NCBI GenBank assembly: GCA_963422735.1 | Contig: OY730476.1 | Span: 384,001 to 448,000, forward strand | Reading direction: 5' to 3' | Source of the DNA: Candidatus Latescibacterota bacterium | GTDB taxonomy: Bacteria; Latescibacterota; UBA2968; UBA8231 | DNA length: 64,000 nucleotides | Shown here: piece after piece, positions 1 through 64,000 of the stretch | Layout of the letters: every line of letters starts with the position of its first letter | Numbering within the stretch: the first letter of the stretch is position 1 | Made by a program: the position numbers and the translations under genes | The notes under the pieces: generated by a model | The model's input: the letters and a program-made list of their open reading frames with translations, nothing else | Databases searched by the model: none | Told to the model about the DNA's origin: nothing

Positions 1-298
1 GGGTGAAGAAATCCAAGTTCTGCCGGGCACTAAAGTTGCCGTAGAGCATGACGTTTTCCGAGACATAGGCCACGTGCTTTTTGGCCTCTAAGGGCTGCTC
101 GGTGATGTCGATGCCGCACAGCTTGACCGTGCCTTTTGTGGGTTCGGTAAAGCCCAACGCGACCATCAAGGTGGTGGTCTTGCCCGCGCCGTTGGCGCCG
201 AGCATGGTGAAGACCTCGCCTTCGTGAATGGTCAGGTTGAGGTCGGTGACGGCTTTGACGTCCCCGTAGTGCTTGGAAAGTCCGATGATCTCCAACAT
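1..298 (-). CDS. ABC transporter ATP-binding protein (5' part; runs off window edge)
   Basis: Manual translation from ATG at 298: MLEIIGLSKHYGDVKAVTDLNLTIHEGEVFTMLGANGAGKTTTL...; Walker A GANGAGKT; AAGGA SD upstream. Confidence 0.93.
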   Translation of the reverse strand, partial: MLEIIGLSKHYGDVKAVTDLNLTIHEGEVFTMLGANGAGKTTTLMVALGFTEPTKGTVKLCGIDITEQPLEAKKHVAYVSENVMLYGNFSARQNLDFFT

Positions 299-322
299 GA
301 GGCGATCCTTTCGTGTGAGTGG

Positions 323-1717
323 TTAGGGGTTCGTGGTTTTGTACCATTCGCTTTGGAGTGCGCGGCCGAGTATGCGCCGCAGCTCTTCGGCTGCGAGGAT
401 GTAGGCTAGGCGCTCGGCAAAATAGCTTTGCTCGGCGAGGTTGACGGCCACCCGCTGGCGGCGGAGGTCATCGAAGTTGAGGTTGCCCATCGCGTTTTCA
501 AATAGCTCTTCGACCGTGTCCAACCGCTGGCGGGCGACATCGGCGCGCCGGCGCAAAAGCTGGGTGTTTTCCCGCCGGCTTTGCAACTCGTAGAAGGCTT
601 CGACCACTTCGAGTTCAATCAAGTGGCGGGTCTCGTCGCGGTCTTGGCGCAGTTCGGTAAGCCGCGCCCGTTCCTCGGCCGACTGCGCCAACCGCCGACC
701 GCCTTGGAACAGCGGCAGCGACAGGTTGGCCATCACCCGCCAGCCCTCGCCCCTGGCCAGCGCGGGGTCTAAGCCCTGGCTGGCCAGCGACCGGCGACCG
801 GAACCCACTACCGTCCACGTTTGGCCGTTGCCACTCCAGTGCAAGCCGAGGTCGGTGTCTTGGACCTTCTTGGTCAGTTGCAGGCCGACGTGGGGTAGCC
901 ACTGCCAGAACACCCGGCGCGCCTGCCGCCGCTGTTGGTCTATTTGCCAGCCGAGTTCGGCCAGATGCGGCCGGTTGGCACAGGCTTCCTCAATGAGGGC
1001 GGGCAAATCCGCTTCGCTGGGATCGAGGAGCTGGAGTTTTTCGTAGGGCGGACCGACGATCTCGATGGCGCGGAGCGAGCGTTTGCCCACCAGGCCGATC
1101 TGGGTGAATAGCTGCAGATGCAGGGTGCGCAGGGTGCGCTGGAGGTGGTTGATGCGCGTCTGCTCCTCCAACACCTCTAGCTCGGCCTCGTGCCGTTCCA
1201 CCGGCCGCGCCAAGCCCGCGTCGAGGCGCGTCTGCACCCGCTCCATTTTGGCGCGGAAGTAGGCGAGCAACTCGTCGCGGCTGGCGATTTCGTCGCGGGT
1301 CAGCAGCAGGCGGTAATAGGCTTGGCGCACCTGGCTATCCACGGCGAGGATCGCCTCGCGGTAGCGCGCCTGGGCCGCCTGCTCCCGATGCTGGGCGGCC
1401 CAGCGCGATGAGGTGATGGCGCCGTAGCGCACCAACTCTTGCTGGGCTTGTAAGAACAGCTCGCGTTGCTCCGGTTCCGGCTCCGGCGCATCGGCGAATT
1501 CGCGGCGTTCGTACTCGGCGTTCAGGCCGAGGGTCGGAAGCTGGTCGGCGTAGTCGAGGCGGGTGCGGGCCGACATTTGGTTCCAGCGGGCACGCGCCGC
1601 GCCGAGTACCGGGCTGTGCTGGCCTGCGGCGCGCTGACACGTCGTTAAATCCCATTCCTCGGCATGGGCAACCACCGCGACGCCGAGGACGGCCCAGACC
1701 CATCGATAGGCAGTCAT
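323..1717 (-). CDS. TolC-family outer membrane efflux protein
   Basis: Likely start MTAYRW (ATGA overlap with upstream stop); signal peptide; OEP-like repeats (LPTLGLNAEY, VRQAYYRLLL, LSLPLFQGG, VVEAFYEL). Confidence 0.85.
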   Translation of the reverse strand: MTAYRWVWAVLGVAVVAHAEEWDLTTCQRAAGQHSPVLGAARARWNQMSARTRLDYADQLPTLGLNAEYERREFADAPEPEPEQRELFLQAQQELVRYGAITSSRWAAQHREQAAQARYREAILAVDSQVRQAYYRLLLTRDEIASRDELLAYFRAKMERVQTRLDAGLARPVERHEAELEVLEEQTRINHLQRTLRTLHLQLFTQIGLVGKRSLRAIEIVGPPYEKLQLLDPSEADLPALIEEACANRPHLAELGWQIDQQRRQARRVFWQWLPHVGLQLTKKVQDTDLGLHWSGNGQTWTVVGSGRRSLASQGLDPALARGEGWRVMANLSLPLFQGGRRLAQSAEERARLTELRQDRDETRHLIELEVVEAFYELQSRRENTQLLRRRADVARQRLDTVEELFENAMGNLNFDDLRRQRVAVNLAEQSYFAERLAYILAAEELRRILGRALQSEWYKTTNP

Positions 1718-3225
1718 CGCTTGCTCCATTGCACGGTGAAGATGGCGATGCCCAGCACGATGCTCACCAGCAAGAGCACCAACCCGGTGATGCCCCAAAA
1801 CGACCCCTCGCTCTTGATGTTGAGGGTGACGGTGCGCTCGACCGACTCGACCCACTGCCCCTTGTGCTGGGTACTCGCACGGGTCTTGACTTCGTAGCGT
1901 CCTATCTCGGCGCTGTTGACCGGCCGCACGGTCAGTGTGGCCTCTATCTCCTCGCGCGGCGGCAACCGGGCGAGGGCCTGCGGCTCAAAGACGACCTCCC
2001 AGCCCGGCGGCGCCAGGGCTTGCAGGCGGATGTCGAGCAATTCAACCGTGCCGAGGTTGCGTAGCTGCCAAACGGACTTCGACTCGCCCTCGCCCTGGAC
2101 CGACAGGTCCAGGTTGAGGGTGGTCAACTCCAATTCGGCGCGGCCGGTGGGCACCAGCTGCAGTTGCTCGTAGCCAATGCCGAGGGCTTGCAAGCGCACC
2201 GGATCGGCGGTGGCCAACACTGCGGCGTCCACCGCCTGGGGCTCGTAGGCCAGCACCGAGAACAGCAGCGGCTGATCGACGGTGAAGTGCTCGGCCTGTT
2301 CGGGGACGTACACGGTGAGGAGGAGCGAGTCGCTGGAGTGGTCGCGGGAAAAGCGCAGCCGCGACAGCTGGCGGCCCCCGCTCTCGAACGCCCAGCGGAA
2401 GTCGGCCGGCAGCCCGTGCGCCATCAGTTGGAAAATCTTTTCGTCTTCGGCCAGCCGCTCTAACTGCAGCTCGTAGGCGACCGAGTGGCCCAACGAACCT
2501 TCTTGAGAAAACTGGGTGGCATACACGCGCACGACGTCGCGGGCGGAAGCCTTCTCGAGGTGAATGACGTGCTCGTCGGTGCGGTTGAGGTATTCAAGTT
2601 GCACGGTGATTTCCTCGACTTCGGGACGCTGCAAGCCGACCTCGATTTCGACTTCTTCGCCCAGGACCAGCACCGGGATGTGGACTTGGTAGGGCTGGCC
2701 GACCATGACGCGGTCGGCGAGGAGGGTGACGAAGAGGTTGTTGACCTGCAACAGGGAGGCGGCGTCTTGGTCGAGGCCGTTGATGTGGTAGCGGCGGCGA
2801 GCGCGATCGACCATTTGCGCCAAGGGGAGGTCGGAGTCGTTGCGCAAGGTGAGCCGCACGCGGACCTTGTCGCCTTCAACGCCGTATTTTTGTCCGTTGA
2901 CGACCGTCAGGTGGGTGGCGTCGGCCAGCGAGTGGAGGAAGGCGCGCTGGAGGTTCAATTCGGCTCGTTGCCGCGCTTGGCGGGCACGCTCGTAGCGCTC
3001 GCGGGCTAGGCGTAGCTCTTGGCCGGTGACCACGCCGCGCGCCTTGAGGCCGATCATCTGCTCGTGCTCGATGGTGATCTCGGCCTCGCGCGCGTTGGCC
3101 TGCTCCAGCGTCAAGTGAGCCTCTTCGAGGTCGAGCAGGATGCGCTGTTGTTCCTTAGTCAAGGTCTCGGCCGAGGCCGCGAAAGCCCACAGCAGCCAGC
3201 CGAAAACGTAGAAGATAGAGCACAT
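1714..3225 (-). CDS. Secreted, C-terminally anchored protein: alpha-hairpin coiled coil + Ig-like/NEW3-like domain (putative export adaptor)
   Basis: Signal peptide (WAFAASA); HlyD-like hairpin (LKARGVVTGQELRLARERYERAR); NEW3-like LRNLGT..L..PPGWEV.FEP...GRY; C-terminal TM helix. Confidence 0.6.
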   Translation of the reverse strand: MCSIFYVFGWLLWAFAASAETLTKEQQRILLDLEEAHLTLEQANAREAEITIEHEQMIGLKARGVVTGQELRLARERYERARQARQRAELNLQRAFLHSLADATHLTVVNGQKYGVEGDKVRVRLTLRNDSDLPLAQMVDRARRRYHINGLDQDAASLLQVNNLFVTLLADRVMVGQPYQVHIPVLVLGEEVEIEVGLQRPEVEEITVQLEYLNRTDEHVIHLEKASARDVVRVYATQFSQEGSLGHSVAYELQLERLAEDEKIFQLMAHGLPADFRWAFESGGRQLSRLRFSRDHSSDSLLLTVYVPEQAEHFTVDQPLLFSVLAYEPQAVDAAVLATADPVRLQALGIGYEQLQLVPTGRAELELTTLNLDLSVQGEGESKSVWQLRNLGTVELLDIRLQALAPPGWEVVFEPQALARLPPREEIEATLTVRPVNSAEIGRYEVKTRASTQHKGQWVESVERTVTLNIKSEGSFWGITGLVLLLVSIVLGIAIFTVQWSKR

Positions 3226-3238
3226 GACGAACTCCTTT

Positions 3239-4678
3239 CTATACGATGCTGGCTCGCAGCCACGAGCGGTAGGCTAGTATATAGGTGAGCATGGCAAAGA
3301 AGAATAGGCCGATTACATCGACGACAGCGTACCGTAGCAAGGTCTCCGCTGACAGGTTCTCGGTAAAGACCGGCAGGGTATCGGGGTCGATCTTCTGCCG
3401 CGACAGCCCTTGGGCGACGAGGATATGCAGGCTTTTGGGATCGTCGTGGTCGAGGTTTAGCATGGTCTGCTCGAACTGCTGGACAAAGGTGCGCGCCTGC
3501 TCGACAAAGCTTTTGTGGCGCGCCAGCCCGGTGCCGGCGAGCGCTTCCATGCCGTACTGAAAGCAGCCCGTCGGCGACAGGCGCACGATGTGGCGGGCTT
3601 TTTCGACCTCGCCGAGGCTGTAGGCCAGAAATTGGTTTTCCCGGTCTTGGGTAACCCGACGAAAGGCGCGTTCGGCCTCGGCATGCTGGCGCAATATTTT
3701 GGGGTTTCTCATATCGCGCTTCCGTGCATTGCTCCTAAGAGTATTAATTTTCGCTTTTTCTGGAGGTTCGAACTCCCACTCCATTACAACCGCCTCTCCG
3801 AATTCGCGGATCACCACGCGGGAGGCTAGGGCGCCGCCGGCCGCCGGCCAGAGCAGCACCCCGCAAGTCCACAGCAACAGCACCCCGACCAAACTGGAGC
3901 GCGTCGTGCTGCTCCGTATCGATACCCACAGACCCAACGCGACAAAACAGGCCAGATACAAAAGCGATAGGACGACCATGCCGACCAAGCGTCCGACCTC
4001 GACGAGACCCAAGTTCACCTTTGACAGCGCGAGGACGATGAGCAAGTTGACGATGAGGGCGAGGCTCAGCACGATAGAGAGAGCTAGCATCGCACCGAGG
4101 AACTTGCCCAACAGCAGGGTGTGCCGCGGCAGGCTCTGAGCCATAACCAGTTTGAGAGTGCCGCGCTCTTTTTCGCCGATGAAGGCGTCAAAGGTGAACA
4201 ACAGAGCCATGAGGCTGAGCAGACCGCCGATGATAAAGACCCAGTCAATGGCTCGAGTCTTCATTAGTTGGCTGGCCTTGGGTGCCCAGATGCCTACGAT
4301 GTCCCAATAGATGAGTAAAAAGGGATCGTAGAACCAGATGCCGTTGTACTGAAATTTCCAGCTCGGCGTCCAGAGGCGCTCGGGCAGGGCGTCGTTGGCA
4401 CCAACGGCGCAGAACATGAGGGGGCTGGGTTTTTTATAGATATAGTCCTGCCCCCCATGGACTATCAGCTTCCACAAGCCCATTTGGGCGTTGCTGCGGC
4501 CGATTTCTTGCTCGGCTTGGACCTGTTCGAGATAGTGGTCGCGCCGGAACTCGTAGGAGCCGCCGACAAAGCCGAGGGCGTTGAGCACCATCAGCCCTAC
4601 GACTAGCACGAGGGCCAAGCCGAAACGGAGGCTGATGAGGTGATCGAGCAGTTCGCGTTTTATAATGGCTGCTAGCAT
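3239..4678 (-). CDS. ABC-2 family permease, paralogue type B (copy 1)
   Basis: MLAAIIKRELLDHL; GEKERGTLKLVMAQSLPRHTLLLGKFLG motif; several TM segments and large extracytoplasmic loops. Confidence 0.88.
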   Translation of the reverse strand: MLAAIIKRELLDHLISLRFGLALVLVVGLMVLNALGFVGGSYEFRRDHYLEQVQAEQEIGRSNAQMGLWKLIVHGGQDYIYKKPSPLMFCAVGANDALPERLWTPSWKFQYNGIWFYDPFLLIYWDIVGIWAPKASQLMKTRAIDWVFIIGGLLSLMALLFTFDAFIGEKERGTLKLVMAQSLPRHTLLLGKFLGAMLALSIVLSLALIVNLLIVLALSKVNLGLVEVGRLVGMVVLSLLYLACFVALGLWVSIRSSTTRSSLVGVLLLWTCGVLLWPAAGGALASRVVIREFGEAVVMEWEFEPPEKAKINTLRSNARKRDMRNPKILRQHAEAERAFRRVTQDRENQFLAYSLGEVEKARHIVRLSPTGCFQYGMEALAGTGLARHKSFVEQARTFVQQFEQTMLNLDHDDPKSLHILVAQGLSRQKIDPDTLPVFTENLSAETLLRYAVVDVIGLFFFAMLTYILAYRSWLRASIV

Positions 4679-4717
4679 GGGGAGGCCTTCTTCTTTAGAG
4701 TCAGCGAAAAAGGTGGA

Positions 4718-5559
4718 TTATAGGAGGTTGAACAGAAAGTTCTGCGGTACGCCGCCGCTAAAATAGGCCTCTACATGGCACCACATAGCCCGCTGTGGAT
4801 CCCAGACCAGCCGAAAGAAGGACGGGGTGCGCCCCTGCCATGGCCAAGGGGAGATCCCGGCCGGCTCTTCGACGATGAACATGATATCGGCGAAAATCAA
4901 CGACTCGCCTGCCTGTAGAGCGTCCTCCACCTCATCGCGTAGTTTGGGGTGAAAATTCAAGGTAGCTTTGGGGACCATGCCGTGCGTCTGGAGATAGAGC
5001 GCATAGCTATCGTACGCCTCCTGCATCTCGAATACCTTGAATGCGCTGTCGAAAAAGGACACATTCTCAAAAAAATAATCGCGCTTCGTCATGCCGAGTA
5101 TTGCTCTGTGCCCGAGGGTGTATCGCCGATGGGGGCGTATCGGCTAGCGAGAAACTCTTGCAGGAACTCTAACCCGTCGGGGTTATTCGCGCCCTCGCGG
5201 AGGTAAAACGCGGCAGCGAGGCTGTCGCTGCCCGAAGCCGAAAAGACGACCAGAAAGTCGTAGAGCCAATCGCGCCATGCGGCTTCTTGCGCTAGGTCAA
5301 TGGGAGCGCCCAGATCGACGGGGATCGACTCGACCGCCTGCCGCAATTCGGCCCCGGCCGCGACCTTCATCATCTCCTGACCGTGGATGTAGTCGTAGAA
5401 GATTTGCAGGCTGTCGGGGTGGGATGAAAAGCCGCCGTAGTGGGACTTAGCAGGCGCGGCCGTAAGGCTGGAGACGCCTTCCTGTTCTACGCACGCTGAC
5501 TGGGCGAACCAAGCAGCGCTCAGGGCGAAATATAGGACGCGAATAGATAAAGTTTTCAT
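4718..5559 (-). pseudogene. Frameshifted paralogue of secreted protein family X
   Basis: ORFs 5089-5559 and 4718-5092 match the N- and C-halves of 22884-23720; a short deletion near 5115 (GDTP|GHRAILG, lacking the FDILKA-like segment of paralogues) shifts the frame. Confidence 0.8.
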
Positions 5560-5598
5560 CGTGGACTCCTTTTCTTTTTTAGCTCCGTTGGGATTGTC

Positions 5599-6417
5599 CT
5601 AGATGGAACTGAACAGAAAATACGGCGTCCCGATGCCGTAAACGATCTCTACATGGCGCCACATCGCCTTGTCCTGATCCCAAGCCATGCGGAAGAAGAA
5701 CGGGGTGCGTACCGCTCCCTCAAAGGCGGCGAACTCCTCAGGCTCTTCGACGATGAACATGACCTCGACAAAGGTCTGTGGTTTGCCCGCTTGGAGGTGC
5801 TCTTGGACCTCGCGCTCCATTTTGGAGGGGTTACCTGATGCGGCCCCGGGTGGAATCATGCCGCTGTCTATGAGGTAAGCGAAATAAGGGCTGTACCCAG
5901 CCTGCTTCTCGGACACCTCAAACGCGCTGTCGAAAAAGGATACCTTTCCGAAGTAGTAATCGCATTCATTCCTGTCGAGGAGTTGCCGGTGCCCCGCTTT
6001 GAGGATATCAAAAGGCGTTTCGCCTTTTAGGAGGCCCTTGCTTGCAAGCTTGCTTTTTAACTCCTCTATCCTTTCGGGATTATTGACGCCCTCGCGGAGA
6101 TAAAACGCGGCGGCGAGGCTGTCGCTACTCGAAACCGAAAAGGCGACTAAGAGATCGTAGAGCCAGGTGCGCAGGTCGGCCTCTTGCGCGGGAGTGATAG
6201 GGGTGTCCCCCTCGACGGGGATGGCCGCAATGGCCTGCTGCAATTCGTCACCGGCCTCGACGTTTATCATCTCCAAGCTGTTGACATAGTCGAAAAAGGC
6301 TTGTTGAACGATTAGGATGCTATCGGGGTGATTGATGGAGTAGCCGCCGTACTGGGCTTTCGGCTCGGCAGAGACGCTGGAGGCGGCGAACCAAGCGGCG
6401 ATTAAGGCGAAATACAA
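5599..6417 (-). CDS. Secreted protein family X paralogue (signal peptide n-region apparently lost)
   Basis: QYGGYS..HPDS, WLYDLLVAFS.S.SDSLAAAFYLREG, MFIVEEPEEF, FFRMAWD..WRHVE motifs; TTG start. Confidence 0.8.
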   Translation of the reverse strand: MYFALIAAWFAASSVSAEPKAQYGGYSINHPDSILIVQQAFFDYVNSLEMINVEAGDELQQAIAAIPVEGDTPITPAQEADLRTWLYDLLVAFSVSSSDSLAAAFYLREGVNNPERIEELKSKLASKGLLKGETPFDILKAGHRQLLDRNECDYYFGKVSFFDSAFEVSEKQAGYSPYFAYLIDSGMIPPGAASGNPSKMEREVQEHLQAGKPQTFVEVMFIVEEPEEFAAFEGAVRTPFFFRMAWDQDKAMWRHVEIVYGIGTPYFLFSSI

Positions 6418-6464
6418 AGTTTCTAGATACCTCTTCTGGTTTTGGGTTGGGTTGGGTTGGGTGG

Positions 6465-6545
6465 CCCCGGAATAGCGGCGATTAAGCCACTATCCCGGGG
6501 CGCATTGGGTGGAGGGAGAGGGCGAGTGGCCTAGACTAGTCGCCC
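6465..6545 (-). terminator. Two GC-rich hairpins just downstream of precursor 1
   Basis: CCCCGGGATAGTGGC-TTAATC-GCCGCTATTCCGGGG (15 bp with G-U pairs) and GGGCGA...TCGCCC; no clear U-tract. Confidence 0.6.
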
Positions 6546-6556
6546 CTGAAGGCTGA

Positions 6557-6736
6557 TTAGGAAGTGCATACCGCAGTCCCGCTCTCGCACGTGCAACTGG
6601 TCTTCCAACCGATTGCCTTGCACTTACTCCCATCAGGGCAAGTGATACTGCAATAAATAGCCTCGGCCTTCTGCGGCAGGAAGCTGGCGATCAAGCTCGT
6701 GAGGCCAATGGCCAGCCGGATGATGCGCTTTTTCAT
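6557..6736 (-). CDS. Cys-rich secreted precursor peptide 1 (59 aa, not in ORF track)
   Basis: MKKRIIRLAIGLTSLIASFLPQKAEA-IYCSITCPDGSKCKAIGWKTSCTCESGTAVCTS*; SD AAGGGAG; leader shared with three paralogues; 6 Cys. Confidence 0.9.
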   Translation of the reverse strand: MKKRIIRLAIGLTSLIASFLPQKAEAIYCSITCPDGSKCKAIGWKTSCTCESGTAVCTS

Positions 6737-6895
6737 GATGATCTCCCTTGATCTGGTTTGCTGCGTTGTCTCGGAGGCGATCTCCGAGGTGAAGCACTGG
6801 CGGCTAGCGGCCAGTTTAGACGATGTGTTTTATAAGCGTTACTTCCTTTCTGTTGCTGTGGAAGAGTGTGGGTTGTTGCTTCAGTAAGACCTATC

Positions 6896-6910
6896 GCAAT
6901 CTTCGTGCCA
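6896..6910 (-). promoter_or_regulatory. Sigma-54 -24/-12 promoter
   Basis: TGGCAC-GAAGA-TTGC. Confidence 0.88.
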
Positions 6911-7055
6911 ATGCGTGACCAGTGGTCGTCAATCGCGCCGAATCCTCTGATTATATGAATCATAACTTATTGTTAAGTAATGGTTTATAAAAAATAAACT
7001 AAATTTTATCGCCGTCTCTCAGGCCCTTTGTGCGACCCTTTTAACGGCCTAAAAG

Positions 7056-7093
7056 TGCGATAATATATCGCACAAATGCGTCTAAACATCGCA
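7056..7093. promoter_or_regulatory. Tandem 17-bp palindromic boxes (putative enhancer/UAS)
   Basis: TGCGATAATATATCGCA and TGCGTCTAAACATCGCA, 21-bp period, ~145 bp upstream of the sigma-54 site. Confidence 0.8.
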
Positions 7094-7236
7094 CGGACGC
7101 GCCTGTCGGTTGTACTAAGCCGCCCTTGCTCTGAAGGGGTCGGCTGGGTCGGCTTCTCAGGGAGGGTGTGGGCAGACGCACCAGCGGGCAGCCCGGTCCT
7201 ATGGGCTGCCCGCTTTATTCGTTGTGGAATTTCAGA

Positions 7237-8808
7237 TTACTTGGCGTCGTAGCGCGCAAAGAGCCAGTTGGCGAGGACAAAGAGCCCGGCCGCATACAGC
7301 AACAGGGCGGTTAGATCCGGCAAGGCGTGGCTCAGACTCCTGGCGGCCGTCCAGCCGCGCTCGTGAAACCTCGGCAAGTCGCGCAGGTCGGCGCGCCAGC
7401 CGGGGTCGTCGTTGAACCACTCGCGGGCCCCGAAGGCATCGCGCTCTTCGAGAAAGGTGACGAGTTGCCCGCGATAGGCGCGGACTTGGTTGATGAAGTC
7501 GTAGTATTCGCGTCGGCTGGTGCCGGCGAAAACACTGGCGGCTTGGGCATAGGTCCCGGCGGGCAGAAGGCGCTGGAGATAGGTGTTCCAGCGTTGGATG
7601 CGGCGGGGGAAGTTTTCGAGCAGGGGAGCTTTGGCGTGCCAAGCGCGCTGGACGTACTTCAGGCGCAACCGCTCGCCGGTGCGGATGATGTTTTGGAACT
7701 CGGCGAGTGCGGGCGAATCGACTACATTCGACATATAGAGAACAGGTTTCTGCTCATCGTCATAGTAAGCGCCAGTTCCCCCCCAATGTGTTTTAGTCCC
7801 GCGTCCCGGTTGTGGAGGGAGTTGCTCAACCATCTCTACGGGTTGGTACTGGGTCTGGCCGTGCGCCCGAGCGAGGTTAGTGACCTCCTGATCGAACTCC
7901 TTCCACACTTGCGCGGCCCTGTGATGGGCTTGCTTGTGCTTTTCGCCCATGTTGGCTTGCTCGTTGAGCCAGGCCGTGATACTGTCGGGCAGCACAATCG
8001 CCAGCAGTGCCCACATAAACAGCGCGTAAATCAAGCTGGTCGCCGAGCGGTGCGTGGCGCACGAGATCGCCAGTCCAATTAGATAGAACACGAGCAGATA
8101 CAGCAGCGACAGTGCGAACAGCAGCCCCAACCGCGCCCACTCGCCGGTCCCGATCTCGATATGCTCGGTGCCCAATAGCAAGATCATCAGCAGGATAAAG
8201 CCGAGGGCGGTCGGAATGGCCAGCGTGGTCAGGCCAGCGAGGACTTTGCCGGCGAGGACTTGGGCGCGGCTGACGTTGGTCGTCAGCATCAGCCGCAGGG
8301 TGCCGTCCTCCTTTTCGCCGGAGATGGCTTCGCTGGCGATGAGAATGGCCAGCAGGCCGAGCACGAGTTGGAAGATGTACACTATGTCGAAGGAGGCAAA
8401 GATGGCGAGGTAGGGATTGCCCGACTGGAAGGGAGCAATCGCCTCGGTTTGGTAGGGCACCTCAAAGAGCAGGACCTTGACGGCTTGCCCCACCTCTTGT
8501 TCGACGCCTTGGGCGAACACCTCCAAAGGGCGTGGGGGCCGTAGAGCACGCGGAGCCGCCTCGGCATCGAATACACCGACGACCGGACCGAAGTGGTCGC
8601 TGCCTAGGGCCGAATAATAGGTGATTTCGTAGAATTTGTTGTCTTCAACGGCGCGTTGGGCGAGGTAGCTGGACTTTTTCTGGACATAAGTCTGGCTGAT
8701 GAGCATCCCGTTGGCGATGATGAGCACTACCGCGAGGGCGGTGCAAGCGGCGAAGCGCTGGCTGAGCAGGTGGCTGAGCATCTCTTTTTTGAACACAATG
8801 CCGATCAT
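7237..8808 (-). CDS. ABC-2 family permease, paralogue type A (copy 1)
   Basis: MIGIVFKKEMLSHL; SGEKEDGTLRLMLTTNVSRAQVLAGK motif; TM segments; C-terminal FARYD. Confidence 0.88.
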   Translation of the reverse strand: MIGIVFKKEMLSHLLSQRFAACTALAVVLIIANGMLISQTYVQKKSSYLAQRAVEDNKFYEITYYSALGSDHFGPVVGVFDAEAAPRALRPPRPLEVFAQGVEQEVGQAVKVLLFEVPYQTEAIAPFQSGNPYLAIFASFDIVYIFQLVLGLLAILIASEAISGEKEDGTLRLMLTTNVSRAQVLAGKVLAGLTTLAIPTALGFILLMILLLGTEHIEIGTGEWARLGLLFALSLLYLLVFYLIGLAISCATHRSATSLIYALFMWALLAIVLPDSITAWLNEQANMGEKHKQAHHRAAQVWKEFDQEVTNLARAHGQTQYQPVEMVEQLPPQPGRGTKTHWGGTGAYYDDEQKPVLYMSNVVDSPALAEFQNIIRTGERLRLKYVQRAWHAKAPLLENFPRRIQRWNTYLQRLLPAGTYAQAASVFAGTSRREYYDFINQVRAYRGQLVTFLEERDAFGAREWFNDDPGWRADLRDLPRFHERGWTAARSLSHALPDLTALLLYAAGLFVLANWLFARYDAK

Positions 8809-8871
8809 GGTGCGGCTCCTATCGGTGGGAGGTGAGTGGCTACGGCGCAGGCTTGGGTCTGCCCCTGATTT

Positions 8872-9927
8872 TCAGGCCGCCCGAGCCGGATGCCGCCGCA
8901 GCAAGGCTTCTATCTCGGCCAGCTCGTCGGGCGATACCTCTCCGTACCGCTCGTGCAGATGCAACAGGTCGCGCAAGACTAATTCGGCGGGCATGAGCGG
9001 ATCGGGCCAAATGCCCGCCCGCCACAGTTCGATCAACCACAGCTTGGGGTCGCCGTTTTCCCGTACCATATAGTCGATGGCTTGTTCCCGGGTGCGCTGC
9101 TCGGCGGCGAGTCTGCACGGATCGGAAAACTCGTGATAGTGGTACAAGTGATACGTCAGGGCGTGGCGGGCAAAGCCCGGACCGACGCCGACGCGCTGCA
9201 ACCGATAGGCCAAATCCCATCCCTCGGAAAATGGAATGTCCGCCGCAAAGCCGCCCACCGCGCCGAAGGCTTGGCGTGGCACCGCGCTGTTGTGCGGATA
9301 GAAACCGAGAAAGCCCAGTGGCGAATCCGGATGCGCCGCGAACAGTGCCGCGACCTGATCTTGCATGGTCTTCAGTTCGTCAAAGGGATAGCCGCCTTCT
9401 TGAGCACGGGCGTGGATGCCGGCAAAGTCGTGGCGGATTTGGTCTTCGGTGATCAGCACCTGCTCTCGATGGAGCCGCAGGAAGTCGGCTAAGACGCTCG
9501 GGGTGCGCTCGGGGTCAAAGATGGCCTGCTGCGGGTCGGGCAGATACTCGAGGAGGGGCAGGCTATACAGGAAGCCGCACACATAGCGCTGGCGTCCTCC
9601 GCGCTCCCATTCCGCCCAAAGGTGCTCCAACCAACCGGGATGCGGCAAGGCGTCGCCGTCGAGAAAGGCCACCAACTGGCCTCGCGCCTGTTCGACGCCG
9701 GCATTGCGTGCTAAGCAGCGACCCACGTTGGGACGCATCGGCACCACGTGTACGTCTGGATATTCAGCGGCTAGCATGGCGTCCGTACCATCGGTGCAGC
9801 CATCGTCAACGACGATGATCTCAAAACGCTCCTTGGGAAAATGCTGGCCGGCCAAGCCACACAACACCAAGCGCAGGCGCGCCCGCTGGTTGTGGGTGGC
9901 AATGACGACGGAAGTATCGAGGCTCAT
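8872..9927 (-). CDS. Glycosyltransferase family 2 (intact copy)
   Basis: SVVIATHN, IIVVDDGCTDGT, ARNAG, FLDGD (DxD), VGGF..EGWDLAYRL, HLYH. Confidence 0.9.
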   Translation of the reverse strand: MSLDTSVVIATHNQRARLRLVLCGLAGQHFPKERFEIIVVDDGCTDGTDAMLAAEYPDVHVVPMRPNVGRCLARNAGVEQARGQLVAFLDGDALPHPGWLEHLWAEWERGGRQRYVCGFLYSLPLLEYLPDPQQAIFDPERTPSVLADFLRLHREQVLITEDQIRHDFAGIHARAQEGGYPFDELKTMQDQVAALFAAHPDSPLGFLGFYPHNSAVPRQAFGAVGGFAADIPFSEGWDLAYRLQRVGVGPGFARHALTYHLYHYHEFSDPCRLAAEQRTREQAIDYMVRENGDPKLWLIELWRAGIWPDPLMPAELVLRDLLHLHERYGEVSPDELAEIEALLRRHPARAA

Positions 9928-9942
9928 GAGATTCTCCTTTGA

Positions 9943-10078
9943 TTAGTGGTTAGTGGTTAGTGGCCGGTGGTCAGGGGTCAGGGGTTAGTCCCCCGCAACC
10001 CCACCTGGAGTGTGGGGTCTGATCACCGGCCACTGATCACCGGCCACTGATCACCGGCCACTGATCACCGGCCACTGC
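9943..10078. repeat. Heptamer-based tandem repeats in inverted arrangement
   Basis: (TTAGTGG)3 CCGGTGG (TCAGGGG)2 on the left, (CTGATCACCGGCCA)4 on the right. Confidence 0.85.
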
Positions 10079-10079
10079 C

Positions 10080-12590
10080 TCACTGGCATTCAAGGGTCAA
10101 ATGGCATTCGTAGTGCAATCCTTCGGGTATGGTTAGCTGCCGGTTGGGTTCGGTCGCGGCGTTGGGGTTGGGCACCATGAGCTGGGGAATGTCCACGACT
10201 GACTTGGAGCACATTACCCGGTGGCAGTCTATGTGGCCAAAGTAGTAATCGATAAACGCCTCGCTGTGTCTCTCAATGCGCTGGCGCAGCAGGGGGTCGG
10301 TGACGTTGTCCGCGGTCATGGCCTGACGGCTCAGGGCGATGCCGTGAAATTCCACTGGAAACCAACCGGTCGCGCTCGTATATAGCTCCACCCAAGTGTG
10401 GCCGAAGATAGGGGTGTCATACGTGCTAATGCCATAGCGATCCGGTCCTTGCGGTGCTACGACCAAGCCGCCGTTCACCTCGCGGGCGGGAATGTCCAGC
10501 AGGCGGCACAGTGCCATATAGGTGCGGCTCAAGGTAATGCAGTGGCCGCTGTCTTCGCGGAGCGTCATGGACGTACTACAGGCTAGGCACTGGCACTTTT
10601 CGTTGGTTTTCTGGAAACGCTTGCTGCGCGAAAGGCCCTCGTACAGGCGGCGGGCCTTATCGACCTCGCTTAGGCCCGGTTCGTCGAGCTGCAAATCGGC
10701 GAGGAAGTCGCGCACCAGACGCGACCGGCTCAGGGAGTCTTCTATTTGGGTGTAGTGGCGGTGTTCGCTAGGCGTCAGCGGCGCAGGAACGCGCCCGGCC
10801 ATGGGTAGGTTATGCACCTCGACTTCGCAGGAATACGAGAATTCTAGCGTCCTATCGGCTGGCTCAATAGAGCAGGGATAGGCGTAGAAAAAGCCGGCGT
10901 GGGGTGCCAGATAGGGACGCAATTGGCTCGGATTGCAGGCGATCAGCTCGACGACTGGCTGCTGGGAAAGGTGCAGTGGATAGGGCAAAAATAGCCGCGC
11001 CGACCCGCTGCTCGCGCAAGAGGTTACATGCGCCTTGTAGGTATAGGTCACTCGGTAGCGCTGGCTAGATTGGCGCACCTTTAGCCTGCCGTTGCAAAGC
11101 GCGAGAAAAGGCGCTCGCATCTGTTCCCGCATTTGGTAATCCAGCTCGAAGAAGCGCGGCTCGTGATCGTAGAGCCAGTTCCACGAACTCCGCTTGTTGT
11201 ACCACACCAACCGCCCCTGACGCACGTGAGGTATGCCCCGCTGGCGCGCCTCGGCGAGCAGGGCGCGGAGGGTCGGCAGGGGAGCGGGGCCGGTCAGGGG
11301 GTAGAGATGGCGGATAAATTCGTCCTCTAACACCATGTTGTCTTGCTCAATCGGGTCGTTGTGATAGAGCATCTTATCGATTACATCCGCGGCGATGTCC
11401 CCGCCTTTATAGGCGGATAGGTGCTTGACAAAGGCGGCACAGCGGGTGCTGAATTCTTCGTAGTGGTCGAACAGGTAGCGCACTTGCTCGGCTAGGTCTT
11501 CGGCTTGGGCCAGGCACTGGCGCGGCAGTTTCAGGCCCAGCCCCAAGTCGCGCACTCGGTTGAGGTGGTACTCTTGATCGAGATGTTCGGGTGCCCCTAG
11601 GATCGGTACTCCCTCGGCTAGCGCGTGGTAGATAGAGCCAATGCCGCCAACGCCGATAAAGAGCGCAGCGTGGCGCATGGCCAAGCGGGCAGGCAGATAT
11701 TCGACGATCCGCACGTTGGCCGACGGGGCTTCCGCTGCATAACGGCCGGCCGTGGTTACTAGCAAGCGAAAAGGCAAATGGGCAAATGTTTGGAGGATGG
11801 CTGGCAAAAAGTGGTCGTCAACGCCGGTGCTGCCGCAGTTGAAGTACACTAAGGGCAGCGAGGTATCCCAGCCCTCGTCGGCCAGTGCCGTAGGTGGTTC
11901 GTCGGCTGTTGGCTCGTCTTCGATGAGCGGGCCGATGTAGTAATAGGAAGGAGGCACTGGCCCGGCGGACGGATGGAATTGGGGTACATCGGCCAGCAGG
12001 AATGCGCTGCGGTGAGGCCGCTGCTGGGCGAAGTGTTCGGCTAGGTATTCGTCCAAGCAGCCGGCTTGCATCGGGAAGTAATCGGGCAGGCGAATGGGGC
12101 TGGAATAGGCGGGCAGGTTGTACGCCGCGTCTATAAAGGCAATGTCGATGCCTTCCAAAGCGGCTGTTAGCCGCAACGTGGGGCGCAAATCGGCGATGAG
12201 CAAGGAGGGCTGCACTTGGCGCACGAGTGCTTGCTCCGCCTCGATGCAGCGCCGGATCCATTCGTCGTTGTAATATTCGTACTCGCCCCGCGCTAGGTGC
12301 TCGTCCATGCGCTGTTGCGGCATAGTTTCGACGTCGTAGAGCGGGAAGCCTTCGGCTGCAATGCGCTGGGCGTGCGGCCCTCGTCCGGCGAAGAGGACCT
12401 CGTATCCGCGCTGGCGCAGCGCACGCGCCACTACGAGCGGGCGGATGGTGTGGGCCAAGCTATAGCCGTGAAAGAAGACGAGGAGGCGATGCTGGTCGCG
12501 CTGGAGGGTGGCCTCTTGCTCCATTTTGGCCAGAAAGGCGTTCCAAACGGTGAACCAAGCCCCAAACTTTTTGTTGAGTTGTGCTAACAT
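10080..12590 (-). CDS. GT-B (GT1/MGT-like) glycosyltransferase fused to transglutaminase-like domain (copy 1)
   Basis: N-half GYSLAHTIRPLVVARAL..RGYEV, GGIGSIYHAL..GVP....PEHLDQ; C-half GHCITLSRTYMALCRLLDIPAREVNG, HTWVELY, GWFPVE. Confidence 0.82.
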   Translation of the reverse strand: MLAQLNKKFGAWFTVWNAFLAKMEQEATLQRDQHRLLVFFHGYSLAHTIRPLVVARALRQRGYEVLFAGRGPHAQRIAAEGFPLYDVETMPQQRMDEHLARGEYEYYNDEWIRRCIEAEQALVRQVQPSLLIADLRPTLRLTAALEGIDIAFIDAAYNLPAYSSPIRLPDYFPMQAGCLDEYLAEHFAQQRPHRSAFLLADVPQFHPSAGPVPPSYYYIGPLIEDEPTADEPPTALADEGWDTSLPLVYFNCGSTGVDDHFLPAILQTFAHLPFRLLVTTAGRYAAEAPSANVRIVEYLPARLAMRHAALFIGVGGIGSIYHALAEGVPILGAPEHLDQEYHLNRVRDLGLGLKLPRQCLAQAEDLAEQVRYLFDHYEEFSTRCAAFVKHLSAYKGGDIAADVIDKMLYHNDPIEQDNMVLEDEFIRHLYPLTGPAPLPTLRALLAEARQRGIPHVRQGRLVWYNKRSSWNWLYDHEPRFFELDYQMREQMRAPFLALCNGRLKVRQSSQRYRVTYTYKAHVTSCASSGSARLFLPYPLHLSQQPVVELIACNPSQLRPYLAPHAGFFYAYPCSIEPADRTLEFSYSCEVEVHNLPMAGRVPAPLTPSEHRHYTQIEDSLSRSRLVRDFLADLQLDEPGLSEVDKARRLYEGLSRSKRFQKTNEKCQCLACSTSMTLREDSGHCITLSRTYMALCRLLDIPAREVNGGLVVAPQGPDRYGISTYDTPIFGHTWVELYTSATGWFPVEFHGIALSRQAMTADNVTDPLLRQRIERHSEAFIDYYFGHIDCHRVMCSKSVVDIPQLMVPNPNAATEPNRQLTIPEGLHYECHLTLECQ

Positions 12591-12659
12591 GGCTCTCTAC
12601 TTTCGCAAAGTTTTGAACACAGCGGCGATCATGACGGACTCTTGGGGCATAAAGGCTTC

Positions 12660-13457
12660 TTACATGCCCAACAGAAACATGTGTGTTTGCGGTACGCCAG
12701 TACTGAAAAAGGCTTCTACGTGTCGCCACACGGCCCGCTCTTTGTCCCACACGAGCCGAAAGAAGGACGGAGTTCGTCCTGGCGTCTCAAATGTGGCGAA
12801 CTCCTCTGGCTCTTCGACGATGAACATGATGTCGGCGAAGACCATCTGCTCGCCTCCCGCTAGGCGCGTTTCAATTTCTTCGCGCAATGGGGGCGTTATA
12901 GTGGTGCAGCCCTTGGGAAGCATACCGTGGGTTTGGGCGTAGGACTGATAGCTATCGTACTGTTTCTGCATGTAGAATACCCTGAACTCGCTATCGAAAA
13001 AAAATGCGTTTGCAAAAAAGTAGTCGCAGTCTAGATCCGCGAGTGTTTTTTGATATTCGGCTTTGACCTTTTCAAATAATTCTGGAATGCCACGCTTTAT
13101 CTTTAAGTCCGGGTTTTTAATCCTTTCACGTAGATAGAAGGTGGCAGCTAGACTATCGTTGCCCGAAGCTGAAAAGGCGACCAGCAAGTCGTAGAGCCAG
13201 TCGCGTAGCCCCGCTTCTTGTTCGAGATCAATAGCCGTCCCCAGATCAATGGGCACGGCTTCTACGGCTTGCCGCAATTGGGGGCCATCTTCAACCGTCA
13301 TCATCTCTTGGCCGTGAATGTAGTCGTAGAAGACTTGAATACTGTCGGGGGAAAAGCCGCCGTATTGGCTTTTCGTCTCGGCGGCGACCCTGCCGGGGCA
13401 GTACAGCCAAGCTGCGGCAAAGGCCAAGCACAGGGTGCGAACTGCGAGCGTTTTCAT
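12660..13457 (-). CDS. Secreted protein family X paralogue
   Basis: Start MKTLAVRTLC after AAGGAG; signal peptide; shared family motifs. Confidence 0.82.
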   Translation of the reverse strand: MKTLAVRTLCLAFAAAWLYCPGRVAAETKSQYGGFSPDSIQVFYDYIHGQEMMTVEDGPQLRQAVEAVPIDLGTAIDLEQEAGLRDWLYDLLVAFSASGNDSLAATFYLRERIKNPDLKIKRGIPELFEKVKAEYQKTLADLDCDYFFANAFFFDSEFRVFYMQKQYDSYQSYAQTHGMLPKGCTTITPPLREEIETRLAGGEQMVFADIMFIVEEPEEFATFETPGRTPSFFRLVWDKERAVWRHVEAFFSTGVPQTHMFLLGM

Positions 13458-13537
13458 CTGCATTCTCCTTGTGATAGACGGCAGGGGCCGTCGGGTGTCT
13501 GCTTCGTTTGCAGCGGGTTGTCTTTGGAGATAGATAT

Positions 13538-13552
13538 GCAATAAGCGTACCA
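13538..13552 (-). promoter_or_regulatory. Sigma-54 -24/-12 promoter
   Basis: TGGTAC-GCTTA-TTGC(A). Confidence 0.8.
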
Positions 13553-13664
13553 ACAGGATGCTAATTGCTCGTTGATATTGTTTAAGTATTTATTAAACAA
13601 TATCTTAGGGGAAAAAACAGCAGGTGCTCGGCTGCGTAGTAGATGCGGTTTTGCAACCTATCGG

Positions 13665-13702
13665 TGCGCTAAGATATCGCAGTCCTGCGATATCTTAGCG
13701 CA
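13665..13702. promoter_or_regulatory. Tandem UAS boxes forming a perfect inverted repeat
   Basis: TGCGCTAAGATATCGCA-gtcc-TGCGATATCTTAGCGCA. Confidence 0.8.
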
Positions 13703-13817
13703 CTTGGGGCTATACGGATCGGCTGGGATGTGAGCGGTTCGTAAAAAGGAGAAGATGACGGAGGCGATGACAGTAAGGCGACCGGCTGATCGCCTCTGCG
13801 ATAGATTTGGTTGCCTC

Positions 13818-15278
13818 TTAGATCACGCTGCTGCGCAGCCACGCCCTATAGGCGATCATGTACGTGACGACGGCAAAAAAATACAGGCCGATGACATCGA
13901 CGCGGGCTTGGCCGATAAGGGTGGCCATCGACAGGTCTTCGCGGAAGACGGGGAGGCTCTCGACAGAGACTTTGCGCTTGGACATGGCTTGAGGGACCGG
14001 AAACAAGTGCATGCTTTTGGGGTCTTCGCGGTCGAGGGTGATGATGGTTTGTTCGTAGAGCTGGGCGTAGGTGCGTACCTGTTCGATAAAACTCTTGTGG
14101 CGCGCTAGTCCAGTGCCGGCGAGGGCTTCGATGCTGTGCTGGAAGCAGCCCATTGGCGACAAGCGCACGAGGTTGCGGGCGAATTCAGCTTGGTTGAGTT
14201 GATCGGCCAGTATGCCGTCCTCAGCTTGCTGTACAGCGCGGCGGTCGGCGCGGATGGCCTCGGCAAGTGGCTGCACCTTTTCGGGATTTTTCAGATTGCG
14301 TCTGTTCAACTCGGCCGCGAGATGGTGCATTTTAATCGAGGTCGGCGATTCCATCACTATATTGTCCTTTTTATAAATCACTGGCGTCGCACTCTGACTT
14401 TTGTTTTGCAACAGACGGGCTGCCAAAGTGCCGCCGGTTTGCGGCCAGATTAGGGTAGTGCAAGTCCACAGCAAGAGGACGCTCACCAAACTGGCGCGGG
14501 CACTGCTGCTGCGGGCGGATATCCACAGCCCCAGCGACACAAAGATGCTCAAATAGAGCAGGGCTAGTCCCACCATTCCGATCAACTTCACGGTCTCGCC
14601 TGCGCCCAAATTTGCCTCGGAAAGCGATAGTACGATCAGCAAGTTGACGACCACGCCGAGGACCATCACCAAGGTCAGAACGAGCATGGCCCCCAAGAAC
14701 TTGCCCAGCAGCAAGGTGTGGCGCGGCAGGCTTTGGGCCATGACCAGTTTGAGGGTGCCGCGCTCTTTTTCGCCGACGATGGCTTCAAAGGTAAATAACA
14801 GGGCCACCCAGCTGAGGACGACGCCGATTATGAAAACCCAGTCAATGGCTTGGACCGACAAGAGCTGCTGAGCGGTGCGCCTCAGCGAATCTTGGAAGGA
14901 GTGAGAAACCAAGAAGGAGAGAACCCACATACCATAGATCTCAATTTTGTATGTGGCCTTTACCGGGTTGTACGCCCCGACGCGGTTGGGCAAGGCGTGG
15001 TCGGCCTCGGCCGCGCAAAACATCAGTTGGCTAGGCTTTTTGTGCAGATCGCCCGGCCCCCTGACAGCGAGTTGCCACAGCCTATCGGCGTCGGCGCGTA
15101 GGGTCTCTTGTCTCGCTTGCACCCTTTCGAGGTAGCGGTCGCGCTTGTACGGATAAGTGCCACCAGCAAAGCCGAGGGCGTTGAGCACCATCAGTATCAC
15201 CACCAGCACTAAGGCGAAGCCGAAGCGCAAGCTAAAGAGATGATCGAGGCACTCCCGTTTTACAATGGCGGTCAACAC
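13818..15278 (-). CDS. ABC-2 family permease type B (copy 2)
   Basis: Paralogue of 3239-4678; GEKERGTLKL motif. Confidence 0.88.
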   Translation of the reverse strand: MLTAIVKRECLDHLFSLRFGFALVLVVILMVLNALGFAGGTYPYKRDRYLERVQARQETLRADADRLWQLAVRGPGDLHKKPSQLMFCAAEADHALPNRVGAYNPVKATYKIEIYGMWVLSFLVSHSFQDSLRRTAQQLLSVQAIDWVFIIGVVLSWVALLFTFEAIVGEKERGTLKLVMAQSLPRHTLLLGKFLGAMLVLTLVMVLGVVVNLLIVLSLSEANLGAGETVKLIGMVGLALLYLSIFVSLGLWISARSSSARASLVSVLLLWTCTTLIWPQTGGTLAARLLQNKSQSATPVIYKKDNIVMESPTSIKMHHLAAELNRRNLKNPEKVQPLAEAIRADRRAVQQAEDGILADQLNQAEFARNLVRLSPMGCFQHSIEALAGTGLARHKSFIEQVRTYAQLYEQTIITLDREDPKSMHLFPVPQAMSKRKVSVESLPVFREDLSMATLIGQARVDVIGLYFFAVVTYMIAYRAWLRSSVI

Positions 15279-15290
15279 GGCGTTTTCTCC

Positions 15291-16853
15291 TTATGCGACG
15301 TTGTAACGGGCAAACAGGCGATTGGCAAGGACAAACAGACCGGCGGCATACAACAGTAGGGCGACGAGGGCTGGCAAGCTCTGGTGCAAACGCTGGTAGG
15401 AGGTGGCCTGTCGCTCTTGGAAGAGGGGCATGTCGCTGAGGTCGGCTTCCCATCCCAAGTCGTCGTTGAAGTACGTGCGGCTGCCAAAGGCGTCAAGGTC
15501 TTGGAGATATTCGAGGATCTGGCGGCGATAGTCGCGCACCTGCTCGATGAAGCCGTAGAATTCCTCTTGGCTGGTGCCGGCGATGGCACTGGCGGCTTGG
15601 GCGTAGGCCCCGGCAGGGAAGAGGCGTTGGAGTTGGGTGTTTTGGCGTTCTAAGCGTTGCGGGAAGGTTTCGACAAGGGAGACTTGGGCGTTCCACGCAC
15701 GTTGAGCGTATTGCAGGCGCAGTTGCTCGCCGGTGCGGAAGATGTCTTGGAAAATAGCTAATCCGGGCGTGTCGGCGATGCTGTTTATATATAATTCGGG
15801 CTTTGATCCTCTATCTAAGAACATGACCAGTCCAGAATTGGGATCGTCCGGCCGGACTCGCTCGATCAGGTCGAAGGGTGGGTATCTCCGCTGGCCGTGG
15901 GCGCGCACCAGATCTCGCAGGACTTGGTCTAACTCGTCCCACACTTGGGCCGCTCGAGCGTCGGCTTGGTCGTTTTTCTCGTTCATGTTGGCTCGCTCGT
16001 TGAGCAGAGCGGCGATAGTGTTGGGCAGCACGATGACCAGCAAGGCCCACAAAAAGAGCGCGCACACCAAACTGGTCGCCGAGCGGTCAGTGGCACACGA
16101 GACGACCAGCCCGATCAGATAGAGCACCGTCAGATACAAAAGCGAGAGCAGGAACAGGACGCCCATGCCCCACCATTCGGCGATGTCTACGTCTGCACCG
16201 TCCGTGCCCAAGAGGATGATCATGAGGATGATAAAGCCCAAGGCCGTGGAAATGGCCAGCATCGTCATTCCACCCAAGAGCTTGCCGGCGAGGAGTTGGG
16301 CGCGGCTGATATGAGTCGTCAGGGTCAGCCGTAGGGTGCCGTCTTCCTTTTCTCGGGAGATGGTCTCGCTGGCCATGAGGATGGCCAACAGCCCTAACAC
16401 GAGCTGAAAGACATAGACCATGTCGTAGGTACTAAAGAGTGATAGAAAGCGGTTGTCCGAGTTGAAGGGATCGACTTGCTCGACGATGTGGGGCACTTCA
16501 AAGAGCAACACCGGCACGGCTTGCCCTAGGCGGGCTTCGTCGCCCTGGGCAAACAGCTCTAAGGGGCGGGGTGCCCGCAAGGCGCGGGGAGCGACTAGCT
16601 TCTTGTATCTTAGCTGATTGTCCCGACCCGACCGGTCTGTGTCGGCGGCCAACGCACCATAATAAGTGATGTCGCGTGGCTTTTGGGCTTCGATGGCCTT
16701 TTTGGTTTGGTAACTGGCCTCCTTTAAAGACCAGCTTTGGCTAGTGACCAAGCCGTTGGTGCTCATCAGCAGCACGGCCAAGGTGGTGCAGATGGCAAAT
16801 TGCCGACTGAGCAGGTGCGAGAGCAGTTCTTTCTTGAACACGACGGCGATCAC
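15291..16853 (-). CDS. ABC-2 family permease type A (copy 2)
   Basis: GTG start (MIAVVFKKEL) after AAAGGAG; EKEDGTLRL motif. Confidence 0.88.
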   Translation of the reverse strand: MIAVVFKKELLSHLLSRQFAICTTLAVLLMSTNGLVTSQSWSLKEASYQTKKAIEAQKPRDITYYGALAADTDRSGRDNQLRYKKLVAPRALRAPRPLELFAQGDEARLGQAVPVLLFEVPHIVEQVDPFNSDNRFLSLFSTYDMVYVFQLVLGLLAILMASETISREKEDGTLRLTLTTHISRAQLLAGKLLGGMTMLAISTALGFIILMIILLGTDGADVDIAEWWGMGVLFLLSLLYLTVLYLIGLVVSCATDRSATSLVCALFLWALLVIVLPNTIAALLNERANMNEKNDQADARAAQVWDELDQVLRDLVRAHGQRRYPPFDLIERVRPDDPNSGLVMFLDRGSKPELYINSIADTPGLAIFQDIFRTGEQLRLQYAQRAWNAQVSLVETFPQRLERQNTQLQRLFPAGAYAQAASAIAGTSQEEFYGFIEQVRDYRRQILEYLQDLDAFGSRTYFNDDLGWEADLSDMPLFQERQATSYQRLHQSLPALVALLLYAAGLFVLANRLFARYNVA

Positions 16854-16925
16854 GACGGACTCCTTTGGGATTTGTAGCGCGTTGCCTTTAGTGTGCCTGT
16901 TGCTGGGCAATAGGGCGAATGGGCT

Positions 16926-16967
16926 TTGAGAGGGGCGAGCGTCGGCTATACCACCCGCCCCTCTCAA
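16926..16967 (-). terminator. Hairpin downstream of precursor 2
   Basis: TTGAGAGGGGCG...CGCCCCTCTCAA, 12-bp stem. Confidence 0.6.
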
Positions 16968-17006
16968 CCGGCAGATTAACCACCGTTAAAACGCACCAAC
17001 TCGACT

Positions 17007-17225
17007 CTATGCCGTGCAGGTAGCGACCCCATCAACGCACCCAGCACGGCACACGGGAGCCTCTATCTCGCAAGAGGTGACGACAGTTATCTGACTTCCG
17101 TCCGGCCGAGTAATTATCTTTGTGCACGTTCCAGAGGTGCAGATTGCCGCTTGCGCCTTCTGCGGCAGGAAACTGGCGACCAAGGCGGTGAGGCCAATGG
17201 CCATTCGGATGATGCGCGTCTTCAC
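17007..17225 (-). CDS. Cys-rich secreted precursor peptide 2 (72 aa)
   Basis: MKTRIIRMAIGLTALVASFLPQKAQA-AICTSGTCTKIITRPDGSQITVVTSCEIEAPVCRAGCVDGVATCTA; SD AAAGGAG; 6 Cys. Confidence 0.9.
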   Translation of the reverse strand: MKTRIIRMAIGLTALVASFLPQKAQAAICTSGTCTKIITRPDGSQITVVTSCEIEAPVCRAGCVDGVATCTA

Positions 17226-17335
17226 GACGAGCTCCTTTTGTAAGATTGGCTGCGTGTTCTAGGAGGCGATCTCCGAGGTGGAGCACTGGCCGCTAGGCTG
17301 TTAAGGCCCAAGCCAGTTGAGACGATGTGCTTCAT
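17222..17335 (-). CDS. Possible 37-aa upstream ORF coupled to precursor 2
   Basis: SD AAAGGAGGT then ATG; MKHIVSTGLGLNSLAASAPPRRSPPRTRSQSYKRSSS*; stop overlaps the precursor start (GTGA). Confidence 0.45.
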   Translation of the reverse strand: MKHIVSTGLGLNSLAASAPPRRSPPRTRSQSYKRSSS

Positions 17336-17398
17336 AAGCGTTACCTCCTTTCTGTTGCTGTGGATGAGTACAGGTTGTTGCTTCGGTAAGCATTAATA

Positions 17399-17413
17399 GC
17401 AATTACCGTGCCA
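17399..17413 (-). promoter_or_regulatory. Sigma-54 -24/-12 promoter
   Basis: TGGCAC-GGTAA-TTGC(T). Confidence 0.88.
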
Positions 17414-17557
17414 AGGCGTAGCCAGCGGGCGATAATCGCGCCTATTTCTTTGATATATTGTTTATAAACATCTGTTATAAAACAATTTATAAAAAGTAAG
17501 CTGATTTTCTTGTCCGTCTCTCAGACTCTTTGCAAGACGCTCGCGATGCGCTAAAAA

Positions 17558-17595
17558 TGCGCTAATACATCGCACCCGTGAGTCGAATTATCGCA
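17558..17595. promoter_or_regulatory. Tandem UAS boxes
   Basis: TGCGCTAATACATCGCA and TGAGTCGAATTATCGCA, 21-bp period. Confidence 0.75.
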
Positions 17596-17679
17596 CGTGG
17601 TTGAGGCGGAACGGACGGAATCGCAGCAGAGAATGTCTGCGCCGTGTTTTGGATGCGATTCAGCAGCGCCGCGGCGTTT

Positions 17680-17791
17680 TGTGAGCCTCTTCGATGTCGA
17701 GCCGGATGCGCTGCTGTTCTTTAGTCAGAGTTTCGGCCGAGGCCGCGAAAGCCCACAGCAGCAGGCCTAAACCATAGAAGATGGAGCACAT
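17680..17791 (-). pseudogene. 5' stub of the NEW3-like adaptor gene
   Basis: MCSIFYGLGLLLWAFAASAETLTKEQQRIRLDIEEAH matches the N-terminus of 1714-3225, then similarity ends. Confidence 0.85.
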
Positions 17792-17804
17792 GACGAACTC
17801 CTTT

Positions 17805-19256
17805 CTATACGATACTGGCACGCAGCCACGCCCGGTAGGCCAGCATATAGGTGAGCATAGGAAAGAACAGTAGGCCGATTACATCGATGGCTGCGTGTTG
17901 CAGCAAGGTTGTCGCCGACAGGTCTTCGGTGAAAACCGGCAGGGTATCGGGGTCAATCTTCTGCCGCGACAGCCCTTGGGCGACGAGGTGGATGTGCATG
18001 CTTTTCGGATCGTCTCGGTCTCGGTTGAGCAGGGTCTGCTCAAACTGCTGGACAAAGGTGCGCGCCTGCTCGACAAAGCTTTTGTGGCGCGCCAGCCCGG
18101 TGCCGGCGAGCGCCTCCATGCCATACTGAAAGCAGCCCATGGGCGACAGGCGCACGATGTGGCGGGCGTTTTCGATCTCGCCGAGGCTGTGGGCCAAAAA
18201 GCGGTCTTCGCGGTCTTGGTGAAATTGGCGCACAGCGCGCTGGGCATCGGCCAACTGGCGCACTTTCTCGGGTTTTCGCAGATCGCGGTTCTGTAAACTA
18301 CCCCTGAGGCCGGCAAGTTTTCGTTGGATCGGCATGTCGTTGCTTGTAAACCCCATCCCCAGCACCAACTCCTCCTCGAATTCGCTGACCAACACGCGGG
18401 CGGCCAGGGCGCCGCCGGTGGCTGGCCAGAGCAGCACCCCACCGGTCCACATCAACAGAACGCCTACTAAACTTGAGCGCGTCGTGCTGCTCCATATCGA
18501 CAGCCATAGCCCCAACGCGACAAAGCAGGCCAGATACAAAAGCGATAGGACGACCATGCCGACCAACCCCCCGGCCTCGGCGAGACCCAAATGCACCTTT
18601 GACAGCGCGAGGACGATGAGCAAGTTGACGACTATGGCGAGGCTCAACACGATGGTGAGAGCCAGCATCGCGCCGAGGAACTTGCCCAACAGCAGGGTGT
18701 GGCGCGGCAGACTCTGCGCCATGACCAGCTTGAGGGTGCCGCGCTCTTTTTCGCCGATGAAGGCGTCAAAGGTAAATAATAAGGCCATGAGGCTGAGCAG
18801 GCCGCCGATGATAAAGACCCAGTCGATGGCTTGGGTCTTCAGCAGTTGGCTGGCTTTCGGTGCCCAGATGTCTATAATGTCCCAGTAGATGAGTACAAAA
18901 GGGCTGTAGAATTTGGTGCCATTATAGGTACTGTTCCCACCCTTTGTCATGAGGCGCTCGGGCAGGGCGTCGTTGGCATCCGTAGCGCAGAACATGAGAG
19001 GACTGGGTTTTTTATAGATATAGTCCTGCCCTCCATGGAGGATCAGCTTCCACATGCCTCGTTGGGCGTTGCCGTGCCTGATCTCTTGCTCGGCTTGGAC
19101 TTGCTTGAGATAGTGGTCGCGTCTGAACTCATAGGAGCCGCCGACAAAGCTGAGCGCGTTGAGCACCATCAGCCCTACCGTCAACACGAGGGCCAAGCCA
19201 AAGCGCAGGCTGAGGAGGTGGTCAATGAGTTCGCGTTTTACAATGGCTGCTAGCAT
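17805..19256 (-). CDS. ABC-2 family permease type B (copy 3)
   Basis: Paralogue of 3239-4678. Confidence 0.88.
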   Translation of the reverse strand: MLAAIVKRELIDHLLSLRFGLALVLTVGLMVLNALSFVGGSYEFRRDHYLKQVQAEQEIRHGNAQRGMWKLILHGGQDYIYKKPSPLMFCATDANDALPERLMTKGGNSTYNGTKFYSPFVLIYWDIIDIWAPKASQLLKTQAIDWVFIIGGLLSLMALLFTFDAFIGEKERGTLKLVMAQSLPRHTLLLGKFLGAMLALTIVLSLAIVVNLLIVLALSKVHLGLAEAGGLVGMVVLSLLYLACFVALGLWLSIWSSTTRSSLVGVLLMWTGGVLLWPATGGALAARVLVSEFEEELVLGMGFTSNDMPIQRKLAGLRGSLQNRDLRKPEKVRQLADAQRAVRQFHQDREDRFLAHSLGEIENARHIVRLSPMGCFQYGMEALAGTGLARHKSFVEQARTFVQQFEQTLLNRDRDDPKSMHIHLVAQGLSRQKIDPDTLPVFTEDLSATTLLQHAAIDVIGLLFFPMLTYMLAYRAWLRASIV

Positions 19257-19278
19257 GAGGAGGTCTCCTTACAGAAGC

Positions 19279-20853
19279 TCATATAGCGTCGTAGCGGGCG
19301 AAGAGCCAATTGGCGAGGACAAAGAGCACGGCTGCATAGAGAAACAGGGCCGTTAGGGTTGGTAGGGCGTGGCTCAAGCTCTCGGCGACCGTCCAGCCGC
19401 GCTCGTGAAATCTCGGCAGGTCGCGCAGGTCGGCGCACCAGCCTTCGTCATCGTTGAACCACTCGCGGGAGCCAAACGCATCGCGGTCTTCCAAAAAGGC
19501 GATGATCTGCCCGCGATAGGTGCGCACTTGGTCAATGAAGTCGTAGTATTCGCGTCGGCTGGTGCCGGCGAGAATGCTGGCAGCTTGGGCATAGGCACCA
19601 GTGGGCAGGAGGCGTTGGAATTGGTCGTTCCATCGTTGGACGCGTCGGGGGAAGGTTTCGAGCAAGGGGGCCTTGGCGTTCCATGCGCGTTGGGCGTACT
19701 GCAAGCGCATCCGCTCGCCAGAGCGGACGATGCCTTGGAACTCAAAGAGTTCGGGCGAATCGACGACATTTGATAAATAGAGTTCGGGCCTCTGCCCGTC
19801 TCTTTTGTGGTAGGTTCCGCTTCCCTTAGCGTAGGTTATAGCCCCGCTTTTAATCGTAACGATCCGTTCGACCATATCTGTGGGGTAGTACATGGTCTGT
19901 CCGTGTGCCTGAGCGAGGGCAGAGACCCCCTGATCAAACTCCTGCCACACCTGCGCGGCCTTGTGATGGGCTTCGGCATGCTTTTCACCCATGTTGGCCT
20001 GCTCGTTGAGCAAGGCTGAGATGCTGTTGGGCAGCACAATCGCCAGCAACGCCCACGTAAACAGCGCTAAGACCAAGCTCGTCGCCGCGCGGTGCGTCGC
20101 GCATGAGATAACCAGCCCAATCAGGTAGAACACCAGTAGGTACAGCAGCGACACCGCCCAGAGCAAGCCTATGCGTACCCACTCGCCGATCCCGACTTCG
20201 ATGTTATCAATGCCCAACAGCAAAATCGTCAGCAGGATAAAGCCCAAAGTGGTCGGAATGGCCAGCGTGGTTAGGCCAGCGAGGACTTTGCCAGCGAGGA
20301 CTTGGGCGCGGCTGACATTAGTCGCCAGCATTAGCCGCAGGGTGCCGTCTTCCTTCTCGCTGGCGATGGTCTCGCTGGCGATGAGGATGGCCAGCAAGCC
20401 GAGGACGAGTTGAAAGATGTACATCATGTCGAAGACGTTGAAGATGGCGAAGTAGGGATTGCTTGATTGGAAGGAAGAGACCTCCTCGGCTCGATAGGGT
20501 ACCTCGAAGAGTATCACTCTGACGGCTTGCCCTAACTGTAGTTCAGCACCTTGGGCGAACACGGCTAAGGGACGCGGGAGTCGTAGGGCACGTGGGGCCG
20601 CCTTTGGAGATCGAGTAACAGAATTAACCGAGTTTAGCCAGTCGCTGCCTAGGACCGAATAATAGGTAATATCGTGGAGTTTGTTGTCCTCAATAGAGCG
20701 CTGTTTGAGGTAGTTGGCCTTTTTATGGACATAGCTCTGGGTAGTGAGCACGCCGTTGGCAATGATGAGCACGACGGCGAGTAGGGTGCAGGCGGCGAAG
20801 CGCTGGCTGAGTAGATGGCTGAGCATCTCTTTTTTGAATACAATGCCTATCAT
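19279..20853 (-). CDS. ABC-2 family permease type A (copy 3)
   Basis: Paralogue of 7237-8808. Confidence 0.88.
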   Translation of the reverse strand: MIGIVFKKEMLSHLLSQRFAACTLLAVVLIIANGVLTTQSYVHKKANYLKQRSIEDNKLHDITYYSVLGSDWLNSVNSVTRSPKAAPRALRLPRPLAVFAQGAELQLGQAVRVILFEVPYRAEEVSSFQSSNPYFAIFNVFDMMYIFQLVLGLLAILIASETIASEKEDGTLRLMLATNVSRAQVLAGKVLAGLTTLAIPTTLGFILLTILLLGIDNIEVGIGEWVRIGLLWAVSLLYLLVFYLIGLVISCATHRAATSLVLALFTWALLAIVLPNSISALLNEQANMGEKHAEAHHKAAQVWQEFDQGVSALAQAHGQTMYYPTDMVERIVTIKSGAITYAKGSGTYHKRDGQRPELYLSNVVDSPELFEFQGIVRSGERMRLQYAQRAWNAKAPLLETFPRRVQRWNDQFQRLLPTGAYAQAASILAGTSRREYYDFIDQVRTYRGQIIAFLEDRDAFGSREWFNDDEGWCADLRDLPRFHERGWTVAESLSHALPTLTALFLYAAVLFVLANWLFARYDAI

Positions 20854-20892
20854 GGTTCACCTCTCAAGGAAGGATCCTAAAGTCTTTTTGGG

Positions 20893-21893
20893 TCAAGCGG
20901 CCATCGCCTTAAGGACCGCTTGGCTCTGCACCTCCATACCGAGTTGCTTAAACAGGCGCAACGCCGCCACCCATTCGGCCAACGCCCGCCGCTTGTCGCC
21001 ATCCTGTTGCGCGTACAGATTGCCCAAAGACACGTAGTTGAAAGCCTGCATCCGTGCGTTCCCTAGCTGTCGGCACAGATCTATAGAAACTTCTATATGC
21101 CGTTGCGCCATCGCTAGGTCGCCGGCTGTTATGTAGAGATCGGCCAGCAGCGTCGCCATGCTACAGCGGCCTTGGGCATGACCTTGCGCCCTGTAGATGC
21201 TCAAGGCTTCGTTGCCACTGCTCAAGGCGCGTTCTGTATGGCCTAAGTCGCGGCTGACCGAAGCGATGGAGCCGAGTTGCAGGGCCACTTCAAGGGGTGT
21301 CCCTTGCTGCCGGGCTGCCGCGAGTCCCGCCGTGAAATGTTGTAGGGCCTGCTCGGGGTCGCCGCGGCGCAGGGCCAGTTGTCCCAAGCTGTTGAGCAGG
21401 TTGCCCGGCATGTCGTTGTCATAGAGGGCGTGGCTGCGATGGAGCCACTGTTGAGCTTTTTCCAAGTCGTTCTGCTGCATGTAGAGGTTGCCCTGTTGGC
21501 CATCTTGGCTGCGAGGGCGGCGTCCCCTCCTTCTTGGGCGTGCTGGATGGCCTTATGGTAGTACGCGGTGGCTTCGGCGAAGTGGGCTTGGCTCTGTTTG
21601 ATAAAGCCCACATTGCCTTCGGCTTCTGCCAAATCGCACAAGGAGCGGCTAGGCGAGCAGGCGGCCAATGCCTCTTGGAAGTACTGGAGCGATTCGTCGA
21701 GGTCGCCGGCGATCTCGTAGTGGTGGCCGAGCTGGGTGCAAGTCGCAAAAAGCCCCTTTTGGCATTCCTCGGCGCGAAAGAGCCGACGCGCTGTTTGGTA
21801 GTGGGTGGCCGCTTGCTCGTGCTGCCCCTTCTTGCGGCAGGTATTACCCCATTCGAGATGCGTCCATGCCTCGGTTGTTTTGGGCGAATTCAT
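20893..21893 (-). pseudogene. Frameshifted tetratricopeptide-repeat protein
   Basis: Near-identical to 32908-33912 but lacks 4 nt near 21493 (ggttgccc-tgttgg vs ggttgcccATATtgttgg), which splits it into two ORFs. Confidence 0.88.
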
Positions 21894-21905
21894 GGTAGCC
21901 TCCTG

Positions 21906-22844
21906 TTATCGCGTCAGGGCCAACACGGGTATGAGCACCTGCTCCGCGCCGATTTGGACCTCTACCCCGCAGTTTAGCGTACCATCAGGGAAATCGTCTG
22001 TGTTGCGGATCTGGACGACTACGCTATGGTCAGCTTCCCGTTGATATGAGATGTCCAGTTGCATCTCGCCACACACGGGCGACGCCTGTATGGGCGCGTT
22101 GGCTAATTCTGCTGGCAAGCCTACGCGCACTTGGCGCGTTTCGCGTCGCTGCGCTGCGCCCACGCCGAAGGACGCGCTCTGCGGTGCTAGGCTAAACCGG
22201 GGGCTGACCCGGCCGCGCACTTGGATGGACCGGGGGTGCTCTTGGTCCTCGGCGGCAATCGTCGCCTCGAGGGTGGCGATGATCCGGTCGCCCCACGTCA
22301 AGCCGGCTGCCGGAGCGATCTCTATGGCTGTACCGTCATCTACCACTGTTGCCGCAATGCCTTTTCCCGCGACCTGAACCCGGCGAATGTGCCTCGGCTG
22401 ACCGTCGATCTGCGCGAGGGGAATGTGTCGGATAATGGAGGATAGATCGTCGCCTTGGATCGTCCCCAAGTGCAGTTTGCTGGGCAGCATGGGCACGACC
22501 TGTCCCTCCAACTGCAACTGCCATTTATCGGCTTGGTCGGCCACGCTAAAGTCAATGCTGGGGGTAAAAGTCCCGGCTCGGCCCGAAGTGTCGATCTGGT
22601 AGGTAATCGAGTACGTCTCGCCGGCCTTCAACGGCCCTTGGGGGAACTCGACGCCGGTGCAGCCGCAGCCGGGTTCGGCCGCGACGATTTCCATGTCGTA
22701 GGGCGCGACAAAGCGCACCTCGCCGGTCGTGCCCTCGCTGTCGTAGGTCGTGCCGTACTCGGCGGTCTGCGGCAGTTGGTCGGCAGCCAATCCTGTGTAG
22801 AACACGGCGGCTAAGGTCGTTACTTGTAGCGTTAGCTTGTTCAT
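21906..22844 (-). CDS. Secreted DUF1573-like Ig-fold protein with CGC motif
   Basis: Signal peptide; EIVAAEPGCGCT...PLKAGE...LQLEGQV pattern. Confidence 0.7.
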   Translation of the reverse strand: MNKLTLQVTTLAAVFYTGLAADQLPQTAEYGTTYDSEGTTGEVRFVAPYDMEIVAAEPGCGCTGVEFPQGPLKAGETYSITYQIDTSGRAGTFTPSIDFSVADQADKWQLQLEGQVVPMLPSKLHLGTIQGDDLSSIIRHIPLAQIDGQPRHIRRVQVAGKGIAATVVDDGTAIEIAPAAGLTWGDRIIATLEATIAAEDQEHPRSIQVRGRVSPRFSLAPQSASFGVGAAQRRETRQVRVGLPAELANAPIQASPVCGEMQLDISYQREADHSVVVQIRNTDDFPDGTLNCGVEVQIGAEQVLIPVLALTR

Positions 22845-22883
22845 GATCTTTCTCTCGCGTTTGTTTTGTGGAAAGGGGCTAGA

Positions 22884-23720
22884 TTACATGAGGCTGAACA
22901 GAAAGGCCTGCGGTACGCCGCGGCTAAAATAGACCTCTACATGGCGCCACATAGCCCGCTCTGGATCCCAGACTAGTCGGAAGAAAGACGGGGTGCGTCC
23001 CTTCCATGACCAAGAGGAAGCCCCTGCAGGCTCTTCGACGACGAACATGATGTCGGCAAAGACCAACGACTCGCCCATCCGTAGAGCTTTCTCAACCTCT
23101 CTCTGTAGTTTGGGGCGATAACTCAAGGTGCCTCTGGGAATCATGCCGTGCGTCTTTAGGTAGAACTCATAGGTATCGTATGCCTCCTGCATCTCTAACA
23201 CCTTGAACACGCTGTCGAAAAAGGACGTATTCTCGAAAAAGTATTCGCGTTTTGCCGCGCCGAGTATGTACCTATGCACGGCTGTAAAGATGGCAAAGGG
23301 CGTATAGTTTGTTGCTTTTGGTACCCCTTTGTTTTCGAGTTGCTTTTTCAACTCCTCGATCGCTTCGGGGTTATTGGTGCCCTCGCGGAGATAAAACGCG
23401 GCGGCGAGACTGTCGCTGCCCGAGGCCGAAAAGGCGATTAGAAAGTCGTAGAGCCAAGTGCGCAGACCGGCTTCTTGCTTCAGGTCAATGGGAGCCTCCA
23501 GAGCGACGGGAATCGCCTCGATGGCCTGCCGCAATTCGGCCCCAGCCTCGACCTTGATCATCTCTTGGCCGTGAATGTAGTCGTAGAAGACCTGAAGGCT
23601 GTCGGGATGGGATGAGAAGCCGCCGTACTGACTTCTAGCCTCGATAGGGGCTGCGCTGAAAACGGCGAACCAGATAGCGATCAGGGGGACATACAGGGTG
23701 CGAATGGCTAAAGGTTGCAT
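22884..23720 (-). CDS. Secreted protein family X paralogue
   Basis: SD AAGGAGG; signal peptide; shared motifs. Confidence 0.85.
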   Translation of the reverse strand: MQPLAIRTLYVPLIAIWFAVFSAAPIEARSQYGGFSSHPDSLQVFYDYIHGQEMIKVEAGAELRQAIEAIPVALEAPIDLKQEAGLRTWLYDFLIAFSASGSDSLAAAFYLREGTNNPEAIEELKKQLENKGVPKATNYTPFAIFTAVHRYILGAAKREYFFENTSFFDSVFKVLEMQEAYDTYEFYLKTHGMIPRGTLSYRPKLQREVEKALRMGESLVFADIMFVVEEPAGASSWSWKGRTPSFFRLVWDPERAMWRHVEVYFSRGVPQAFLFSLM

Positions 23721-23765
23721 GGTATCCTCCTTATTTTAGGATCGTCTTTTCAGGTTTTGGAGCTA

Positions 23766-24677
23766 TCACGTAGCTCCAAAGAGAAACATAACAGGTGCGT
23801 TATTCGGCACGAACATTTCTACAAGACGCCACATACCTCGCTCTGGGCTCCAGCCTAGGCGCAAGAAAAATAGGTAGCGCACCGGCCCCTCGAAGTCCGC
23901 GAATTCTTCGGGTTCTTCAGTGCTGAACATGACATCGGCCAAGACCCACTGCTCGCCCGCCTGCAGCCCTTCCTTAATCTCGCTATTCAGCTTGGGGAAC
24001 CACCACGTTAAGCCACCCATGGGGAGAAGGCCGTGGATTTTAGCATAGTCCCTATAGCTCTCATACGTCCCTTGCATTTCGAACACTCGGTACGCGCTAT
24101 CGGCAAAGAATGCTTTGCCAAAGAAGTAGTCGCGCCCTCTCATGTCGAGGGAAAACCTATGCCCGGCCTTGAAGATATCAAAGGGCGTATCACCAACATT
24201 AGCTGGGGGCTTAGGGATGTTCATTCCCAGCATTGACATCAGCTTGGCGGGTACGCTATTCGTGCTTTCAAATTGCTTTTTTATCTTTTGTATCCCTTCG
24301 GGGTTAGTGGTGCCCTCGCGGAGGTAAAATGCGGCGGCGAGGCTGTCATTACCCGAGGCCGAAAAGGCGGCTAGAAAGTCGTAGAGCCAGTCGTGCAGGT
24401 CGGTTTCTTGCTCGGGTGTAATGGGGACGCCCGTCTCGATGGGAATCGCCTCGATGGCTTGCTGCAATTCGGCCCCAGCCGAGATATTTATCATCTCCAA
24501 ACTGTGGATGTAGTCGTCATAGGCTTGGGTCGCCTCCAATTGGGCTTGCTGGCGGTGAGCCAACCACGGCGGCTCGACGGCAGAACTGGCGACGCCCTCC
24601 TGTGCTATGCCCGCAGATTGGGCGAACCAGATAGCGATCAGGGGGACATACAGGGTGCGAGTGGCTAAAGGTTGCAT
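23766..24677 (-). CDS. Secreted protein family X paralogue (divergent)
   Basis: SD AGGAGG; signal peptide; WLYDFLAAFSASGNDSLAAAFYLREG. Confidence 0.85.
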   Translation of the reverse strand: MQPLATRTLYVPLIAIWFAQSAGIAQEGVASSAVEPPWLAHRQQAQLEATQAYDDYIHSLEMINISAGAELQQAIEAIPIETGVPITPEQETDLHDWLYDFLAAFSASGNDSLAAAFYLREGTTNPEGIQKIKKQFESTNSVPAKLMSMLGMNIPKPPANVGDTPFDIFKAGHRFSLDMRGRDYFFGKAFFADSAYRVFEMQGTYESYRDYAKIHGLLPMGGLTWWFPKLNSEIKEGLQAGEQWVLADVMFSTEEPEEFADFEGPVRYLFFLRLGWSPERGMWRLVEMFVPNNAPVMFLFGAT

Positions 24678-24705
24678 GGTATCCTCCTAATTTTGGCATT
24701 AATGC

Positions 24706-24735
24706 TTGGGGTTGCGGGGCCAGCCGCAACCCCAA
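24706..24735 (-). terminator. Hairpin downstream of precursor 3
   Basis: TTGGGGTTGCGG...CCGCAACCCCAA, 12-bp stem, no U-tract. Confidence 0.6.
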
Positions 24736-24744
24736 ATTAGTGCA

Positions 24745-24921
24745 TTATCCGGACGGTGCCGGGTAATCAATGCAAATAGCCCAGCCTAGGGAGCAGAAGC
24801 ATATCCAGTTCCCCGAGCAACTGGTGAAAAAGCAGTTGACCTTGCAAGCCTCCGCCTTCTGCGGCAGGAAGCTGGCGACTAAGGCCGTGAGACCAATAGC
24901 CGTCTTGATGAGCACTTTCAT
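24745..24921 (-). CDS. Cys-rich secreted precursor peptide 3 (58 aa, not in ORF track)
   Basis: MKVLIKTAIGLTALVASFLPQKAEA-CKVNCFFTSCSGNWICFCSLGWAICIDYPAPSG*; SD AAAGGA; 6 Cys. Confidence 0.9.
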   Translation of the reverse strand: MKVLIKTAIGLTALVASFLPQKAEACKVNCFFTSCSGNWICFCSLGWAICIDYPAPSG

Positions 24922-25072
24922 AATGCAATCCTTTACGAAAGATGGGTTGCGTCCGCTCAGAGGCTATCTCAGAGCGGAGGTGCTGGCTTAAGGCTACCAG
25001 CTCGAGACCTGTTTCGACCCTACGACAAGTATCACCTCCTTTCTGTTTTCTTTGGTCTCTGCACGGATATTC

Positions 25073-25087
25073 GCAATACTCGTGCCA
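25073..25087 (-). promoter_or_regulatory. Sigma-54 -24/-12 promoter
   Basis: TGGCAC-GAGTA-TTGC. Confidence 0.88.
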
Positions 25088-25233
25088 GCGATTGACCAGT
25101 GGACGACAATCGCGCCAATTGAGTCGATTTTAAAATTCATAAATATATTATAAACAGTATGTTATAAGAAATGAGATAAATTTTCTCTTCCTTTTTTTAA
25201 GCCCTTTGCTACGACCTCTTAACGATCTAAAAA

Positions 25234-25292
25234 TGCGTCTAAATATCGCATAAGTGCGTCTAAATATCGCATAAGTGCGTCTAAATATCGCA
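25234..25292. promoter_or_regulatory. Three identical UAS boxes
   Basis: (TGCGTCTAAATATCGCA)x3 separated by TAAG, 21-bp period. Confidence 0.8.
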
Positions 25293-25565
25293 CGGGTTAG
25301 TTGGTGCGAAATGGGTGGCGGGTTCTCGCTATAGATGCAGCCAAGGGTGAGAAGTCGCAGACAAGAATTGCTGCACCACGTCTTGGAGTTGCGGATGGTG
25401 CAGGTTGCACGAGCAGGAAAATAGGCAGTCCGCTATGCTTAGGACTAGGGATTAGTGCGTTTCAGGTCGCTCAGAAACGGATTCGTCAAGAGTACCCGAA
25501 TCAATGGGGTACTACCTCTACGACTTGATGCAATTGGGGATCTAGGGACCGGTCTCGGCCTTCGA

Positions 25566-26064
25566 TTAGCCGGCTGCCGTTACGTAGGCTCTGCTTGTCG
25601 AGCAGGGCGCAGTGAGGCGGTGCCAAGCCGCGATAAATTGCTCAGAAAACGTCATGCTACTGATTCTGGCCCGAGCGTCGAGGACGCGCTCGCTGACCAA
25701 GGCTTGGGGGTCAGCCTCTAAGCTGTTCCGGTGGGTGAAAGGGCAAAAGCACATTGGTCTGGTAGTAGATCAGCCTGCCACCCAACGCGGCGAATGCAGT
25801 CTTCAGTGCCGTGCGTACTGCGCCGTTGCTCATACGGAAATGAAAGCCTAGTTCTATGGCCGGATACCCGAGTAAATGCGTTGGCTGTACCCGGGGCATA
25901 CTCAGATTCTCGTCTCGTCGATAAAGCACGAAGCCTGCCAGTAGTCCCTCGTGCGCTAGAGCCTCGGCAGCGTTGAGCGCATAGGACACTACGCCGTACT
26001 TGAACGGCCCTGCGGCTGAAACGGGAGCGAAGTTGCGGTTGAGGACGATGATGGCAGGTAACAT
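25566..26064 (-). pseudogene. Internally deleted GT4-like glycosyltransferase remnant
   Basis: 117-aa N-terminal piece (KYGVVSYALNAAEALA...IYYQT) joined out of frame to a C-terminal piece (LEADPQAL..ARARISSMTFSEQFIAAW) resembling a GT-B terminal helix. Confidence 0.5.
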
Positions 26065-26080
26065 GGTGGTCTCTTTGTAT

Positions 26081-26767
26081 TTAGGCAGTCCTATGGATGT
26101 TCCACAGGGGATGGCGCGTTAGCAGGGCTTCTATCTCGGCTATCTCACTAGGTGTAATCTGTTGGTAGCACTGGTGGAAGTGCAGCAGGTCGCGCAAGAT
26201 CAACTCTTCGGGAATAAAAGGGTCCGGCCAGATGCCCGCCCGCCAAAGTTCGATCAACCACAGCTTGGGATTGTTATTGTGATGCGACATATAGGAGATG
26301 CCCGCCACTCTTTTGCGTTGCTCGTCCTTGAACTTGCTCGGGTTGGAAAACTCGTGATAGTGATATAGGTGATAGGTCAACGCCTCGCGCACAAAGCCGG
26401 GAAGGACGCCAGCAGCTTGTAGCCGATAGGCCAGATCCCACCCCTCGGAAAAGGGTATATGGGCGGCGAAGCCACCCACATCGAGAAAGGCTTGGCGCGG
26501 CACCGCGCTGTTGTGCGGATAGAAGCCGAGGAAGCCTATCGGCGAATCGGGATGCGCTGTGTATAGTTCCGTGACCTGATCCTGCACGTGTACCTCTGGA
26601 TATTCGGCGGTCAGCATGACGTCCGTACCATCGGTGCAGCCATCGTCAACGACGATGACCTCGAAGCACTCCTTGGGGAAACGCTGGCAAGCCAAGCCAC
26701 ACAAGGCCAAGCGCAGACGTTCCATTTGGTTGTAAGTCGCAATGACCACGGAAATATGTACACTCAT
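26081..26767 (-). pseudogene. GT2 glycosyltransferase with ~127-codon in-frame deletion
   Basis: AEYPEVHV|QDQV junction at ~26585 removes residues ~62-188 of the 351-aa paralogue, including the DxD motif. Confidence 0.85.
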
Positions 26768-26784
26768 CAAGTTGCTCCTTATTG

Positions 26785-29307
26785 TTACAGGCACTCAAAG
26801 GTCAGATGACATTCGTAGTGCAGCCCTTCGGGGCTGATCAGTTGCCGGTGGGGTTCGGTCTTGGCGTTGGGATTTTGTACCACTAGTTGCGGTATCTCCT
26901 TGGCCGAGTTTGAACACACTATCCTGTGGCAGTCTATATGGCCGAAGTAGTAGCCGAAGAATGCTTCGCTGCGTGCTTTGATGCGCTGGCGCAGTGCCGC
27001 GTCGGCGACATTGTCCTCGGTCATAGCGATGTCGCCGAGGTAGATGCCGTGGAACTCCACCGGCAACCAGCCAGTCTGGGGCGTGTATAGCTCCATCCAA
27101 GTATGGCAGAAGATGGGGCCATCGTACGTGGTGATCCCATAGCGGCCCGGTCCTTGGGGCGCAACAGCCAAACCCCCAGTCACTTCGCGAGCCGGGATAT
27201 CGAGTAAGCGGCATAGCGCGATAAAGGCTCGCGTTAGGGTCAGACAATGGCCGTCCTCGTTGCGGAGCGTCCTTTCCGTGCTACAAACTAAGCACTGGCA
27301 TTTCTCAGTGGTCTTTTTGAATCGCTTGCTATGCACTAGATACTGGTATATGTGCCGAGCCTTCTCCATGTCGTCAAGAGCCGGTTCGTCTAAGCGCAGA
27401 GTATCCAAGAAATCGCGAACCAGATGCGACTCGCTCAGTTTGTCTTCTACTTGCGTATAGTGGCGATGCTCTCCGGCGGTCAGCGACGCGGGCGTCTGCC
27501 CGGCGAGTGGCAGGTTATATACTTCAACCTCGCAGGAATACGAGAAGGTGAGCGTCTCATCAGCCGGGTTGATGTGGCAGGGATAGGCGTAGAAGAAACC
27601 AGCGCGTGGAGCCAGATAGGGGTGCAACTCACTTGGGTTGCAGTCAATTAACTCGACGACCGGCTGCTGGGGCAAGCGCAGGGGATAGGGTAAAAAAAGC
27701 TGCGCTGGTCCTTCGCTTGTGCAGGACTTTGTATGTGCCTTGTAGGTATAGGCCAACCGGTAGCGTTGGCTGGGGATGCGGGCTTTTAACTTGCCGCCGT
27801 GATGAGTGAGAAAAGGTGCCCGCATTTGTTCCCGTGCTCGGTAGTCTGGCTCAAAGAAGCGAGGCTCGTGATCGTAGAGCCAATTCCACGAGTTGTCGGT
27901 ATCGTACCATACCAGTCGTCCGCGGCGCAGATGCGGCATGCCCCGCTGACGCGCATCGCTCAGCATGGCGCGGATGGCCGAGCGAGGAAAGTCGTCGGTG
28001 ATAACTGGATAGAGGTGGCGGATGAATTCCTCCTCGACCGCCATATTTTTTGGATCGAGCTGTGCGCTCTGGTGGTGCGTGAATAGCAGGCCATCTATCA
28101 CATCGGCGGCCGCCTCGCCGCCTTTCCAAGCGGAGACATGGGACGCAAAGGCGGCACAGCGGGTGCTGAATTCCTCATAGTGGTCGAATAGGTAGCGCAC
28201 TTGCTCGGCCAAGTCTTCGGCTTGGGCAAAGTGCTGGCGCGACAGTTTCAGGCCGAGGCCGAGGTCGCGCACTCGGTTGAGGTGGTATTCTTGATCGAGG
28301 TGTTCGGGTGCCCCTAGGATCGGCACGCCCTCGGCCAGCGCGTGGTAGATGGAGCCAATGCCGCCAATGCCGATAAAGAGCGCAGCGTGGCGCATGGCCA
28401 AGCGGGCGGGCAGGTACTCGACGATCCGCACGTTGGCCGAGGGTGCTTCCACCGCATAGCGGCCGGCCGTAGTAACTAGCAGGCGATAGGGCAAGGGGGC
28501 CAAGGCCCGCAGGACGGCAGGCAAAAAGCGGTCCTCTACGCCGGTGCTGCCGGCATTGAAGTAGATGAGGGGCAGCGAGGGGTTCCAGCCAGCGTCGGCT
28601 AGGGCCGCGGGTGGTTCATCGGCTATGGGCTCGTCTTCGATGAGCGGCCCGACGTAGTGATGGGAGGGGGGCACCGGTCCGGCGGACGGATGGAACTGAG
28701 GCACATCGGCCAGCAGGAACGCGCTGCGGTAGGGCCGCGTCCGGGCGAAGTGCTGAGTTAGGTATTCGTCAAAACGACCGGCCCGCACCGGGAAGTAGTC
28801 AGGCAAGCGAATGGGGCTAGAGTAGGAGGGCAGGTTGTACGCCGCGTCTATAAAGGCGATGTCGATACCTTCCAAGGCGGCCGTTAGCCGCAGTGTGGGT
28901 CGAAAGTCGGCGATGAGCAAGGAGGGCTGTACTTGGCGCACGAGTGCTTGCTCGGCCTCGATGCAGCGCCGGATCCACTCGTCGTCGTAATATTCGTACA
29001 CGCCCCGGGCTAGGTACTCGTCCATGCGTTGCTGCGGCATGGTTTCGACATCGTAGAGTGTGAATCCCTCGGCCGCAATGCGCTGGGCGTGCGGTCCCCG
29101 TCCGGCGAAGATGATTTCGTACCCACGTTGACGCAGCGAACGCGCCACCACGAGCGGGCGAATCACATGGGCCAAACTGTAGCCGTGAAAGAAGACTAAG
29201 AGGCGATGCTGGTCGCGCTGGAGGAACGCCTCTTGCTCCATTTTGGCCAGCAAGGCGTTCCAAACGGCCAACCAATCCCACAGCTTTTTGTTGAGTTGTG
29301 CTAACAT
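26785..29307 (-). CDS. GT-B glycosyltransferase + transglutaminase-like fusion (copy 2)
   Basis: Full-length paralogue of 10080-12590; GHCLTLTRAFIALCRLLDIPAREVTG, HTWMELY, GWLPVE. Confidence 0.82.
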   Translation of the reverse strand: MLAQLNKKLWDWLAVWNALLAKMEQEAFLQRDQHRLLVFFHGYSLAHVIRPLVVARSLRQRGYEIIFAGRGPHAQRIAAEGFTLYDVETMPQQRMDEYLARGVYEYYDDEWIRRCIEAEQALVRQVQPSLLIADFRPTLRLTAALEGIDIAFIDAAYNLPSYSSPIRLPDYFPVRAGRFDEYLTQHFARTRPYRSAFLLADVPQFHPSAGPVPPSHHYVGPLIEDEPIADEPPAALADAGWNPSLPLIYFNAGSTGVEDRFLPAVLRALAPLPYRLLVTTAGRYAVEAPSANVRIVEYLPARLAMRHAALFIGIGGIGSIYHALAEGVPILGAPEHLDQEYHLNRVRDLGLGLKLSRQHFAQAEDLAEQVRYLFDHYEEFSTRCAAFASHVSAWKGGEAAADVIDGLLFTHHQSAQLDPKNMAVEEEFIRHLYPVITDDFPRSAIRAMLSDARQRGMPHLRRGRLVWYDTDNSWNWLYDHEPRFFEPDYRAREQMRAPFLTHHGGKLKARIPSQRYRLAYTYKAHTKSCTSEGPAQLFLPYPLRLPQQPVVELIDCNPSELHPYLAPRAGFFYAYPCHINPADETLTFSYSCEVEVYNLPLAGQTPASLTAGEHRHYTQVEDKLSESHLVRDFLDTLRLDEPALDDMEKARHIYQYLVHSKRFKKTTEKCQCLVCSTERTLRNEDGHCLTLTRAFIALCRLLDIPAREVTGGLAVAPQGPGRYGITTYDGPIFCHTWMELYTPQTGWLPVEFHGIYLGDIAMTEDNVADAALRQRIKARSEAFFGYYFGHIDCHRIVCSNSAKEIPQLVVQNPNAKTEPHRQLISPEGLHYECHLTFECL

Positions 29308-29360
29308 GGCGTGCTGCTTTCACCGAAAGGTGTAGGGTATTGCTTCTGCTAGCATTACTT

Positions 29361-29375
29361 GCAGTTATCGCGCCC
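29361..29375 (-). promoter_or_regulatory. Degenerate sigma-54 promoter
   Basis: GGGCGC-GATAA-CTGC(A): GG and GC correctly spaced, at the position equivalent to the other units. Confidence 0.45.
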
Positions 29376-29500
29376 GTTGTGAGCCAGCGGCTGGCAAATG
29401 GGCTAACGAAATTGAGCTAACTACCTGTTAGATAAGGAATTATAAAAGTAACGATAATTTTTGTCGAGCCTTTTGCCGCAATCGCTTGACCCTATGAAAA

Positions 29501-29559
29501 TGCGACAATATATCGCATAAGTGCGTCTAATCATCGCGTTAATGCGATTCATCATCGCA
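29501..29559. promoter_or_regulatory. Three UAS boxes
   Basis: TGCGACAATATATCGCA, TGCGTCTAATCATCGCG, TGCGATTCATCATCGCA; 21-bp period. Confidence 0.78.
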
Positions 29560-29784
29560 CCGGTGCGGCGGTTGGTTGTGGTGTAGGTCCTGCTCAGTGG
29601 AACGGTTCTGCCGCCTGCCGAGGCAGCGGAACGACGGCGGAACGGGCGGCGAGTGTTTACTAGCAATGCGGCCGGGGCCGGGAAGTGGGCCGCCCGGCCT
29701 ATGAACTACCCGCTTTGGTCTGGTAGCCTGTGTGTTTAGGTGCTCCGGTTGTCTCGGCGTTGCGGCGATTAAGGACGCCTCCTT

Positions 29785-31239
29785 TTAGACAATGCTGGCA
29801 CGCAGCCACGACCGATAGGCGAGCATGTAGGTGAGCACGGCAAAAAAAGAGAGACCGATTACATTGACGACGGCGTGTTGCAGCAAGGTTGTCGCCGACA
29901 GGTCTTCGGTGAAAACCGGCAGGGTGTCGGGGTCGATTTTCTGCCGCGACAGCCCTTGGGCGACGAGGTGGATGTGCAGGCTGTTGGGGTCGTCTCGGTC
30001 TCGGTTGAGCAGGGTCTGCTCAAACTGCTGGACAAAGGTGCGCGCCTGCTCGACAAAGCTTTTGTGGCGCGCCAGCCCGGTGCCGGCGAGCGCCTCCATG
30101 CCATACTGAAAACAGCCCATGGGCGACAGGCGCACGATGTGGCGGGCGTTTTCGATCTCGCCGAGACTGTGAGCCAAAAAGCGGTCTTCGCGGTCTTGGT
30201 GAAATTGGCGCACAGCGCGTTGGGCGTCGGCCAACTGACGAATCTTCTCGGGGTTTTTCAGATCGCGGTGCTGTAAACGGAAAGCGAGGTCATGAAGTTT
30301 ATCGTGGGCTGGCGTGTTATTATTTGCAAAGCCCCATCCCAGCACTAGCTCCTCCTCGAATTCGCTGACCAACACGCGGGCGGCCAGGGCGCCGCCGGTG
30401 GCCGGCCAGAGCAACACCCCGCAGGTCCACATCAACAGAACGCCTACTAAACTTGAGCGTGTCGTGCTGCTCCATATCGACACCCACAGCCCCAACGCGA
30501 TAAAGCAGGCCAGATACAAAAGCGATAAGCCGACCATACCGATGATGCGCCCGGCCTCGACGAGATCCAAGTTCACCTTAGACAGCGCGAGGACGATGAG
30601 CAAGTTGACGACGACGGCGAGGCTCAGCACGAGGGCGAGAGTCAGCATCGCGCTGAGGAATTTGCCCAACAGCAGGGTGTGGCGCGGCAGGCTCTGCGCC
30701 ATGACCAGCTTGAGGGTGCCGCGCTCTTTTTCGCCGATGAAGGCGTCAAAGGTAAATAATAAGGCCATGAGGCTGAGCAGGCCGCCGATGATAAAGACCC
30801 AGTCGATGGCTTGGGTCTTCAGCAGTTGGCTGGCCTTCGGTGCCCAGATGTTGATGATGTCCCAATAGATGAGTACAAAGGGATGATAGACTTTGATGCC
30901 GTTGGAAGTGTGTTGGTACCCGCCCGTTGTCCTAAGGCGCTCGGGCAGGGCGTCGTCGGCACCAGTGGCACAAAACATGAGGGGGCTGGGTTTTTTATAG
31001 ATATAGTGCTGCCCCGACTGAAGGATCAGCTTCCACAGGCCCTGTTGGGCGTTGCGGTGCCCCACTTCTTGCTCAGTTTGGACTTGCTCGAGATAGTGGT
31101 TGCGTCTGAACTCGTAGGATCCGCCGACAAAGCTGAGGGCGTTGAGCACCATCAGCCCGACCGTCAGCACGAGGGCCAAGCCAAAGCGCAGGCTGAGGAG
31201 GTGGTCTATCAGTTCGCGTTTTACAATAGCGGCTAACAT
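29785..31239 (-). CDS. ABC-2 family permease type B (copy 4)
   Basis: Start MLAAIVKREL; close paralogue of 17805-19256. Confidence 0.88.
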   Translation of the reverse strand: MLAAIVKRELIDHLLSLRFGLALVLTVGLMVLNALSFVGGSYEFRRNHYLEQVQTEQEVGHRNAQQGLWKLILQSGQHYIYKKPSPLMFCATGADDALPERLRTTGGYQHTSNGIKVYHPFVLIYWDIINIWAPKASQLLKTQAIDWVFIIGGLLSLMALLFTFDAFIGEKERGTLKLVMAQSLPRHTLLLGKFLSAMLTLALVLSLAVVVNLLIVLALSKVNLDLVEAGRIIGMVGLSLLYLACFIALGLWVSIWSSTTRSSLVGVLLMWTCGVLLWPATGGALAARVLVSEFEEELVLGWGFANNNTPAHDKLHDLAFRLQHRDLKNPEKIRQLADAQRAVRQFHQDREDRFLAHSLGEIENARHIVRLSPMGCFQYGMEALAGTGLARHKSFVEQARTFVQQFEQTLLNRDRDDPNSLHIHLVAQGLSRQKIDPDTLPVFTEDLSATTLLQHAVVNVIGLSFFAVLTYMLAYRSWLRASIV

Positions 31240-31270
31240 GAGAAGGCATCTTTCTCCGAAAGGGGTTTCC

Positions 31271-32851
31271 TCACATGGCGTCGTAGCGCGCAAAGAGCCG
31301 GTTGGCGAGGACAAAGAGAATAGCTGCATAGAGCAATAGGGCCGTTAGAGCTGGCAAGGCGTAGCCCAAGCTCTCGGCGACGGTCCAGCCGCGCTCGTGA
31401 AACCGCGGTAGGTCGCGCAGGTCGGCACGCCAGCCGGGATCGTCGTTGAACCACTCGCGGGAGCCAAAGGCATCGCGGTCTTCCAAAAAGGCGATGATCT
31501 GCCCGCGATAGGCGCGCACTTGGTCGATGAAGTCGTCGTATTCGCGTCGGCTGGTGCCGGCGAGGATGCTGGCGGCTTGGGCGTAAGCCCCGGCGGGCAG
31601 GAGGCGTTGGAGTTGGTCGTTGAGGCGTCGGATGCGGTGGGGGAATCCTTCGAGCAGTGGGGCCTTCTCGTTCCAAGCGCGCTGAGCGTATCTCAGGCGC
31701 AACCGCTCACCAGCGCGGACGATGTCTTGGAACTTAGCCAGCGCGGGCGAAGCGACGACATTAGACAAATAGAGGAGAGGCGTCTGTCCGTCTCTTTTAG
31801 AGTAGGTTCCAGTTCCGTCATTGTGGACTCCAGTCCCTCGATTGGGCTGTGGTTCCCCCAGCTTGACCATATCTGTGGGGTAATACATAGTCTGGCCGTG
31901 CGCCCGCGCGAGGTTAGTGACCTCTTGATCGAACTCCTGCCACACCTGCGCGGCCTTGTGGTGGGCTTGGGCGTGCTTTTCGCCCATGTTGGCCTGCTCA
32001 TTGAGCCAGGCCGAGATGCTATTGGGCAGCACAATCGCCAGCAACGCCCACGTAAACAGCGCGTAAATCAAGCTGGTCGCCGAACGGTGCGTGGCGCATG
32101 AGATCGCCAGCCCAATCAGGTAGAATACCAGCAGATATAGCAGCGACAGTGCCAACAGCAGCCCCACCCGCGCCCACTCGCCGATCCCGATCTCGATATG
32201 CTCGGTACCCAATAGCAAGATCGTCAGCAGGATAAAGCCCAAGGCCGTTGGAATGGCCAGCGTGGTCAGGCCGGCGAGGATCTTGCCGGCGAGGACTTGG
32301 GCACGGCTGACGTTGGTCGTCAGTATCAGCCGCAGCGTGCCATCCTCCTTCTCGCCGGAGATGGTTTCACTGGCGATGAGGATGGCCAGCAAACCGAGCA
32401 CGAGTTGGAAGATGAACACCATGTCGAAGAAGCTAAAGAGGGCGAGGTAGGGATTGCTCGACTGGAAGGGCGAGACCTCCTCGGCTTGGTAGGGCACCTC
32501 AAAGAGTACCACCCTGACGGCTTGCCCCGACTGTCGTTCATCGCCTTGGGCGAATACCTCTAAGGGGCGTGGAGCCCGTAGAGCACGCGCCGCCACCTTT
32601 ACCTTTGGATCGAAACCACCGTCAGGCATGACCGAACGGTCGCTGCCTAGGACCGCATAATAGGTGATCTCGTGGAGCTTGCTCTCCTCAATGGTTCGTT
32701 GTGTGAGATAGCGGTTCTTTTTATAGACATAGCGCTGGCTGGAGAGTACGCCATTGGCAATGATCAGCACGACGGCGAGTATGGTGCAAGCGGCGAAGCG
32801 CTGGCTGAGCAGATGGCTGAGCATCTCTTTTTTGAATACAATGCCTATCAT
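31271..32851 (-). CDS. ABC-2 family permease type A (copy 4)
   Basis: Start MIGIVFKKEM after AGGAG. Confidence 0.88.
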   Translation of the reverse strand: MIGIVFKKEMLSHLLSQRFAACTILAVVLIIANGVLSSQRYVYKKNRYLTQRTIEESKLHEITYYAVLGSDRSVMPDGGFDPKVKVAARALRAPRPLEVFAQGDERQSGQAVRVVLFEVPYQAEEVSPFQSSNPYLALFSFFDMVFIFQLVLGLLAILIASETISGEKEDGTLRLILTTNVSRAQVLAGKILAGLTTLAIPTALGFILLTILLLGTEHIEIGIGEWARVGLLLALSLLYLLVFYLIGLAISCATHRSATSLIYALFTWALLAIVLPNSISAWLNEQANMGEKHAQAHHKAAQVWQEFDQEVTNLARAHGQTMYYPTDMVKLGEPQPNRGTGVHNDGTGTYSKRDGQTPLLYLSNVVASPALAKFQDIVRAGERLRLRYAQRAWNEKAPLLEGFPHRIRRLNDQLQRLLPAGAYAQAASILAGTSRREYDDFIDQVRAYRGQIIAFLEDRDAFGSREWFNDDPGWRADLRDLPRFHERGWTVAESLGYALPALTALLLYAAILFVLANRLFARYDAM

Positions 32852-32907
32852 GGCGCGGCTCCTACGGGTAAGAATCTGTTGAGTTAAGGAAGTTCTGATC
32901 AAATTGG

Positions 32908-33912
32908 TCAAGCGGCCATCGCCTTAAGGACCGCTTGGCTCTGCATTTCCATACCGAGTTGCTTAAACAGGCGCAACGCCGCCACCCACTCTGCCAACGC
33001 CCGCTGCTTGTCGCCATCCTGTTGCGCGTACAGATTGCCCAAGGACACGTAGTTGAAAGCCTGCCTCCTCGCGTTACCCAACTGTCGGCACAGGTCCATA
33101 CAAGCCTCTATATGCCGTTGCGCCCTCGCTAGGTCGCCGGCTGTCATGTAGAGGTCTGCTAGCAGCGTCGCCATGCTGTAGTGACCGCGGGCATGCCCCT
33201 GCGCCACGTAGATGCTCAAGGCTTGGTTGCCACTGCTCAAGGCGCGTTCTGTATGGCCTAAGTCGCGGCTGACCGAAGCGATGGAGCCGAGTTGTAAGGC
33301 CACTTCGAGCGGCGTCCCTTGCTGCCGGGCTGCCGCGAGGCCCGCCGTGAAATGTTGTAGGGCCTGCTCGGGGTCGCCGCGGCGCAGGGCCAGTTGTCCC
33401 AAGCTGTTGAGCAGGTTGCTCGGCACGTCGTTGTCATAGAGGGCGTGGCTGCGATGGAGCCACTGTTGAGCTTTTTCCAAGTCGTTCTGCTGCATGTAGA
33501 GGTTGCCCATATTGTTGGCCATCTTGGCTGCGAGGGCGGCGTCCCCTCCTTCTTGGGCGTGCTGGATGGCCTTATGGTAGTACGCGGTGGCTTCGGCGAA
33601 GTGGGCTTGGCTTTGTTTGATAAAGCCCACATTGCCTTCGACCTCGGCTACATCGCACCGGGAGCGGCTAGGCGAGCAGGCGGCCAATGCCTCTTGGAAG
33701 TACTGGAGCGATTCGTCGAGGTCGCCGGCGATCTCGTAGTGGTGGCCGAGCTGGGTGCAAGTCGCAAAAAGCCCCTTTTGGCATTCCTCGGCGCGAAAGA
33801 GCCGACGCGCTGTTTGGTAGTGGGTGGCCGCTTGCTCGTGCTGCCCCTTCTTGCGGCAGGTATGGCCCGCTTTGAGATGTGTCCACGCCTCGGTTGTTTT
33901 GGGCGAATTCAT
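32908..33912 (-). CDS. Tetratricopeptide-repeat protein (intact)
   Basis: Repeated LG..Y...G...A...Y..AL helical pattern; no signal peptide. Confidence 0.85.
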   Translation of the reverse strand: MNSPKTTEAWTHLKAGHTCRKKGQHEQAATHYQTARRLFRAEECQKGLFATCTQLGHHYEIAGDLDESLQYFQEALAACSPSRSRCDVAEVEGNVGFIKQSQAHFAEATAYYHKAIQHAQEGGDAALAAKMANNMGNLYMQQNDLEKAQQWLHRSHALYDNDVPSNLLNSLGQLALRRGDPEQALQHFTAGLAAARQQGTPLEVALQLGSIASVSRDLGHTERALSSGNQALSIYVAQGHARGHYSMATLLADLYMTAGDLARAQRHIEACMDLCRQLGNARRQAFNYVSLGNLYAQQDGDKQRALAEWVAALRLFKQLGMEMQSQAVLKAMAA

Positions 33913-33924
33913 GGTAGCCTCCTG

Positions 33925-34034
33925 TTATCGCGTCAGGGCCAACACGGGTATGAGCACCTGCTCCGCGCCGATTTGGACCTCTACCCCGCAGTTTAGAGTA
34001 CGGCGATTAGGGCTTTTAGCGTTAGCTTGTTCAT
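33925..34034 (-). pseudogene. Collapsed DUF1573-like gene (only 5' and 3' ends remain)
   Basis: MNKLTLKALIAVL joined out of frame to LNCGVEVQIGAEQVLIPVLALTR*, the two ends of 21906-22844. Confidence 0.88.
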
Positions 34035-34072
34035 GCTCTTGCTCCTTCGTTTGTTGTGTGGAAAGGGCTAGA

Positions 34073-34939
34073 TTACATGGTAGCTAATAAAAAAGACTGC
34101 CGTACACCACGGCTGAAAAATGCCTCTACCGGACGCCATATATTGCGCCCTGAATCCCAAGCTAAGCGAAAAAAGGAAGGAGTACGCCCCGGTATCTCGA
34201 ATGTCGTAAATTCCGCTGGTTCTTCGACGATGAAGAGGACATCTACAAAGAGTATCTTTTCACCTGCCTTTAGGCGTTCTTCTACTTCTGGACGTAGTAA
34301 AAGCTCTAGTGAAGTTATGCCCCGCGGAAGCATGTCTTGGGTCTTGGCATAGTCTTCATAGCTATCGTATCCTTCCTGCATCTCAAACACTTTGAACACG
34401 CTGTCGAAAAAGGATACGTTGCCAAACAGATAGTCGCGTTCCAACTCCTCAAGGACGGCGAACCTGTAAGCAGCTTTGAAAACGTCTAACGGCCTATCGC
34501 CTTCCAGCAAATCAGGCCTTTCGCTCTCGAGATCCACTTTGATGGTCTCTACGATGTCGGGATGGATATTTCCTCCGCGCAGGTAGAAGGCAGCGGCGAT
34601 GCTGTCGTTGCCTGAGATCGAATGAGCAACCAAGAAGTCGTAGAACCAAGAGCGCAGGCTGGCTTCTTGCTCTAGGTCAATGGGAGCACCTAGATCGACG
34701 GGAATCGCCTCTATGGCCTGCTGCAATTCGGCTCCGGCCTCAACCTTTATCATCTCCTGATTGTGTATATAGTCGTAGAAGACCTGGAGGCTGTCGGGGT
34801 GGTATGAAAATCCATTGTATTGGCTTTTAGGAGCGGCAGTGGCTGCGCTGGAGATGTCTTCCTGGGCTATGCCCGCAGATTGGGCAAACCAAGTGGCGAC
34901 TAAGGCGAAATACAAGGTGCGAATAGCTGAAAGTTTCAT
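34073..34939 (-). CDS. Secreted protein family X paralogue
   Basis: Start MKLSAIRTLY after AAAGGAG; shared motifs. Confidence 0.85.
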   Translation of the reverse strand: MKLSAIRTLYFALVATWFAQSAGIAQEDISSAATAAPKSQYNGFSYHPDSLQVFYDYIHNQEMIKVEAGAELQQAIEAIPVDLGAPIDLEQEASLRSWFYDFLVAHSISGNDSIAAAFYLRGGNIHPDIVETIKVDLESERPDLLEGDRPLDVFKAAYRFAVLEELERDYLFGNVSFFDSVFKVFEMQEGYDSYEDYAKTQDMLPRGITSLELLLRPEVEERLKAGEKILFVDVLFIVEEPAEFTTFEIPGRTPSFFRLAWDSGRNIWRPVEAFFSRGVRQSFLLATM

Positions 34940-34971
34940 TTTGTTTTCTCCTTTTAATATGTAGTTATCTT

Positions 34972-35003
34972 GGCGGCAAGTAGTCGGTTGACCACTTGCC
35001 GCC
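34972..35003 (-). terminator. Hairpin downstream of precursor 4
   Basis: GGCGGCAAGT...ACTTGCCGCC stem. Confidence 0.6.
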
Positions 35004-35043
35004 TGTATAGATTGCTTCAACGTTTGGTGTGAGTTCTTGCCGT

Positions 35044-35268
35044 TTACCCGGCAGGGTGGTCCTCGGCTTCGCATACCGCCCTATTGTCAGCGTCGCAGTA
35101 GCATCTGGTTTTGTCGCCAAACACGGGACCACAGCAATCTTTGATGCGGAAAGGCCACTTTCCTCTTGTGCAACATTTGCTACAGGTGGCGGCTAGCACC
35201 TCTTGGGGCACAAGGCTGGCCACTAGGCCCATGAGGGCAATCATCGTTAAGATGATGCGCTTTTTCAT
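35044..35268 (-). CDS. Cys-rich secreted precursor peptide 4 (74 aa)
   Basis: MKKRIILTMIALMGLVASLVPQEVLA-ATCSKCCTRGKWPFRIKDCCGPVFGDKTRCYCDADNRAVCEAEDHPAG; 8 Cys. Confidence 0.9.
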   Translation of the reverse strand: MKKRIILTMIALMGLVASLVPQEVLAATCSKCCTRGKWPFRIKDCCGPVFGDKTRCYCDADNRAVCEAEDHPAG

Positions 35269-35416
35269 AATGCAATCCTTTACGAAGGATGGGTTGTGTC
35301 CGCTCAGAGGCGATCTCAGAGTGGAGGTGCTGGCTTATACCAGATCGAGACCTGTTTCGACCTGTACGACAAGTATTACCTCCCTTCTATCTTCTTTGGT
35401 CTCTGAGCAGATATAA

Positions 35417-35431
35417 GCAATACTCGTGCCA
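35417..35431 (-). promoter_or_regulatory. Sigma-54 -24/-12 promoter
   Basis: TGGCAC-GAGTA-TTGC(T). Confidence 0.88.
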
Positions 35432-35575
35432 GTTATTGGCTAGCGGCAACAATCGCGCCAATTGAGTCGATTTTACAATTCATAAATATATTATAAACAA
35501 TATGTTATAAGAAATGAGATAAATTTTCTCTTCCTTTTTTTAAGCCCTTTGCTACGCCTCTTAACGATCTAAAAA

Positions 35576-35613
35576 TGCGACAATATATCGCATAAGTGCG
35601 TCAAAACATCGCA
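35576..35613. promoter_or_regulatory. Tandem UAS boxes
   Basis: TGCGACAATATATCGCA and TGCGTCAAAACATCGCA. Confidence 0.8.
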
Positions 35614-35944
35614 CGGGTAGTTGGTGAGGAATAGGTGGTGGATTCTTGCGAGAGATGCAGCCAGGGGCGAGGAGTCGCAGACAAGAATTTCTGCGCTGCG
35701 TTTTGGCGTTGGAGGATGATGCGGGTTGACGGGTAGGAAAATGGGCAGCCCGCTATGCTTAGGATCAGGGACAGGTCGCTCAGAAACGGACTCGTCAAGT
35801 TGTCCATTGCTGAGTGCAGCGACTAAGCAGTTGTAGAGCCAGTCGCGCGGCCCCTCCTCTTGCTTGAGGTCAATAACAGTACCCGAATCAATGGGGTACT
35901 ACCTCTACGACTTGATGCAATCGGGTACCGGACTCTGCCTTTGA

Positions 35945-36366
35945 TTAGCCGGCTGCCGTTACGTAGGCTCTGCTTGTCGAGCACGGCGCAGTGAGGCGGT
36001 GCCAAGCCACGATAAATTGCTCAGAAAACGTCATGCTGCTGATTCTGGCGGGAGCGTCGAGGACGCGCTCGCTGACCAAGGCTTGGGGGTCAGCCTCTAA
36101 GCGGCGTATTGCCGCGCTTAGAGCTTCCACCGTAGGAGCAAAACGGTGGTGGGGCGGGATAGCCGGATAAGCAGGGAGGGCTGTAGCTGGCGCAATGTAC
36201 GCGCTACAACGAGGGGGCGGATTGTGTGTGCCAAACTATAGCCGTGAAAGAACACCAAAAGACGATGCCCGTCGCGCTGGAGGGCTGTCTCTATCTCCAT
36301 TTTTTTTAGACGGGCGTTCCAAGCGGCGAACCAATTCCAAAACTTCTTGTTGAGTCGGTCCAACAT
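35945..36366 (-). pseudogene. Collapsed glycosylation operon: GT-transglutaminase 5' end joined to GT4-like 3' end
   Basis: MLDRLNKKFWNWF...FFHGYSLAHTIRPLVVARTLRQ|LQPSLLI, then EALSAAIRRLEADPQAL... (same as 25566-25720). Confidence 0.85.
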
Positions 36367-36410
36367 AGCGACCTGCTTTCGCAAGGGGTGGCTTTTGTGG
36401 AGATAGTTAG

Positions 36411-36425
36411 GCAATCGGCGTACCA
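36411..36425 (-). promoter_or_regulatory. Sigma-54 -24/-12 promoter
   Basis: TGGTAC-GCCGA-TTGC. Confidence 0.78.
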
Positions 36426-36536
36426 ATAGAGCAGAAACTTCCTATTAATGCTCTTTAAGTAGCATTTAAACAATATCTTAGGAAAATATTCAGCAAATGC
36501 CCAGCCGCGTATTCGCCCTTTTTTATAGCCGATAAG

Positions 36537-36575
36537 TGCGCTAAAAACATCGCATGGCTGCGATATACCATCGCA
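36537..36575. promoter_or_regulatory. Tandem UAS boxes
   Basis: TGCGCTAAAAACATCGCA (18 bp) and TGCGATATACCATCGCA. Confidence 0.72.
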
Positions 36576-36731
36576 CTTTGGCGTTGCGTCGTAGGTCCTG
36601 CTCACTATAAGGGTGCCGTCGCCTGCTGGGCAGTGTCTGACGACGTTGGGTGATGCGGAAGGAGGGGAGGCTTCTAAGAAGCGGTCTTAAGACTTGCATC
36701 AGTTGCTGACGGGGAAATGGAGAATCAATCC

Positions 36732-36793
36732 GTCATTCCCGCGAAAGCAGGCTTCACTGCGCCTTTAGGCGTGACGTTCCTGTCTTGAATGAC
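36732..36793. repeat. REP-like palindromic element remnant
   Basis: GTCATTCCCGCGAAAGCAGG...GAATGAC with terminal inverted repeat GTCATTC/GAATGAC. Confidence 0.45.
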
Positions 36794-36833
36794 CTAAAAT
36801 TGCTGGTCGGAAGGCCGGTTTGCAAGGTACAAT

Positions 36834-38240
36834 TCAGGGTCGGCTGCCGTATTGGCTCACATCTATGTCGAACTGCTTGATCTTGCGCTGTAAATTGCGC
36901 CGCCCCAACTGGATCTGCTGAGCGGCGTGGCTGATGTTGCCGCCCGTTTTCTCTAGAGCGTCTCGGATAAACTGCTCCTCAAAGTGCTGGCGCGCCTCGT
37001 GGAAGAGCGAGTCGGGCCGACCTACTGCTTCCTCTTCTGCTGCTGCTGGCTCATCCTGAAGGGGAGCGTCCTCTACGATCGTCGTCGGCAGGTCCTCGAC
37101 CTCGATTTCCCGTCCCTTGGAGAGGGCTATGGCACGCATGATCGCGTTCTCCATTTCGCGCACATTGCCCGGCCAGTCGTAGGCTTCGAGATACTCTAGG
37201 GCCTCCTTGCTGACCCCTTGTATCTGTTTGTTGAAGCGGTCGTTTAGGTGGTCGATAAAGAAGTGACAGAACAAGGGAATGTCGGTCTTGCGCTGGCGCA
37301 GCGGCGGCACTTCGATGGTGACCGCGTTGAGGCGGTAGAACAAATCCTCGCGGAACTGGCCCGCGGCCACGGCCTGCGTCAAATTGCGGTTGGTCGCGGA
37401 CAGGACGCGCACATCCGCCTTGCGGGTTTTGGTCGATCCCACCACCTCGAACTCCCCTTCCTGCAACACGCGCAACAGCCGGGTTTGTAGCCCCACCTCC
37501 ATGTCGCCGATTTCGTCGAGGAACAGGGTGCCGCCATCGGCCTCCATAAAACGCCCTTTGCGGTCGCGCACTGCGCCAGTGAAAGCGCCTTTTACGTGCC
37601 CGAACAATTCGCTCTCTAGTACGCCTGGGTTCAAGGCCGCGCAATTGCAGCGCACAAAGGGGCCAGTGGCGCGGTCGCTGGAGCGGTGGATGGCCGCGGC
37701 TACGAGCTCCTTGCCGGTGCCGCTCTCGCCGCAGATTAGCACCGGCAGGGGGGTGGCGGCCACGTCTTGGACCAGCCGGTAGATTTGCCGCATCTGCTCG
37801 GTCTCGCCGACCATGCCCAACCCCTCGCCCTGTGCTTGGCGCAAGCGCTCGTTTTCGGCGCGGAGCTTTTGCAACTCGCGGATATTGTTGATGTGGCTGA
37901 GGATTTCTTCGGCATTAAAGGGCTTTGCCAGATACCCATAGGCGCCCAGCTTGACGGTCTCTACCGCGCTTTGGAGATCCGCATACGCCGTTAAGATGAG
38001 CACTTCCTCGGGCCGCTCGCGCACGTTGAGGTGCTGCAGAAGTTCGAGGCCGCTCATCTCGGGCATGTGCAAGTCGAGCAGGATGATGTCAAAGGATTCT
38101 TCTCGCAGGAGCGCGAGGGCCTCGCGCGCGTCCGAGCGGGTTTCCACCGCGAAGCCCTCGCGCCGCAAGATGCTGCTCGACAGCTTCAGCAGATCCTGCT
38201 CGTCGTCGATCATGAGTATTTTGCCGTCGTATCGAGCCAT
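36834..38240 (-). CDS. Sigma-54-dependent response regulator (NtrC/AtoC/ZraR family)
   Basis: Receiver domain (IDDE, LLDLHMP); AAA+ motifs GESGTGKE, ESELFGHVKGAFTGA, WPGNVRE; Fis-type HTH (GGNISHAA). Confidence 0.95.
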   Translation of the reverse strand: MARYDGKILMIDDEQDLLKLSSSILRREGFAVETRSDAREALALLREESFDIILLDLHMPEMSGLELLQHLNVRERPEEVLILTAYADLQSAVETVKLGAYGYLAKPFNAEEILSHINNIRELQKLRAENERLRQAQGEGLGMVGETEQMRQIYRLVQDVAATPLPVLICGESGTGKELVAAAIHRSSDRATGPFVRCNCAALNPGVLESELFGHVKGAFTGAVRDRKGRFMEADGGTLFLDEIGDMEVGLQTRLLRVLQEGEFEVVGSTKTRKADVRVLSATNRNLTQAVAAGQFREDLFYRLNAVTIEVPPLRQRKTDIPLFCHFFIDHLNDRFNKQIQGVSKEALEYLEAYDWPGNVREMENAIMRAIALSKGREIEVEDLPTTIVEDAPLQDEPAAAEEEAVGRPDSLFHEARQHFEEQFIRDALEKTGGNISHAAQQIQLGRRNLQRKIKQFDIDVSQYGSRP

Positions 38241-38242
38241 AT

Positions 38243-40363
38243 CTATGCCTTTTCCTTTTTATTATAAGGCAGCAAGAGCGCGAAGCAAGTGCCTTTGCCA
38301 ACGCGGCTTGTAACCTCTATGTGCCCGCCGATTTCTCGAAGCTGGTGCTGGGCAATGGCCAGCCCCAAGCCCGTGCCTTCTCCCGGAGCTTTGGTGGAAA
38401 AGAACGGCTCAAAGATGCGGGGGATTTGTTCTGGGTCAATCCCGGTGCCGGTGTCGCAGATTTTTATGGCGACGCCCCCCGGCTCGGGGCGGGTGCTCGC
38501 CTGCAAGCGGCCGCCTTGGGGCATGGCTTGGAAGGCGTTGCGGATGATGTTGAGGTAGATATCCTTGAGCATGTCGCGGTTTATGAGCGCGGGTGGCACC
38601 GGCTCAAACTGCCGCTCAATCGAGATGCCGAGGTGCTCGGCGTGTTGGGTCTCCAAGTCGAGCAACTGCCCCAGCACCTCGGCCGCGTCTATCTGCTCGA
38701 CTAGATGCTGGGCTGGTCGCGCGAAGTCGAGCAGGCTGCCGACGCGCTCGTCTATGCGGCGGATGGCCTCGCACATTATATGCAAGGTCTCGTCGCGCTC
38801 CTTTTCTTCTGTGGGATCCAACCGAGGTAGTAGGTCGCAGGTGTTCTGTATAATGGCGAGGGGATTTTTGATCTCGTGCGCTACGCCAGCGGCTACCTCC
38901 CCGAGCGCCGATAGCTTTTCGGCCTGCATGTAGTGCAGTTCGAGCAGGTGCTGCTGCGTCTGATCTTCAACGACGAGCAAGACCTTGCCGCGATGACCAT
39001 AGCTCAACTCGGCCTTGTGCAGGTTCCAGTGGTGCATAGTGCCCTCGGCATCCTCGATTGCGAGGGCATCAACTACTTGCAGGCTCGGGTGGGCCTTTAG
39101 CCAAGCGCGTATTTGGGCTCCGGCGTGGGTCGCGCTCAATGCGGCGTCCCGTTCCGGCAGCAGCAAGCTGGACCATACTTTGTTGCTCTGCACGATGCGG
39201 TACTCGGCGTCGAGCACGGCAATGGCGAGGGGGTTGTCCTCGATCAGATGGTGCTGCAAATCCAAGGTGCTCTCCAAGTCCCGCTGATGCGCGGTTAGCC
39301 CTTGGTCCATCTCGACAAAAGCGTTGGCTAGTTCGCCGATCTCATCTCGGCGCGTCACGGGCGTTCCTGTGAGAGGATAGCCGTTCCGGCGGCGACGCAC
39401 GGCGTGCGTAAGCAAGACGAGGGGCGCGACGACCGAGCTGCGCGTCAGCCCGCCCAAAATCAGCGCCCCTAGTGCAGAAAGCGCGATGATCGCATAGAAG
39501 GAGTACAGCACGACCGTGTACGGATCATACGCCTCGTCTGCGCGCTGTTCGATGGCGACGATCCAGCCCCAATCGCTCACCGGAGCAAAGCCCGTGACCC
39601 ACTCGGTGTCTCCCACATCGCGCCACAGGAGAATTCCCGCCGGTCCGCGCATGGCCTCTATATGTGGGTGGTGTCGCCACGTGTAGAAGGACTGGCGCGT
39701 AGGCCGGGCCAGATAGTGCCCATCCTCGGCGTGGATCAAGGTCGCGTAGCCGGTCCTGCCGATGCGGACGAGATTTATCTTTTGCCAGACTTGGTGAAAG
39801 TCAAGGCGAGCTATTAGGGCTTGGGGCGGTTGGTCGTCCCGTTCCACCGGTAGCGCGACAAAGAGCTTGGGCGTCTCCTTGAATTCTTCGATTAGGGCAA
39901 CGTATAGGCTGCCTGCTGCTACCTTAGCCCAGGCCGCATCCCAGTCGTAAGAAACAGGCAGCGCAACCGACGCGCTCGCGGCCCGTATTTGGTTTTGGGC
40001 GTCCACTAGGTAGAGTCCCTCCACTTCGCTAGATCCGAGCGCGACCTTTTTGAGCAAAGCGCGCCAATCCTGCGGCTCGGTTTCCACAGATCGTGCGAGG
40101 CTTTCCAAATTGAAGGCGACCGGGGAAAAGATGCGGGCGATTTCCTCGGCCGTGCGGTGCGCCATTTCGCGGCGGCTTTCTAGCACGGCCTCTTCTATGG
40201 CTTCGCGGGCCGCGTTCAACACGATGAGATCGACCAGCAACACGGGCACTAGCCCCAAGGCGAGGTAATAGCCCACCAGGCGCAGCCACAGCCGTTGCTT
40301 GGTACTGCGCCAGCTTTTAAGCCTCGCGGCCCAGGTCTTCAGGCTTGGGATCAGCCATCGCAT
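38243..40363 (-). CDS. Sensor histidine kinase (TM, Cache-like, TM, HAMP, PAS-like, HisKA, HATPase)
   Basis: RDEIGELANAF (HAMP), AHEIKNPL (H-box), DTGTGI, FEPFFSTK, GTGLGL. Confidence 0.93.
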   Translation of the reverse strand: MRWLIPSLKTWAARLKSWRSTKQRLWLRLVGYYLALGLVPVLLVDLIVLNAAREAIEEAVLESRREMAHRTAEEIARIFSPVAFNLESLARSVETEPQDWRALLKKVALGSSEVEGLYLVDAQNQIRAASASVALPVSYDWDAAWAKVAAGSLYVALIEEFKETPKLFVALPVERDDQPPQALIARLDFHQVWQKINLVRIGRTGYATLIHAEDGHYLARPTRQSFYTWRHHPHIEAMRGPAGILLWRDVGDTEWVTGFAPVSDWGWIVAIEQRADEAYDPYTVVLYSFYAIIALSALGALILGGLTRSSVVAPLVLLTHAVRRRRNGYPLTGTPVTRRDEIGELANAFVEMDQGLTAHQRDLESTLDLQHHLIEDNPLAIAVLDAEYRIVQSNKVWSSLLLPERDAALSATHAGAQIRAWLKAHPSLQVVDALAIEDAEGTMHHWNLHKAELSYGHRGKVLLVVEDQTQQHLLELHYMQAEKLSALGEVAAGVAHEIKNPLAIIQNTCDLLPRLDPTEEKERDETLHIMCEAIRRIDERVGSLLDFARPAQHLVEQIDAAEVLGQLLDLETQHAEHLGISIERQFEPVPPALINRDMLKDIYLNIIRNAFQAMPQGGRLQASTRPEPGGVAIKICDTGTGIDPEQIPRIFEPFFSTKAPGEGTGLGLAIAQHQLREIGGHIEVTSRVGKGTCFALLLPYNKKEKA

Positions 40364-40410
40364 GTTGAAAAAGCCGCTTTCTCCATTCCTCACCCCGGCG
40401 TTGCAGTGCT

Positions 40411-41181
40411 TCAGCGACCGACGACAGCGGCCGAGAAGGTGAGGATGCCGAAACGGGTGGCGCGGTGGAAGTCGGCCGTGGGTGTGCCGGTGTCGGACCA
40501 CAGCCCAAATTGGCCTTGGTAGCCCTTAGTGCGGTTCAGTCCAGCGCGCCATTGGTCGCCGTCTTGGGGCGGGATTTGTCCACCCAAGTGGCGGAAGTTG
40601 TCGTGGGGGATGGCGATTTCGAGAATCCAGCTTTGGTCGGTGTCCGAGTGGTCGTTGAGGGTGCCGTCGTAGGTCGTGGCCATGAAGACGCCTTCGCTCT
40701 GCCAGGACGAGTGAATGGCCTTGGTGCGCTCCTTGCCGCCGCGAAAGGCGATATAATCGAGCAGCGTGCCGTTGATGTTCATCTCATAGCCATAGTAGTT
40801 GCCGGGGGCCGCTGCGTTGGGCGTGGCGAAAATCTCGACCGCGTCCTCTTGGTACACCGGCCCATCGTGCTCGGTTACTTCTGAATGCAGATACGGATCG
40901 ACGCACTCGTAGATGATGTAGAGATTGTCGTCGTCCCACAGCAAGCGGGCAGTCGTAGATTGCGGTTCCTCTTTTTCGAGGTCGCTCCAAGGCATGACAA
41001 AGGCGATGGGCGCGGCATGCTGCCAGTCGGCTTCGGCTAGGCGGCCATCGACTTGGATCCCTTGGTCGGTACGAAGGACTTGGTACGTGGGTAGCTCAGC
41101 AGGCGGGGCCTGGAAGCGGGTAGTCTCTTGGGTGCTGGCGGGACCAGCGAGGGCGAGGGCGAAGAGCAAGCTGTAGAGCAT
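40411..41181 (-). CDS. Secreted carbohydrate-binding family 9-like (DOMON-like) protein
   Basis: Signal peptide; VDGRLAEADW, TTARLLWDDDNLY, DAVEIF, WILEIAIP. Confidence 0.8.
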   Translation of the reverse strand: MLYSLLFALALAGPASTQETTRFQAPPAELPTYQVLRTDQGIQVDGRLAEADWQHAAPIAFVMPWSDLEKEEPQSTTARLLWDDDNLYIIYECVDPYLHSEVTEHDGPVYQEDAVEIFATPNAAAPGNYYGYEMNINGTLLDYIAFRGGKERTKAIHSSWQSEGVFMATTYDGTLNDHSDTDQSWILEIAIPHDNFRHLGGQIPPQDGDQWRAGLNRTKGYQGQFGLWSDTGTPTADFHRATRFGILTFSAAVVGR

Positions 41182-41207
41182 GGTCAATCCTTTCCGTGGT
41201 GATTGGG

Positions 41208-41735
41208 TCAATCCTCGTGCAGAGAGGGGCTTTCACCGCGAGAGAACGCCTTGGCGATCTGGTCGCAGCGTTCGTTGTCTGGGTCGCCAGCGTGGCCTTG
41301 GGTGTGCTGCCACTGGACGGCAGGCGTATTGAGTTGGTCTAGGATGCGCCACAGGTCTTGGTTGATTACGGGCTTTTGGGCTGCTGTGTGCCAGCCCCGC
41401 CGCTTCCAACCGTGAATCCACTCGGTAATGCCCTTGCGCAGGTACTCGCTGTCTGTAACGAGCGTGATTGGGGCGTCGGATGGGGCGGCTTTTAGACCTT
41501 CGATGGCCGCTTGCAGCTCCATGCGGTTGTTGGTCGTCTCCGGGGCAAAGCCACCCAGCTCCACGACGCGGCCATCGCCGTAGAGCAACCGCGCCGCCCA
41601 GCCGCCTCGCCCTGGGTTGAACGAACAGGCCCCGTCGGTGAAAATGGTCAGTGTTTGTGCGGGGTTGAATTGCTGTTGTATCACAGAGATTGCCTTTATT
41701 AAGAGTGCATCGCTAGTTTTGCTACGATAAAACAT
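41208..41735 (-). CDS. rnhA: Ribonuclease HI (true start may be GTG at 41684)
   Basis: FTDGACSFNPG, TTNNRMEL, TDSEY, NQDLW, GHAG...NERCD. Confidence 0.95.
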   Translation of the reverse strand: MFYRSKTSDALLIKAISVIQQQFNPAQTLTIFTDGACSFNPGRGGWAARLLYGDGRVVELGGFAPETTNNRMELQAAIEGLKAAPSDAPITLVTDSEYLRKGITEWIHGWKRRGWHTAAQKPVINQDLWRILDQLNTPAVQWQHTQGHAGDPDNERCDQIAKAFSRGESPSLHED

Positions 41736-41924
41736 GGCGCGGATGGGGGCAATTGAAGCGGGTATTTATGGTGCTTTGCTGCCGTAGGTGCCGGTCCTAT
41801 TGATGCCCAGATTGCCTTTACTAGGCCGTAAAGCACCAACCTTGAGGCATAGGAGGCTTCAGCCCTCGCGTAGAGCACCGCACAAGAGGTTGTGAACGCG
41901 AGCATAAACGCTATTTTTCTGCAC

Positions 41925-42093
41925 GCTGTCGTAGCTCGGATGGGATCGGACGAAAGGCTCGGGTCAGCAGGTTTGAAGCCTGCCTCCGCTGATGCGGGGA
42001 CCCGGTTTCGTTCTTAGGTGGGCCCCGTCAATCGAGGAGTGGTAAAGCGGAAGAAGCTGACCACAATGCCACAACAGGCACTCAGGCGATAGC
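41925..42093. ncRNA. Possible structured ncRNA (long irregular hairpin, 6S-like size)
   Basis: Nested stems GCTGTCG/CGATAGC, GGTCAGC/GCTGACC, CTCC/GGAG, CGGGG/CCCCG in intergenic DNA; no family motif recognised. Confidence 0.3.
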
Positions 42094-42170
42094 ATACGCG
42101 AGCAATTTTGGTGTGGGATAGCACACCAAAGGTGTGAGACCTTATCTGAACCTTAGAAAGAAAATGCAAC

Positions 42171-43565
42171 ATGGCAGCGTATGATGTGGTAGTTATCGGC
42201 GGCGGCCCAGGGGGCTATTCAGCCGCCATTCGCGCGCGGCAGTTGGGGTTAAAAACCGCGCTGATTGAGGACGCCGAGTTGGGCGGCACCTGTCTCAATT
42301 GGGGCTGCATTCCCACCAAAGCCCTGCTCAAGCAAGCCGAAGTGTACCAGCTTTTCTTGCGTGCCGAGGAGTTCGGCCTGCGCGTCGATAAGCCGACCGT
42401 GGATTGGGATGCGGTCATTGGGCGGAGCCGTCAAGTCGCCGCGCAGTTGTCCAAAGGCGTGGCCTATCTGATGCAGAAGAATCAGGTCGAGGTGTTCGCC
42501 GGAAGAGGTCGGCTGACGCCCAGCCGTCAAGTCGCGGTCGAGGACGCCGAGGGCGAGATCGTGGCCGAGTTGGACGCCGCGCACGTGGTGTTGGCCACCG
42601 GCGGCCGCCCCAAATCCATTCCGGGCGTGGAATTCGACGGCGAGCGCATCATCGCCAGCCGCGAGGCCATGGTCGTCCCCGCGCAGCCGGCTTCCCTCGC
42701 CATCATCGGGGCCGGGGCCATCGGCGTAGAATTCGCCTATTTCTATCGGGCCTTTGGCAGCCGCGTCTTGCTCTTGGAAGCCCTGCCCCAGATATTGCCG
42801 CGCGAAGACGAAGAGATCGCCGCGGGGCTAGCCGAGCACTTGACACAGCAGGGGATCGAAGTGGTGACCAAAACCCGGGTCGAGGAAGTCAAAAGGCAAA
42901 AGCGCGGGGTCGAGTTGCGCTATCGGGTCGGCGAACAGCAGCAGACGCGGAGCGTAGAGCATGTGCTGGTTGCCACCGGGGTCCAGGGCAATATCGAAGG
43001 GCTGGGGCTGGAAGCTGTGGGCGTCCGCACCCGCGATGGCGCGATTGTGGTTGATGAGCGGATGCAGACCAGTGCCAAGGGCATCTACGCGATTGGCGAC
43101 GTGGCCGGCCCGCCGCTGTTGGCGCACGCGGCCGCGCAGGAAGGAATTGCGGCCGTCGAGTTTATAGCTGGCCGCGACCGGCCCACCCTCGACCCGCGCC
43201 AAGTGCCCAACTGCATTTATTGCCAGCCGCAAGTGGCCAGCGTCGGCCTGAGCGAAAGCCAAGCGCGCGAAGCCGGGTACGACGTCAAGGTCGGGCGCTT
43301 TCCGTTTGCCGCTAGCGGCAAGGGACAAGCGGCGGGGGAGACCGAGGGGCTGGTCAAGCTAATTTTTGACGTGCGCTACGGCGAGTTGTTGGGCGGGGCC
43401 ATTTTAGGGGCCGAGGCTACGGAATTAATCGCCGAGTTGACGTTGGCCCTCCGGCTCGAAGCCACGTATGAAGAGCTTTTGTGTACCATGCACGCCCATC
43501 CGACGCTGTCCGAGGCCGTGATGGAAGCAGCCGGACAGGCGTTTGGCGAGGCTATTAATTACTAG
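42171..43565 (+). CDS. lpdA: Dihydrolipoyl dehydrogenase
   Basis: GGGPGG, GGTCLNWGCIPTK, HAHPTLSE. Confidence 0.96.
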   Translation: MAAYDVVVIGGGPGGYSAAIRARQLGLKTALIEDAELGGTCLNWGCIPTKALLKQAEVYQLFLRAEEFGLRVDKPTVDWDAVIGRSRQVAAQLSKGVAYLMQKNQVEVFAGRGRLTPSRQVAVEDAEGEIVAELDAAHVVLATGGRPKSIPGVEFDGERIIASREAMVVPAQPASLAIIGAGAIGVEFAYFYRAFGSRVLLLEALPQILPREDEEIAAGLAEHLTQQGIEVVTKTRVEEVKRQKRGVELRYRVGEQQQTRSVEHVLVATGVQGNIEGLGLEAVGVRTRDGAIVVDERMQTSAKGIYAIGDVAGPPLLAHAAAQEGIAAVEFIAGRDRPTLDPRQVPNCIYCQPQVASVGLSESQAREAGYDVKVGRFPFAASGKGQAAGETEGLVKLIFDVRYGELLGGAILGAEATELIAELTLALRLEATYEELLCTMHAHPTLSEAVMEAAGQAFGEAINY

Positions 43566-43574
43566 GAATTGGGA

Positions 43575-44798
43575 ATGGGGAATGTAGGGTCGCGTGATAT
43601 AGAGGCCCCGGTGCTCCCACCGCTGGATCAGCTTTTGCCGGCTGAGCCGCCGCTTTTGATGGGGGCTGGGCCGGTGCCGGTGGCGGCGGAGGTCGCGCGT
43701 GCGGGTGGCATGGTCATCAACCACTTGGGGCCGACGATGGATCGGCTGGTGGAGCACATCAAGCAGTTGGCGAGCTATGCCTTTCAGACGGCCGACGAGC
43801 ACATCTTGGGGGTTGGGGGGCCGGCGTCGGCAGCTATGGAGATGGCGATGGGCAATCTGCTTTGGCCGGGCCGCCGCGCCTTGGTGCTGCAAAACGGTTG
43901 GTTCAGCGGGCGCTTTGCCGAAATGGCGAGCGGCGTGGGAGCCGAGGTCGAAGTGCTGGCCGTACCAGAAGGGCAAGCCGTCTGCGCCGAGCGCGTCGCC
44001 GAGCGCCTCAAGAGTCAGCACTTCGACGTGGTGACGATGGTGCAGGGCGAGACCTCCAGCGGCGTTTGCACGGTGGAGCTACCGGCGATTGCCCGCTTGT
44101 GCCGCGAGCACGGAGCACTAGCGGTCATCGATGCGGTTTGCACCTTGAGCACCATGCCATTGGCAAAGGACGCTTGGGGCGTTGACGTGGTCCTCACAGG
44201 CAGCCAGAAGGGCCTGTCGTCGCTGCCAGGCGTGGCGCTGATTGCCTTTTCCGACGCAGCTTGGAAGCAGGTGCAGCAGCACCCCGGCCCTAGGCCGCAT
44301 TGGTGCTTGGACGCCCTGCGGGCGCAAAACTTTTGGCAGCAGCACCAATACCATTACACCGCGCCGGTCTCCGGTCTGTTGGCCCTGCACGAGGCCCTGC
44401 GGCTGGTCTGCGAGGAGACGCTAGAGCGCCGCTTTGCACGGCATCGGCACTCGTCGCTGGCTCTGCAAGCCGGCATCGAGCAGATGGGGCTTGAGTTGGC
44501 TGCACCGCACGCTATTCGCCTCAACTCGGTGGTGGCAATCCAAGTGCCCGCTGGGGTAAATAACGCCCGAGTCCGCGCCGATATGTCGAGCCGTTTCCAC
44601 GTCGAAATCTCCGGAGCCTTTGGCCTCGACATCGTGCGCATCGGCCAGATGGGCGAGCAGTGCCGAGCACCTCATCTGTTCCGCGTGTTGCACGCCTTGG
44701 GCGGTGCTTTAGCACGCGAGGGGGCAGCCGTGGACACCAGCGCAGGGATGGCGGCGTTGGAAAGCTGTTTGGCAGGTTACGGCGGCGATGTACTTTAG
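43575..44798 (+). CDS. Class V PLP aminotransferase (alanine-glyoxylate/serine-pyruvate type)
   Basis: LLMGAGP, ETSSG, IDAV, GSQKGL, RIGQMG. Confidence 0.88.
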   Translation: MGNVGSRDIEAPVLPPLDQLLPAEPPLLMGAGPVPVAAEVARAGGMVINHLGPTMDRLVEHIKQLASYAFQTADEHILGVGGPASAAMEMAMGNLLWPGRRALVLQNGWFSGRFAEMASGVGAEVEVLAVPEGQAVCAERVAERLKSQHFDVVTMVQGETSSGVCTVELPAIARLCREHGALAVIDAVCTLSTMPLAKDAWGVDVVLTGSQKGLSSLPGVALIAFSDAAWKQVQQHPGPRPHWCLDALRAQNFWQQHQYHYTAPVSGLLALHEALRLVCEETLERRFARHRHSSLALQAGIEQMGLELAAPHAIRLNSVVAIQVPAGVNNARVRADMSSRFHVEISGAFGLDIVRIGQMGEQCRAPHLFRVLHALGGALAREGAAVDTSAGMAALESCLAGYGGDVL

Positions 44799-44814
44799 AA
44801 AAGACGAGGAGGAC

Positions 44815-45909
44815 ATGGACTACCCAACCTACGAAAGCCTCGGCGTACGCCCCCTGATCAACTGTCAGGGGACCTATACCATCATCAGCGGCTCGCTGAT
44901 TTTACCGCAGGTGCGGCAGGCCATGGTCGCAGCCTCCAAGCAATACGTCCACCTCGACGAGCTGATGAAGGCCGTCGGTGCGCGCATCGGCGAGTTGATG
45001 CAGTGCGAGTGGGGGCTTGTTACCAATGGTTGCGCCGCGGCCCTGTGCCAAGTTACGGCCGCTTGCGTGGCCGGCACGGATCCCGAGAAAATGGCGCGGT
45101 TGCCCGACACTACGGGCATGAAAAACCAAGTCATCGTCCAGCCGAGCCACCGCCACGTGTACGATCACGCCGTGCGCATGGTCGGCGTCGAAATGGTCGA
45201 GGTCGCCACGCACGCCGCGCTCGATGCGGCCTTGTCGGACCGCACGGCCATGCTCTTGGTGTTTGGCGATGCGGCCGAGCGGGGCCAGATCTCGGTGGCG
45301 GATATGGCAGCGGCCGGTAAGCGGCACGGCGTACCGACCTTTGTCGATGCAGCCGCCGAGCGGCCGGATGCGCCCAACTGGTATCTGGAGCAAGGGGCCG
45401 ATGCGGTGGCGTATTCAGGTGGCAAGTGCTTGCGCGGCCCGCAGGCGTCGGGCTTGGTTTTGGGGCGCAAGGACCTGTTGCAGGCGGCCTTCCTCAACGG
45501 GGCACCGCACCACGCGCTGGGGAGGCCGATGAAGGCGGGCAAGGAAGAAGTTATGGGGCTGTTGGCGGCGGTGGAGCAGTGGGTGGTGCGCGACCACGCA
45601 GCCGAGTGGCGGGAGTGGGAGCGGCGCTTGGCGGTGATAGCGGCGGCGGTGGCACCGTTTCCCTCGGTGGCGACGCAGGTCCATCAGCCTGGGCGATCGA
45701 ATGTTGCGCCGAATTTGGCGGTGCGCTGGGATCGAGAGCGGCTAGCCCTCAGCGGCCACGAGCTGGCGCGCCAACTCGCGGCTGGCCAACCGCGGATCGA
45801 GATTTCCGCCCACGAGAGCGGCTTTGGGATCAACCCCTATATGATGGAGCTCGGCGAGGAAGACATCGTGGCGCGGCGGGTGAGCGAGGCTTTGGCCGCG
45901 GTCTGCTGA
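44815..45909 (+). CDS. SelA-like PLP-dependent transferase (DgaE-like)
   Basis: GVRPLINCQGTYT, VDAAAE, YSGGKCLRGPQASG, GRPMKAGKEE. Confidence 0.8.
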   Translation: MDYPTYESLGVRPLINCQGTYTIISGSLILPQVRQAMVAASKQYVHLDELMKAVGARIGELMQCEWGLVTNGCAAALCQVTAACVAGTDPEKMARLPDTTGMKNQVIVQPSHRHVYDHAVRMVGVEMVEVATHAALDAALSDRTAMLLVFGDAAERGQISVADMAAAGKRHGVPTFVDAAAERPDAPNWYLEQGADAVAYSGGKCLRGPQASGLVLGRKDLLQAAFLNGAPHHALGRPMKAGKEEVMGLLAAVEQWVVRDHAAEWREWERRLAVIAAAVAPFPSVATQVHQPGRSNVAPNLAVRWDRERLALSGHELARQLAAGQPRIEISAHESGFGINPYMMELGEEDIVARRVSEALAAVC

Positions 45910-45914
45910 GTTCT

Positions 45915-47957
45915 TCAATTCGGTCGCTCGCCCCGGCGCAGGGCCACAGACAGCGGCTGAACCCGGTCCTTGTTGGGCGTCGAGCGCACCTTGCCGGTGC
46001 GGGGATCCACGCTGTAGATTTTCACGTCTTCGGGCACGTCAAAATCCTTTTCTGGCCGCCCCTCGTTTACCGCGATCATAAAATCCGTCCAGATAGGCAC
46101 GGCACCATTGCCGCCGGTGATTTGCATCCCGCGCGTATCCACCAACTTATGGGTGCGGCGGTCGTCAAACCCTACCCAGACGCTGGCGATTAAGTCTGGA
46201 GTGAAGCCGGTGAACCAAGCGTCGGTATTGTCATTGGTCGTGCCGGTCTTGCCGGCGGCCGGCCGCGCAAAGCCGCGTTTGCGCACTTGGTGGCCGGTGC
46301 CGCGATCGACGGTCTGGCGCAAGAGGTGGACCATCTGCGCGGCGAGGTCGGGCGCGATGGCTTGGCGGATCTGCGGCTGGTGGGTAAAGATCGGCTGGTC
46401 GTCGGCATCGACTATCCGCTCTATCAAGACCGGCGCGACCTGCAAGCCGTAGTTGGCGAAAGCCCCGTACGCTGCGGCCATTTCCAACACGGTGACTTCG
46501 GCAACGCCCAAGGCAATGCTCTTGTACGCTCCTATTGGCCCGGCAAAACCCAAGCGGTGAGACACCTCGACGACGCGGGCCGGACTAACGCGCTCGGAGA
46601 TTTGTATGGCCGTGGAGTTGGCCGAGCGGACTAAGGCCCACGCCGCGGTCGTCTGCCCCAAGTAGCGGCCGCCGTAGTTGCGCGGTTGCCACTTTTGCCC
46701 GTTGACGATATAGGTGCGCCGCTGGTCGTTAAAGACGGTGACCGGACTAATTTTGCTCGCTTCTAAAGCCGCTAGATAGGCTATTGGCTTAAAGCCGGAG
46801 CCGGGCTGGCGGCGGGCGGTGAGGGCCCGGTTGTAGTAGCTGACGAAAATGTCCCGGCCCCCGACCATGGCCAGCACTTTCCCGGTCGGCGACAGGCACA
46901 CCAACGCGCCTTGGATGTAGTCCGGACGCTCGGCCATGGACGCTTCCGAATAGGGCTTAAACCCCAGCCGCTCATCCAACTCGACCATCCCCTTGGCCAC
47001 GGCGGCTTCGGCCGCTTCTTGCATCGCAATATCCAAGGTAGTATAGACCTTCAAGCTCCCGTAGTGCAGGGCTGTCGGCCCCCACTGCCGGACGATTTCC
47101 GCGTTGATGGCTTCGACCCAGTAGGGCACTGGGTTGCGGGGCGGGTAGCCGGGGTCAATAAGGTCTTCGGCTCGGAGAGCGGCGCATTCCCGGCGCGTCT
47201 CCAGGTCGAGAAAGCCGCTGGCGACCATGCGGTCGAGCACGTGTTGCAGCCGGGCGGTGGCCCGTTGGGGGTGCCGCAGGGGATTGTACTTGGTTGGGGC
47301 GTTGACCTGGCCGATGAGCATGGCAGCACGGGGCAGGCTCAGCGAGTCTGGGGTCGTGTTGAAGAAGGTGGCCGCGGCGTCGTGGATGCCATAGGCGTTG
47401 GTGCCATAGAAGACCTCGTTGAGGTACAGCTCTAGGAGGCGATCTTTGTACGCCGGGTGGCCATAGGCGTTGGTGTCTGGGTACGAAGCGGCAAAAAACG
47501 CCTCTAGCTGCACGGCGAGGAGGGCTTCGGACAGCTTGCGCTCAAAGGTCTTTTTTGGCGAAAAGAACAGGCGCTTGACAAGCTGCTGGGTCAAAGTGCT
47601 GCCTCCGCGAGTGAGGCTGCCCTTTAGCAGGTTGTCGCGGATCGCGCCGACAATGGCCGTCAGGTCGATGCCTCGGTGTCGGTAAAAGTGCGCGTCTTCG
47701 GTGGCGATGAGTGCTTTTACCACGTGGGGGCTAATGTGTTCGAGGGGCACCCATTGGCGGCTCTGATTGAAGGTGTAGATGCGCTCGCCAGAAGCCGCGT
47801 ACATCTCCGTACCGGGGCGGATGCCCAACTCGCGCGGGTCGGTGGGCAGGCTGGGCAAGTTCGGGGCCATGCGCCAGATGGCGTAGCCCACTCCCAGTCC
47901 GGCCGCCAAGACGAGGGGCACGGTCAGGACCGCGCCGATGAGCAGCGGGCGTCTCAC
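45915..47957 (-). CDS. Class A penicillin-binding protein (PBP1A family)
   Basis: ATEDAHFY, GGSTLTQQL, RKLSE; transpeptidase motifs SGFK, SAN, KTG. Confidence 0.93.
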   Translation of the reverse strand: MRRPLLIGAVLTVPLVLAAGLGVGYAIWRMAPNLPSLPTDPRELGIRPGTEMYAASGERIYTFNQSRQWVPLEHISPHVVKALIATEDAHFYRHRGIDLTAIVGAIRDNLLKGSLTRGGSTLTQQLVKRLFFSPKKTFERKLSEALLAVQLEAFFAASYPDTNAYGHPAYKDRLLELYLNEVFYGTNAYGIHDAAATFFNTTPDSLSLPRAAMLIGQVNAPTKYNPLRHPQRATARLQHVLDRMVASGFLDLETRRECAALRAEDLIDPGYPPRNPVPYWVEAINAEIVRQWGPTALHYGSLKVYTTLDIAMQEAAEAAVAKGMVELDERLGFKPYSEASMAERPDYIQGALVCLSPTGKVLAMVGGRDIFVSYYNRALTARRQPGSGFKPIAYLAALEASKISPVTVFNDQRRTYIVNGQKWQPRNYGGRYLGQTTAAWALVRSANSTAIQISERVSPARVVEVSHRLGFAGPIGAYKSIALGVAEVTVLEMAAAYGAFANYGLQVAPVLIERIVDADDQPIFTHQPQIRQAIAPDLAAQMVHLLRQTVDRGTGHQVRKRGFARPAAGKTGTTNDNTDAWFTGFTPDLIASVWVGFDDRRTHKLVDTRGMQITGGNGAVPIWTDFMIAVNEGRPEKDFDVPEDVKIYSVDPRTGKVRSTPNKDRVQPLSVALRRGERPN

Positions 47958-48838
47958 TGCGCTAGTCCGAGGCGTTGTTGCACGGGCTGGGCCGGCAGCA
48001 CGAGTGCTGTAGCCTCGTGGCCCGGCACTAGCGCGTACGCGGCGAATTGGTCCCCAGTGCGGGTCAGGCGCAGCTCAAAGCCGTCCGCGCTGTCCCAAGC
48101 CGCGAGCAGGTGCTCGGTTTCGCTCTGGAGCAGCGAGTCGGCCCGGGTTTGCACGATCTGCGCTAAGGCCGCTGCGATGATCGGCCCGGCATCGCTTTGC
48201 GCGCGATCGGGGGCGGCGCTCAAAAGCGGCGCTAGATGCTGATGCCAGTAGGCCGCGTCTTCCTCTTTCATCTTCAGAAAGGTCCAGGCTTCGGGCTCGT
48301 CTTTTGCCAGTAGCCACTTGTGGAGTTGGTGGAAGAGCGAGCCGTCCTCTAAGGCTATTTGCGCACCGATGAGGGCGTGGAGATACGAGGCGTCGCCAGG
48401 TACGATGGCTTGGGTTAGCAGGTAGCGACCATGTTCGTAGATCTGCAGGGAATAGGCAAGTTCGCGCAGAGTCTCCGGGTCGAGGTGATCGGGTTGGAGG
48501 GCGGTGTCCCGCCGCGCGACCGCGAAGAACGCCGCGTGGGCGCCGTGGTACTGGAGTTGATAGTGGTTTTGCAGAACCGGCAGCGGGGCTTGGCTCGGCT
48601 CTAGGGGAGCCTCGGCCAGCGAGTCGGATAGGGCCATGCGGGTCTGCCGGCTGGCGAGAATCCCCTGCCAAAGTGCGCCTCCCGGCTGGCGCTCTGGGTT
48701 TTGTCGCATCAGGTATTGGCCGATATAGCGGGCCGAGAATTGGGTTTGGTATTCGATCAAAAAAAGAACGCAAGCCGCGCAGAAAGGCACCAACGCACAT
48801 AGGGCGATGCGAATAAGACCATAGAGAAAAGCCAACAT
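47954..48838 (-). CDS. Hypothetical membrane-anchored protein
   Basis: 294-aa ORF with N-terminal hydrophobic helix; overlaps the PBP start. Confidence 0.6.
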   Translation of the reverse strand: MLAFLYGLIRIALCALVPFCAACVLFLIEYQTQFSARYIGQYLMRQNPERQPGGALWQGILASRQTRMALSDSLAEAPLEPSQAPLPVLQNHYQLQYHGAHAAFFAVARRDTALQPDHLDPETLRELAYSLQIYEHGRYLLTQAIVPGDASYLHALIGAQIALEDGSLFHQLHKWLLAKDEPEAWTFLKMKEEDAAYWHQHLAPLLSAAPDRAQSDAGPIIAAALAQIVQTRADSLLQSETEHLLAAWDSADGFELRLTRTGDQFAAYALVPGHEATALVLPAQPVQQRLGLAQ

Positions 48839-48950
48839 GGCGACACAATAACTTCGGGGCGACTTCTTGTCAAAAGTGCTTGCTCATTTTAGGAGAGTAA
48901 TGGTACTTTTGGCAGAGAGGCGATTAATCTATCTGGGGAGGTAGAAGAAT

Positions 48951-49934
48951 ATGAAACGCCTAAAATTTGCATGGATTGTCGTCGCTGTCGGGCTATGGCA
49001 CTGCGGCGATGGCGAAAAGAGCACCAGTCCCGTTGCGATCGTCGATCCTCCACAGGCGCCGCACGGGTTGGGTGTGGAGCGCATCGGCGACGGTGAGGTG
49101 TGGCTCAATTGGCAAGCCGCCGAGGGCGAAAACGAAGTGCTCTACGTCGTCTATCGCTCGGTGGGGAACGAGGCGGCCGTGGCTATTGACTCCACATTCC
49201 AGACCCGATTCAAGGATCAAGGCCTACAATACGAGCTGGAGTACACTTATCGAGTAACCGCGATAAACGGCGGCGGCGAAAGCGACCCCTCCAATGCCAT
49301 CAGTGGACAGCCCCTCAATAGCTTAACCCCACAGATGCCGACTTCGGTGCGCGCCGCAGCGCACCATCTCGAAGTACTCGGCCAACTCGACATCACCCTC
49401 GCTTGGAATGAAAACTCGGAGACCGATCTCTTGGCTTATCTGGTCTATCGCTCGACTGAGCAGGGTTTTACCCCGAGCGTCGAGCATTTGCTCATGCAGG
49501 TGTCGGTGCCGAGCTTTATCGACGAGAAGATCGAGGTAGGCACGGTGTATTACTACCGGATTACGGCGGTAGATCGCGGCGGCAAGGAAAGCAATGCTTC
49601 CGAGGAAGTCAGCGACGTCGCGTTGCCCTCGCCGATGCTATTGGCTCCGGTCTCCGGAGAAGAGACCGCTGCACCTTTGACCTTTACTTGGAATCGCTTG
49701 TCTGAGGCGCTCACATTCCAGGTGATCGTCACTACCTCGCTGACCAGCGGCGAGGTGTCGGACATGCCGCTGACTAGCGATACCACGGCCGTATTTACCG
49801 GTCGCATTAAGGAAGGACGCTTGGTTGCGCTCAAACCCGGGCAGGTGTACTACTGGAAGGTCGTGGCCAGTACGCACGCCGATGGGCTTGAGAATTCGGT
49901 GAGTCGGGTTGAGAGCTTCAAGGTGGCTGAATAG
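48951..49934 (+). CDS. Fibronectin type III repeat lipoprotein
   Basis: Lipobox-like LWHC; FN3 patterns (YVVYRS, YTYRVTAIN.GGES, YYYRITAVD.GGKES). Confidence 0.8.
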   Translation: MKRLKFAWIVVAVGLWHCGDGEKSTSPVAIVDPPQAPHGLGVERIGDGEVWLNWQAAEGENEVLYVVYRSVGNEAAVAIDSTFQTRFKDQGLQYELEYTYRVTAINGGGESDPSNAISGQPLNSLTPQMPTSVRAAAHHLEVLGQLDITLAWNENSETDLLAYLVYRSTEQGFTPSVEHLLMQVSVPSFIDEKIEVGTVYYYRITAVDRGGKESNASEEVSDVALPSPMLLAPVSGEETAAPLTFTWNRLSEALTFQVIVTTSLTSGEVSDMPLTSDTTAVFTGRIKEGRLVALKPGQVYYWKVVASTHADGLENSVSRVESFKVAE

Positions 49935-49939
49935 ATGAG

Positions 49940-51262
49940 ATGGACGCAGATATAGACCCTGGAGCCTTGCACGTCGTCGAGACCTTGCGCCGAGCCGGCT
50001 TTCAAGCCCTGCTAGCTGGTGGTTGTGTGCGCGACTTGGCGTTGGGACGCGTGCCCAAGGACTGGGATGTGGCTACGGATGCTAGGCCGGAAGAGGTGGC
50101 AGCGCTCTTTGAGCACACGGTGCCGATAGGTGTGCAGTTTGGCATCTCGGTGGTGGTGCTCGACGAGGGCGACTACGAAGTAGCGCGCTTCCGCCGCGAC
50201 GGCTCGTACCGCGATGGCCGCCGTCCCGCATCCATTGGATTGGCCGATGTCTGCGCTGACGCCCAACGCCGCGATTTTACCATCAACGGCCTGTTCTACG
50301 ACCCGGAGAGCGGCGCGATCTTCGATCACGTCGGTGGGCAGCGCGACCTTCACGCCAAGGTCATCCGCGCCATCGGCGCCCCGGCCGCGCGCTTTGCCGA
50401 AGACAATCTGCGCCTGTTGCGGGCCGTGCGCTTTGCCGCTCGGCTCGGCTTTACCATCGAACCCACGACGTGGGACGCGCTCTGCGCTTGGGCCGAGTGC
50501 ATTGCCAGTGTCAGTGCCGAGCGCCTCCGCGATGAGCTAACCCTGCTGTTGACTGAGGGCGAGGCCGTGCGCGGCTTGCGCCTTTTGGACCAGTCTGGCC
50601 TGCTGCAAGCCGTGCTGCCGGAAGTCGCGGCCATGCGGGGCGTACCGCAAGACGCTGAATTCCATCCCGAAGGCGACGTGTGGACCCACGTCCAGCTCCT
50701 CTTTGAACATCTCGACAAGCCGTCGGCTGAGCTGGCTTGGAGCGCGTTGCTCCACGATATTGGCAAGCCGTCCACTATGGTGCGAGCCGAGCGCCTCCGC
50801 TTCTACGGCCACGACGCGGTCGGGGCCAAAATGGCGGCTGTGATCTGTGGGCGGCTGCGGATGTCCAACGAGGCGCGCGAGCGCATCCGCGTGCTCGTGG
50901 CTGACCACATGCGGATCGGCCATGTGCGCCAGATGCGCCCGAGCACGTGCGCGCGTCTGTTGCGCGAGCCGCACTTTCCCGAGCTGCTCCAATTGCACCG
51001 CGCCGATTGCTTGGCCAGCCACGGTAAGCTCGACCTATACGAGTTTTGCCAAGAGCAGTTGGCCAACTTAAAAAAGGAACATCTGCGCCCGTCAGCTCTG
51101 CTCACAGGCGACGACCTCATCGCCTTGGGCTTTGCTCCCGGGCCACTGTTTAGGGAAATTCTCACTGCCGTCGAGGACGCTCAGTTGGAAGGGCAACTCG
51201 ATAACTACTACGCCGCGCTGCATTTTGTGCGGCGCAAATTCATCGCAGAGCCCGCCGACTAG
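49940..51262 (+). CDS. cca: CCA tRNA nucleotidyltransferase with HD domain
   Basis: GGCVRD..LG..PKDWD, RRDFTIN, EDNLRLLRAVRF, LLHDIGKP. Confidence 0.9.
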   Translation: MDADIDPGALHVVETLRRAGFQALLAGGCVRDLALGRVPKDWDVATDARPEEVAALFEHTVPIGVQFGISVVVLDEGDYEVARFRRDGSYRDGRRPASIGLADVCADAQRRDFTINGLFYDPESGAIFDHVGGQRDLHAKVIRAIGAPAARFAEDNLRLLRAVRFAARLGFTIEPTTWDALCAWAECIASVSAERLRDELTLLLTEGEAVRGLRLLDQSGLLQAVLPEVAAMRGVPQDAEFHPEGDVWTHVQLLFEHLDKPSAELAWSALLHDIGKPSTMVRAERLRFYGHDAVGAKMAAVICGRLRMSNEARERIRVLVADHMRIGHVRQMRPSTCARLLREPHFPELLQLHRADCLASHGKLDLYEFCQEQLANLKKEHLRPSALLTGDDLIALGFAPGPLFREILTAVEDAQLEGQLDNYYAALHFVRRKFIAEPAD

Positions 51263-51279
51263 TCGGCGGGCTCTGCGAT
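51242..51279. repeat. Perfect 38-bp palindrome at the cca stop codon
   Basis: ATCGCAGAGCCCGCCGACT|AGTCGGCGGGCTCTGCGAT. Confidence 0.85.
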
Positions 51280-51344
51280 CTGGTCCAAGAGGCGTAGCTG
51301 GGCGGGCGGATAGCTAGATAGGAGACCGAAGGGTGTGCGTTCAC

Positions 51345-51680
51345 TTATACCGGCTGGTGCTCTGCCGGCGACATTAGGTACAGCCCGCTCCAGCCCTCCG
51401 CACGGACTTGACGCACTTGCTCGGCAGCCAATTCGACGCCCGCTTTAGCTTGGTCGGCCGGGTCCGCATACACGGCCAGCTTGGCAAAAATCTCTTCCGG
51501 TACAACCACCCCGGGTACCTCGGCAATGCGCCGGGCGTGTTCCAACCCTCGCAGCACCATCACCTCCACAACGATCGGCCCTTGGGCGCGATAGGCGGTC
51601 AAAGATCGGCTGGGTCATTACGTAATCGGGAGTACAGCCATTTTTCTTAATAGCTGGACGACAGGTAATGTGCCGGGTTG
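51345..51680 (-). pseudogene. Methylenetetrahydrofolate reductase-like C-terminal remnant
   Basis: DYVMTQPIFD and EVPGVVVPEEI..AGVELAAEQV..GLYLMSP lie in different frames. Confidence 0.6.
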
Positions 51681-51821
51681 TTGCGGGAGCCTCCGGGGAT
51701 CGGTACAGGAAGTACCCGGCCCTCCCAAGGATGGTAAAATAAAGGTTCGTTTTCTTCGCGTATAATAGGGCCAAATCCATGCATTCCGCCCATGGTTGCT
51801 CCTAGGGTTTTGCACAACCGT

Positions 51822-53087
51822 TTAGCTGTCGTGGAGAGTTGCTGGATATCCGATGATCGATTGCCCAGCGGCGGGCGGCTCGATCTGGTCTAATAAATGT
51901 ATGACGTCTTTGGGCTGGACCTTATTGCGAAAAAAGAAGACCCCGCCAAGCACGTTCTTAAAATCATCCTCGCTGACATTGAGGTTGGACGAGACGGCCA
52001 CGAGCAAGTCCTTGCGCCGGGCTTGGCGCAGCTTTTCGAGCTTGCGCCGTAGATAATCCGGGCGCCAGTAGCCCATGATTTCCAACAGCGCCGTGCGCCC
52101 GTCGGGATGGCGGAAAGTGAAGTCTGGGATCATCACAGTCTCTTTGAGATTGACCACTTCGCTCTCGCGTTCGAGTTGCCAAGCGGTTTTGGCCTGGGCG
52201 AAGCGTGCGGCAAACGTTTCCTCCAGCAGGGAGTCGTACAGGGTCTGATCCCGGTAGTGAGAGACTAGGCCCGACTGGTCGTCGAGGACGAAGTGCTGGC
52301 GGCGGCCGTCCTTGCGGACAATATCGGCCTGCATCGACCAGCGGGTACACAGCAGCAGGGCTGGGAGGAAGACCGCCATTTGCAGGCCGTATTTTTGCGA
52401 GTGGCGGAACATGCTCACTGGGCCGTCGAGGGCAATCTCATAACCGGCATCGACATCGCCTTCGATGGTGTGAATCAGCCGGTAAAACTTGATGAACTTG
52501 AAAAGCTGTTTGTAGCGCACCGGCAGGTTTCGATACACGCTCAGACGCAGGATTTCGCAGCGGTAGAGCATGGCTTGGGCTAGTGCCACATTGTAGCGCA
52601 GGAGCAACTCGTTGGGCGAAGGTGCGGCAAAGGTCGCAAGCTGATGGTTTTCGGGTAGGTCGGCGTATAGCCCTGCGAGCACAGCTTCGCTGCTGATCTG
52701 GTGTTTGAGGGCGACCTGCTCCAGCAGGTCCTCGCGCTTGACTGGATAGATGAGACTAGGCTCGCGAACGACCGGATGGTGGGCGCGGGCTAAGGTAAAA
52801 ACGGCGCGGCGCAATTCTTCTGGGGGCTGGGGGCTGGCGACGTGGAATTCGCAGTAGTGGTCGCAGAGTAGCTTGGCGATACCGCGCTGAATGCGGTAGT
52901 CGGTGCGGTCCCCGGCGAGCACATCGAGGGCGTGTTGTAGCTCTCGCCGAGTTTTGCCTTGGTGTTCGGCGTGGATCTCGATGAGTGCTTGGGCTAGGTC
53001 GATGAGGGCCGGGTCCTCGACGGCGACATAGCGCGGTTCGATATAAGGGCCACGCGAGCGGGTCAGCAGGAGGTCCGAGGTCAGCAC
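51822..53087 (-). CDS. DUF790 family (Bax1-like) predicted endonuclease
   Basis: MLTSDLL, RYNVALAQAML, DGPVS, DSLLEETFA, IPDFTF..LLEIMGYW..YLRRK. Confidence 0.85.
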   Translation of the reverse strand: MLTSDLLLTRSRGPYIEPRYVAVEDPALIDLAQALIEIHAEHQGKTRRELQHALDVLAGDRTDYRIQRGIAKLLCDHYCEFHVASPQPPEELRRAVFTLARAHHPVVREPSLIYPVKREDLLEQVALKHQISSEAVLAGLYADLPENHQLATFAAPSPNELLLRYNVALAQAMLYRCEILRLSVYRNLPVRYKQLFKFIKFYRLIHTIEGDVDAGYEIALDGPVSMFRHSQKYGLQMAVFLPALLLCTRWSMQADIVRKDGRRQHFVLDDQSGLVSHYRDQTLYDSLLEETFAARFAQAKTAWQLERESEVVNLKETVMIPDFTFRHPDGRTALLEIMGYWRPDYLRRKLEKLRQARRKDLLVAVSSNLNVSEDDFKNVLGGVFFFRNKVQPKDVIHLLDQIEPPAAGQSIIGYPATLHDS

Positions 53088-53092
53088 TGGGC

Positions 53093-54448
53093 TTACTCGT
53101 AGGCTTCGTGGCGGCGGCGGCGGTTACTGATGTGATCTTCGACCGTGTCCTTAGAGACTACTTCGTAGAGTACGGCTTCCTTGCCTTGGCGACGGCGGAG
53201 GATGCGCCCGAGGCGCTGGACGTGCTCGCGGATGGTCCCCGAACCGGAGAGGACTACCGCGACGTTGGCTTCGGGGATATTGACGCCCTCGTTGAGCACT
53301 TTTGAGGCGACGAGGGCGAGGTACTCCCCCTTGTTGAAGGCTTCGAGGATGGCCTTGCGCTCTCGAGTGCGGGTGCGGTGGGTAATGGCCGGGACCAAGA
53401 AGGTGCGGGAGATCTGATGGACGGTCTCGTTGTCGTTGGTAAAAATCAACACGCGGTCGCGCGGGTGGGCCTTGAGGATGTCTTCGAGGACGCGGAGCTT
53501 GGCGGTCGCGCCGAGTGCGAGCTGGCGGTGGCGGCGGTAGGCGTGCATAGCTCGCCGGCCGCTGGTGCTTTTGGCCGAGAGCATGACGAAGTGACGCCAG
53601 CCATCGGCCGTGCCGAGACGGATATGCTTGTCGGCGAGGAAGGCCCGGTACTCGTCGCGGGCGGCCTCGTACTGAACGCGTTCCTCGGCGACCATATCTA
53701 CTTGGCGGCGCTCGACGCGATACTCGGCCAAGTACTCGCCGGACAAGGCGCGGATGCCGCGCTCATAGGCTATAGGACCGACGAGGGTGTCGAGGAGCAC
53801 GTGGCGGCCATCGGCTCGTTCCGGCGTGGCAGTCAGCCCTAGGCGGTAGGGTGCTAGGCACATTTCGGCGGCGTGGCTGTACATTTCGCCGGGCAGGTGG
53901 TGGACCTCGTCAAAGACTATGAGGCCGAAGCGGTTGCCGTAGCGGTCCATCTGCATATAGGCGCTGTCGTAGGTGGCAACGGTCAGGTCGGCTAGCTCGT
54001 GGTAGCCGCCGCCGAGCAGGCCGACCTCGACGGCAAACGAGCGGGTGAGCAGGTCGTACCACTGGTTCATCAGGTCGATGGTCGGAGCGACGACGAGGGT
54101 GCTGCGCTGGACTTCTACCATAGCCATGAGTGCGACCTGCGACTTGCCCGTGCCAGTGGGCAAGACGACCACGCCGCGGCAGCCGTGCTGTTGCCAAGCA
54201 GCGATGCTTTCGGCTTGGTGCGGGTGCGGCTCAGGCGCGGTTCGCAGCTGCAGGGAAAGGGTATTATAGCGCGGGGCCGCATTCTTGAATGCGACTCCGT
54301 TTTGTTTGAGGTGTTCGACGCTTTCGCGGTAGAAGTGGGCTTGGGCGCGCCAGTGATCGACGCGCGCGTCCCAGACAAAGGCCGGAGGCGCGTCCTCTCC
54401 CCGATAGTCGCGCAGGAGCAGGGTGCCTTCTTCAAAGGTTAGACGCAT
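53093..54448 (-). CDS. XPB/Rad25-like superfamily 2 helicase
   Basis: LPTGTGKS, DEVHH, LGLTATPER, QRLGRILR. Confidence 0.88.
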   Translation of the reverse strand: MRLTFEEGTLLLRDYRGEDAPPAFVWDARVDHWRAQAHFYRESVEHLKQNGVAFKNAAPRYNTLSLQLRTAPEPHPHQAESIAAWQQHGCRGVVVLPTGTGKSQVALMAMVEVQRSTLVVAPTIDLMNQWYDLLTRSFAVEVGLLGGGYHELADLTVATYDSAYMQMDRYGNRFGLIVFDEVHHLPGEMYSHAAEMCLAPYRLGLTATPERADGRHVLLDTLVGPIAYERGIRALSGEYLAEYRVERRQVDMVAEERVQYEAARDEYRAFLADKHIRLGTADGWRHFVMLSAKSTSGRRAMHAYRRHRQLALGATAKLRVLEDILKAHPRDRVLIFTNDNETVHQISRTFLVPAITHRTRTRERKAILEAFNKGEYLALVASKVLNEGVNIPEANVAVVLSGSGTIREHVQRLGRILRRRQGKEAVLYEVVSKDTVEDHISNRRRRHEAYE

Positions 54449-54534
54449 AGACCCAGATTGATTAGGAGGAAGAGAAATGATACATTGGGGCCGCAAAGCG
54501 ATCAAGGCATCATCAACCAAGGAGACACAGCGAT

Positions 54535-55479
54535 ATGGACACAGCCCGAGTGGGTTTGGCTCGCGCCGGTGCGCGGCGGGCCAACGTATATCAAGCGCTG
54601 GATTGGGTGCGCGAGGACATCGAGTCGAATCTAGCCGCCCAAGTGATGCTCAAGCCGAACTTCCTATCCAGCGAAAATTCCCTCGCCTCGACCCATGCCG
54701 ACGCTATGCGCGGTGCCATCGACTTTCTGCTTAGCGCGGCGCAGCCGCCCGAGGAGATCGTCATTGCCGAAGGTGGCAACGAGAAGTTTTCGGGCGAGGC
54801 GTTTGCCAACTTCGGCTATGGGGCCCTAGTCGAAGAATACCCAGTGCCGATTCGCTTGGTCGATCTGCATCAGGAGACGCGGTGGGAAGAGACCGCGATT
54901 TACATGGCCGGCGGCATCGCGGCGGCTGTGCGGATGCCGAGCGTGGTCCTCGAATGCCCCTGCACGATCTCGGTGGCCGTAGCCAAGACCCACGACGTGT
55001 GCGTGGTTACTTTGGCGCAGAAGAACATGATCATGGGGACGCTGCACAAAGAGGATCGCATCAAGATGCATGGCTATCCCTCGCACGCCGAGCGCGTGTT
55101 GCCCAGCGAAGCCGAGGTACTCAACGTGAACTTGATCCGCTTGGCCCAGTATCTCAAGCCAGACATCGGAATCGTCGATGGCACGGTGGGCCTGCAAGGC
55201 AATGGACCCGGGGGAACCGATGCTGTGCCGATGGGAGCGGCGGCCGCGTCAGCCGATGTCTTTGCCGTGGATGCGGTCATGGCCAAGGCCATGGGTTTTG
55301 AGCCGATGGCACTAGGCCTTTTGCACTACGCCGACACCTTGGGCTACGGCGTGGCCGACTTGGACCGAATCGAGGTGCGGGGTGTGCCGATTGCGGAGGT
55401 CGCCTGCGCCTTCAAGCCGCACGAGACGACTGCGCAACAGATGCAGTGGCACAGCGCGGCGGCACAGTTTTTGCCATGA
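54535..55479 (+). CDS. DUF362 domain protein
   Basis: VMLKPN, IAEG, KTH...TLAQKN, IVDG..GLQGNGP, D.FAVDAV. Confidence 0.8.
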   Translation: MDTARVGLARAGARRANVYQALDWVREDIESNLAAQVMLKPNFLSSENSLASTHADAMRGAIDFLLSAAQPPEEIVIAEGGNEKFSGEAFANFGYGALVEEYPVPIRLVDLHQETRWEETAIYMAGGIAAAVRMPSVVLECPCTISVAVAKTHDVCVVTLAQKNMIMGTLHKEDRIKMHGYPSHAERVLPSEAEVLNVNLIRLAQYLKPDIGIVDGTVGLQGNGPGGTDAVPMGAAAASADVFAVDAVMAKAMGFEPMALGLLHYADTLGYGVADLDRIEVRGVPIAEVACAFKPHETTAQQMQWHSAAAQFLP

Positions 55480-56900
55480 CGCCTCCCAACATCCTCTGGA
55501 TCTGCACGGATCAGCAGCGCTACGACACGATCGGCGCACTCGGTTATTCCCACGTCGATACCCCCCATATCAACAGGCTAGTCGCCGAGGGCGTGGCCTT
55601 TACCCATGCCTATTGCCAAAGCCCGATCTGCACGCCGAGCCGCGCGAGTTTTCTCACCGGACAGTACGCCAGCGCCGTCCACATCAACGGCAATGGCCTC
55701 GATAGTTTTCCCGACTACCCGCCGCTGGTCACGCGGATGTTGGCCGAGGCTGGGTACGACTGCGGGCTGATTGGCAAGCTGCACTTGGCCAGTGCCTATC
55801 GCCGCATTGAGCCGCGCGTCAATGATGGGTATCGCTACTGGGAGTACAGCCACGCGCCTCGCGACGACTGGCCACAGGGGCACGGCTATGCCGACTGGGT
55901 GCGGGAAAAGGGGGAAGTCTTAGGCGAGTTGATGAAGCAATATCCCCACGGCTTGCCCGCCGAGTTCCACCAGACGACATGGTGCGCCGAGAAAACGATT
56001 GAGTTTATGCGCCAAAAACGCGATGGCCCCTGGCTGGCCAGCGTCAATATCTACGACCCACACCCGCCGTTTAATCCGCCGCAGAGCTACCGCGACCGCT
56101 TTGACCCAGCGGCCATGCCAGGGCCGCTGTTTGCCGACAGCGACTTGGCGCAGCAGGAAAAGCTAGCAGCGATTGATTTCCAGTCCAAGGGACGGCGGCC
56201 CGACCAACTCGATATTCGCGATCCTTTGCACAAAGACCGGCCGACGCCCGGGGCCGATGTGCGCGTGTTGCAGGCGGCGTACTGCGCCATGATTGAGCAG
56301 ATCGACGATCAAGTGGGCAGGATGCTGGCCGCGCTCGCAGACACGGGCCAGCGCGACAATACCGTGGTGATTTTTACGTCTGACCACGGCGAAATGCTCG
56401 GCGACCACGGGCTGATCCAAAAGGGTTGCCGCTTTTACGAGGGCTTGGTGCGGGTGCCGCTGATTTTTTCTTGGCCAGGGCACTTTGAGGAAGGCTTGGT
56501 GCGCGGTGATCTAGTTGAGCTGACCGACAAGGCGCCGACGCTTTTGGAGCTAGCCGGGCTAGAGGTGCCGGAGCGGATGACTGGCCGCTCGCTCTTGCCG
56601 ATTTTGCGCGGCGAGAGCGCAGCACCGCACCGCGACTTCATCCGATGCGAGTACTACGACGCGTTGGACGCGCCCGATGGGACCTTCGCCACCATGTACC
56701 GCGACGAGCGCTACAAGCTGGTACTCTACCACGGGCACGGCTTGGGCGAGCTGTACGACTTGGAAGAGGACCCAGATGAGTTCGAAAACATGTGGGACGA
56801 GCCGCAAGCACAACCGATTAAGTTGGAGCTGATGCAAAAGAGCTTCGACGCTTCGATGCTGGCGATGGACCGAGGGCCTCGGCGCGTGGGGCCGATGTGA
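55476..56900 (+). CDS. Formylglycine-dependent sulfatase
   Basis: PNILWICTDQQR, CTPSRASFLTG, GKLH, SDHGEMLGDH, ELYDL..DPDE. Confidence 0.93.
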   Translation: MTPPNILWICTDQQRYDTIGALGYSHVDTPHINRLVAEGVAFTHAYCQSPICTPSRASFLTGQYASAVHINGNGLDSFPDYPPLVTRMLAEAGYDCGLIGKLHLASAYRRIEPRVNDGYRYWEYSHAPRDDWPQGHGYADWVREKGEVLGELMKQYPHGLPAEFHQTTWCAEKTIEFMRQKRDGPWLASVNIYDPHPPFNPPQSYRDRFDPAAMPGPLFADSDLAQQEKLAAIDFQSKGRRPDQLDIRDPLHKDRPTPGADVRVLQAAYCAMIEQIDDQVGRMLAALADTGQRDNTVVIFTSDHGEMLGDHGLIQKGCRFYEGLVRVPLIFSWPGHFEEGLVRGDLVELTDKAPTLLELAGLEVPERMTGRSLLPILRGESAAPHRDFIRCEYYDALDAPDGTFATMYRDERYKLVLYHGHGLGELYDLEEDPDEFENMWDEPQAQPIKLELMQKSFDASMLAMDRGPRRVGPM

Positions 56901-57715
56901 TGGAGCGGCAGCAGCGGGTGACGCAGCGGCCGATCTGGCGATTCCGCGGGGCGGACAAAGCGGCCGCAGACGACCCAGTAACGGTCGAAGAGCCGCTGGA
57001 GATCCGCGTGGAGGAGACGCCGATCGCGGTTGTTATGCGCACCCCGCGTCACGACTTTGAGCTAGCGGCCGGCTTCTTGTGTACCGAGGGCCTGATCCAA
57101 GCGCCGCAGGAGCTAGGCGCGATCTCGTACTGCACGGCTGCGGAGCCGCCCAACGAGGAGAATATCGTCGAGGTCAAGCTGGCCGCTGGCGTGGACTTTG
57201 ATCGGCAGCGGCTCCAGCGCAACTTCTACGCCTCGTCGAGTTGCGGGGTCTGCGGCAAGGCCAGCATCGAGGCGATCACCTGCGAGGCCCCCGCGCTAAC
57301 GGGCGATTTTACCGTGCCGCTAGCCATGCTCTACGGCCTCGGCGACCGCATGCGCCAGGCACAGGATGTATTCGAACAAACCGGCTCGCTGCACGCGGCG
57401 GCCCTATTTGATCAAGCGGGCGACTTGCTCGTTTTGCGCGAGGACGTGGGTCGGCACAACGCAGTGGATAAGCTCATCGGCCACTACGCGCTGCGCAACG
57501 AGCCGGTGCCAAAAAAGAGCGTGCTGATGGTCAGCGGCCGCACCAGCTTTGAGATTGTGCAGAAGGCGCGGATGGTGGGGATGGCGGTGGTCGCGGCCGT
57601 ATCCGCGCCGTCGAGCCTAGCGGTAGATCTGGCGCGGGAATCGGGTATGACACTGTTGGGATTTTTGCGCGGGCGGGGGTTCAATGTGTATACCGGGGGA
57701 GAGCGGATCGGTTGA
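56897..57715 (+). CDS. fdhD: Formate dehydrogenase accessory sulfurtransferase
   Basis: EEPLEI, MRTP, SSCGVCG, EDVGRHNAVDK, SAPSSLA. Confidence 0.93.
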   Translation: MMERQQRVTQRPIWRFRGADKAAADDPVTVEEPLEIRVEETPIAVVMRTPRHDFELAAGFLCTEGLIQAPQELGAISYCTAAEPPNEENIVEVKLAAGVDFDRQRLQRNFYASSSCGVCGKASIEAITCEAPALTGDFTVPLAMLYGLGDRMRQAQDVFEQTGSLHAAALFDQAGDLLVLREDVGRHNAVDKLIGHYALRNEPVPKKSVLMVSGRTSFEIVQKARMVGMAVVAAVSAPSSLAVDLARESGMTLLGFLRGRGFNVYTGGERIG

Positions 57716-57811
57716 AGAACCTCGTGTCTGCCACCACCCTCCAGAATTGCGACCGGATCGCCAAGATCGATCATCCTCTGACGAAATGCTGCTGAATACG
57801 GAGAAACCACA

Positions 57812-58396
57812 ATGTTGGAAACAAGCTTTAACGAACTGATTGTTCAAACTATCGAATTGTACAAAGAAAAAAGGAAAGTCGATAAGGAGCTAGAAGAAAA
57901 GAAAGAAGCAATACGTCAGCACTCAGAGGGTAAAAAGAACAGGTTCTCTATTTCGGGCCTTGGCAAAATTTTAGTGGCGGCAAAAAGAACTAAAGGCCTT
58001 GATGTGGATATTGAAAACTTGAACAACCTTAACCGGGAACAACTCGCTTGGCTCATCAACAAGAATGTATTGAGACTTTCGTTAAATAAATCAGTTTTTA
58101 AGTCGCTCGATGAAAGGGCTAAGAAAGGCATTTTGGCCACGGGATGTATTAAGCAGATCGAATATGAAGATGGCCAGCTTAGGCAGCGGGTCTCCATAAG
58201 GGTTGAGGAGGATGAGGAAACTCGTGACACTAGGAATCTCCATGACTCCAACCTCCCCGATAGCCGGGCTGTAACTAACATTGAAGAAGAAATCGACGAA
58301 GAGTATGATGACGAAGCTGACTTGATCTCAAGGGACCGCGATGACGATCTCGACGAATTGGGACGGTCCCAAGAAGAAGGCTGGCCCTACCGCTGA
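57812..58396 (+). CDS. Hypothetical protein, AT-richer, with acidic C-terminus
   Basis: 194-aa ORF; Lys-rich N-half and Asp/Glu-rich tail. Confidence 0.6.
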   Translation: MLETSFNELIVQTIELYKEKRKVDKELEEKKEAIRQHSEGKKNRFSISGLGKILVAAKRTKGLDVDIENLNNLNREQLAWLINKNVLRLSLNKSVFKSLDERAKKGILATGCIKQIEYEDGQLRQRVSIRVEEDEETRDTRNLHDSNLPDSRAVTNIEEEIDEEYDDEADLISRDRDDDLDELGRSQEEGWPYR

Positions 58397-58724
58397 CGAT
58401 GACGACGAATCGTAACGCTATCATGCAGTACAAATCACCATAAGAAACGTTGGCCGTCCGTGCCGCCTGGCAACGCCAGTCCATGGATGCATGCATTCCT
58501 CCGCGACGAGTTGGAACGAATCGCGTCGCGTTCCTCACTCGACGAGTGGCTGCACCAAGTTCGCGAGCGCAAGGAAACGGCGGAATCCGCAGCCGTCCGT
58601 TCAGTATTCTACAAGCCAGGATGCCGATAGAACGCGACTATTGTTGTTGATTCGTCCGCGTTAAACCTACCTCGGGGCGCAGTAAGCATCGTCGTTTAAT
58701 TTTTCTATGTAAAAGGAGAAGATA

Positions 58725-59597
58725 ATGGGCAAGAAAAAACAGGCTGAAAGACCGCAGCTCAAACTCTGTGCCGCAGCATGGACGTTGACCAACTACCCGT
58801 CCGAAGCCAAGCAGTGGTCAATGGACCGCAAAGTCCGTGCAGCCAAGGACGCTGGATTTGTTGGCTTCAGTGCCGGGGCCGATCCCGAGATCTCCGAGGC
58901 TTGCGCCAAGCACGGACTACAGCTCGTCGGCGGGGTTGATATAGCCACAGTAGAAGAAGCCGATCTGAAACTAGCGGCTTTCAAAAAAGCTGGTGCCGAG
59001 CATGTCAACATCCAGCTCTGCGACCACGACACGGCGATCCCCAAGGCGGTGACGGTGGCGCGGGCGGTGATGCAGGCGGGCAAAAAGCTCAAGCTCAAAC
59101 CGGCGATCGAATGGCACCGCGACACGTGTACGGAGACGCCAGAGAAGGGACTGGCGCTGGCGGCGCAGTACGAGAAACGCTACAAGGAAAAGCTGCGCAC
59201 CAACTTCGACCATTCGCACCCGGCGATTATCAAACAGCTACGGCCTGCCAATTTCTGGGAGCGCATCGCCGAGTACCGCCCCGATCTGCTCAAAATGAGC
59301 GAGTTGATTCACTTCCGCACCTTCACCGGCAGCCATTGTCAGACGCCAGTAACCAATAGCCGCGGGGTTCTAGACGCGGATTTTATTACTTGGCGCGACC
59401 ATTTCCTCAAGCATCTGCTCTACCACTGGGTCAAAGGACAGCGCGGAGCCACCGAGCTATGGGCCGTCGTCGAGCTGGGGCCGAAGGGTTCGGGCTACGC
59501 GCTCGACTGCTTTCCCGACGTGTGGAAGGACGCGATCGCCGCGCGCGGTGAAATCGAGAAGGCGTTTAAGGGGGCGCTGAGGAAAGCGGAGAAGTAG
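58725..59597 (+). CDS. Xylose-isomerase-like TIM barrel protein
   Basis: SD AAGGAG; IEWHRD, FDHSH, IHFR, VELGP metal-ligand pattern. Confidence 0.65.
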   Translation: MGKKKQAERPQLKLCAAAWTLTNYPSEAKQWSMDRKVRAAKDAGFVGFSAGADPEISEACAKHGLQLVGGVDIATVEEADLKLAAFKKAGAEHVNIQLCDHDTAIPKAVTVARAVMQAGKKLKLKPAIEWHRDTCTETPEKGLALAAQYEKRYKEKLRTNFDHSHPAIIKQLRPANFWERIAEYRPDLLKMSELIHFRTFTGSHCQTPVTNSRGVLDADFITWRDHFLKHLLYHWVKGQRGATELWAVVELGPKGSGYALDCFPDVWKDAIAARGEIEKAFKGALRKAEK

Positions 59598-59677
59598 CTC
59601 TTTTGCCCTATCTTATGGAATTGCGCCGCTATTATGCCGCACTCTGCAAATGCATCCCCAATGCTCGCGTGACCGCA

Positions 59678-60100
59678 TCACCGTCGCAAACGTGGGATTA
59701 CCGTCCTCCGACAAAGCCTTGTAAAGCCCTTTGCGGCTCGACTCATGTTCCCCGCCCGGGCGATGTCGTTTAGGGCAGCGCAAATAAGACTCCCGTCGCC
59801 CGGATCTTCCTCGGCGCATGCTTCTAGGTAAAGGCGTGCGTCTTCTTGGGTGTGTAGGTGCTCCGTGACATCCCATTTCGCGAACGATTCGTTCATGTCT
59901 GCCTCCAGTCCTTCGCCAGCTGTCCGGCGCGTTCGATGTCGCGCTGCTGACTGCCCTTGTCTCCTCCGCAGAGTACAATGACCGCCGCTGCCTCGCGCAG
60001 GCAGTAGAGGCCGCGATGCACGCGAAGCTCAAACAGCCCACCGCCGAGCGGCTTGTTGTCCCCGGCATTGCCCAGCGAGACGTTTCGCAAACGCGCTTCG
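59678..60100 (-). pseudogene. Degraded type II toxin-antitoxin pair (RelE/ParE-like killer + HTH antidote, HI1419/HI1420-like)
   Basis: GNAGDNKPLGGGLFELRVH..VLCGGDKGSQQRDIERA and WDVTEHL..YLEAC..ALNDIARA; both show deletions or frameshift (GLYKALSEDGNPTFATV in another frame). Confidence 0.75.
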
Positions 60101-60232
60101 GTCGCGCAAGCCGCGAATCCAGTGCCGAAACGCAGTGCTTTCTATCCCCTCGATTTATCAAGCGCATCCTGAAATGGTATGGTGGGGCGGAAATCGTAAA
60201 CCGGGGTGTTCGCGGCATGACCGCCCCGCTGT

Positions 60233-61078
60233 TCAGACGATTCCCCACCTCACTCGTCCCAACTCGCGCGACCGCTCCCGCTCGTATGCTGAATCGATGT
60301 CGAATTCGCGATCTAGCCACAACACCTCTCGCTGCTCGGGACTCAGCGCATTGAGCAGTTCAGACGTCAGGTAGTCCCCCCACGTAAAGCGATGGTTGTC
60401 GATCGCGTGCGGATGGAACAGCCAGTGGCTCATATACCGGCAGACACTAGTGCGGTTGAGCCACGTTGAGTGAAACAGCTTTGCATGGCGTACGATTAGC
60501 TGGTGGGGTTCGACCTCCAGTGAAATCTCGTTGTCGAGTGCGACGTCTTCCCAGCCGTCATCGGCCTGTGAACCGACAGTTCCTCGTTCCTTCCTGAGTT
60601 GCGCGACCGTCTCCTCAAGGGAGCTAGGCGGCCCAGTGTGACTGCCTAAAACAATACGCAAACACCCGTTCTCGTGCGAAGCTCCGGAGAAATAGTGCAT
60701 GAACTCCGCCCACCCCGGGCCCCCGTCGATGTGCCACCCTACCGATCGGTTGGGGGCCTGCTCGTTGATGCCACCATTGCGCAGATAGATATCGCTGTCC
60801 GCGGTCAGTTGGCGGGCGAGCTCGATGATTTCGGGGTGCAGGATGATGTTCATGAACGGCAGAGAGTGATCGAGGGAACACCAGTACGAGTCTTCTAGTT
60901 GCGGTCGCAATCGAAAGTGATTTCTCTTGCTGCCGTCTGCCGGCCCCTCAGTTGGATCTTGGGCCGCCTTTTCGACCGCTGCTATGCACGCCTCGGTGAG
61001 TCTCTCGGGGAACGGACAGTCGATTATGACGTAGCCATAAGTGCGATACTGCTCTAATTGTTCCTCGCTGAATTTCAT
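60233..61078 (-). CDS. Phytanoyl-CoA dioxygenase (PhyH) family 2OG-Fe(II) oxygenase
   Basis: EQLEQYRTYGY, WHID, ENGCLRIVLGSH, LFHS..N. Confidence 0.8.
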   Translation of the reverse strand: MKFSEEQLEQYRTYGYVIIDCPFPERLTEACIAAVEKAAQDPTEGPADGSKRNHFRLRPQLEDSYWCSLDHSLPFMNIILHPEIIELARQLTADSDIYLRNGGINEQAPNRSVGWHIDGGPGWAEFMHYFSGASHENGCLRIVLGSHTGPPSSLEETVAQLRKERGTVGSQADDGWEDVALDNEISLEVEPHQLIVRHAKLFHSTWLNRTSVCRYMSHWLFHPHAIDNHRFTWGDYLTSELLNALSPEQREVLWLDREFDIDSAYERERSRELGRVRWGIV

Positions 61079-61117
61079 TCTCTTTTCCTTTTGCGGTATG
61101 CCGTCCATGTCCTTGCT

Positions 61118-61335
61118 TCACAGCGTATAGGAGTGCCCGTATGCACCCCAAAGCATAGGATGGCACGTGGTGCCTTCTCTTAGATAGGGCACGTGGCCTT
61201 CCACGATCGGAGCGTCAACACCGACTTCGTGGAATGCTTTCATGGCCTCCGTCATGTCGAGGTGGCCTTCGCCGATGAACGTTTCCGAAAACTTTGGCAC
61301 TGGGCCCGTTACGCTCCTGAAGTGGATGTGGAAGA
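61118..61335 (-). pseudogene. Mannonate dehydratase (UxuA)-like C-terminal fragment
   Basis: HIHFRSVTGPVPKFSETFIGEGHLDM..AMKA..EVG....HVP. Confidence 0.6.
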
Positions 61336-61381
61336 GACCACTACCTTGTTTGCGAGTTGCACGCGCCCTCTCCCGCGTCGC

Positions 61382-63007
<1,626 letters not shown>

Positions 63008-63367
63008 TGGGCTCCTTAGTTAGTTAGGGGTCAATAGTGCGGTGCTTGATCTGTCCCCAGCTTTTGGCTTTGACGGCTGTTGACAGCGGCGAGGGCAGGT
63101 CAAAGTAATTTAGCGGCGAGCGATAGAGCGCACCGTTGCGTTCGCCGATGGCGGAGATGGCCCAGTTGGTTAGTACTGAATCGAGGGGGGAGATAGCGAT
63201 AGTGCCCTTCTCAGCGTTTGATATCGCGTCGGCTTTTACCATCGCCCAAGGAACAAATTCGCTAGCCTGCTTTTGGATGCGGTTCAATGTAAGGAATATA
63301 TCACAAATTCCCGCTTCTAGCGCACTTGGACAAACAGGCGTTTCTCGATCGTCGAAAACGCGGTTCC

Positions 63368-64000
63368 TCAGACCGCGACTCCTTCGAGCCACTGCAAATC
63401 CGCCTCAATGCCAAAGCCGGGCGCGTCGCTGGGCACGAGGTAGCCGTCTTGGATGGCTGGCGTGCCGGGCAAGAGGGTCATTTCGCAGAGCGGCACCCCG
63501 GGCGGCGACACGCTTTCCGAGCGCTCGCCCCAGGCAATGGCGGGCATGGCGAAAGAAAGGTGCTGGCCGTAGGGATAGTTCATGCCGCCGTGGGCGATGA
63601 CCGAGACGCCGGCAGCCTCGGCAAGGTGGCAGATTTTGACCCCGGCCGTTATGCCCCCGACCCACAGTACGTCTGGTTGCAGGATATCGACGAAGCGACC
63701 GTTGAGTGCTTGGGCAAAGGTGCGCGGCAAGTACCAGTGTTCCCCCGAGGCGAGGGTCTGCCAAGGGAGCCGCTGGCGCACTTGGGCGTAGCCAGCCCAA
63801 TCGTCGGCGGGTAGGTAGTCTTCAATCCACTTCAGGCGGTAGGGACGGAGCATCTCGGCGAGGCGGACGAGGTGCTCCACGTCCTGCGACAGCCAGCAGT
63901 CGAGGCACAGCTCGATGTCGTCGCCGATGAGCTGGCGCGTGGTGGCCACGAGTTCCTCGATTTTCTTGAGGCCGTCGAGGCCGTCGGCCGCGCCCCACGG
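63368..64000 (-). CDS. Mandelate racemase/enolase superfamily dehydratase (3' part)
   Basis: LCLDCW, WIED, ASGEH, ILQPD.LWVGG, IAHG, PGFG; frame open to the window edge. Confidence 0.82.
   Translation of the reverse strand, partial: PWGAADGLDGLKKIEELVATTRQLIGDDIELCLDCWLSQDVEHLVRLAEMLRPYRLKWIEDYLPADDWAGYAQVRQRLPWQTLASGEHWYLPRTFAQALNGRFVDILQPDVLWVGGITAGVKICHLAEAAGVSVIAHGGMNYPYGQHLSFAMPAIAWGERSESVSPPGVPLCEMTLLPGTPAIQDGYLVPSDAPGFGIEADLQWLEGVAV

Follow-up and report, generated by a model that had tools for sequence, protein, structure and literature searches.

The array of genes on the minus strand between positions 1 and 40501 of the window (the whole stretch analysed, 64,000 nucleotides from an uncultured Candidatus Latescibacterota bacterium) is best explained as part of a wider, undescribed peptide-plus-enzyme system. 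Judged by its genes (Table 1), this serially duplicated, partly decaying set looks like a new route to modified peptides. The reading we favour, with moderate confidence, is that of a RiPP-like system whose peptides are exported by Sec and whose family X proteins and ABC transporter set serve in immunity or export. A sequence-only reading had already proposed a distinct RiPP-like system here. All of the genes that it listed were recovered at or near where it had placed them, all on the minus strand, the six family X proteins being five intact copies and a split one. Its inventory, leader/core pattern, sigma-54 control and enzyme linkage held; its leader type and its emphasis on Cys-richness as a hallmark did not.

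Table 1. Genes and promoter elements of the array (window coordinates).
Feature	Position	Strand	Details
ABC ATPase, 5' part	1-298	-	whole gene at genome 383576-384298, straddling window start
TolC-like outer-membrane factor	323-1855	-	OEP
NEW3-domain membrane protein	1714-3225	-	503 aa; N-terminal signal/anchor, helical stretch, C-terminal TM
ABC-2 permease A	3239-4678	-	ABC2_membrane_2 + DUF3526
Family X, split copy	4718-5559	-	two ORFs, 5089-5559 and 4718-5092
Family X	5599-6417	-	right after peptide 1; secreted NTF2-like protein
Peptide gene 1	6557-6736	-	59 aa; 26-aa Sec-type signal, 33-aa core with 6 Cys
Sigma-54 box, peptide 1	6896-6910	-	exact; activator sites upstream, ~7040-7093
ABC-2 permease B	7237-8808	-	ABC2_membrane_2 + DUF3526
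GT2 glycosyltransferase	8872-9927	-	351 aa; DGD motif invariant
GT1 (GT-B)-transglutaminase-like fusion, copy 1	10080-12590	-	836 aa; signal peptide or TM: none found
Family X	12660-13553	-	intact
Variant sigma-54 box (TGGTAC...) before X gene	13538-13552	-	1 mismatch; palindromic activator site upstream, ~13665-13702
ABC-2 permease A	13818-15278	-	ABC2_membrane_2 + DUF3526
ABC-2 permease B	15291-16967	-	ABC2_membrane_2 + DUF3526
Peptide gene 2	17007-17225	-	72 aa; GTG start; 6 Cys
Sigma-54 box, peptide 2	17399-17413	-	exact; activator site upstream, ~17558-17574
ABC-2 permease A	17805-19256	-	ABC2_membrane_2 + DUF3526
ABC-2 permease B	19279-20853	-	ABC2_membrane_2 + DUF3526
Second TPR gene	20893-21893	-	split over two frames
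DUF1573 protein	21906-22844	-	signal peptide
Family X	22884-23720	-	intact; copy used for fold prediction
Family X	23766-24677	-	right after peptide 3; intact
Peptide gene 3	24745-24921	-	58 aa; 6 Cys
Sigma-54 box, peptide 3	25073-25087	-	exact; three activator sites upstream, 21 bp apart, ~25234-25292
GT4-type glycosyltransferase remnants	~25500-26064; second ~35945-36130	-	match full-length Glycos_transf_1 gene in L017
Truncated GT2 copy	26081-26794	-	237 aa
GT1-transglutaminase-like fusion, copy 2	26785-29307	-	840 aa; shares 77% identity with copy 1
Promoter region, GT1-TGase copy 2	29360-29560	-	three upstream activator sites (29500-29559), AT-rich stretch, weak sigma-54-like box
ABC-2 permease A	29785-31329	-	ABC2_membrane_2 + DUF3526
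ABC-2 permease B	31271-32911	-	ABC2_membrane_2 + DUF3526
TPR protein	32908-33912	-	334 aa, intact; signal peptide or TM: none found
Family X	34073-35074	-	right after peptide 4; intact; inner ATG probably true start
Peptide gene 4	35044-35268	-	74 aa; 8 Cys
Sigma-54 box, peptide 4	35417-35431	-	exact; activator sites upstream, ~35576-35613
Second box, peptide 4	35446-35460	-	1 mismatch
Third GT1-TGase gene, N-terminal remnant	36169-36366 (about)	-	residues 1-66 only
Variant sigma-54 box before GT1-TGase remnant	36411-36425	-	1 mismatch; activator site upstream, ~36559-36575
NtrC-type sigma-54 activator	36834-38240	-	receiver, AAA+, HTH_8
Sensor histidine kinase	38243-40501	-	dCache, HAMP, PAS, HisKA, HATPase_c

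Promoters and regulators of the array

An exact sigma-54 -24/-12 box lies 149-174 nt upstream of each of the four peptide genes. Two further promoter units carry boxes with one mismatch, and the seventh has a weaker element near 29360-29375 that, judged by eye, is only loosely box-like (3 mismatches to consensus). Activator sites of the form TGCGAT-N7-CGCA (TGCG-N9-CGCA), often in tandem, are found upstream in all seven units. The seven units and the sigma-54 control proposed from sequence alone are thus upheld, the latter at the level of motifs. Exact TGGCAC-N5-TTGC boxes number 26 in the 4.95-Mb genome; four are in the array, and seven of the 26 are at peptide loci. The TGCGAT-N7-CGCA motif occurs 33 times in the genome, where base composition would predict 11.5 occurrences, and 16 of the 33 fall between window positions 7056 and 36575. 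The clustering of promoter boxes and activator sites in the array is far beyond chance.

The genome contains rpoN. An inner ATG of the histidine kinase gene, at 40363, coincides with the coordinate at which the sequence-only reading ended the locus. In the scheme we propose, the kinase would sense an outside cue, and the regulator would bind the TGCG-N9-CGCA sites and fire sigma-54 transcription. A strong hairpin is predicted 3' of all four peptide genes (z -5.0 to -2.4); it might yield a short peptide mRNA in excess over read-through into the downstream genes.

Peptide genes and their signal sequences

The four peptides (58-74 aa) share a near-identical N-terminus of 26 residues, with 16 columns invariant in all four, including P21, Q22 and A26, and have variable cores with 6-8 Cys. 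This bears out the pattern of conserved N-terminus and differing cores described earlier. Peptide ORFs and Cys positions are kept in relatives. Across 11 genes (55 pairs) the leader has a median dN of 0.114 and dS of 0.468, a sign of purifying selection; the corresponding values for the core are 0.516 and 0.461 (dN/dS about 1), and in recent paralogues core dN/dS reaches 2.6-3.2. On the strength of the conserved ORFs and Cys and the purifying selection on the leader, we take the four genes to be real. The number of Cys is even in all cores, which leaves no obvious free Cys for S-glycosylation.

The conserved N-terminus had been described as a RiPP-type leader. Read from the sequences, it shows all the hallmarks of a Sec signal peptide: K/R-rich at the start, it continues with a hydrophobic run of about 13 residues, has P at -6 and ends in A-x-A. 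It thus looks like a signal for Sec and unlike the leader of a classical RiPP, and export of the peptides is probably Sec-dependent.

Peptides and enzymes in relatives

A small ORF with a signal sequence lies beside 27 of 33 GT-transglutaminase loci, so that peptides do accompany these enzymes elsewhere, as the sequence-only reading would have it. The loci fall into four architectures, with the peptide found at 9/10, 5/6, 10/13 and 3/4 loci respectively and not found at the remaining 6 of the 33. The only parts common to all four are the peptide, GT1-TGase, GT2, TPR protein and sigma-54 activator. In architecture B the genes for X, peptide, permease B, permease A, DUF1573, GT1-TGase, GT2, TPR, NEW3, OEP and ATPase all point the same way with little space between them, a layout that would fit a single operon. 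In architecture D, the most distant, the peptide gene directly precedes the fusion-enzyme gene. The D cores are Cys-free; Cys-richness, evident in the four window cores, is thus not a defining trait. Among 30 genomes of the genus, 14 have both peptide and enzyme, none the peptide only, 7 the enzyme only and 9 neither; the table counts A-type peptides, and the 7 enzyme-only genomes, like the 6 loci at which no peptide was found, may carry other leader types. The table also overstates the support, given the shared ancestry of the genomes. Unlike the peptide, X and the ABC set are found in genomes of the genus that lack the fusion enzyme. Taken together, these distributions support a link between the peptide and the GT1-TGase, GT2 and TPR trio.

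The enzymes look active, to judge from conserved residues and a predicted structure. In 27 sequences the His-Cys, His and acidic residues of the transglutaminase core are invariant, and the donor-site motif of GT1 is likewise preserved; the GT2 shows an unvarying DGD. The C-terminal half of the fusion enzyme has a predicted fold (pLDDT 90.7) that matches transglutaminase-like Cys proteases. Since no signal peptide or TM segment was found in GT1-TGase, GT2 or the TPR protein, all three are presumably cytoplasmic. From gene linkage only, we infer that the peptides may be glycosylated.

Alternatively, the peptides could be bacteriocin-like toxins that leave through Sec without modification and are stabilised by disulfides, with X/ABC-2 providing immunity, and the trio could act elsewhere, for instance by remodelling envelope glycans or lipids of the producer (for self-protection or as part of a co-regulated surface programme). 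The Sec-type signals would suit such toxins, as would X/ABC sets able to stand alone. The sequences of GT1 and GT2, moreover, are generic: both enzymes lie nearest to small-molecule, lipid-linked and polysaccharide transferases, and the most similar proteins of solved structure have small molecules or polysaccharides as substrates. No leader-recognition element was seen in the fusion enzyme by Pfam or among the best 50 Foldseek matches of its C-terminal half, nor does the TPR protein change along with the type of leader: B-type loci and this genome's own C-type locus have one and the same protein (82-86% identical). This alternative is nevertheless rather unlikely, as it leaves unaccounted for that the peptide and trio are, besides the activator, all that four differing architectures share, that the peptide gene abuts the fusion-enzyme gene in the most distant of them, and that the A-type peptide was found in none of the nine enzyme-less genomes.

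A second possibility keeps the N-terminus as a true RiPP leader, removed by the transglutaminase-like domain in the manner of the lasso B protein, with the GT domains decorating the core and the ABC-2/NEW3/TolC-like machine exporting it from the cytoplasm. Leader conservation is very strong, beyond the needs of export alone; the Cys-His-acid centre is intact, A and B loci have a dedicated transporter, and in C-type precursors about 20 further residues, conserved and hydrophilic, stand at the N-terminus. Yet no ABC transporter lies near architectures C and D, three leader families unrelated to one another have each retained the general traits of signal peptides together with a final A-x-A, and the C-terminal half resembles general transglutaminase-like proteins, with no lasso B protein or PqqD-like domain among its best 50 Foldseek matches. 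We consider a true leader decidedly improbable.

In the favoured, Sec-exported reading, the trio would modify the pre-peptide in the cytoplasm, most likely by glycosylation, and the transglutaminase domain, with its papain-like Cys-His-acid centre, may perform a trimming or cross-linking step. Sec would then carry the pre-peptide out, cleavage would follow the A-x-A, and the product would fold in the periplasm into a disulfide-locked mini-protein. There is a tension between presumed cytoplasmic enzymes and Sec-bound peptides, as a bulky sugar could hinder passage; the bufferin paper likewise remarks that bulky modifications are ill suited to Sec (PMC11626156).

Probable roles in transport or immunity, and known systems

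Family X proteins have a signal peptide and, in the copy modelled, a predicted NTF2-like fold. X adjoins the peptide gene in nearly all architecture A and B loci, and X and permease B are co-duplicated with each peptide. X is also present without enzyme or peptide in 5 genomes; one complete, peptide-less genome has, in order, regulator, sigma-54 box, X, permease B, permease A, NEW3, OEP, ATPase, sigma-54 box and X. The TolC/adaptor/ATPase set described earlier needs correction in one member: a HlyD-family adaptor is ruled out, the gene encoding a 503-aa NEW3-domain protein instead. Periplasmic X, the ABC-2 permease pair, a shared ATPase, the NEW3 protein and the TolC-like channel would handle the mature peptide, the producer being protected or the peptide expelled across the outer membrane. 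Immunity or outer-membrane export is the more likely role of the ABC-2/TolC-like set. Three observations together suggest that the peptides act antagonistically, like bacteriocins, and are matched by cognate immunity: the cores evolve fast, X and permease B are duplicated along with each peptide, and X/ABC sets occur in peptide-less genomes.

The peptides might instead be signals (autoinducers for the adjacent dCache kinase) or host- or partner-directed factors, with the trio tuning stability or recognition. Compact disulfide-rich secreted peptides are typical ligands, and the kinase and regulator adjoin the array and in peptide-less genomes govern X/ABC sets as well. However, core dN/dS values of about 1 or above and co-duplicated partners are more in keeping with an arms race than with a signal and receptor conserved as a pair, and a single kinase faces many divergent peptides, making a signalling role improbable.

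No known class fits the locus. Lasso-peptide B proteins likewise place a transglutaminase-like Cys-His-acid domain, there a leader protease with a recognition element, beside a precursor gene. Here, by contrast, Pfam scans of the window ORFs found no lasso cyclase, a beta-sandwich joins the domain to a GT-B glycosyltransferase in one protein, no PqqD-like element appears among the best 50 Foldseek matches, and the resemblance is to general bacterial transglutaminase-like proteins (3isr, TgpA).

Glycocins (sublancin/SunS, thurandacin/ThuS) are also ribosomal peptides with disulfides; their genes neighbour that of a GT2-family glycosyltransferase, and a TPR element forms part of the system. Unlike them, the present peptides lack a double-glycine leader, and Pfam found no C39 peptidase among the window ORFs scanned, in agreement with the sequence-only reading. 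SunS is only a remote match of the GT2 profile (E 0.004 versus 8e-32 for generic GT2 enzymes), Cys counts are even (6-8) with no evident free Cys, a GT1-transglutaminase enzyme is added, and the host is of Gram-negative type with an outer-membrane channel.

For self-protection, unmodified Sec-dependent bacteriocins with ABC-type immunity and lantibiotic LanFEG/LanI systems employ a cognate ABC-2-type transporter and a small extracytoplasmic protein, and bacteria that make no such peptide can have the immunity genes as orphans. The array shares the signal-led peptide, the transporter, the extracytoplasmic protein and the orphan sets. It differs in its obligately linked trio, in X being an unnamed NTF2-like family, and in its large-loop DUF3526-type permeases and attached TolC-like channel. 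E. coli heat-stable enterotoxin passes through Sec, acquires its disulfides in the periplasm and leaves through MacAB-TolC; a Cys-rich Sec peptide could likewise oxidise in the periplasm and exit via an ABC pump and TolC-like channel, although the permeases here are ABC-2, not FtsX/MacB, and a NEW3 protein replaces the HlyD-family adaptor.

Permeases of the ABC2_membrane_2 family are often annotated with copper-enzyme maturation. The peptides could accordingly be imagined as periplasmic metal binders of the bufferin type, with the ABC-2 set in metal handling, since bufferins too have Cys-rich cores behind Sec signals. We give this very little credence: Pfam scans of window ORFs found no MNIO/DUF692 or DUF2063 gene, hypervariable loops and even Cys counts fit a disulfide scaffold, and architecture D cores have no Cys at all. 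As a precedent for Sec-using RiPPs, though, bufferins, which are MNIO-modified and carry Sec signal peptides (PMC11626156), are the closest. Both systems combine a small Cys-containing precursor, an N-terminal Sec signal and adjacent modifying enzymes without export signals, and both would use the general Sec route, not a dedicated leader-cleaving exporter (PMC11626156). They differ in enzymes, MNIO plus DUF2063 in bufferins against GT1-transglutaminase fusion, GT2 and TPR protein here; and the present system, in which no metal role is indicated, is set apart by hypervariable multi-copy cores, sigma-54 control and an attached ABC-2/TolC-like set with X.

Gene content and surroundings of the array

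The array lies in a genome assembled as a single contig of 4.95 Mb, and every one of its genes is read from the same strand. Close relatives of the window proteins occur mainly in Candidatus Latescibacterota records, with a few in Gemmatimonadota or Planctomycetota. Pfam scans, ORF lists and alignments bore out every item of the gene inventory drawn up in the sequence-only reading, with one change of label: the protein called an adaptor is, by Pfam, a NEW3-domain protein and not of the HlyD type. Besides the four peptide genes, the array holds four B-type and four A-type ABC-2 permease genes (permB, permA); two copies of GT1-TGase, a GT1-transglutaminase fusion enzyme (836 and 840 aa), with 66 residues left of a third copy; GT2 in one intact and one truncated copy; GT4 remnants, whose full-length counterpart is present in L017, one of the DNA stretches compared; one intact and one split TPR gene; a DUF1573 gene; and an export set composed of a NEW3-domain membrane protein, a TolC-like protein (OEP) and an ABC ATPase extending past the window start. 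The decaying copies fit a history of repeated duplication followed by loss. NCBIfam has no family for the four peptides, the secreted protein X, NEW3 or the GT4 remnant; its matches for GT1-TGase, GT2, TPR, DUF1573, OEP, both permeases, the regulator and the kinase all fall under the curated cut-offs.

The far part of the window consists of unrelated housekeeping genes (Pfam scan). Genes for a CBM9-domain secreted protein and an RNase H are found immediately upstream of the sensor kinase gene, with no evident tie to the array. At the other end, just outside the window, the array is adjoined by genes for a NurA nuclease and two HAS-barrel/HerA-type ATPases and by a DNA methylase fragment. Among the housekeeping genes, one for a DUF790 protein directly adjoins that of an XPB-type helicase with a damage-recognition domain, a pairing known from archaeal XPB-Bax1.

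Coordinates of the array, its peptide genes and the associated features
Feature	Reference	Coordinates	Strand	Remarks
Array	window	1-40501	minus
Peptide gene 1	window	6557-6736	minus	6 Cys in core; 3′ hairpin z -5.0
Peptide gene 2	window	17007-17225	minus	6 Cys in core; 3′ hairpin z -3.7
Peptide gene 3	window	24745-24921	minus	6 Cys in core; 3′ hairpin z -2.4
Peptide gene 4	window	35044-35268	minus	8 Cys in core; 3′ hairpin z -4.7
Run X10 contig	window	6497-6871		375 nt
Leader-like stretch, peptide 1 region	window	~6800-6850		start codon lost
Short ORF, peptide 2 5′ UTR	window	17222-17335	minus
CBM9 protein and RNase H	window	40411-41735	minus
Housekeeping genes	window	from 42 kb
DUF790 protein and XPB-type helicase	window	51822-54520	minus
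NurA, HAS-barrel/HerA, methylase fragment	L042	13804-17943		genome ~377.8-382 kb
Second architecture (L043)	genome	344001-364000		also 341523-341906 and 1710836-1711216
Third amplified locus (L045/L046)	genome	1910001-1950000
D-type ORF	L035	9662-9901
D-type ORF	L036	141-410
D-type ORF	L038	~9620-9866

Peptide genes and their linkage to a three-enzyme set

All four peptide ORFs (58-74 aa) begin with a common N-terminal stretch of 26 residues and differ in the Cys-rich core that follows, the conserved N-terminal part and variable core of a ribosomal RiPP precursor. The consensus starts with Lys/Arg, continues with about 13 hydrophobic residues and ends in Pro-Gln-Lys-Ala-Glu-Ala. An n-h-c layout and agreement with the -3/-1 rule characterize classical Sec signal peptides; applying both by eye, the N-terminus reads as a Sec signal peptide. 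Other leaders, from the two families found beside paralogous enzyme genes and from the most distant loci, share no sequence with this A-type leader and have the same generic layout and A-x-A end; in C-type precursors, the leader is preceded by about 20 further residues, hydrophilic and conserved. To form three to four disulfides, the cores must reach an oxidising compartment. In the main subfamily the Cys spacing is C-x3-C-x4-C-x8-C-x-C-x6/7-C, with a conserved Gly-Asn-Ala/Pro-Val-Cys end; read as spacing alone, this resembles cyclotides and knottins.

Leader and core have evolved differently. In 55 pairs of 11 A-type genes, median dN and dS are 0.114 and 0.468 for the leader, 0.516 and 0.461 for the core. 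Between recent paralogues of one genome, core dN/dS reaches 2.6-3.2 with every Cys fixed, a diversification signal that is suggestive only because numbers are small and alignments short. Peptide 1 and its orthologue in locus L010 have identical leaders (dS 0.055) and a core dS of 0.46, a hint of cassette exchange or gene conversion. The 5′ UTR of peptide 2 contains a short ORF preceded by a strong Shine-Dalgarno-like GGAGG; the beginning of this ORF is similar to the peptide leader. Comparable pieces are found in L012 and in a remnant region at genome 38 kb, and the leader region of peptide 1 has a matching stretch. The ORF may be either a relic of an older peptide gene or an upstream ORF with a regulatory role.

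GT1-TGase forms at least 143 clusters in the protein collection. Mapping the window proteins onto 33 GT1-TGase loci sorted these into four architectures. Architecture A is window-like. Architecture B has the order X, peptide, permB, permA, DUF1573, GT1-TGase, GT2, TPR, NEW3, OEP, ATPase; its compact, co-oriented genes and short gaps are consistent with a single operon. Architecture C is devoid of the ABC set and of X and contains FG-GAP proteins with a type-IX-secretion tail, an A24-like peptidase, two redoxins, DUF4159 and a propeller-type sigma-54 activator. Architecture D comprises a propeller activator, a small ORF, GT1-TGase, GT2, TPR and a kinase. Common to all are a peptide, the trio of GT1-TGase, GT2 and TPR, and a sigma-54 activator.

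Among the outcomes that would have spoken against the sequence-only reading was a lack of short peptide ORFs beside the GT-TGase genes elsewhere. Such ORFs were found in 27 of the 33 loci and in all four architectures (A, 9/10; B, 5/6; C, 10/13; D, 3/4), with the difference that D-type cores have no Cys. Counts were made with leader-specific profiles, because a generic filter for small ORFs with a signal and Cys also let spurious ORFs through; for D, the ORF in front of the enzyme gene was read. Most loci without a match lie on short or truncated contigs. In 30 other genomes of the genus, which as relatives are not independent, A-type peptide and enzyme occur together in 14, peptide alone in none, enzyme alone in 7 and neither in 9. 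Putative modifying-enzyme genes are thus conserved beside the precursor gene, as in RiPP clusters. The enzyme is present in 24 of 63 genomes of the same family and in none of 87 genomes searched from 13 other families of the phylum. A C-terminal Tyr-x-x-Ile/Val-Gly-Asp-x-Asp/Gly-x-Asp-like motif is common to the D-type ORFs, which precede the GT1-TGase genes of the most distant loci; these ORFs may constitute a separate peptide family using the same trio.

Taken together, profile and filter scans of the array genome itself point to about 12 candidates for peptide genes: five have the A-type leader, four have the C-type leader, and three are weaker or divergent. In the mapped loci, all lie within about 10 kb of a GT1-TGase gene or fragment except a copy at 947 kb. 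A second architecture occurs about 30 kb from the window. There, Cys-rich peptides have a different, longer leader, and behind each is encoded an FG-GAP protein bearing a type-IX-secretion tail; the locus further includes genes for an A24-like peptidase, two redoxins, TPR, a divergent GT1-TGase, GT2, DUF4159 and a propeller-type sigma-54 activator. At a third amplified locus, X and permease genes accompany diverged peptides, and the GT1-TGase gene is broken into a GT half and a TGase half. The NEW3, OEP and ATPase proteins encoded there are 100% identical to the set at the window start, a sign of recent segmental duplication.

Regulation, enzymes and the X/ABC set

Exact TGGCAC-N5-TTGC boxes stand 149-174 nt 5′ of all four peptide starts; the genome has 26, seven of them at peptide loci. 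Two boxes with one mismatch, and one far weaker box-like element recognized by eye, are located in front of an X gene, GT1-TGase copy 2 and the GT1-TGase remnant. Each of the seven promoter regions also contains one to three palindromic TGCGAT-N7-CGCA sites; tandem sites are spaced by 21 bp. Of 33 copies in the genome, 16 fall in the array, against 11.5 expected genome-wide. The genome encodes rpoN, and an NtrC-type activator and a dCache kinase are located at the array head. A correctly spaced -24/-12 GG/GC box, rpoN, an adjacent AAA+ activator and repeated upstream sites being all present, the array is a predicted sigma-54 regulon with an enhancer-binding protein. A 12-16-bp GC-rich hairpin with no clear U-tract lies 3′ of each peptide gene and might provide surplus peptide mRNA together with partial read-through.

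None of the public runs recorded as RNA contains the locus (window 16900-25200 queried). Run X10, merely guessed to be RNA, gave short contigs over 22 of 30 bins, one of which spans peptide gene 1 with its 5′ and 3′ flanks; contigs cannot reveal starts, ends or levels and therefore are no expression evidence. In run X8, guessed to be DNA, contigs within window 5201-25200 connect distant paralogous modules (e.g., 8823 to 23889, 12824 to 23167). Such joints would imply that the number of modules differs between the arrays of related strains; at a likeness of 90% they can also stem from other organisms or repeats.

The N-terminal 410 residues of GT1-TGase form a GT-B domain of GT1 type, with profile matches to YjiC, OleD, CalG and vancomycin Gtf enzymes (up to 3e-23). 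The C-terminal half was modeled (pLDDT 90.7) as a helical linker, a beta-sandwich and a transglutaminase core; its best Foldseek matches are a putative Cys protease of Cytophaga (3isr, E 1.5e-9), TgpA, TglA and eukaryotic transglutaminases. His683-Cys684, His731, Glu747/His749 and Asp788 are invariant in 27 GT1-TGase sequences. GT2 keeps the DGD motif and is otherwise generic. No signal peptide or transmembrane segment was found in the trio, whose members are therefore presumably cytoplasmic, so that they would have to act on the peptide, if at all, before its Sec export. Glycosylation in the cytoplasm ahead of Sec export is known for some adhesins. The search for a leader-recognition element gave no PqqD-type Pfam match and no such fold among the best 50 Foldseek matches of the C-terminal half; the TPR protein was considered as leader reader and dropped, as it does not co-vary with leader type. 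Predicted complexes of GT1-TGase with precursor 1 scored 0.00 in two runs made without controls and with an uncertain peptide fold, and speak neither for nor against binding.

X, represented by five intact copies and one split in the window, has a signal peptide and is not covered by any Pfam or NCBIfam model. Its AlphaFold model (pLDDT 82, pTM 0.81) points weakly but consistently to an NTF2-like fold: the best VIA Z is 6.3, and of 25 chains at Z >= 5, none reaching 8, nearly all are NTF2-like. Foldseek of the model against PDB returned nothing at E <= 0.001, and an atlas look-up gave scores below 0.9, with DUF3828 as sole weak lead. In A and B loci, the X gene almost always directly adjoins that of the peptide. 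X is limited to the genus (24 of 30 genomes, up to 21 matches per genome, versus 0 of 45 in 17 other genera); identity among window paralogues is 46-57% for X, 59-79% for permease B and 77% for GT1-TGase. Five genomes have X without GT1-TGase, and one complete genome carries regulator, sigma-54 box, X, permB, permA, NEW3, OEP, ATPase, sigma-54 box and X, with neither peptide nor enzymes. This is the pattern expected of immunity genes retained by non-producers. X and the ABC set would handle the peptide or confer immunity, as a module controlled by the same sensor circuit; alternatively or additionally, they may serve export across the outer membrane.

Overall reading and relation to known classes

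The locus is real and unusual. The RiPP-like interpretation is supported by gene linkage, not by chemistry. A further reading, which we consider possible rather than probable, is that of a new class of ribosomal products: Sec-led mini-proteins would be decorated before export by GT1-TGase, GT2 and TPR and then become knotted, disulfide-locked glycopeptides, expanded in one Latescibacterota genus into fast-diversifying arrays of peptide/immunity cassettes under a single sigma-54 sensor circuit. If so, the sister architectures with FG-GAP surface proteins or Cys-free peptides would reveal a general, unrecognised peptide-modification platform. Modification of the peptides by the trio would represent an unrecognised route, joining the general Sec pathway to cytoplasmic glycosyl- and transglutaminase-type chemistry in a phylum without a cultured member. 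The arrays would then be a natural collection of small scaffolds rich in disulfides, with hypervariable loops and with binding or immunity proteins to match, of interest to antimicrobial discovery and peptide engineering. On the most conservative reading, the locus is still a clear example of cassettes amplified, and diversified by selection, under the control of a single sigma-54 sensor circuit. The usual rules of genome mining would probably overlook it because the small ORFs are mostly not called as genes: a set of 5.8 billion proteins contained just 15 peptide homologues.

No described class fits the locus. The literature search found no account of GT-transglutaminase fusions with peptides or of sigma-54-driven arrays of Cys-rich peptides; in the parts consulted, a Latescibacterota genome paper lists generic antiSMASH classes alone, and a review treats the cysteine-bridged peptides of sponges as animal-encoded. 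Glycocins have double-glycine leaders and a C39-peptidase ABC exporter, whereas leaders here end in A-x-A, and Peptidase_C39 had no match among 31 ORFs scanned. SunS is no more than a remote match of the GT2 profile: its chains 7msp and 7msn appear at E 0.004-0.006, among the weakest of 60 matches listed, far behind chondroitin synthase (8e-32) in this comparison of sequences. Bufferins are known RiPPs with Sec signals (PMC11626156). The Sec-signal precursor, judged by eye from the -3/-1 rule, is shared with these MNIO-modified RiPPs, whereas neither MNIO (DUF692) nor DUF2063 appeared in Pfam scans of 50 window ORFs. As for lasso peptides, a transglutaminase-like domain is present; the search for an asparagine-synthetase-like cyclase gave no Asn_synthase-type Pfam match in the window, and no lasso-B-like fold figures among the best 50 Foldseek matches of the GT1-TGase C-terminal half. 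With MacAB-TolC tripartite efflux the array shares an outer-membrane factor (OEP) and an ABC_tran ATPase; HlyD and FtsX have no Pfam match in the array, whose permeases instead carry ABC2_membrane_2 plus DUF3526 and whose candidate adaptor is the NEW3-domain protein.

Follow-up and report, generated by a model that had tools for sequence, protein, structure and literature searches.

A genus-restricted family of predicted exported cysteine-rich mini-proteins is encoded with a new, putative partner family in a multi-cassette Latescibacterota locus

Introduction

Four short reading frames in a 64,000-nucleotide stretch of a Candidatus Latescibacterota genome (contig OY730476.1, positions 384,001 to 448,000; the window hereafter) raise the question whether they encode genuine peptides and, if so, what such peptides would do. 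A first-pass annotation had described them as precursors with conserved leaders and hypervariable cores, diversifying in the style of defensins or conotoxins on a fixed disulfide frame. Here, these genes are considered together with their neighbors and with their counterparts in related genomes.

Results

Re-reading of the sequence bore out the four genes, P1 to P4, in their coordinates, minus-strand orientation, and sequences (Table 1), as well as in their core Cys counts of 6, 6, 6, and 8. As had been claimed for two of them, P1 and P3 are shorter than the default ORF cutoff of 60 amino acids. The motif ASFLPQKA[EQ]A, described for three leaders, is that of P1, P2, and P3, while a terminal C-x(4-5)-A-[VTI]-C motif was found in all four peptides (4/4), preceded by CxC in P1, P3, and P4.

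Table 1. Positions of the features of the locus within the window.
Feature	Position	Strand	Remarks
P1	6557..6736	minus	59 aa, ATG; 26-aa signal-like leader and 33-aa six-Cys core
P2	17007..17225	minus	72 aa, GTG start; six-Cys core, distinct subtype
P3	24745..24921	minus	58 aa, ATG; hydrophobic six-Cys core
P4	35044..35268	minus	74 aa, ATG; eight-Cys core
famX adjoining P1	5599..6417	minus	272 aa, signal peptide; predicted binder of mature P1
Second famX of cassette 1	4718..5559	minus	broken into two ORFs
famX paralog, cassette 2	12660..13457	minus	
famX paralog, second copy of cassette 3	22884..23720	minus	
famX paralog adjoining P3	23766..24677	minus	
famX paralog adjoining P4	34073..34939	minus	start probably at 34939
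ABC-2 permease type A (DUF3526)	3239..4678	minus	paralogs 13818-15278, 17805-19256, 29785-31329
ABC-2 permease type B (DUF3526)	7237..8808	minus	paralogs 15291-16967, 19279-20853, 31271-32911
TPR protein	32908..33912	minus	frameshifted copy 20893-21893
DUF1573 protein	21906..22844	minus	
NPCBM_assoc (NEW3) domain protein	1714..3225	minus	hydrophobic segments at both ends
TolC-like outer membrane efflux protein (OEP)	323..1855	minus	
Single ABC ATPase gene, 5' part	1..298	minus	crosses left window end; genome 383576-384298
GT-B glycosyltransferase fused to transglutaminase-like core (GT1-TGase)	10080..12590	minus	836 aa; paralog 26785-29307; remnant 36118-36426
GT2 glycosyltransferase	8872..9927	minus	copy with internal deletion 26081-26794
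P1 sigma-54 promoter	6896..6910	minus	TGGCACG-N4-TTGC, perfect match
P2 sigma-54 promoter	17399..17413	minus	perfect match
P3 sigma-54 promoter	25073..25087	minus	perfect match
P4 sigma-54 promoter	35417..35431	minus	perfect match; second site, one mismatch, 35446-35460
P1 dyads	7056..7093	minus	two tandem 17-bp, TGCGAT-N5-ATCGCA type, 21 bp apart; putative activator sites
P2 upstream dyads	17558..17595	minus	two in tandem
P3 upstream dyads	25234..25292	minus	three in tandem
P4 upstream dyads	35576..35613	minus	two in tandem
Internal regulatory region	13538..13702	minus	sigma-54-like site (1 mismatch) and two dyads; precedes famX-GT1/TGase-GT2-ABC2B
Regulatory region before GT1-TGase gene 26785-29307	29370..29559	minus	three dyads and weak GG-N10-GC site
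NtrC-family sigma-54 activator	36834..38240	minus	receiver, AAA+, HTH_8
dCache-HAMP histidine kinase	38243..40501	minus	
CBM9-like secreted protein	40411..41211	minus	heads kinase-regulator operon

A profile built from the paralogs identified 130 proteins, all unnamed, which puts the family at at least 130 members at E<=0.01, and leader homologs were found beyond the window. Among the species genomes searched, the family was seen in a single Latescibacterota genus. When 121 members were split at the predicted cleavage site, Ala occupied the predicted -1 position in 117 and the predicted -3 position in 112, and the n/h/c layout with its AxA site agrees with the proposed signal peptidase I-type leader. 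Exactly six core Cys are present in 111 of the 121 (6 or 8 in 113), and six are invariant in all 85 aligned rows (85/85). As judged by profile search, cleavage-site statistics, and the invariant Cys, the similarity of P1 to P4 is far beyond chance. On these sequence grounds, P1 to P4 are genuine genes of a previously undescribed, genus-restricted family of predicted exported Cys-rich mini-proteins. Further members are encoded elsewhere in the same genome, outside the window.

In animal conotoxin and defensin superfamilies, the signal sequence is highly conserved, the Cys frame is fixed, and the loops change fast, with many paralogs per genome; the peptides described here share these features. 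Pairwise identity averages 0.775 in the leader but 0.207 at non-Cys core positions; among 11 P1-type genes, dN/dS is 0.30 for the leader and 1.07 for non-Cys core codons, for which dN exceeds dS in 33 of 55 pairs. The proposed diversification on a fixed Cys frame is supported by these values. Calling the cores hypervariable is justified by their low identity at non-Cys positions, with the qualification that they sort into recurrent orthologous subtypes common to several species. This persistence of subtypes between species also distinguishes them from the animal superfamilies, as do the absence of a propeptide and their placement in a bacterial operon with putative cognate binding proteins and transporters.

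The likeness to defensins did not hold up to the same extent. The AF2 model of the core consists of four beta-strands without a helix (pLDDT 80), and a net negative charge is carried by 64 of 85 cores; the best PDB profile match is a defensin-like protein at an E-value of 0.73. Because the predicted core is all-beta, an identity as CS-alpha/beta defensin was rejected. According to the available part of a survey of bacterial cis-defensins (PMC11561630), these are secreted CS-alpha/beta peptides, 30-50 aa in length, that contain CxxxC and CxC motifs and presumably form three disulfides. While predicted secretion, length, three presumed disulfides, and both motifs are shared, the core is predicted here to lack a helix, the order of Cys motifs differs, and the cores are anionic. 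Three phyla are named in the part of the survey available, and "Latescibacter" has 0 occurrences in its main text.

The peptide genes belong to repeated cassettes in the order peptide, famX, variably DUF1573 and TPR proteins, ABC-2 permease B, and ABC-2 permease A, and the array ends with one gene each for a NEW3-domain protein, a TolC-like protein, and an ABC ATPase. The permeases were assigned by Pfam domain matches, and topology prediction places periplasmic loops of ~280 aa in the A/B pairs; their matches to lantibiotic, PSM, and SagH permease HMMs are far under the cut-offs. Predicted sigma-54/NtrC control, putatively cognate famX proteins, and ABC-2 cassettes form the main context of the peptides, which was absent from the first-pass annotation.

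A perfect sigma-54 promoter is located ~150 nt upstream of each peptide gene and is preceded by two or three phased 17-bp dyads. These promoters are the only zero-mismatch sites in the window (exactly four), and 7 sites with at most one mismatch were observed compared to 1.73 expected. The dyad motif yielded 30 matches compared to 7.67 expected, a number reached in 0 of 100 shuffles, with sites arranged in arrays at 21 bp spacing. Promoter and dyads are both present for 19 of 22 peptide genes in the loci of other genomes. Furthermore, rpoN was found in the genome, and the NtrC-type regulator adjoins the kinase at the head of the array, a synteny that is kept in other genomes.

By sequence, famX constitutes a new, predicted periplasmic protein family. 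The model of a famX-peptide complex reached an ipSAE of 0.73 (best control 0.29), although this pass reflects the model's own confidence and nothing more, with runs of 0.73, 0.76, and only 0.16. Among solved complexes, 58 of 80 attain this mark, compared to 2 of 110 mismatched pairs. Partner pLDDT is at least 75, and run agreement is at least 0%. Within these bounds, the complex model supports famX-peptide binding. Identity to the reference at the modeled interface is 0.52 for orthologs and 0.17 for paralogs, compared to 0.89 and 0.53 for the rest of famX; the modeled peptide interface is therefore the most variable part of the protein. Moreover, the same famX ortholog group comes after 8 of 11 P1-type genes in other genomes.

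Among 31 genomes of the genus, which are related and do not represent independent samples, famX was found in 25 and the peptides in 14, all of them within the famX-positive set. The remaining 11 sister-species genomes retain famX and the transporter without a detected peptide, as judged by two profiles that could miss divergent leaders. Both famX-only genomes inspected (G141 and G136) harbor a kinase-regulator-famX-ABC2B-ABC2A locus with no peptide gene.

With respect to the state of the Cys residues, this genome (95%-complete) yielded no DsbA, DsbB, VKOR, or Thioredoxin_4, and searches of the 25 famX-positive genomes of the genus likewise detected no DsbA or DsbB. A crude, uncalibrated screen indicates that exported proteins are poor in Cys and show no bias toward even numbers; therefore, the disulfide-stabilized picture of the first-pass annotation, in which all Cys would be paired, is unproven, and these results argue against it.

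Discussion

The best reading, which we favor tentatively and at slightly less than an even chance, is that the locus encodes a diversifying, bacteriocin-like arsenal of antagonistic peptides with cognate immunity. Upon phosphorylation by the kinase, the activator would bind the dyads, so that all promoters fire together. The precursors would be exported via Sec and cleaved after the AxA site, and each mature peptide would associate with its cognate famX once in the periplasm. ABC-2 A/B pairs, operating in concert with the single ATPase and the TolC-like channel, could then expel the peptide from the envelope, with famX and the ABC-2 pairs providing self-protection and possibly export too. Sister species without peptides would keep famX and ABC-2 genes as orphan protection. 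The predominantly anionic cores are unlike most membrane-active peptides, which speaks against a bacteriocin-like role.

Enterocin P and lactococcin 972 exemplify unmodified bacteriocins that leave the cell via Sec and have immunity or ABC genes of their own. The locus resembles theirs in that a ribosomal peptide with a general-secretion signal, here predicted, is followed by putative protection/transport genes, and in being patchy and accessory among close relatives. However, there is no sequence relation, and the system described here has a diderm host, predicted sigma-54/NtrC control, multiple cassettes, ABC-2 pairs with large predicted periplasmic loops, the new, putative soluble partner family famX, and six invariant Cys. 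Lantibiotic producers possess LanFEG ABC-2 immunity transporters and LanI binding proteins. In common with these are, as predicted here, two different ABC-2 permeases working with one ATPase, a separate extracytoplasmic peptide-binding protein, and structural and protection genes under common two-component-regulated promoters. Nevertheless, the permease match to the MutG-type HMM scores 17.4 bits against a cut-off of 117.2, the permeases have double the length, famX bears no relation to LanI, and lanthionine enzymes are absent here.

It is unlikely, yet worth serious consideration, that the peptides are instead cargo directed at a host, grazer, or other microbe rather than at kin bacteria, so that no immunity role is needed. 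famX would then act as a periplasmic holdase or adaptor, passing a possibly reduced peptide to the ABC-2/ATPase/TolC-like machine in a second secretion step. The signal-peptide features, the permease loops, the OEP and ATPase genes closing the array, and the predicted famX-peptide binding are all consistent with this, and the lack of DsbA and DsbB would be in keeping with a holdase handling a reduced peptide, its oxidation taking place outside the cell. A precedent is the heat-stable enterotoxin STII, secreted via Sec, DsbA, and MacAB-TolC according to the part of PMC5985334 available. STII likewise is a small Cys-rich Sec peptide with periplasmic pick-up by an ABC machine and TolC-type exit, steps that would apply here by analogy; in contrast, the permeases of our locus belong to the ABC-2 and not the MacB/FtsX family, there was no sign of a MacA-like adaptor or, among the domain matches of the window, of an HlyD-type one, and DsbA was not found in this genome. 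Moreover, famX without detectable peptide in 11 genomes of the genus would be odd for a pure cargo escort.

As regards the O-glycosylation that the first-pass annotation had considered conceivable, two glycosyltransferase genes lie within the locus, one of which co-occurs with the peptides. A cluster-type ortholog of GT1-TGase (identity of 71% or more) was detected in 10 of the 13 remaining peptide-positive genomes of the genus, with a broken copy in G140, but in 0 of 17 peptide-negative ones. This co-occurrence suggests that GT1-TGase, with or without GT2, might glycosylate or otherwise process the peptides into a RiPP-like or glycocin-like product, with the conserved leader doubling as recognition element. 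We regard such modification, which would be compatible with the bacteriocin-like reading, as improbable. It is favored by the intact GT-B motif and transglutaminase Cys/His, by the enzyme's own dyads and sigma-54-like site placing it in the same regulon, and by a leader conservation unusually high for a plain signal peptide. However, no signal peptide or TM segment was predicted for either enzyme, whereas the peptides are made with a Sec-type leader. Among solved structures, the closest relatives of the GT domain have small molecules as substrates (e.g., macrolides and enediynes), and GT genes occur in only two of the four cassettes of the window and are absent from the P5 locus. Furthermore, no radical SAM, LanM/LanC, YcaO, or C39-ABC domains were found among the domain matches of the locus, and shared ancestry may alone explain the co-occurrence.

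We consider it highly improbable that the six Cys remain in the reduced state and coordinate soft metal ions, with the ABC-2/TolC-like system removing the loaded peptide. As in metallothioneins, only Cys would be constrained, in line with the near-neutral evolution of the other core positions, the CxxxC and CxC motifs in acidic cores, the missing DsbA, DsbB, and VKOR, and the Cys-poor exported proteome of the crude screen. Yet the prevalence of 6 or 8 Cys matches the even numbers that pairing predicts, the four-strand fold is confidently predicted, metal handling would hardly account for numerous paralogs that each have a separate partner with a variable interface, and the locus yielded no matches to metal-sensor or metal-pump domains.

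Finally, the least probable account is one in which the peptides serve as quorum signals for the adjoining dCache kinase, closing a positive feedback loop: while the kinase-regulator pair adjoins the genes it appears to control, resembling peptide-induced bacteriocin loci such as that of nisin, the sensor is independent of the peptides because kinase (~84% identity) and regulator (90-94%) are equally conserved in loci without a peptide gene, as they are across genomes with different peptide sets.

A peptide family with conserved leaders and variable cores

The best-supported mechanism for the array, in which cassettes combine a peptide gene, famX (a new periplasmic protein family) and ABC-2 permeases, would be one of sigma-54/NtrC-controlled exported mini-proteins, each paired with a cognate binding protein in the periplasm and with ABC-2 permeases. 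The four minus-strand ORFs of the peptides P1 to P4 agree in position, sequence and Cys count with the first-pass annotation, which had also placed two of them under the ORF cutoff; these are P1 (59 aa) and P3 (58 aa), against a default of 60 aa. The leaders align with few gaps, while the cores diverge, in line with its description of conserved leaders and hypervariable cores. Approximately 400 nt upstream of each start codon are common to all four genes in a nucleotide alignment, and 6-9 nt 5' of each start there is an AAGGAG or AAGGA resembling a Shine-Dalgarno sequence.

A profile built from seven paralogs of the same genome (the four window peptides and three encoded elsewhere) matched 130 proteins at E<=0.01, none of which has a name or a Pfam domain. 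These relatives, together with the invariance of the Cys in an 85-row alignment, rule out chance ORFs. In this alignment, which comprises subtypes like P1, P3 and P5 (the last a peptide from outside the window), all six Cys are invariant. Among 124 sequences (120 listed matches and the four window peptides), 121 could be divided at the cleavage site; their cores contain six Cys in 111 cases and eight in 2, with two more eight-Cys members falling outside the split pattern, and the commonest frame, C-x3-C-x4-C-x8-C-x-C-x7-C, occurs in 34 members. Over 3570 pairs, mean identity amounts to 0.775 for leader columns versus 0.207 for the non-Cys core columns. The proposed fixed Cys frame with fast-evolving loops holds. 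For 11 P1-type genes from 9 genomes, summed dN/dS was 0.30 for the leader and 0.89 for the core, rising to 1.07 when Cys codons were left out, and dN exceeded dS in 33 of 55 pairs, the sequences compared being short. Rather than being random, the cores form recurrent subtypes that have orthologs in other species.

The leader of the window peptides consists of MKKRII, 13 hydrophobic residues and PQKAEA, and forms a helix (residues 2-19) in the AF2 model. It shows the features that define a type I (SPase I) Sec signal, with a basic n-region, 10-15 aa of hydrophobic h-region and a small residue at both -3 and -1. With Ala at -1 in 117/121 members and at -3 in 112/121, these sequence features support the earlier suggestion of a Sec-type SPase I leader, and cleavage and export are predicted.

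Matches to the peptide profile were found in 14 of 168 species genomes of the phylum, including that of the window. All 14 belong to the window's genus, corresponding to 13/30 of its other species versus 0/137 genomes of other genera. The divergent subtypes P7 and P8, from a second cluster of this genome, are present in 3 of 31 genus genomes. Among the named loci with relatives, 12/13 are titled Candidatus Latescibacterota or Latescibacteria and 1/13 Gemmatimonadota. A PDB profile search with the peptide gave a best E of 0.73, Foldseek against the PDB returned 0 matches at E<=0.001, and the mature peptide had no usable match in the Atlas. No published description of the peptide family was found in the literature searched (for the defensin survey PMC11561630, its main text). 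The peptide family and famX, neither of which has relatives in Pfam, NCBIfam or PDB, are two new families for an uncultured phylum whose secreted effectors are almost undescribed.

Cassette content and a candidate cognate partner

Cassette parts were defined by all-against-all BLAST and Pfam (see table below). At its end, the array encodes a NEW3-domain protein, a TolC-like outer membrane factor (OEP, E 2.4e-35) and a single ABC ATPase that runs past the left edge of the window. In other genomes, the same order is found: CBM9, kinase, regulator, GT1-TGase (a GT-B glycosyltransferase/transglutaminase fusion), GT2, ABC2B, peptide, famX, famX, ABC2A, DUF1573, TPR and NEW3, with ABC2A and ABC2B denoting permeases of types A and B. 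Hydropathy gives the permeases a topology of TM1, a loop of ~110 aa, TM2-5, a DUF3526 loop of ~170 aa and TM6; no literature on DUF3526 was found. Hydrophobic segments are absent from the GT and TPR proteins.

Features of the array and related loci (window positions unless stated otherwise)
Feature	Position	Strand	Description
Peptide P1	6557-6736	-	5' UTR 6737-6895
Peptide P2	17007-17225	-	5' UTR 17226-17398
Peptide P3	24745-24921	-	5' UTR 24922-25072
Peptide P4	35044-35268	-	5' UTR 35269-35416
famX	5599-6417; 23766-24677; 34073-34939		six copies in all, one split; ~270-300 aa, signal peptide, no known domain
famX, split	4718-5559		apparently broken
ABC-2 permeases			four type A and four type B; DUF3526 in all
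TPR genes	20893-21893 (frameshifted copy)		two, one apparently broken by frameshift
GT1-TGase	10080-12590; 26785-29307		two fusions and a remnant
GT1-TGase remnant	36118-36426		102 aa; retains own dyads and promoter-like site
GT2 genes	26081-26794 (copy with internal deletion)		two, one apparently broken
DUF1573 gene			one
NtrC-family activator	36834-38240		receiver, Sigma54_activat (E 3.4e-70), HTH_8
Second sigma-54-like site	35446-35460	-	1 mismatch; 29 nt upstream of perfect P4 promoter
Dyad array	13665-13702		before internal famX gene
Dyad array	29501-29559		before second GT1-TGase gene
Dyad site	36559-36575		before GT1 remnant; related N8-spaced site 36537-36554
Peptides P7, P8	L002 15668-15868; L003 12610-12897	-	second cluster, genome ~1.92-1.95 Mb
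3.8-kb duplication	genome 383447-387274; 1925776-1929603		99.8% identity; first copy is window 1-3274 and leftward
Fusion ORF	L004 ~6744-7244; genome 38744-39244	+	decayed
Genes past the regulator operon	42171-45909	+	pyridine nucleotide-disulfide oxidoreductase, then two class-V aminotransferase-like genes; just past regulator operon and an RNase H gene

The 493 relatives of famX found at E<=1e-10 include none with a name, and an exhaustive search of 1.84 billion representatives yielded only 57 clusters and no distant kin. There were no matches in Pfam and NCBIfam and 0 matches at E<=1 in a PDB profile search, and the best ESM Atlas score of 0.87 is under the 0.9 level for more than a lead. 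AF2 with a 6-row alignment gave an unusable model of famX (pLDDT 50.5). A complex was predicted between residues 18-272 of the paralog at 5599-6417, using a 72-row alignment, and mature P1 (residues 27-59), using 85 rows. The complex score was 0.73 (runs 0.73, 0.16 and 0.76) versus 0.29 for the best control, with a partner pLDDT of at least 75 and a run agreement of at least 0%; the mark for this score is attained by 58/80 solved complexes and 2/110 mismatched pairs, a calibration that is only roughly valid here since own alignments were used. This prediction supports a putative binding of mature P1 by famX.

The 21 residues of the modelled interface are the most variable of famX, with an identity to the reference of 0.52 in 9 rows of at least 75% identity (reference included) and 0.17 in 63 paralogs; the corresponding values for the other 234 residues are 0.89 and 0.53. 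Furthermore, P1-type genes in other genomes are followed in 8/11 cases by the same famX ortholog group (75-83% identity), and other famX groups follow P3-like and P5-like peptides. Both the interface variability and the ortholog-group pairing fit a cognate pair. The conserved signal, fixed Cys frame and fast loops recall conotoxins, here with a predicted partner whose interface varies in step, which may provide a tractable system for peptide-receptor co-diversification. Residues ~56-114 of famX are matched by 18 separate stretches of the long protein P0158 (2010 aa) and by 5 of another, P0174 (620 aa), so a repeat module may exist that corresponds to the helical N-terminal portion of famX.

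As to the purpose of such a system, a bacteriocin-like arsenal with immunity is the reading towards which we lean, tentatively and with slightly less than even confidence. If the peptides are active, they would represent compact new scaffolds with natural sequence libraries. We regard it as rather unlikely that famX instead belongs to an export-escort system for peptides with another target, and the distribution of famX bears on this choice. Like the peptides, famX is confined to the genus (24/30 other species versus 0/45 genomes in the family's other genera); it is present in all 14 peptide-positive genomes, and eleven further famX-positive genomes contain no peptide by either profile. Two peptide-free loci were read and encode kinase, regulator, one to three famX, ABC2B, ABC2A and NEW3; neither contains a small Cys-rich ORF. 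The retention of famX without peptides is more in keeping with orphan protection genes than with an escort that serves cargo alone.

The permeases were also compared with known transporters. Membership in the LanFEG type (MutE/MutG) was rejected, as TIGR03733 scored 17.4 bits versus a cut-off of 117.2 and other peptide-permease models were likewise far under their cut-offs; a functional analogy with an immunity transporter of this type is possible. A MacAB-TolC-type pump was rejected as well, since the permeases are ABC-2 rather than MacB/FtsX and the search of the window gave no HlyD-type domain.

The GT1-TGase enzyme and possible peptide modification

Among the 13 other genomes with peptides, 10 have an ortholog of GT1-TGase (at least 71% identity) and an eleventh has a broken copy, versus 0 of 17 peptide-negative genomes. 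The GT part resembles the small-molecule GT-B enzymes OleD, CalG and YjiC (best E 4.7e-9), and Cys and His are retained in the transglutaminase core. Peptide modification is one possible role of the enzyme, and synthesis of another product within the same regulon is a second. Its co-occurrence with the peptides speaks for glyco-modified peptides, a non-exclusive reading; however, related genomes are not independent, and the association could thus be inherited. Moreover, GT1-TGase is predicted to be cytoplasmic, whereas the peptide leader is Sec-like, and we consider glyco-modification improbable.

Glycocins adopt a helix-loop-helix fold and have a double-glycine leader; their S/O-glycosyltransferase is a GT2 enzyme of the SunS type, and a peptidase-ABC protein exports them. 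Although GT2 genes occur in two of the cassettes here, membership in this class is ruled out by a leader ending in AxA rather than GG, by the lack of a detectable C39 ABC and by the all-beta fold predicted by AF2. RiPP precursors have a leader that dedicated modifying enzymes encoded in the neighborhood recognize. In this respect, radical SAM, lanthionine, YcaO and C39-ABC domains were not found in the searched window genes, while GT1-TGase does co-occur with the peptides.

Predicted fold and the question of cysteine oxidation

With the 85-row alignment, AF2 predicted a core of four strands and no helix (pLDDT 80.4). In CS-alpha/beta defensins, a CxxxC helix is disulfide-linked to a CxC beta-strand. 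Both motifs occur in the peptide sequence, but the predicted core has no helix, and a CS-alpha/beta (cis-) defensin was rejected. The defensin analogy of the first-pass annotation thus fails on fold and also on charge, which is net negative in 64/85 cores. Inhibitor cystine knots (knottins) have six Cys with 1-4, 2-5, 3-6 connectivity, and the spacing C-x3-C-x4-C-x8-C-x-C-x7-C is near their consensus.

Six invariant Cys in an envelope for which no DsbA, DsbB or VKOR was found pose an oxidation puzzle. A search of this genome, a single contig of 95% completeness, gave no match for these three or for Thioredoxin_4; a DsbD-like protein and thioredoxin-like proteins are encoded. Within the genus, DsbB was detected in 4/31, DsbA in 5/31 and VKOR in 0/31 genomes (DsbA and DsbB in G117, G121, G122 and G131; DsbA alone in G128). 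All of these are famX-negative, and none of the 25 famX-positive genus genomes has DsbA or DsbB, an anti-correlation that probably marks two subclades. An Erv1/ALR sulfhydryl oxidase gave no match, but this negative is uninformative, as the control matched in no genome. A crude, uncalibrated and merely indicative screen, using a simple signal-peptide rule on stop-to-stop frames, gave a Cys content of 0.37% in 424 predicted exported proteins versus 1.43% in 2447 others; 150 of the 424 were Cys-free, and even Cys counts were not favored in exported proteins (0.41 vs 0.47). At 17.6% Cys, the peptide cores are therefore striking outliers.

The presumed disulfide pairing is consequently unproven, given that DsbA, DsbB and VKOR were not found and that exported proteins are Cys-poor. 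The Cys either become oxidized, extracellularly or through some unknown pathway, or serve another role. Thiolate or metal binding would be such a role, and we consider it very improbable. A further, speculative proposal, which we rate as doubtful, is that the six-Cys superfamily persists without DsbA, DsbB or VKOR by means of dedicated co-diversifying periplasmic partners, with famX as a new peptide-specific holdase/immunity class in a Dsb-independent pathway for disulfide-rich, possibly glycosylated effectors. If true, this pathway would be a bacterial counterpart of conotoxin-type gene superfamilies.

Predicted sigma-54 regulation and 5' UTRs

Perfect matches to the motif TGGCACG-N4-TTGC number exactly four in the 64 kb, one 5' of each peptide gene and 145-175 nt upstream of its start codon; with at most one mismatch, 7 sites were observed versus 1.73 expected. 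GGCGCGATTG, the equivalent of the second sigma-54-like site before P4, is conserved in all four upstream regions. Upstream of the promoters, a 17-bp dyad, TGCGAT-N5-ATCGCA (and near variants), occurs in two or three copies 21 bp apart, with 30 matches versus 7.67 expected, a number reached by 0/100 shuffles. Together with three other dyad regions, the four peptide regions amount to seven such control regions in the window. Directly upstream of the array, an NtrC-family activator, a dCache-HAMP histidine kinase and a CBM9-like protein are encoded, and the genome contains rpoN (Sigma54_DBD, 204 bits). Consensus, spacing, activator sites, activator gene and rpoN, as expected for a sigma-54 promoter with an enhancer-binding protein, are thus all present, and we infer from adjacency and synteny that the regulator binds the dyads. 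A simple dyad operator occurring seven times in 36 kb offers a clean sigma-54/NtrC regulon to test.

In loci of other genomes, promoter and dyads were found at the same distances for 20/23 detected peptide genes; as one gene was counted twice via overlapping loci, the true figure is 19/22. The genes without them are P7, P8 and one P2-like gene. Neither the promoter motif nor the dyad occurs within 450 nt of P7 and P8, and the second cluster may therefore answer to another regulator. In the peptide-free loci, the kinase is ~84% and the regulator 90-94% identical to that of the window; this retention argues against the peptides as signal of the kinase, making an autoinducer the least probable purpose and hardly to be expected.

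A known RNA element in the conserved 5' UTR was rejected: Rfam gave 0 matches over the window, and RNAalifold on 20 UTRs returned a single 6-bp hairpin with no compensatory change. Each of the four 5' UTRs contains a strong AAAGGAGG site. In many orthologs, the AAAGGAGG site is followed by a 5-codon mini-ORF (MKHIV-stop), whose longer read-through forms are similar to the family leader, as if it were the fossil of a duplicated leader. Next comes a conserved hairpin, CUCGGAG-AUCGC-CUCCGAG, with no covariation. Contigs of sequencing run X10, only guessed to be RNA and giving no level, strand or ends, cover 34964-35389 (P4 gene and UTR) as well as 16920-17178, part of P2; nothing is concluded from them on expression.

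Possible genome rearrangement

Several cassette genes (TPR, GT2, famX and GT1-TGase copies in the table) look broken, with sequencing error as another possibility. The 3.8-kb duplication spans part of the ABC ATPase, OEP and the NEW3-domain gene, and its other copy ends the second peptide/famX/ABC-2 cluster, 1.5 Mb away; the segment was either duplicated recently or results from a problem of the assembly. The divergent peptides of that cluster, P7 and P8, have six Cys and related but different leaders. The decayed fusion ORF combines the family leader with a famX fragment and a C-terminal ABC-2 fragment, adjoins GT1-TGase remnants and resembles what recombination between cassettes would leave behind. 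In other samples (runs X6 and X7, window 16500-36000), there are contigs that join different cassettes, for example 35283 to 17249, positions a short way 5' of the starts of P4 and P2, or 23457 to 34661, famX to famX; one contig lacks a 21-bp dyad unit at 25234. With joint sides that are short and maybe from relatives, these contigs hint that, in relatives, cassettes are shuffled and the number of dyad copies changes.

Follow-up and report, generated by a model that had tools for sequence, protein, structure and literature searches.

The stretch of DNA analysed here (64,000 nucleotides from an uncultured member of the Latescibacterota; hereafter the window) encodes two full copies of a protein, GT1TG, which is a real, conserved two-enzyme fusion between a GT1-type glycosyltransferase and a transglutaminase-like module. 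Our preferred explanation, to which we give slightly less than an even chance, is that both copies (P0001 and P0002) are cytoplasmic peptide-tailoring enzymes combining glycosylation with Cys-dependent cleavage or acyl transfer; the likely substrates are nearby Cys-rich peptides that bear leaders and are controlled by sigma-54. The bifunctional maturase proposed in the initial annotation thus survives in outline, on the strength of two halves that look intact, linkage to GT2 and peptide genes, clades that track the peptides, and the NRPS and lasso-peptide settings of sister proteins. A metal site as a family-wide feature, and a likeness to lasso enzymes beyond the superfamily level, are not supported.

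Copy 1 (10080..12590, minus strand, 836 amino acids) and copy 2 (26785..29307, minus strand, 840 amino acids) are both present as initially annotated and share 77% identity (647/839). Comparison of the repeats uncovered a remnant of a third copy, a 102-amino acid ORF at 36118..36426 (minus strand) which corresponds to the N-terminal part only: its first ~60 residues match the GT1TG N-terminus and it is divergent beyond. The GT1-like domain of ~410 residues and the transglutaminase-like core, both already recognised from the sequence, each have Pfam matches above their own cut-offs, and the motifs first singled out are all found in both copies (KCQCLAC 665, GHC 682, HTWVE 731, GWFPVE 742 and HIDCHR 786 in copy 1; KCQCLVC 669, GHC 686, HTWME 735, GWLPVE 746 and HIDCHR 790 in copy 2, as instances of KCQCL.C, GHC, HTW.E, GW.PVE and HIDCHR). 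The region between the two enzymes had been taken for a linker; according to fold matches it consists instead of two folded domains, one winged-helix-like (residues ~418–480) and one a β-sandwich (~506–600). Predicted models reached pLDDT values of 89.1 and 91.9, the latter being the model in which the winged-helix-like domain is seen. Judged by eye, GT1TG has no signal peptide, in agreement with the initial annotation, and it is best read as cytoplasmic.

The assignment of the first half (residues 1–410; 11361..12590, minus strand) to the GT1 glycosyltransferases relies on Pfam, a PDB profile match, Foldseek and residue counts. At residues ~260–380 of copy 1, three Pfam models scored above threshold: EryCIII-like_C (35.0 versus 31.7 bits), UDPGT (24.4 versus 19.5) and Glyco_tran_28_C (24.5 versus 22). 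The profile match in the PDB was to YjiC (6kqx, E = 5e-23), and the top Foldseek matches were all GT1 enzymes, among them CalG1 (3oth, E = 5e-18, TM-score normalised to the target 0.76, ~410 columns); the two-Rossmann GT-B fold that defines CAZy GT1 is therefore present by Foldseek. Conservation was counted over 107 aligned homologues. In the nucleotide-sugar signature, Asp338 and Glu340 are found in 107/107 and Gln339 in 100/107, and alignment and model place two conserved histidines in the loop after strand 1 (His41, 106/107; His47, 105/107) and an aspartate in a later loop (Asp134, 101/107); these three may correspond to the catalytic His and Asp of OleD or the UGTs. By its residues, this half looks catalytically competent. 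The His pair of the HHGG motif is replaced in GT1TG (IGVGGIGS, compared with VHHGGAGT in one GT1 linked to NRPS genes), so the sugar donor may be unusual.

The best NCBIfam matches of the GT1 domain are MGT (E = 2e-16) and OleI (E = 9e-9), both far under their cut-offs; for MGT (TIGR01426) the two copies score 59.8 and 60.7 bits against a curated cut-off of 260, outside the range for membership. In producer cells, OleI and OleD inactivate oleandomycin by glycosylation. Since these top matches are macrolide-inactivating or self-immunity enzymes, and the pairs of ABC-2 permeases in the window resemble bacteriocin immunity or export systems, GT1TG might serve in self-protection, its GT1 half masking a toxic peptide for export and its transglutaminase-like domain being an accessory. 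We consider this very unlikely: it leaves the invariant triad described below unexplained, the score of 59.8 is remote from 260, and no extracellular glycosidase that could reactivate the peptide was identified among the window ORFs scanned.

The C-terminal module begins with the small winged-helix-like domain (11151..11339, minus strand), whose order of elements, β-α-α-β-β, is like that of MerR or excisionase; its VIA matches are to wHTH domains of MerR, excisionase and small-terminase proteins (Z 4.2–5.3 over ~50 residues, rmsd ~2). Residues 506–836 (10083..11075, minus strand) comprise the β-sandwich, which is of the kind found ahead of the core in bacterial transglutaminase-like proteins, and the core itself. 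For this segment, VIA retrieved 3isr (Z 13.7, 244 residues aligned), TgpA (6g4h, Z 9.6) and factor XIII, TG2 and TG3 (Z 7.1–7.6), the core having the papain-like α+β fold by these comparisons, and Foldseek likewise retrieved 3isr (E = 1e-9). The Pfam model Transglut_core (PF01841) matches residues 640–747 with 42.4 bits in copy 1 and 51.6 in copy 2, against a cut-off of 23.

An HMM alignment to TgpA (PDB 6g49) pairs GFC with GHC, AHAWVE with GHTWVE and GWLSVD with GWlPVE, and so identifies a putative nucleophile, Cys684 (codon 10539..10541, minus strand), together with His731 (10398..10400, minus strand) and Glu747 (10350..10352, minus strand); the equivalents in copy 2 are Cys688, His735 and Glu751. 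Each of the three is found in 107/107 homologues, and the Cys and the His are each kept in 98 of 105 wider relatives. Glu747 aligns with the Asp of TgpA, which bears out the earlier remark that a glutamate occupies the position of the family's usual catalytic aspartate. In the sequence alignment, Cys and His are thus invariant, but the acid is Glu as opposed to the Cys-His-Asp of the family, and Glu and Asp alternate among the wider relatives (Glu 65, Asp 30, gap 10; n = 105). From these residues the transglutaminase-like half looks catalytically intact, and invariance of the Cys-His-Glu set favours catalysis rather than scaffolding. The opposite view, in which this half has degenerated into a binding domain without catalytic function and the GT1 half is the sole enzyme, could appeal to the replacement of Asp by Glu and to the existence of dead transglutaminase-like domains, one of which, protein 4.2, is among the fold matches (7tvz, Z 6.0). 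It nevertheless appears highly improbable to us, as none of the three residues varies in the family, only Glu and Asp exchange among wider relatives, and a solved N-acetyltransferase of related fold (4dmo) has a Cys-His-Glu triad named in its title. Taken as a family, GT1TG is also a large, conserved group within the transglutaminase superfamily in which the triad acid is Glu.

The KCQCL.C and HIDCHR motifs had been described as conserved and as a possible metal site. They are indeed shared by the two window copies, but they do not hold as family features: Cys666 and Cys668 of the first are each found in 24/107 homologues, and in the second Cys789 occurs in 58/107 and His790 in 69/107 (Asp788 in 107/107). 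Present in between about one fifth and one half of family members, the cysteines are specific to clades. These counts speak against a family-wide metal site at these positions, but would be compatible with one confined to a clade.

GT1TG was found in 33 of 168 genomes of the phylum Latescibacterota, all from one family and often with several paralogues each; to our knowledge, the phylum has no cultured members. With 154 homologues at E ≤ 0.001 the architecture is not rare, and all of these lie in related contexts, where occurrence in unrelated ones would have spoken against a dedicated maturation enzyme. When context and peptide labels were mapped on the GT1TG tree, 7 changes were required compared with a mean of 18.0 after shuffling (0 of 200 shuffles were as low), a test which overstates independence because related genomes share labels. 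Paralogue clades of GT1TG track peptide family and context. The architecture was unfamiliar at the outset, and a literature search, covering sources other than subscription journals and supplementary files, returned no description of it or of the peptide families.

The gene directly downstream of copy 1 (8872..9927, minus strand) encodes a 351-amino acid GT2 glycosyltransferase (Pfam Glycos_transf_2, 93.9 bits). Such a GT2 is the next gene in 35 of the 42 GT1TG loci with room downstream and lies within five genes in 2 more, while in 21 of the 42 one of the three genes after GT1TG encodes a TPR protein, neighbours being called with a crude greedy ORF caller; in the window this third recurrent partner, identified by domain scan, has 334 amino acids (32908..33912, minus strand). 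The GT2 following copy 2 (26081..26794, minus strand) is without residues ~62–187 of its intact paralogue and, since this stretch holds the FLDGD motif, is probably inactive. No likeness specific to SunS-type enzymes was seen among 32 PDB sequence matches of the partner GT2 at E ≤ 0.01. At the head of the window cluster are a sigma-54-dependent response regulator (36834..38240, minus strand) and a sensor histidine kinase (38243..40501, minus strand). The cluster also encodes an ABC ATPase, a TolC-like outer-membrane protein and, in each peptide cassette, pairs of ABC-2 permeases with weak matches to SagH and GldF; no C39 peptidase match was obtained on the ABC-2 transporters of the window.

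Among NCBIfam models, the partner GT2 matches those of exopolysaccharide enzymes best (EpsD, E = 6e-36, below cut-off), glycosyltransferases of the YjiC and OleD type (GT1) usually glycosylate small hydrophobic molecules, and published work describes transglutaminase homologues that operate alongside the machinery for polysaccharides (Cyk3 with Chs2 in yeast; HvyA and the capsule in Caulobacter). On a reading as envelope glycoconjugate synthesis, GT1, GT2 and the TPR protein would make a glycolipid or a polymer of sugars, with the module regulating or anchoring the glycosyltransferases instead of acting on a peptide and peptide proximity reflecting shared regulation only. We regard this as unlikely: the invariant Cys-His-Glu favours a catalytic module, the sister family is found among NRPS genes, and the window ORFs scanned included no recognisable polysaccharide polymerase, flippase or initiating transferase.

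Four small leader-bearing genes lie in the window, all on the minus strand: peptide 1 (6557..6736, 59 amino acids; a signal-like leader and a core with six Cys), peptide 2 (17007..17225, 72 amino acids), peptide 3 (24745..24921, 58 amino acids) and peptide 4 (35044..35268, 74 amino acids). None is adjacent to either full GT1TG copy; type C loci have their peptide gene immediately upstream of GT1TG. Of 47 GT1TG loci, 29 contain at least one small gene from three peptide families in which a hydrophobic leader is conserved while the core varies; the 18 loci with no peptide match include some whose contigs are short, and divergent leaders escape the models. Each of the four window peptides follows, at ~150–170 nt, a sigma-54-type TGGCACG-N4-TTGC site with 0–1 mismatch. 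Across the window, 6 such sites were found compared with 2.75 expected (6 of 100 shuffles were as high), and at ≤2 mismatches there was no enrichment (39 found, 35.3 expected); weight is therefore given only to sigma-54 matches with 0–1 mismatch and to their positions. Complex prediction for P0001 with peptide 1 gave 0.00 in two runs without controls, a value which counts neither way on binding.

By eye, the peptide leaders have a basic N-terminal end, a hydrophobic core and an AxA-like end (AEA, AQA or VLA), and resemble signal peptides of the Sec pathway. Leader removal need not then fall to the transglutaminase-like domain; signal peptidase could take such leaders off, and it would be hard to see what a protease domain in the cytoplasm is for. 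The presence of two redoxins and an A24-type peptidase in type B loci fits with the maturation of disulfide-rich peptides.

Larger secreted proteins are the other candidates for substrates. The window contains six copies of a ~280-amino acid secreted protein of no assigned family, and type B loci carry many FG-GAP proteins of ~700 amino acids that bear T9SS sorting domains; these FG-GAP proteins may instead be what the enzymes actually modify. For a 272-amino acid secreted protein at 5599–6417, the best ESM Atlas matches scored 0.88–0.89, to Bacteroidota clusters and under the 0.9 level taken as a lead. Glycosylation in the cytoplasm before Sec export has precedents in HMW1C, the autotransporter heptosyltransferases and GtfA/B of serine-rich adhesins. 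If the trio of GT1TG, GT2 and TPR protein glycosylates such cargo before export, the small peptides would be bystanders; this agrees with the fact that, of the variable genes in type A and type B loci, those for multi-copy secreted proteins are the most numerous, with the T9SS type A sorting domain of the F0 proteins (29.7 versus 23 bits) and with the apparent lack of a signal peptide on GT1TG. Yet type C loci, which are without multi-copy secreted proteins, keep the order peptide, GT1TG, GT2, TPR, and the sister family, with its NRPS and lasso settings, suggests small peptides, so that we think this alternative quite unlikely.

The sister proteins carry the same C-terminal module in other arrangements, as Rosetta-stone fusions: GT2 + module + GT1 in P0150 (1204 amino acids), GT2 + module in P0144 and GT4 + module in P0164. 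The partner GT2 (8872–9927) is homologous to the fused N-terminal GT2 (hhalign probability 99.9, E = 4e-37, 255 columns). The N-terminal ~330 residues of relatives of 700–750 amino acids were also considered as a short GT1; this was rejected (hhalign probability 0.6%), the segment being a GT2. A GT2-module fusion lies beside NRPS genes in 13 of 17 metagenome loci, with a separate GT1 in 9 of those 13 (the count of 17 leaves aside L071, which is full-length by eye and was not labelled as a fusion by the classifying script). No thioesterase domain was detected in three NRPS proteins scanned. In two near-duplicate loci, the GT2-module fusion lies beside a lasso cluster with a PqqD + Transglut_core3 B protein and an Asn-synthase cyclase.

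A bolder reading is that the module is an unrecognised peptide-tailoring unit which is always accompanied by a GT2 and a GT1, forming a peptidyl-thioester on its Cys and handing the peptide to a sugar or to a sugar-borne amine or hydroxyl, or releasing it; we hold this to be a speculative and rather improbable extension. If true, peptide and glycan chemistry would be coupled in NRPS lipopeptide, lasso-peptide and Latescibacterota pathways alike, and the Latescibacterota would possess a new class of sigma-54-controlled, disulfide-rich glycopeptides with Sec leaders and ABC-2/TolC-like export or immunity cassettes.

For the preferred peptide-tailoring reading, the following course may be envisaged. 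GT1TG, the adjacent GT2 and often the TPR protein would work as one unit. Before export, the GT2 and the GT1 domain would transfer sugars from nucleotide-sugars to the peptide, or to its first sugar. Binding of the peptide would fall to the C-terminal module, in which Cys684, with His731 and Glu747, would form a thioester acyl-enzyme; this would either be hydrolysed, giving cleavage, or pass its acyl group to an amine or hydroxyl, giving a cross-link or attachment. After that the peptide would leave the cell, and the ABC-2 permeases, ABC ATPase and TolC-like protein may either move it past the outer membrane or shield the producer. Each of the two domain families is well known; it is the fixed combination of GT1, GT2 and a Cys-His-Glu module, in fusion orders that vary between lineages but always within loci that make peptides, that is undescribed in the searchable literature. 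Should the module act on peptides, it would mark a new step in the tailoring of glycopeptide natural products and would suggest peptide-based competition or signalling in the Latescibacterota under sigma-54 two-component control. GT1TG also offers a simple handle for mining the genomes of uncultured phyla; three families of candidate precursors are already available.

Among known systems, YjiC (6kqx, 7bov), CalG1–4 (3oth) and OleD (2iya) share with GT1TG the GT-B fold and a C-terminal nucleotide-sugar motif with a D-Q pair. They differ in that identity is 15–22%, the His pair of HHGG is gone from GT1TG, and none has its 426-residue C-terminal extension. For that extension, the closest counterparts are 3isr, a putative cysteine protease from Cytophaga, and the periplasmic domain of Pseudomonas aeruginosa TgpA (6g49/6g4h). 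Both have the β-sandwich and core in common with GT1TG, and the G-x-C and H-x-W-x-E motifs align between TgpA and GT1TG, whereas GT1TG has Glu in place of Asp, an added winged-helix-like domain, a fused glycosyltransferase and a cytoplasmic location; we know of no defined substrate for either protein. Bacillus cereus NAT3 (4dmo, Z 6.1) is related in fold, its Cys-His-acid set likewise using Glu, and its entry title refers to a 'unique Cys-His-Glu catalytic triad'; it is, however, an acetyl-CoA-dependent N-acetyltransferase of small molecules and resembles the GT1TG core only (~150 residues, 13% identity).

Lasso leader peptidases were the parallel drawn in the initial annotation. These are transglutaminase-like and require an RRE, as stated in the review PMC10885120. 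The lasso B protein (RRE + MEROPS C96) consists of a small wHTH-type domain followed by a Cys-His-acid domain of the transglutaminase superfamily and is encoded in a peptide cluster, and GT1TG is likewise. The resemblance stands at the superfamily level, and no closer one was detected. In GT1TG, no PqqD and no Transglut_core3 (PF13471) Pfam match was obtained at E ≤ 0.1, and no RRE appears among the 50 VIA matches listed, although a weak or absent fold match counts for little against one; with hhalign, comparison to a genuine lasso B protein (L074) gave a probability of 1%. Residues 418–480 were considered as a PqqD-type RRE; none of these comparisons backed the candidate, though a relation at the level of fold may exist. 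No lasso cyclase (Asn_synthase) was found among the 30 large window ORFs scanned, using the scan that did detect this family in L074.

Glycocin systems combine a precursor, a GT2 S- or O-glycosyltransferase, thiol-disulfide oxidoreductases and a transporter with a Cys-protease domain. Those of the sublancin type pair small disulfide-rich peptides with a GT2, a Cys-protease-like domain and an ABC exporter, and GT1TG loci are alike in these respects, with redoxins in type B. PMC12457901 and PMC12139839 describe glycocins as O- and/or S-glycosylated RiPPs. In contrast, GT1TG clusters have leaders that look Sec-type and not double-glycine, an ABC-2 transporter without C39 and an extra GT1; the domain resembling a protease shares a polypeptide with a glycosyltransferase rather than with the transporter, and the clusters belong to a Gram-negative phylum and include a TolC-like protein.

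Two intact ORFs on the minus strand encode the fusion of a GT1 glycosyltransferase and a transglutaminase-like core (GT1TG): copy 1 (P0001, 836 aa; 10080–12590) and copy 2 (P0002, 840 aa; 26785–29307) are paralogous, with 647 of 839 positions identical (77%). A third copy persists only as a 102-aa N-terminal remnant (36118–36426). The genome as a whole (4.95 Mb, single contig) has four GT1TG loci, two of them inside the window; the third (351.5–353.9 kb) shows 37–38% identity, and the fourth (1.933–1.935 Mb; 1,932,595–1,935,086, minus strand) is spread over two frames, its first part interrupted by two TAG stops, and is either a pseudogene or the result of a sequencing error. Copy 1 exceeds the Pfam gathering scores for three GT1-type C-terminal signatures at residues ~260–380 (EryCIII-like_C, UDPGT and Glyco_tran_28_C), and Transglut_core is recognized at residues 640–747 with 42.4 and 51.6 bits in the two copies (cut-off 23). 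The five motifs listed in the initial annotation occur at equivalent positions in both copies. The best NCBIfam match was a macrolide glycosyltransferase family, at 59.8 bits far under its 260-bit cut-off; that the protein glycosylates for self-protection seems to us quite improbable.

A full-length AlphaFold2 model was built on an alignment of 107 sequences (mean pLDDT 89.1, pTM 0.63; given this pTM, the relative orientation of the two halves is uncertain), and residues 411–836, referred to below as the module, were modelled separately (pLDDT 91.9, pTM 0.90). Residues 1–410 are a GT-B glycosyltransferase, for which CalG1, OleD, YjiC and CalG2/4 were the top Foldseek matches (E ~1e-17, TM-score on target 0.70–0.77) and YjiC was found at E = 5e-23 by profile search of PDB sequences. 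The Cytophaga 'putative cysteine protease' 3isr can be superposed on residues 506–836 (Z = 13.7 over 244 residues), as can TgpA (Z = 9.6); eukaryotic transglutaminases, pseudomurein isopeptidases and arylamine N-acetyltransferases come next, at Z = 6–7.6. By sequence and by fold, the protein belongs to GT1 and to the transglutaminase-like superfamily. The stretch between the two halves had been annotated as a linker; the models instead predict two folded domains, the first of which (residues ~418–480, order beta-alpha-alpha-beta-beta) matches winged helices of MerR, excisionase and small-terminase proteins (Z = 4.2–5.3, ~50 residues aligned).

Cys684, His731, Trp733, Glu735, Glu747 and Asp788 are each invariant across the 107 full-length homologues. 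Glu747 falls on the Asp position in an HMM alignment to TgpA, in agreement with the Glu-for-Asp replacement proposed initially, and the entry for B. cereus NAT3 (4dmo), a protein of related fold, cites a Cys-His-Glu triad in its title. When 104 wider relatives (≥380 aa) and P0001 were placed on the module profile, Cys and His were each kept in 98 of the 105 sequences, and the position of the triad acid held Glu in 65 sequences and Asp in 30, the other 10 having a gap there; such alternation between Glu and Asp only would be the pattern expected of a functional triad residue. It is very improbable that the transglutaminase-like domain is dead. The Cys-rich motifs, suggested earlier as a possible metal site, turned out to be clade-specific (Cys666 and Cys668 in 24 of the 107 homologues each, Cys789 in 58, His790 in 69). 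On the glycosyltransferase side, where IGVGGIGS stands in place of the canonical HHGG, conservation is high at His41 (106/107), His47 (105/107), Asp134 (101/107), Asp338 and Glu340 (both 107/107) and Gln339 (100/107).

A word-seeded search returned 154 homologues (E ≤ 0.001); 116 of the 120 matches listed pair a GT1 family with PF01841, and lengths of 800–870 aa predominate. Fifty loci were fetched from species-representative genomes, and by their MAG labels as given they belong to Latescibacterota/Latescibacteria (42), Gemmatimonadota (5), Planctomycetota (1), Peptococcaceae (1) and 'uncultured bacterium' (1). In the phylum of the window, 33 of 168 genomes match at E ≤ 1e-30, all from one family, some with up to 5 matches; the window's own genome not counted, this family has 32 positives among 75 genomes and the 13 other families none among 92. 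The figure for the genus is 21 of 30.

The module itself is more widespread. Its profile, scored against 1.84 billion representatives, gave 5874 matches at E ≤ 1e-3, 341 at ≤1e-10 and 88 at ≤1e-30. Besides GT1 fusions, these include many proteins of 660–770 aa whose module begins near residue 320–350. Their N-terminal part has no similarity to GT1; it is a GT2 (consensus VDDGSTDGT ... FLD.DM in a 33-sequence alignment), homologous to the separate GT2 of the window (hhalign probability 99.9, E = 4e-37, 255 columns). Among ten module relatives submitted to Pfam, P0134 combines GT1 and module, P0144 GT2 and module, P0164 GT4 and module, P0147 a weak methyltransferase match and module, and P0150 (1204 aa) GT2, module and GT1. 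Since GT2, GT1 and module are joined in several orders, they can be supposed to act together (Rosetta-stone argument).

Seventeen metagenome loci were labelled by script as having a full-length GT2-module fusion (L071, full-length by eye, did not receive this label and is outside this count; L060/L065 and L067/L074 are near-duplicate pairs). NRPS or fatty-acyl-AMP-ligase neighbours are present in 13 of the 17, and a separate ~400-aa GT1 lies beside the fusion in nine (in L064 it is fused to a C-A-T module); this GT1 resembles that of GT1TG at the family level only (E = 6e-10, 21% identity). A recurrent order (contigs L055–L068 and L077) is a FAAL-T-C-A-T NRPS, the GT2-module fusion, GT1 and a C-A-T NRPS. 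For the three NRPS proteins submitted to it, Pfam reported AMP-binding, Condensation and PP-binding domains but no thioesterase; participation of the Cys-His-acid module in chain release is therefore conceivable. L067 and L074 adjoin a lasso-peptide cluster (PqqD and Transglut_core3 B protein, Asn-synthase-type cyclase, 78-aa candidate precursor), directly followed by the GT2-module fusion, a 405-aa protein of unknown type and a second GT2 (2873–10518 in L074); the product may be a glycosylated lasso peptide.

Neighbours of GT1TG were called with a simple greedy ORF caller and labelled by BLASTP. Where at least 1.2 kb was available downstream (42 loci), a GT2 gene is next after GT1TG in 35 and within five genes in 2 more, and a TPR gene is among the next three genes in 21. 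Three types of context were distinguished. Type A, that of the window, has ABC-2 permease pairs with DUF3526 and secreted proteins of ~280 aa that belong to no known family; also present are a DUF1573 and a NEW3-domain protein, a TolC-like OEP and an ABC ATPase, the last encoded, in this genome, just ahead of the window start. In type B, FG-GAP proteins of ~700 aa with a T9SS sorting domain are numerous, and DUF4159 proteins, an A24-type peptidase and two redoxins occur alongside them. In type C, GT1TG, GT2, TPR and a histidine kinase come after a small ORF, which is itself preceded by two or three sigma-54 activators. A role of the glycosyltransferases in envelope glycoconjugate synthesis is, in our estimation, rather unlikely.

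Four permease pairs with DUF3526 repeat as cassettes across 3239–35074, together with six paralogues of the secreted protein (unmatched in Pfam and NCBIfam, and with no clear counterpart in the Atlas), one of which usually comes directly after a peptide gene; this arrangement suggests peptide-specific export or immunity units. Glycosylation of larger secreted proteins we regard as unlikely. Several genes of the window appear disrupted. The GT2 downstream of copy 2 (26081–26794, minus) lacks in frame residues ~62–187 of its intact paralogue, including FLDGD, and is probably an inactive relic. A TPR gene (20893–21893, minus) reads as two overlapping frames, with the last 195 aa of its product 92% identical to residues 140–334 of the intact TPR (32908–33912), and a secreted-protein paralogue (4718–5559, minus) is broken into two ORFs; both are either decaying duplicates or long-read assembly indel errors. 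The NEW3-domain and OEP genes (323–3225 region) are 100% and 99.8% identical to copies 1.5 Mb away (1,928,046–1,929,554 onward), which are part of another cluster of the same kind, reflecting either very recent duplication or assembly collapse.

A distinct family of small ORFs accompanies each type of context, and in all three a conserved hydrophobic leader is joined to a variable core. In family A, the leader MKKRIIRLAIGLTALVASFLPQKAEA precedes a core of 33–48 residues, with a six-Cys framework in most (21 HMM matches, four within the window). Family B has the leader ...GLALGWLGSVVAGLAVVFGTADRAQA and a core of 50–60 residues rich in Cys and aromatics (9 of 13 type B loci by eye; the HMM adds L014 and L018). 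Family C is devoid of Cys, ends in ...V[SG]Y.x[IV]G..D.DG.W.PP.PE and lies directly upstream of GT1TG (9 strong and 2 weak matches). At least one peptide match was obtained in 29 of 47 GT1TG loci, a lower bound because divergent leaders, as in the 1.93-Mb locus, are missed. Read by eye, the leaders would be Sec signal peptides. Family B leaders have an R-Q-G motif just ahead of the hydrophobic stretch (L051, at 340–361 kb of this genome; L011–L018, L030, L038 and L039), and family B loci encode, with the redoxins, a Peptidase_A24 (prepilin-peptidase-like) membrane protein; for these leaders, a class III (prepilin-type) signal is a possible alternative to Sec type I.

All four peptide genes of the window lie ~150–170 nt downstream of a sigma-54-type −24/−12 site, TGGCACG-N4-TTGC with 0–1 mismatch (6895–6910, 17398–17413, 25072–25087 and 35416–35431, all minus). 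The regions upstream of the four genes can be aligned and have in common a Shine-Dalgarno sequence and a conserved GGCGCGATTG box, the latter ~20 nt further upstream of the site. With up to one mismatch, the window contains 6 such sites versus 2.75 expected, four of the six being the peptide sites. A sigma-54 activator and a kinase are encoded at the head of the cluster (36834–40501).

A quick maximum-likelihood tree was computed for 39 full-length fusion proteins, excluding the frame-broken copy and any ORF of <780 aa. Its four main groups are type A with family A peptides (11 rows), type B (11 rows) and a second type A with DUF1573 upstream (9 rows), each with support of 100, and type C (6 rows), with support of 89. 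Context labels change 7 times on the tree versus a shuffled mean of 18.0 (0 of 200 shuffles as low), which indicates clustering, not co-evolution, since related genomes share labels.

The best-supported interpretation, which we hold tentatively, is a cytoplasmic peptide-tailoring unit composed of two glycosyltransferases and a Cys-dependent hydrolase/acyltransferase module. In this lineage the small leader-bearing peptides would be the candidate substrates, on which the module could catalyse cleavage, transamidation, esterification or off-loading. Should the leaders be Sec signals, modification would need to take place before export, for which HMW1C, the autotransporter heptosyltransferases and GtfA/B are precedents. 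Our search (supplementary files and subscription journals were outside it) found no literature on this architecture or these peptides. The architecture is a conserved and unstudied one, with apparently intact catalytic residues and clear candidate substrates; its module is more widely present in natural-product clusters, and its mechanism is a proposal. Among known systems, the fusion differs from the lasso B protein in Pfam family, profile comparison and context, and the cluster differs from glycocin systems in both leader type and transporter type.
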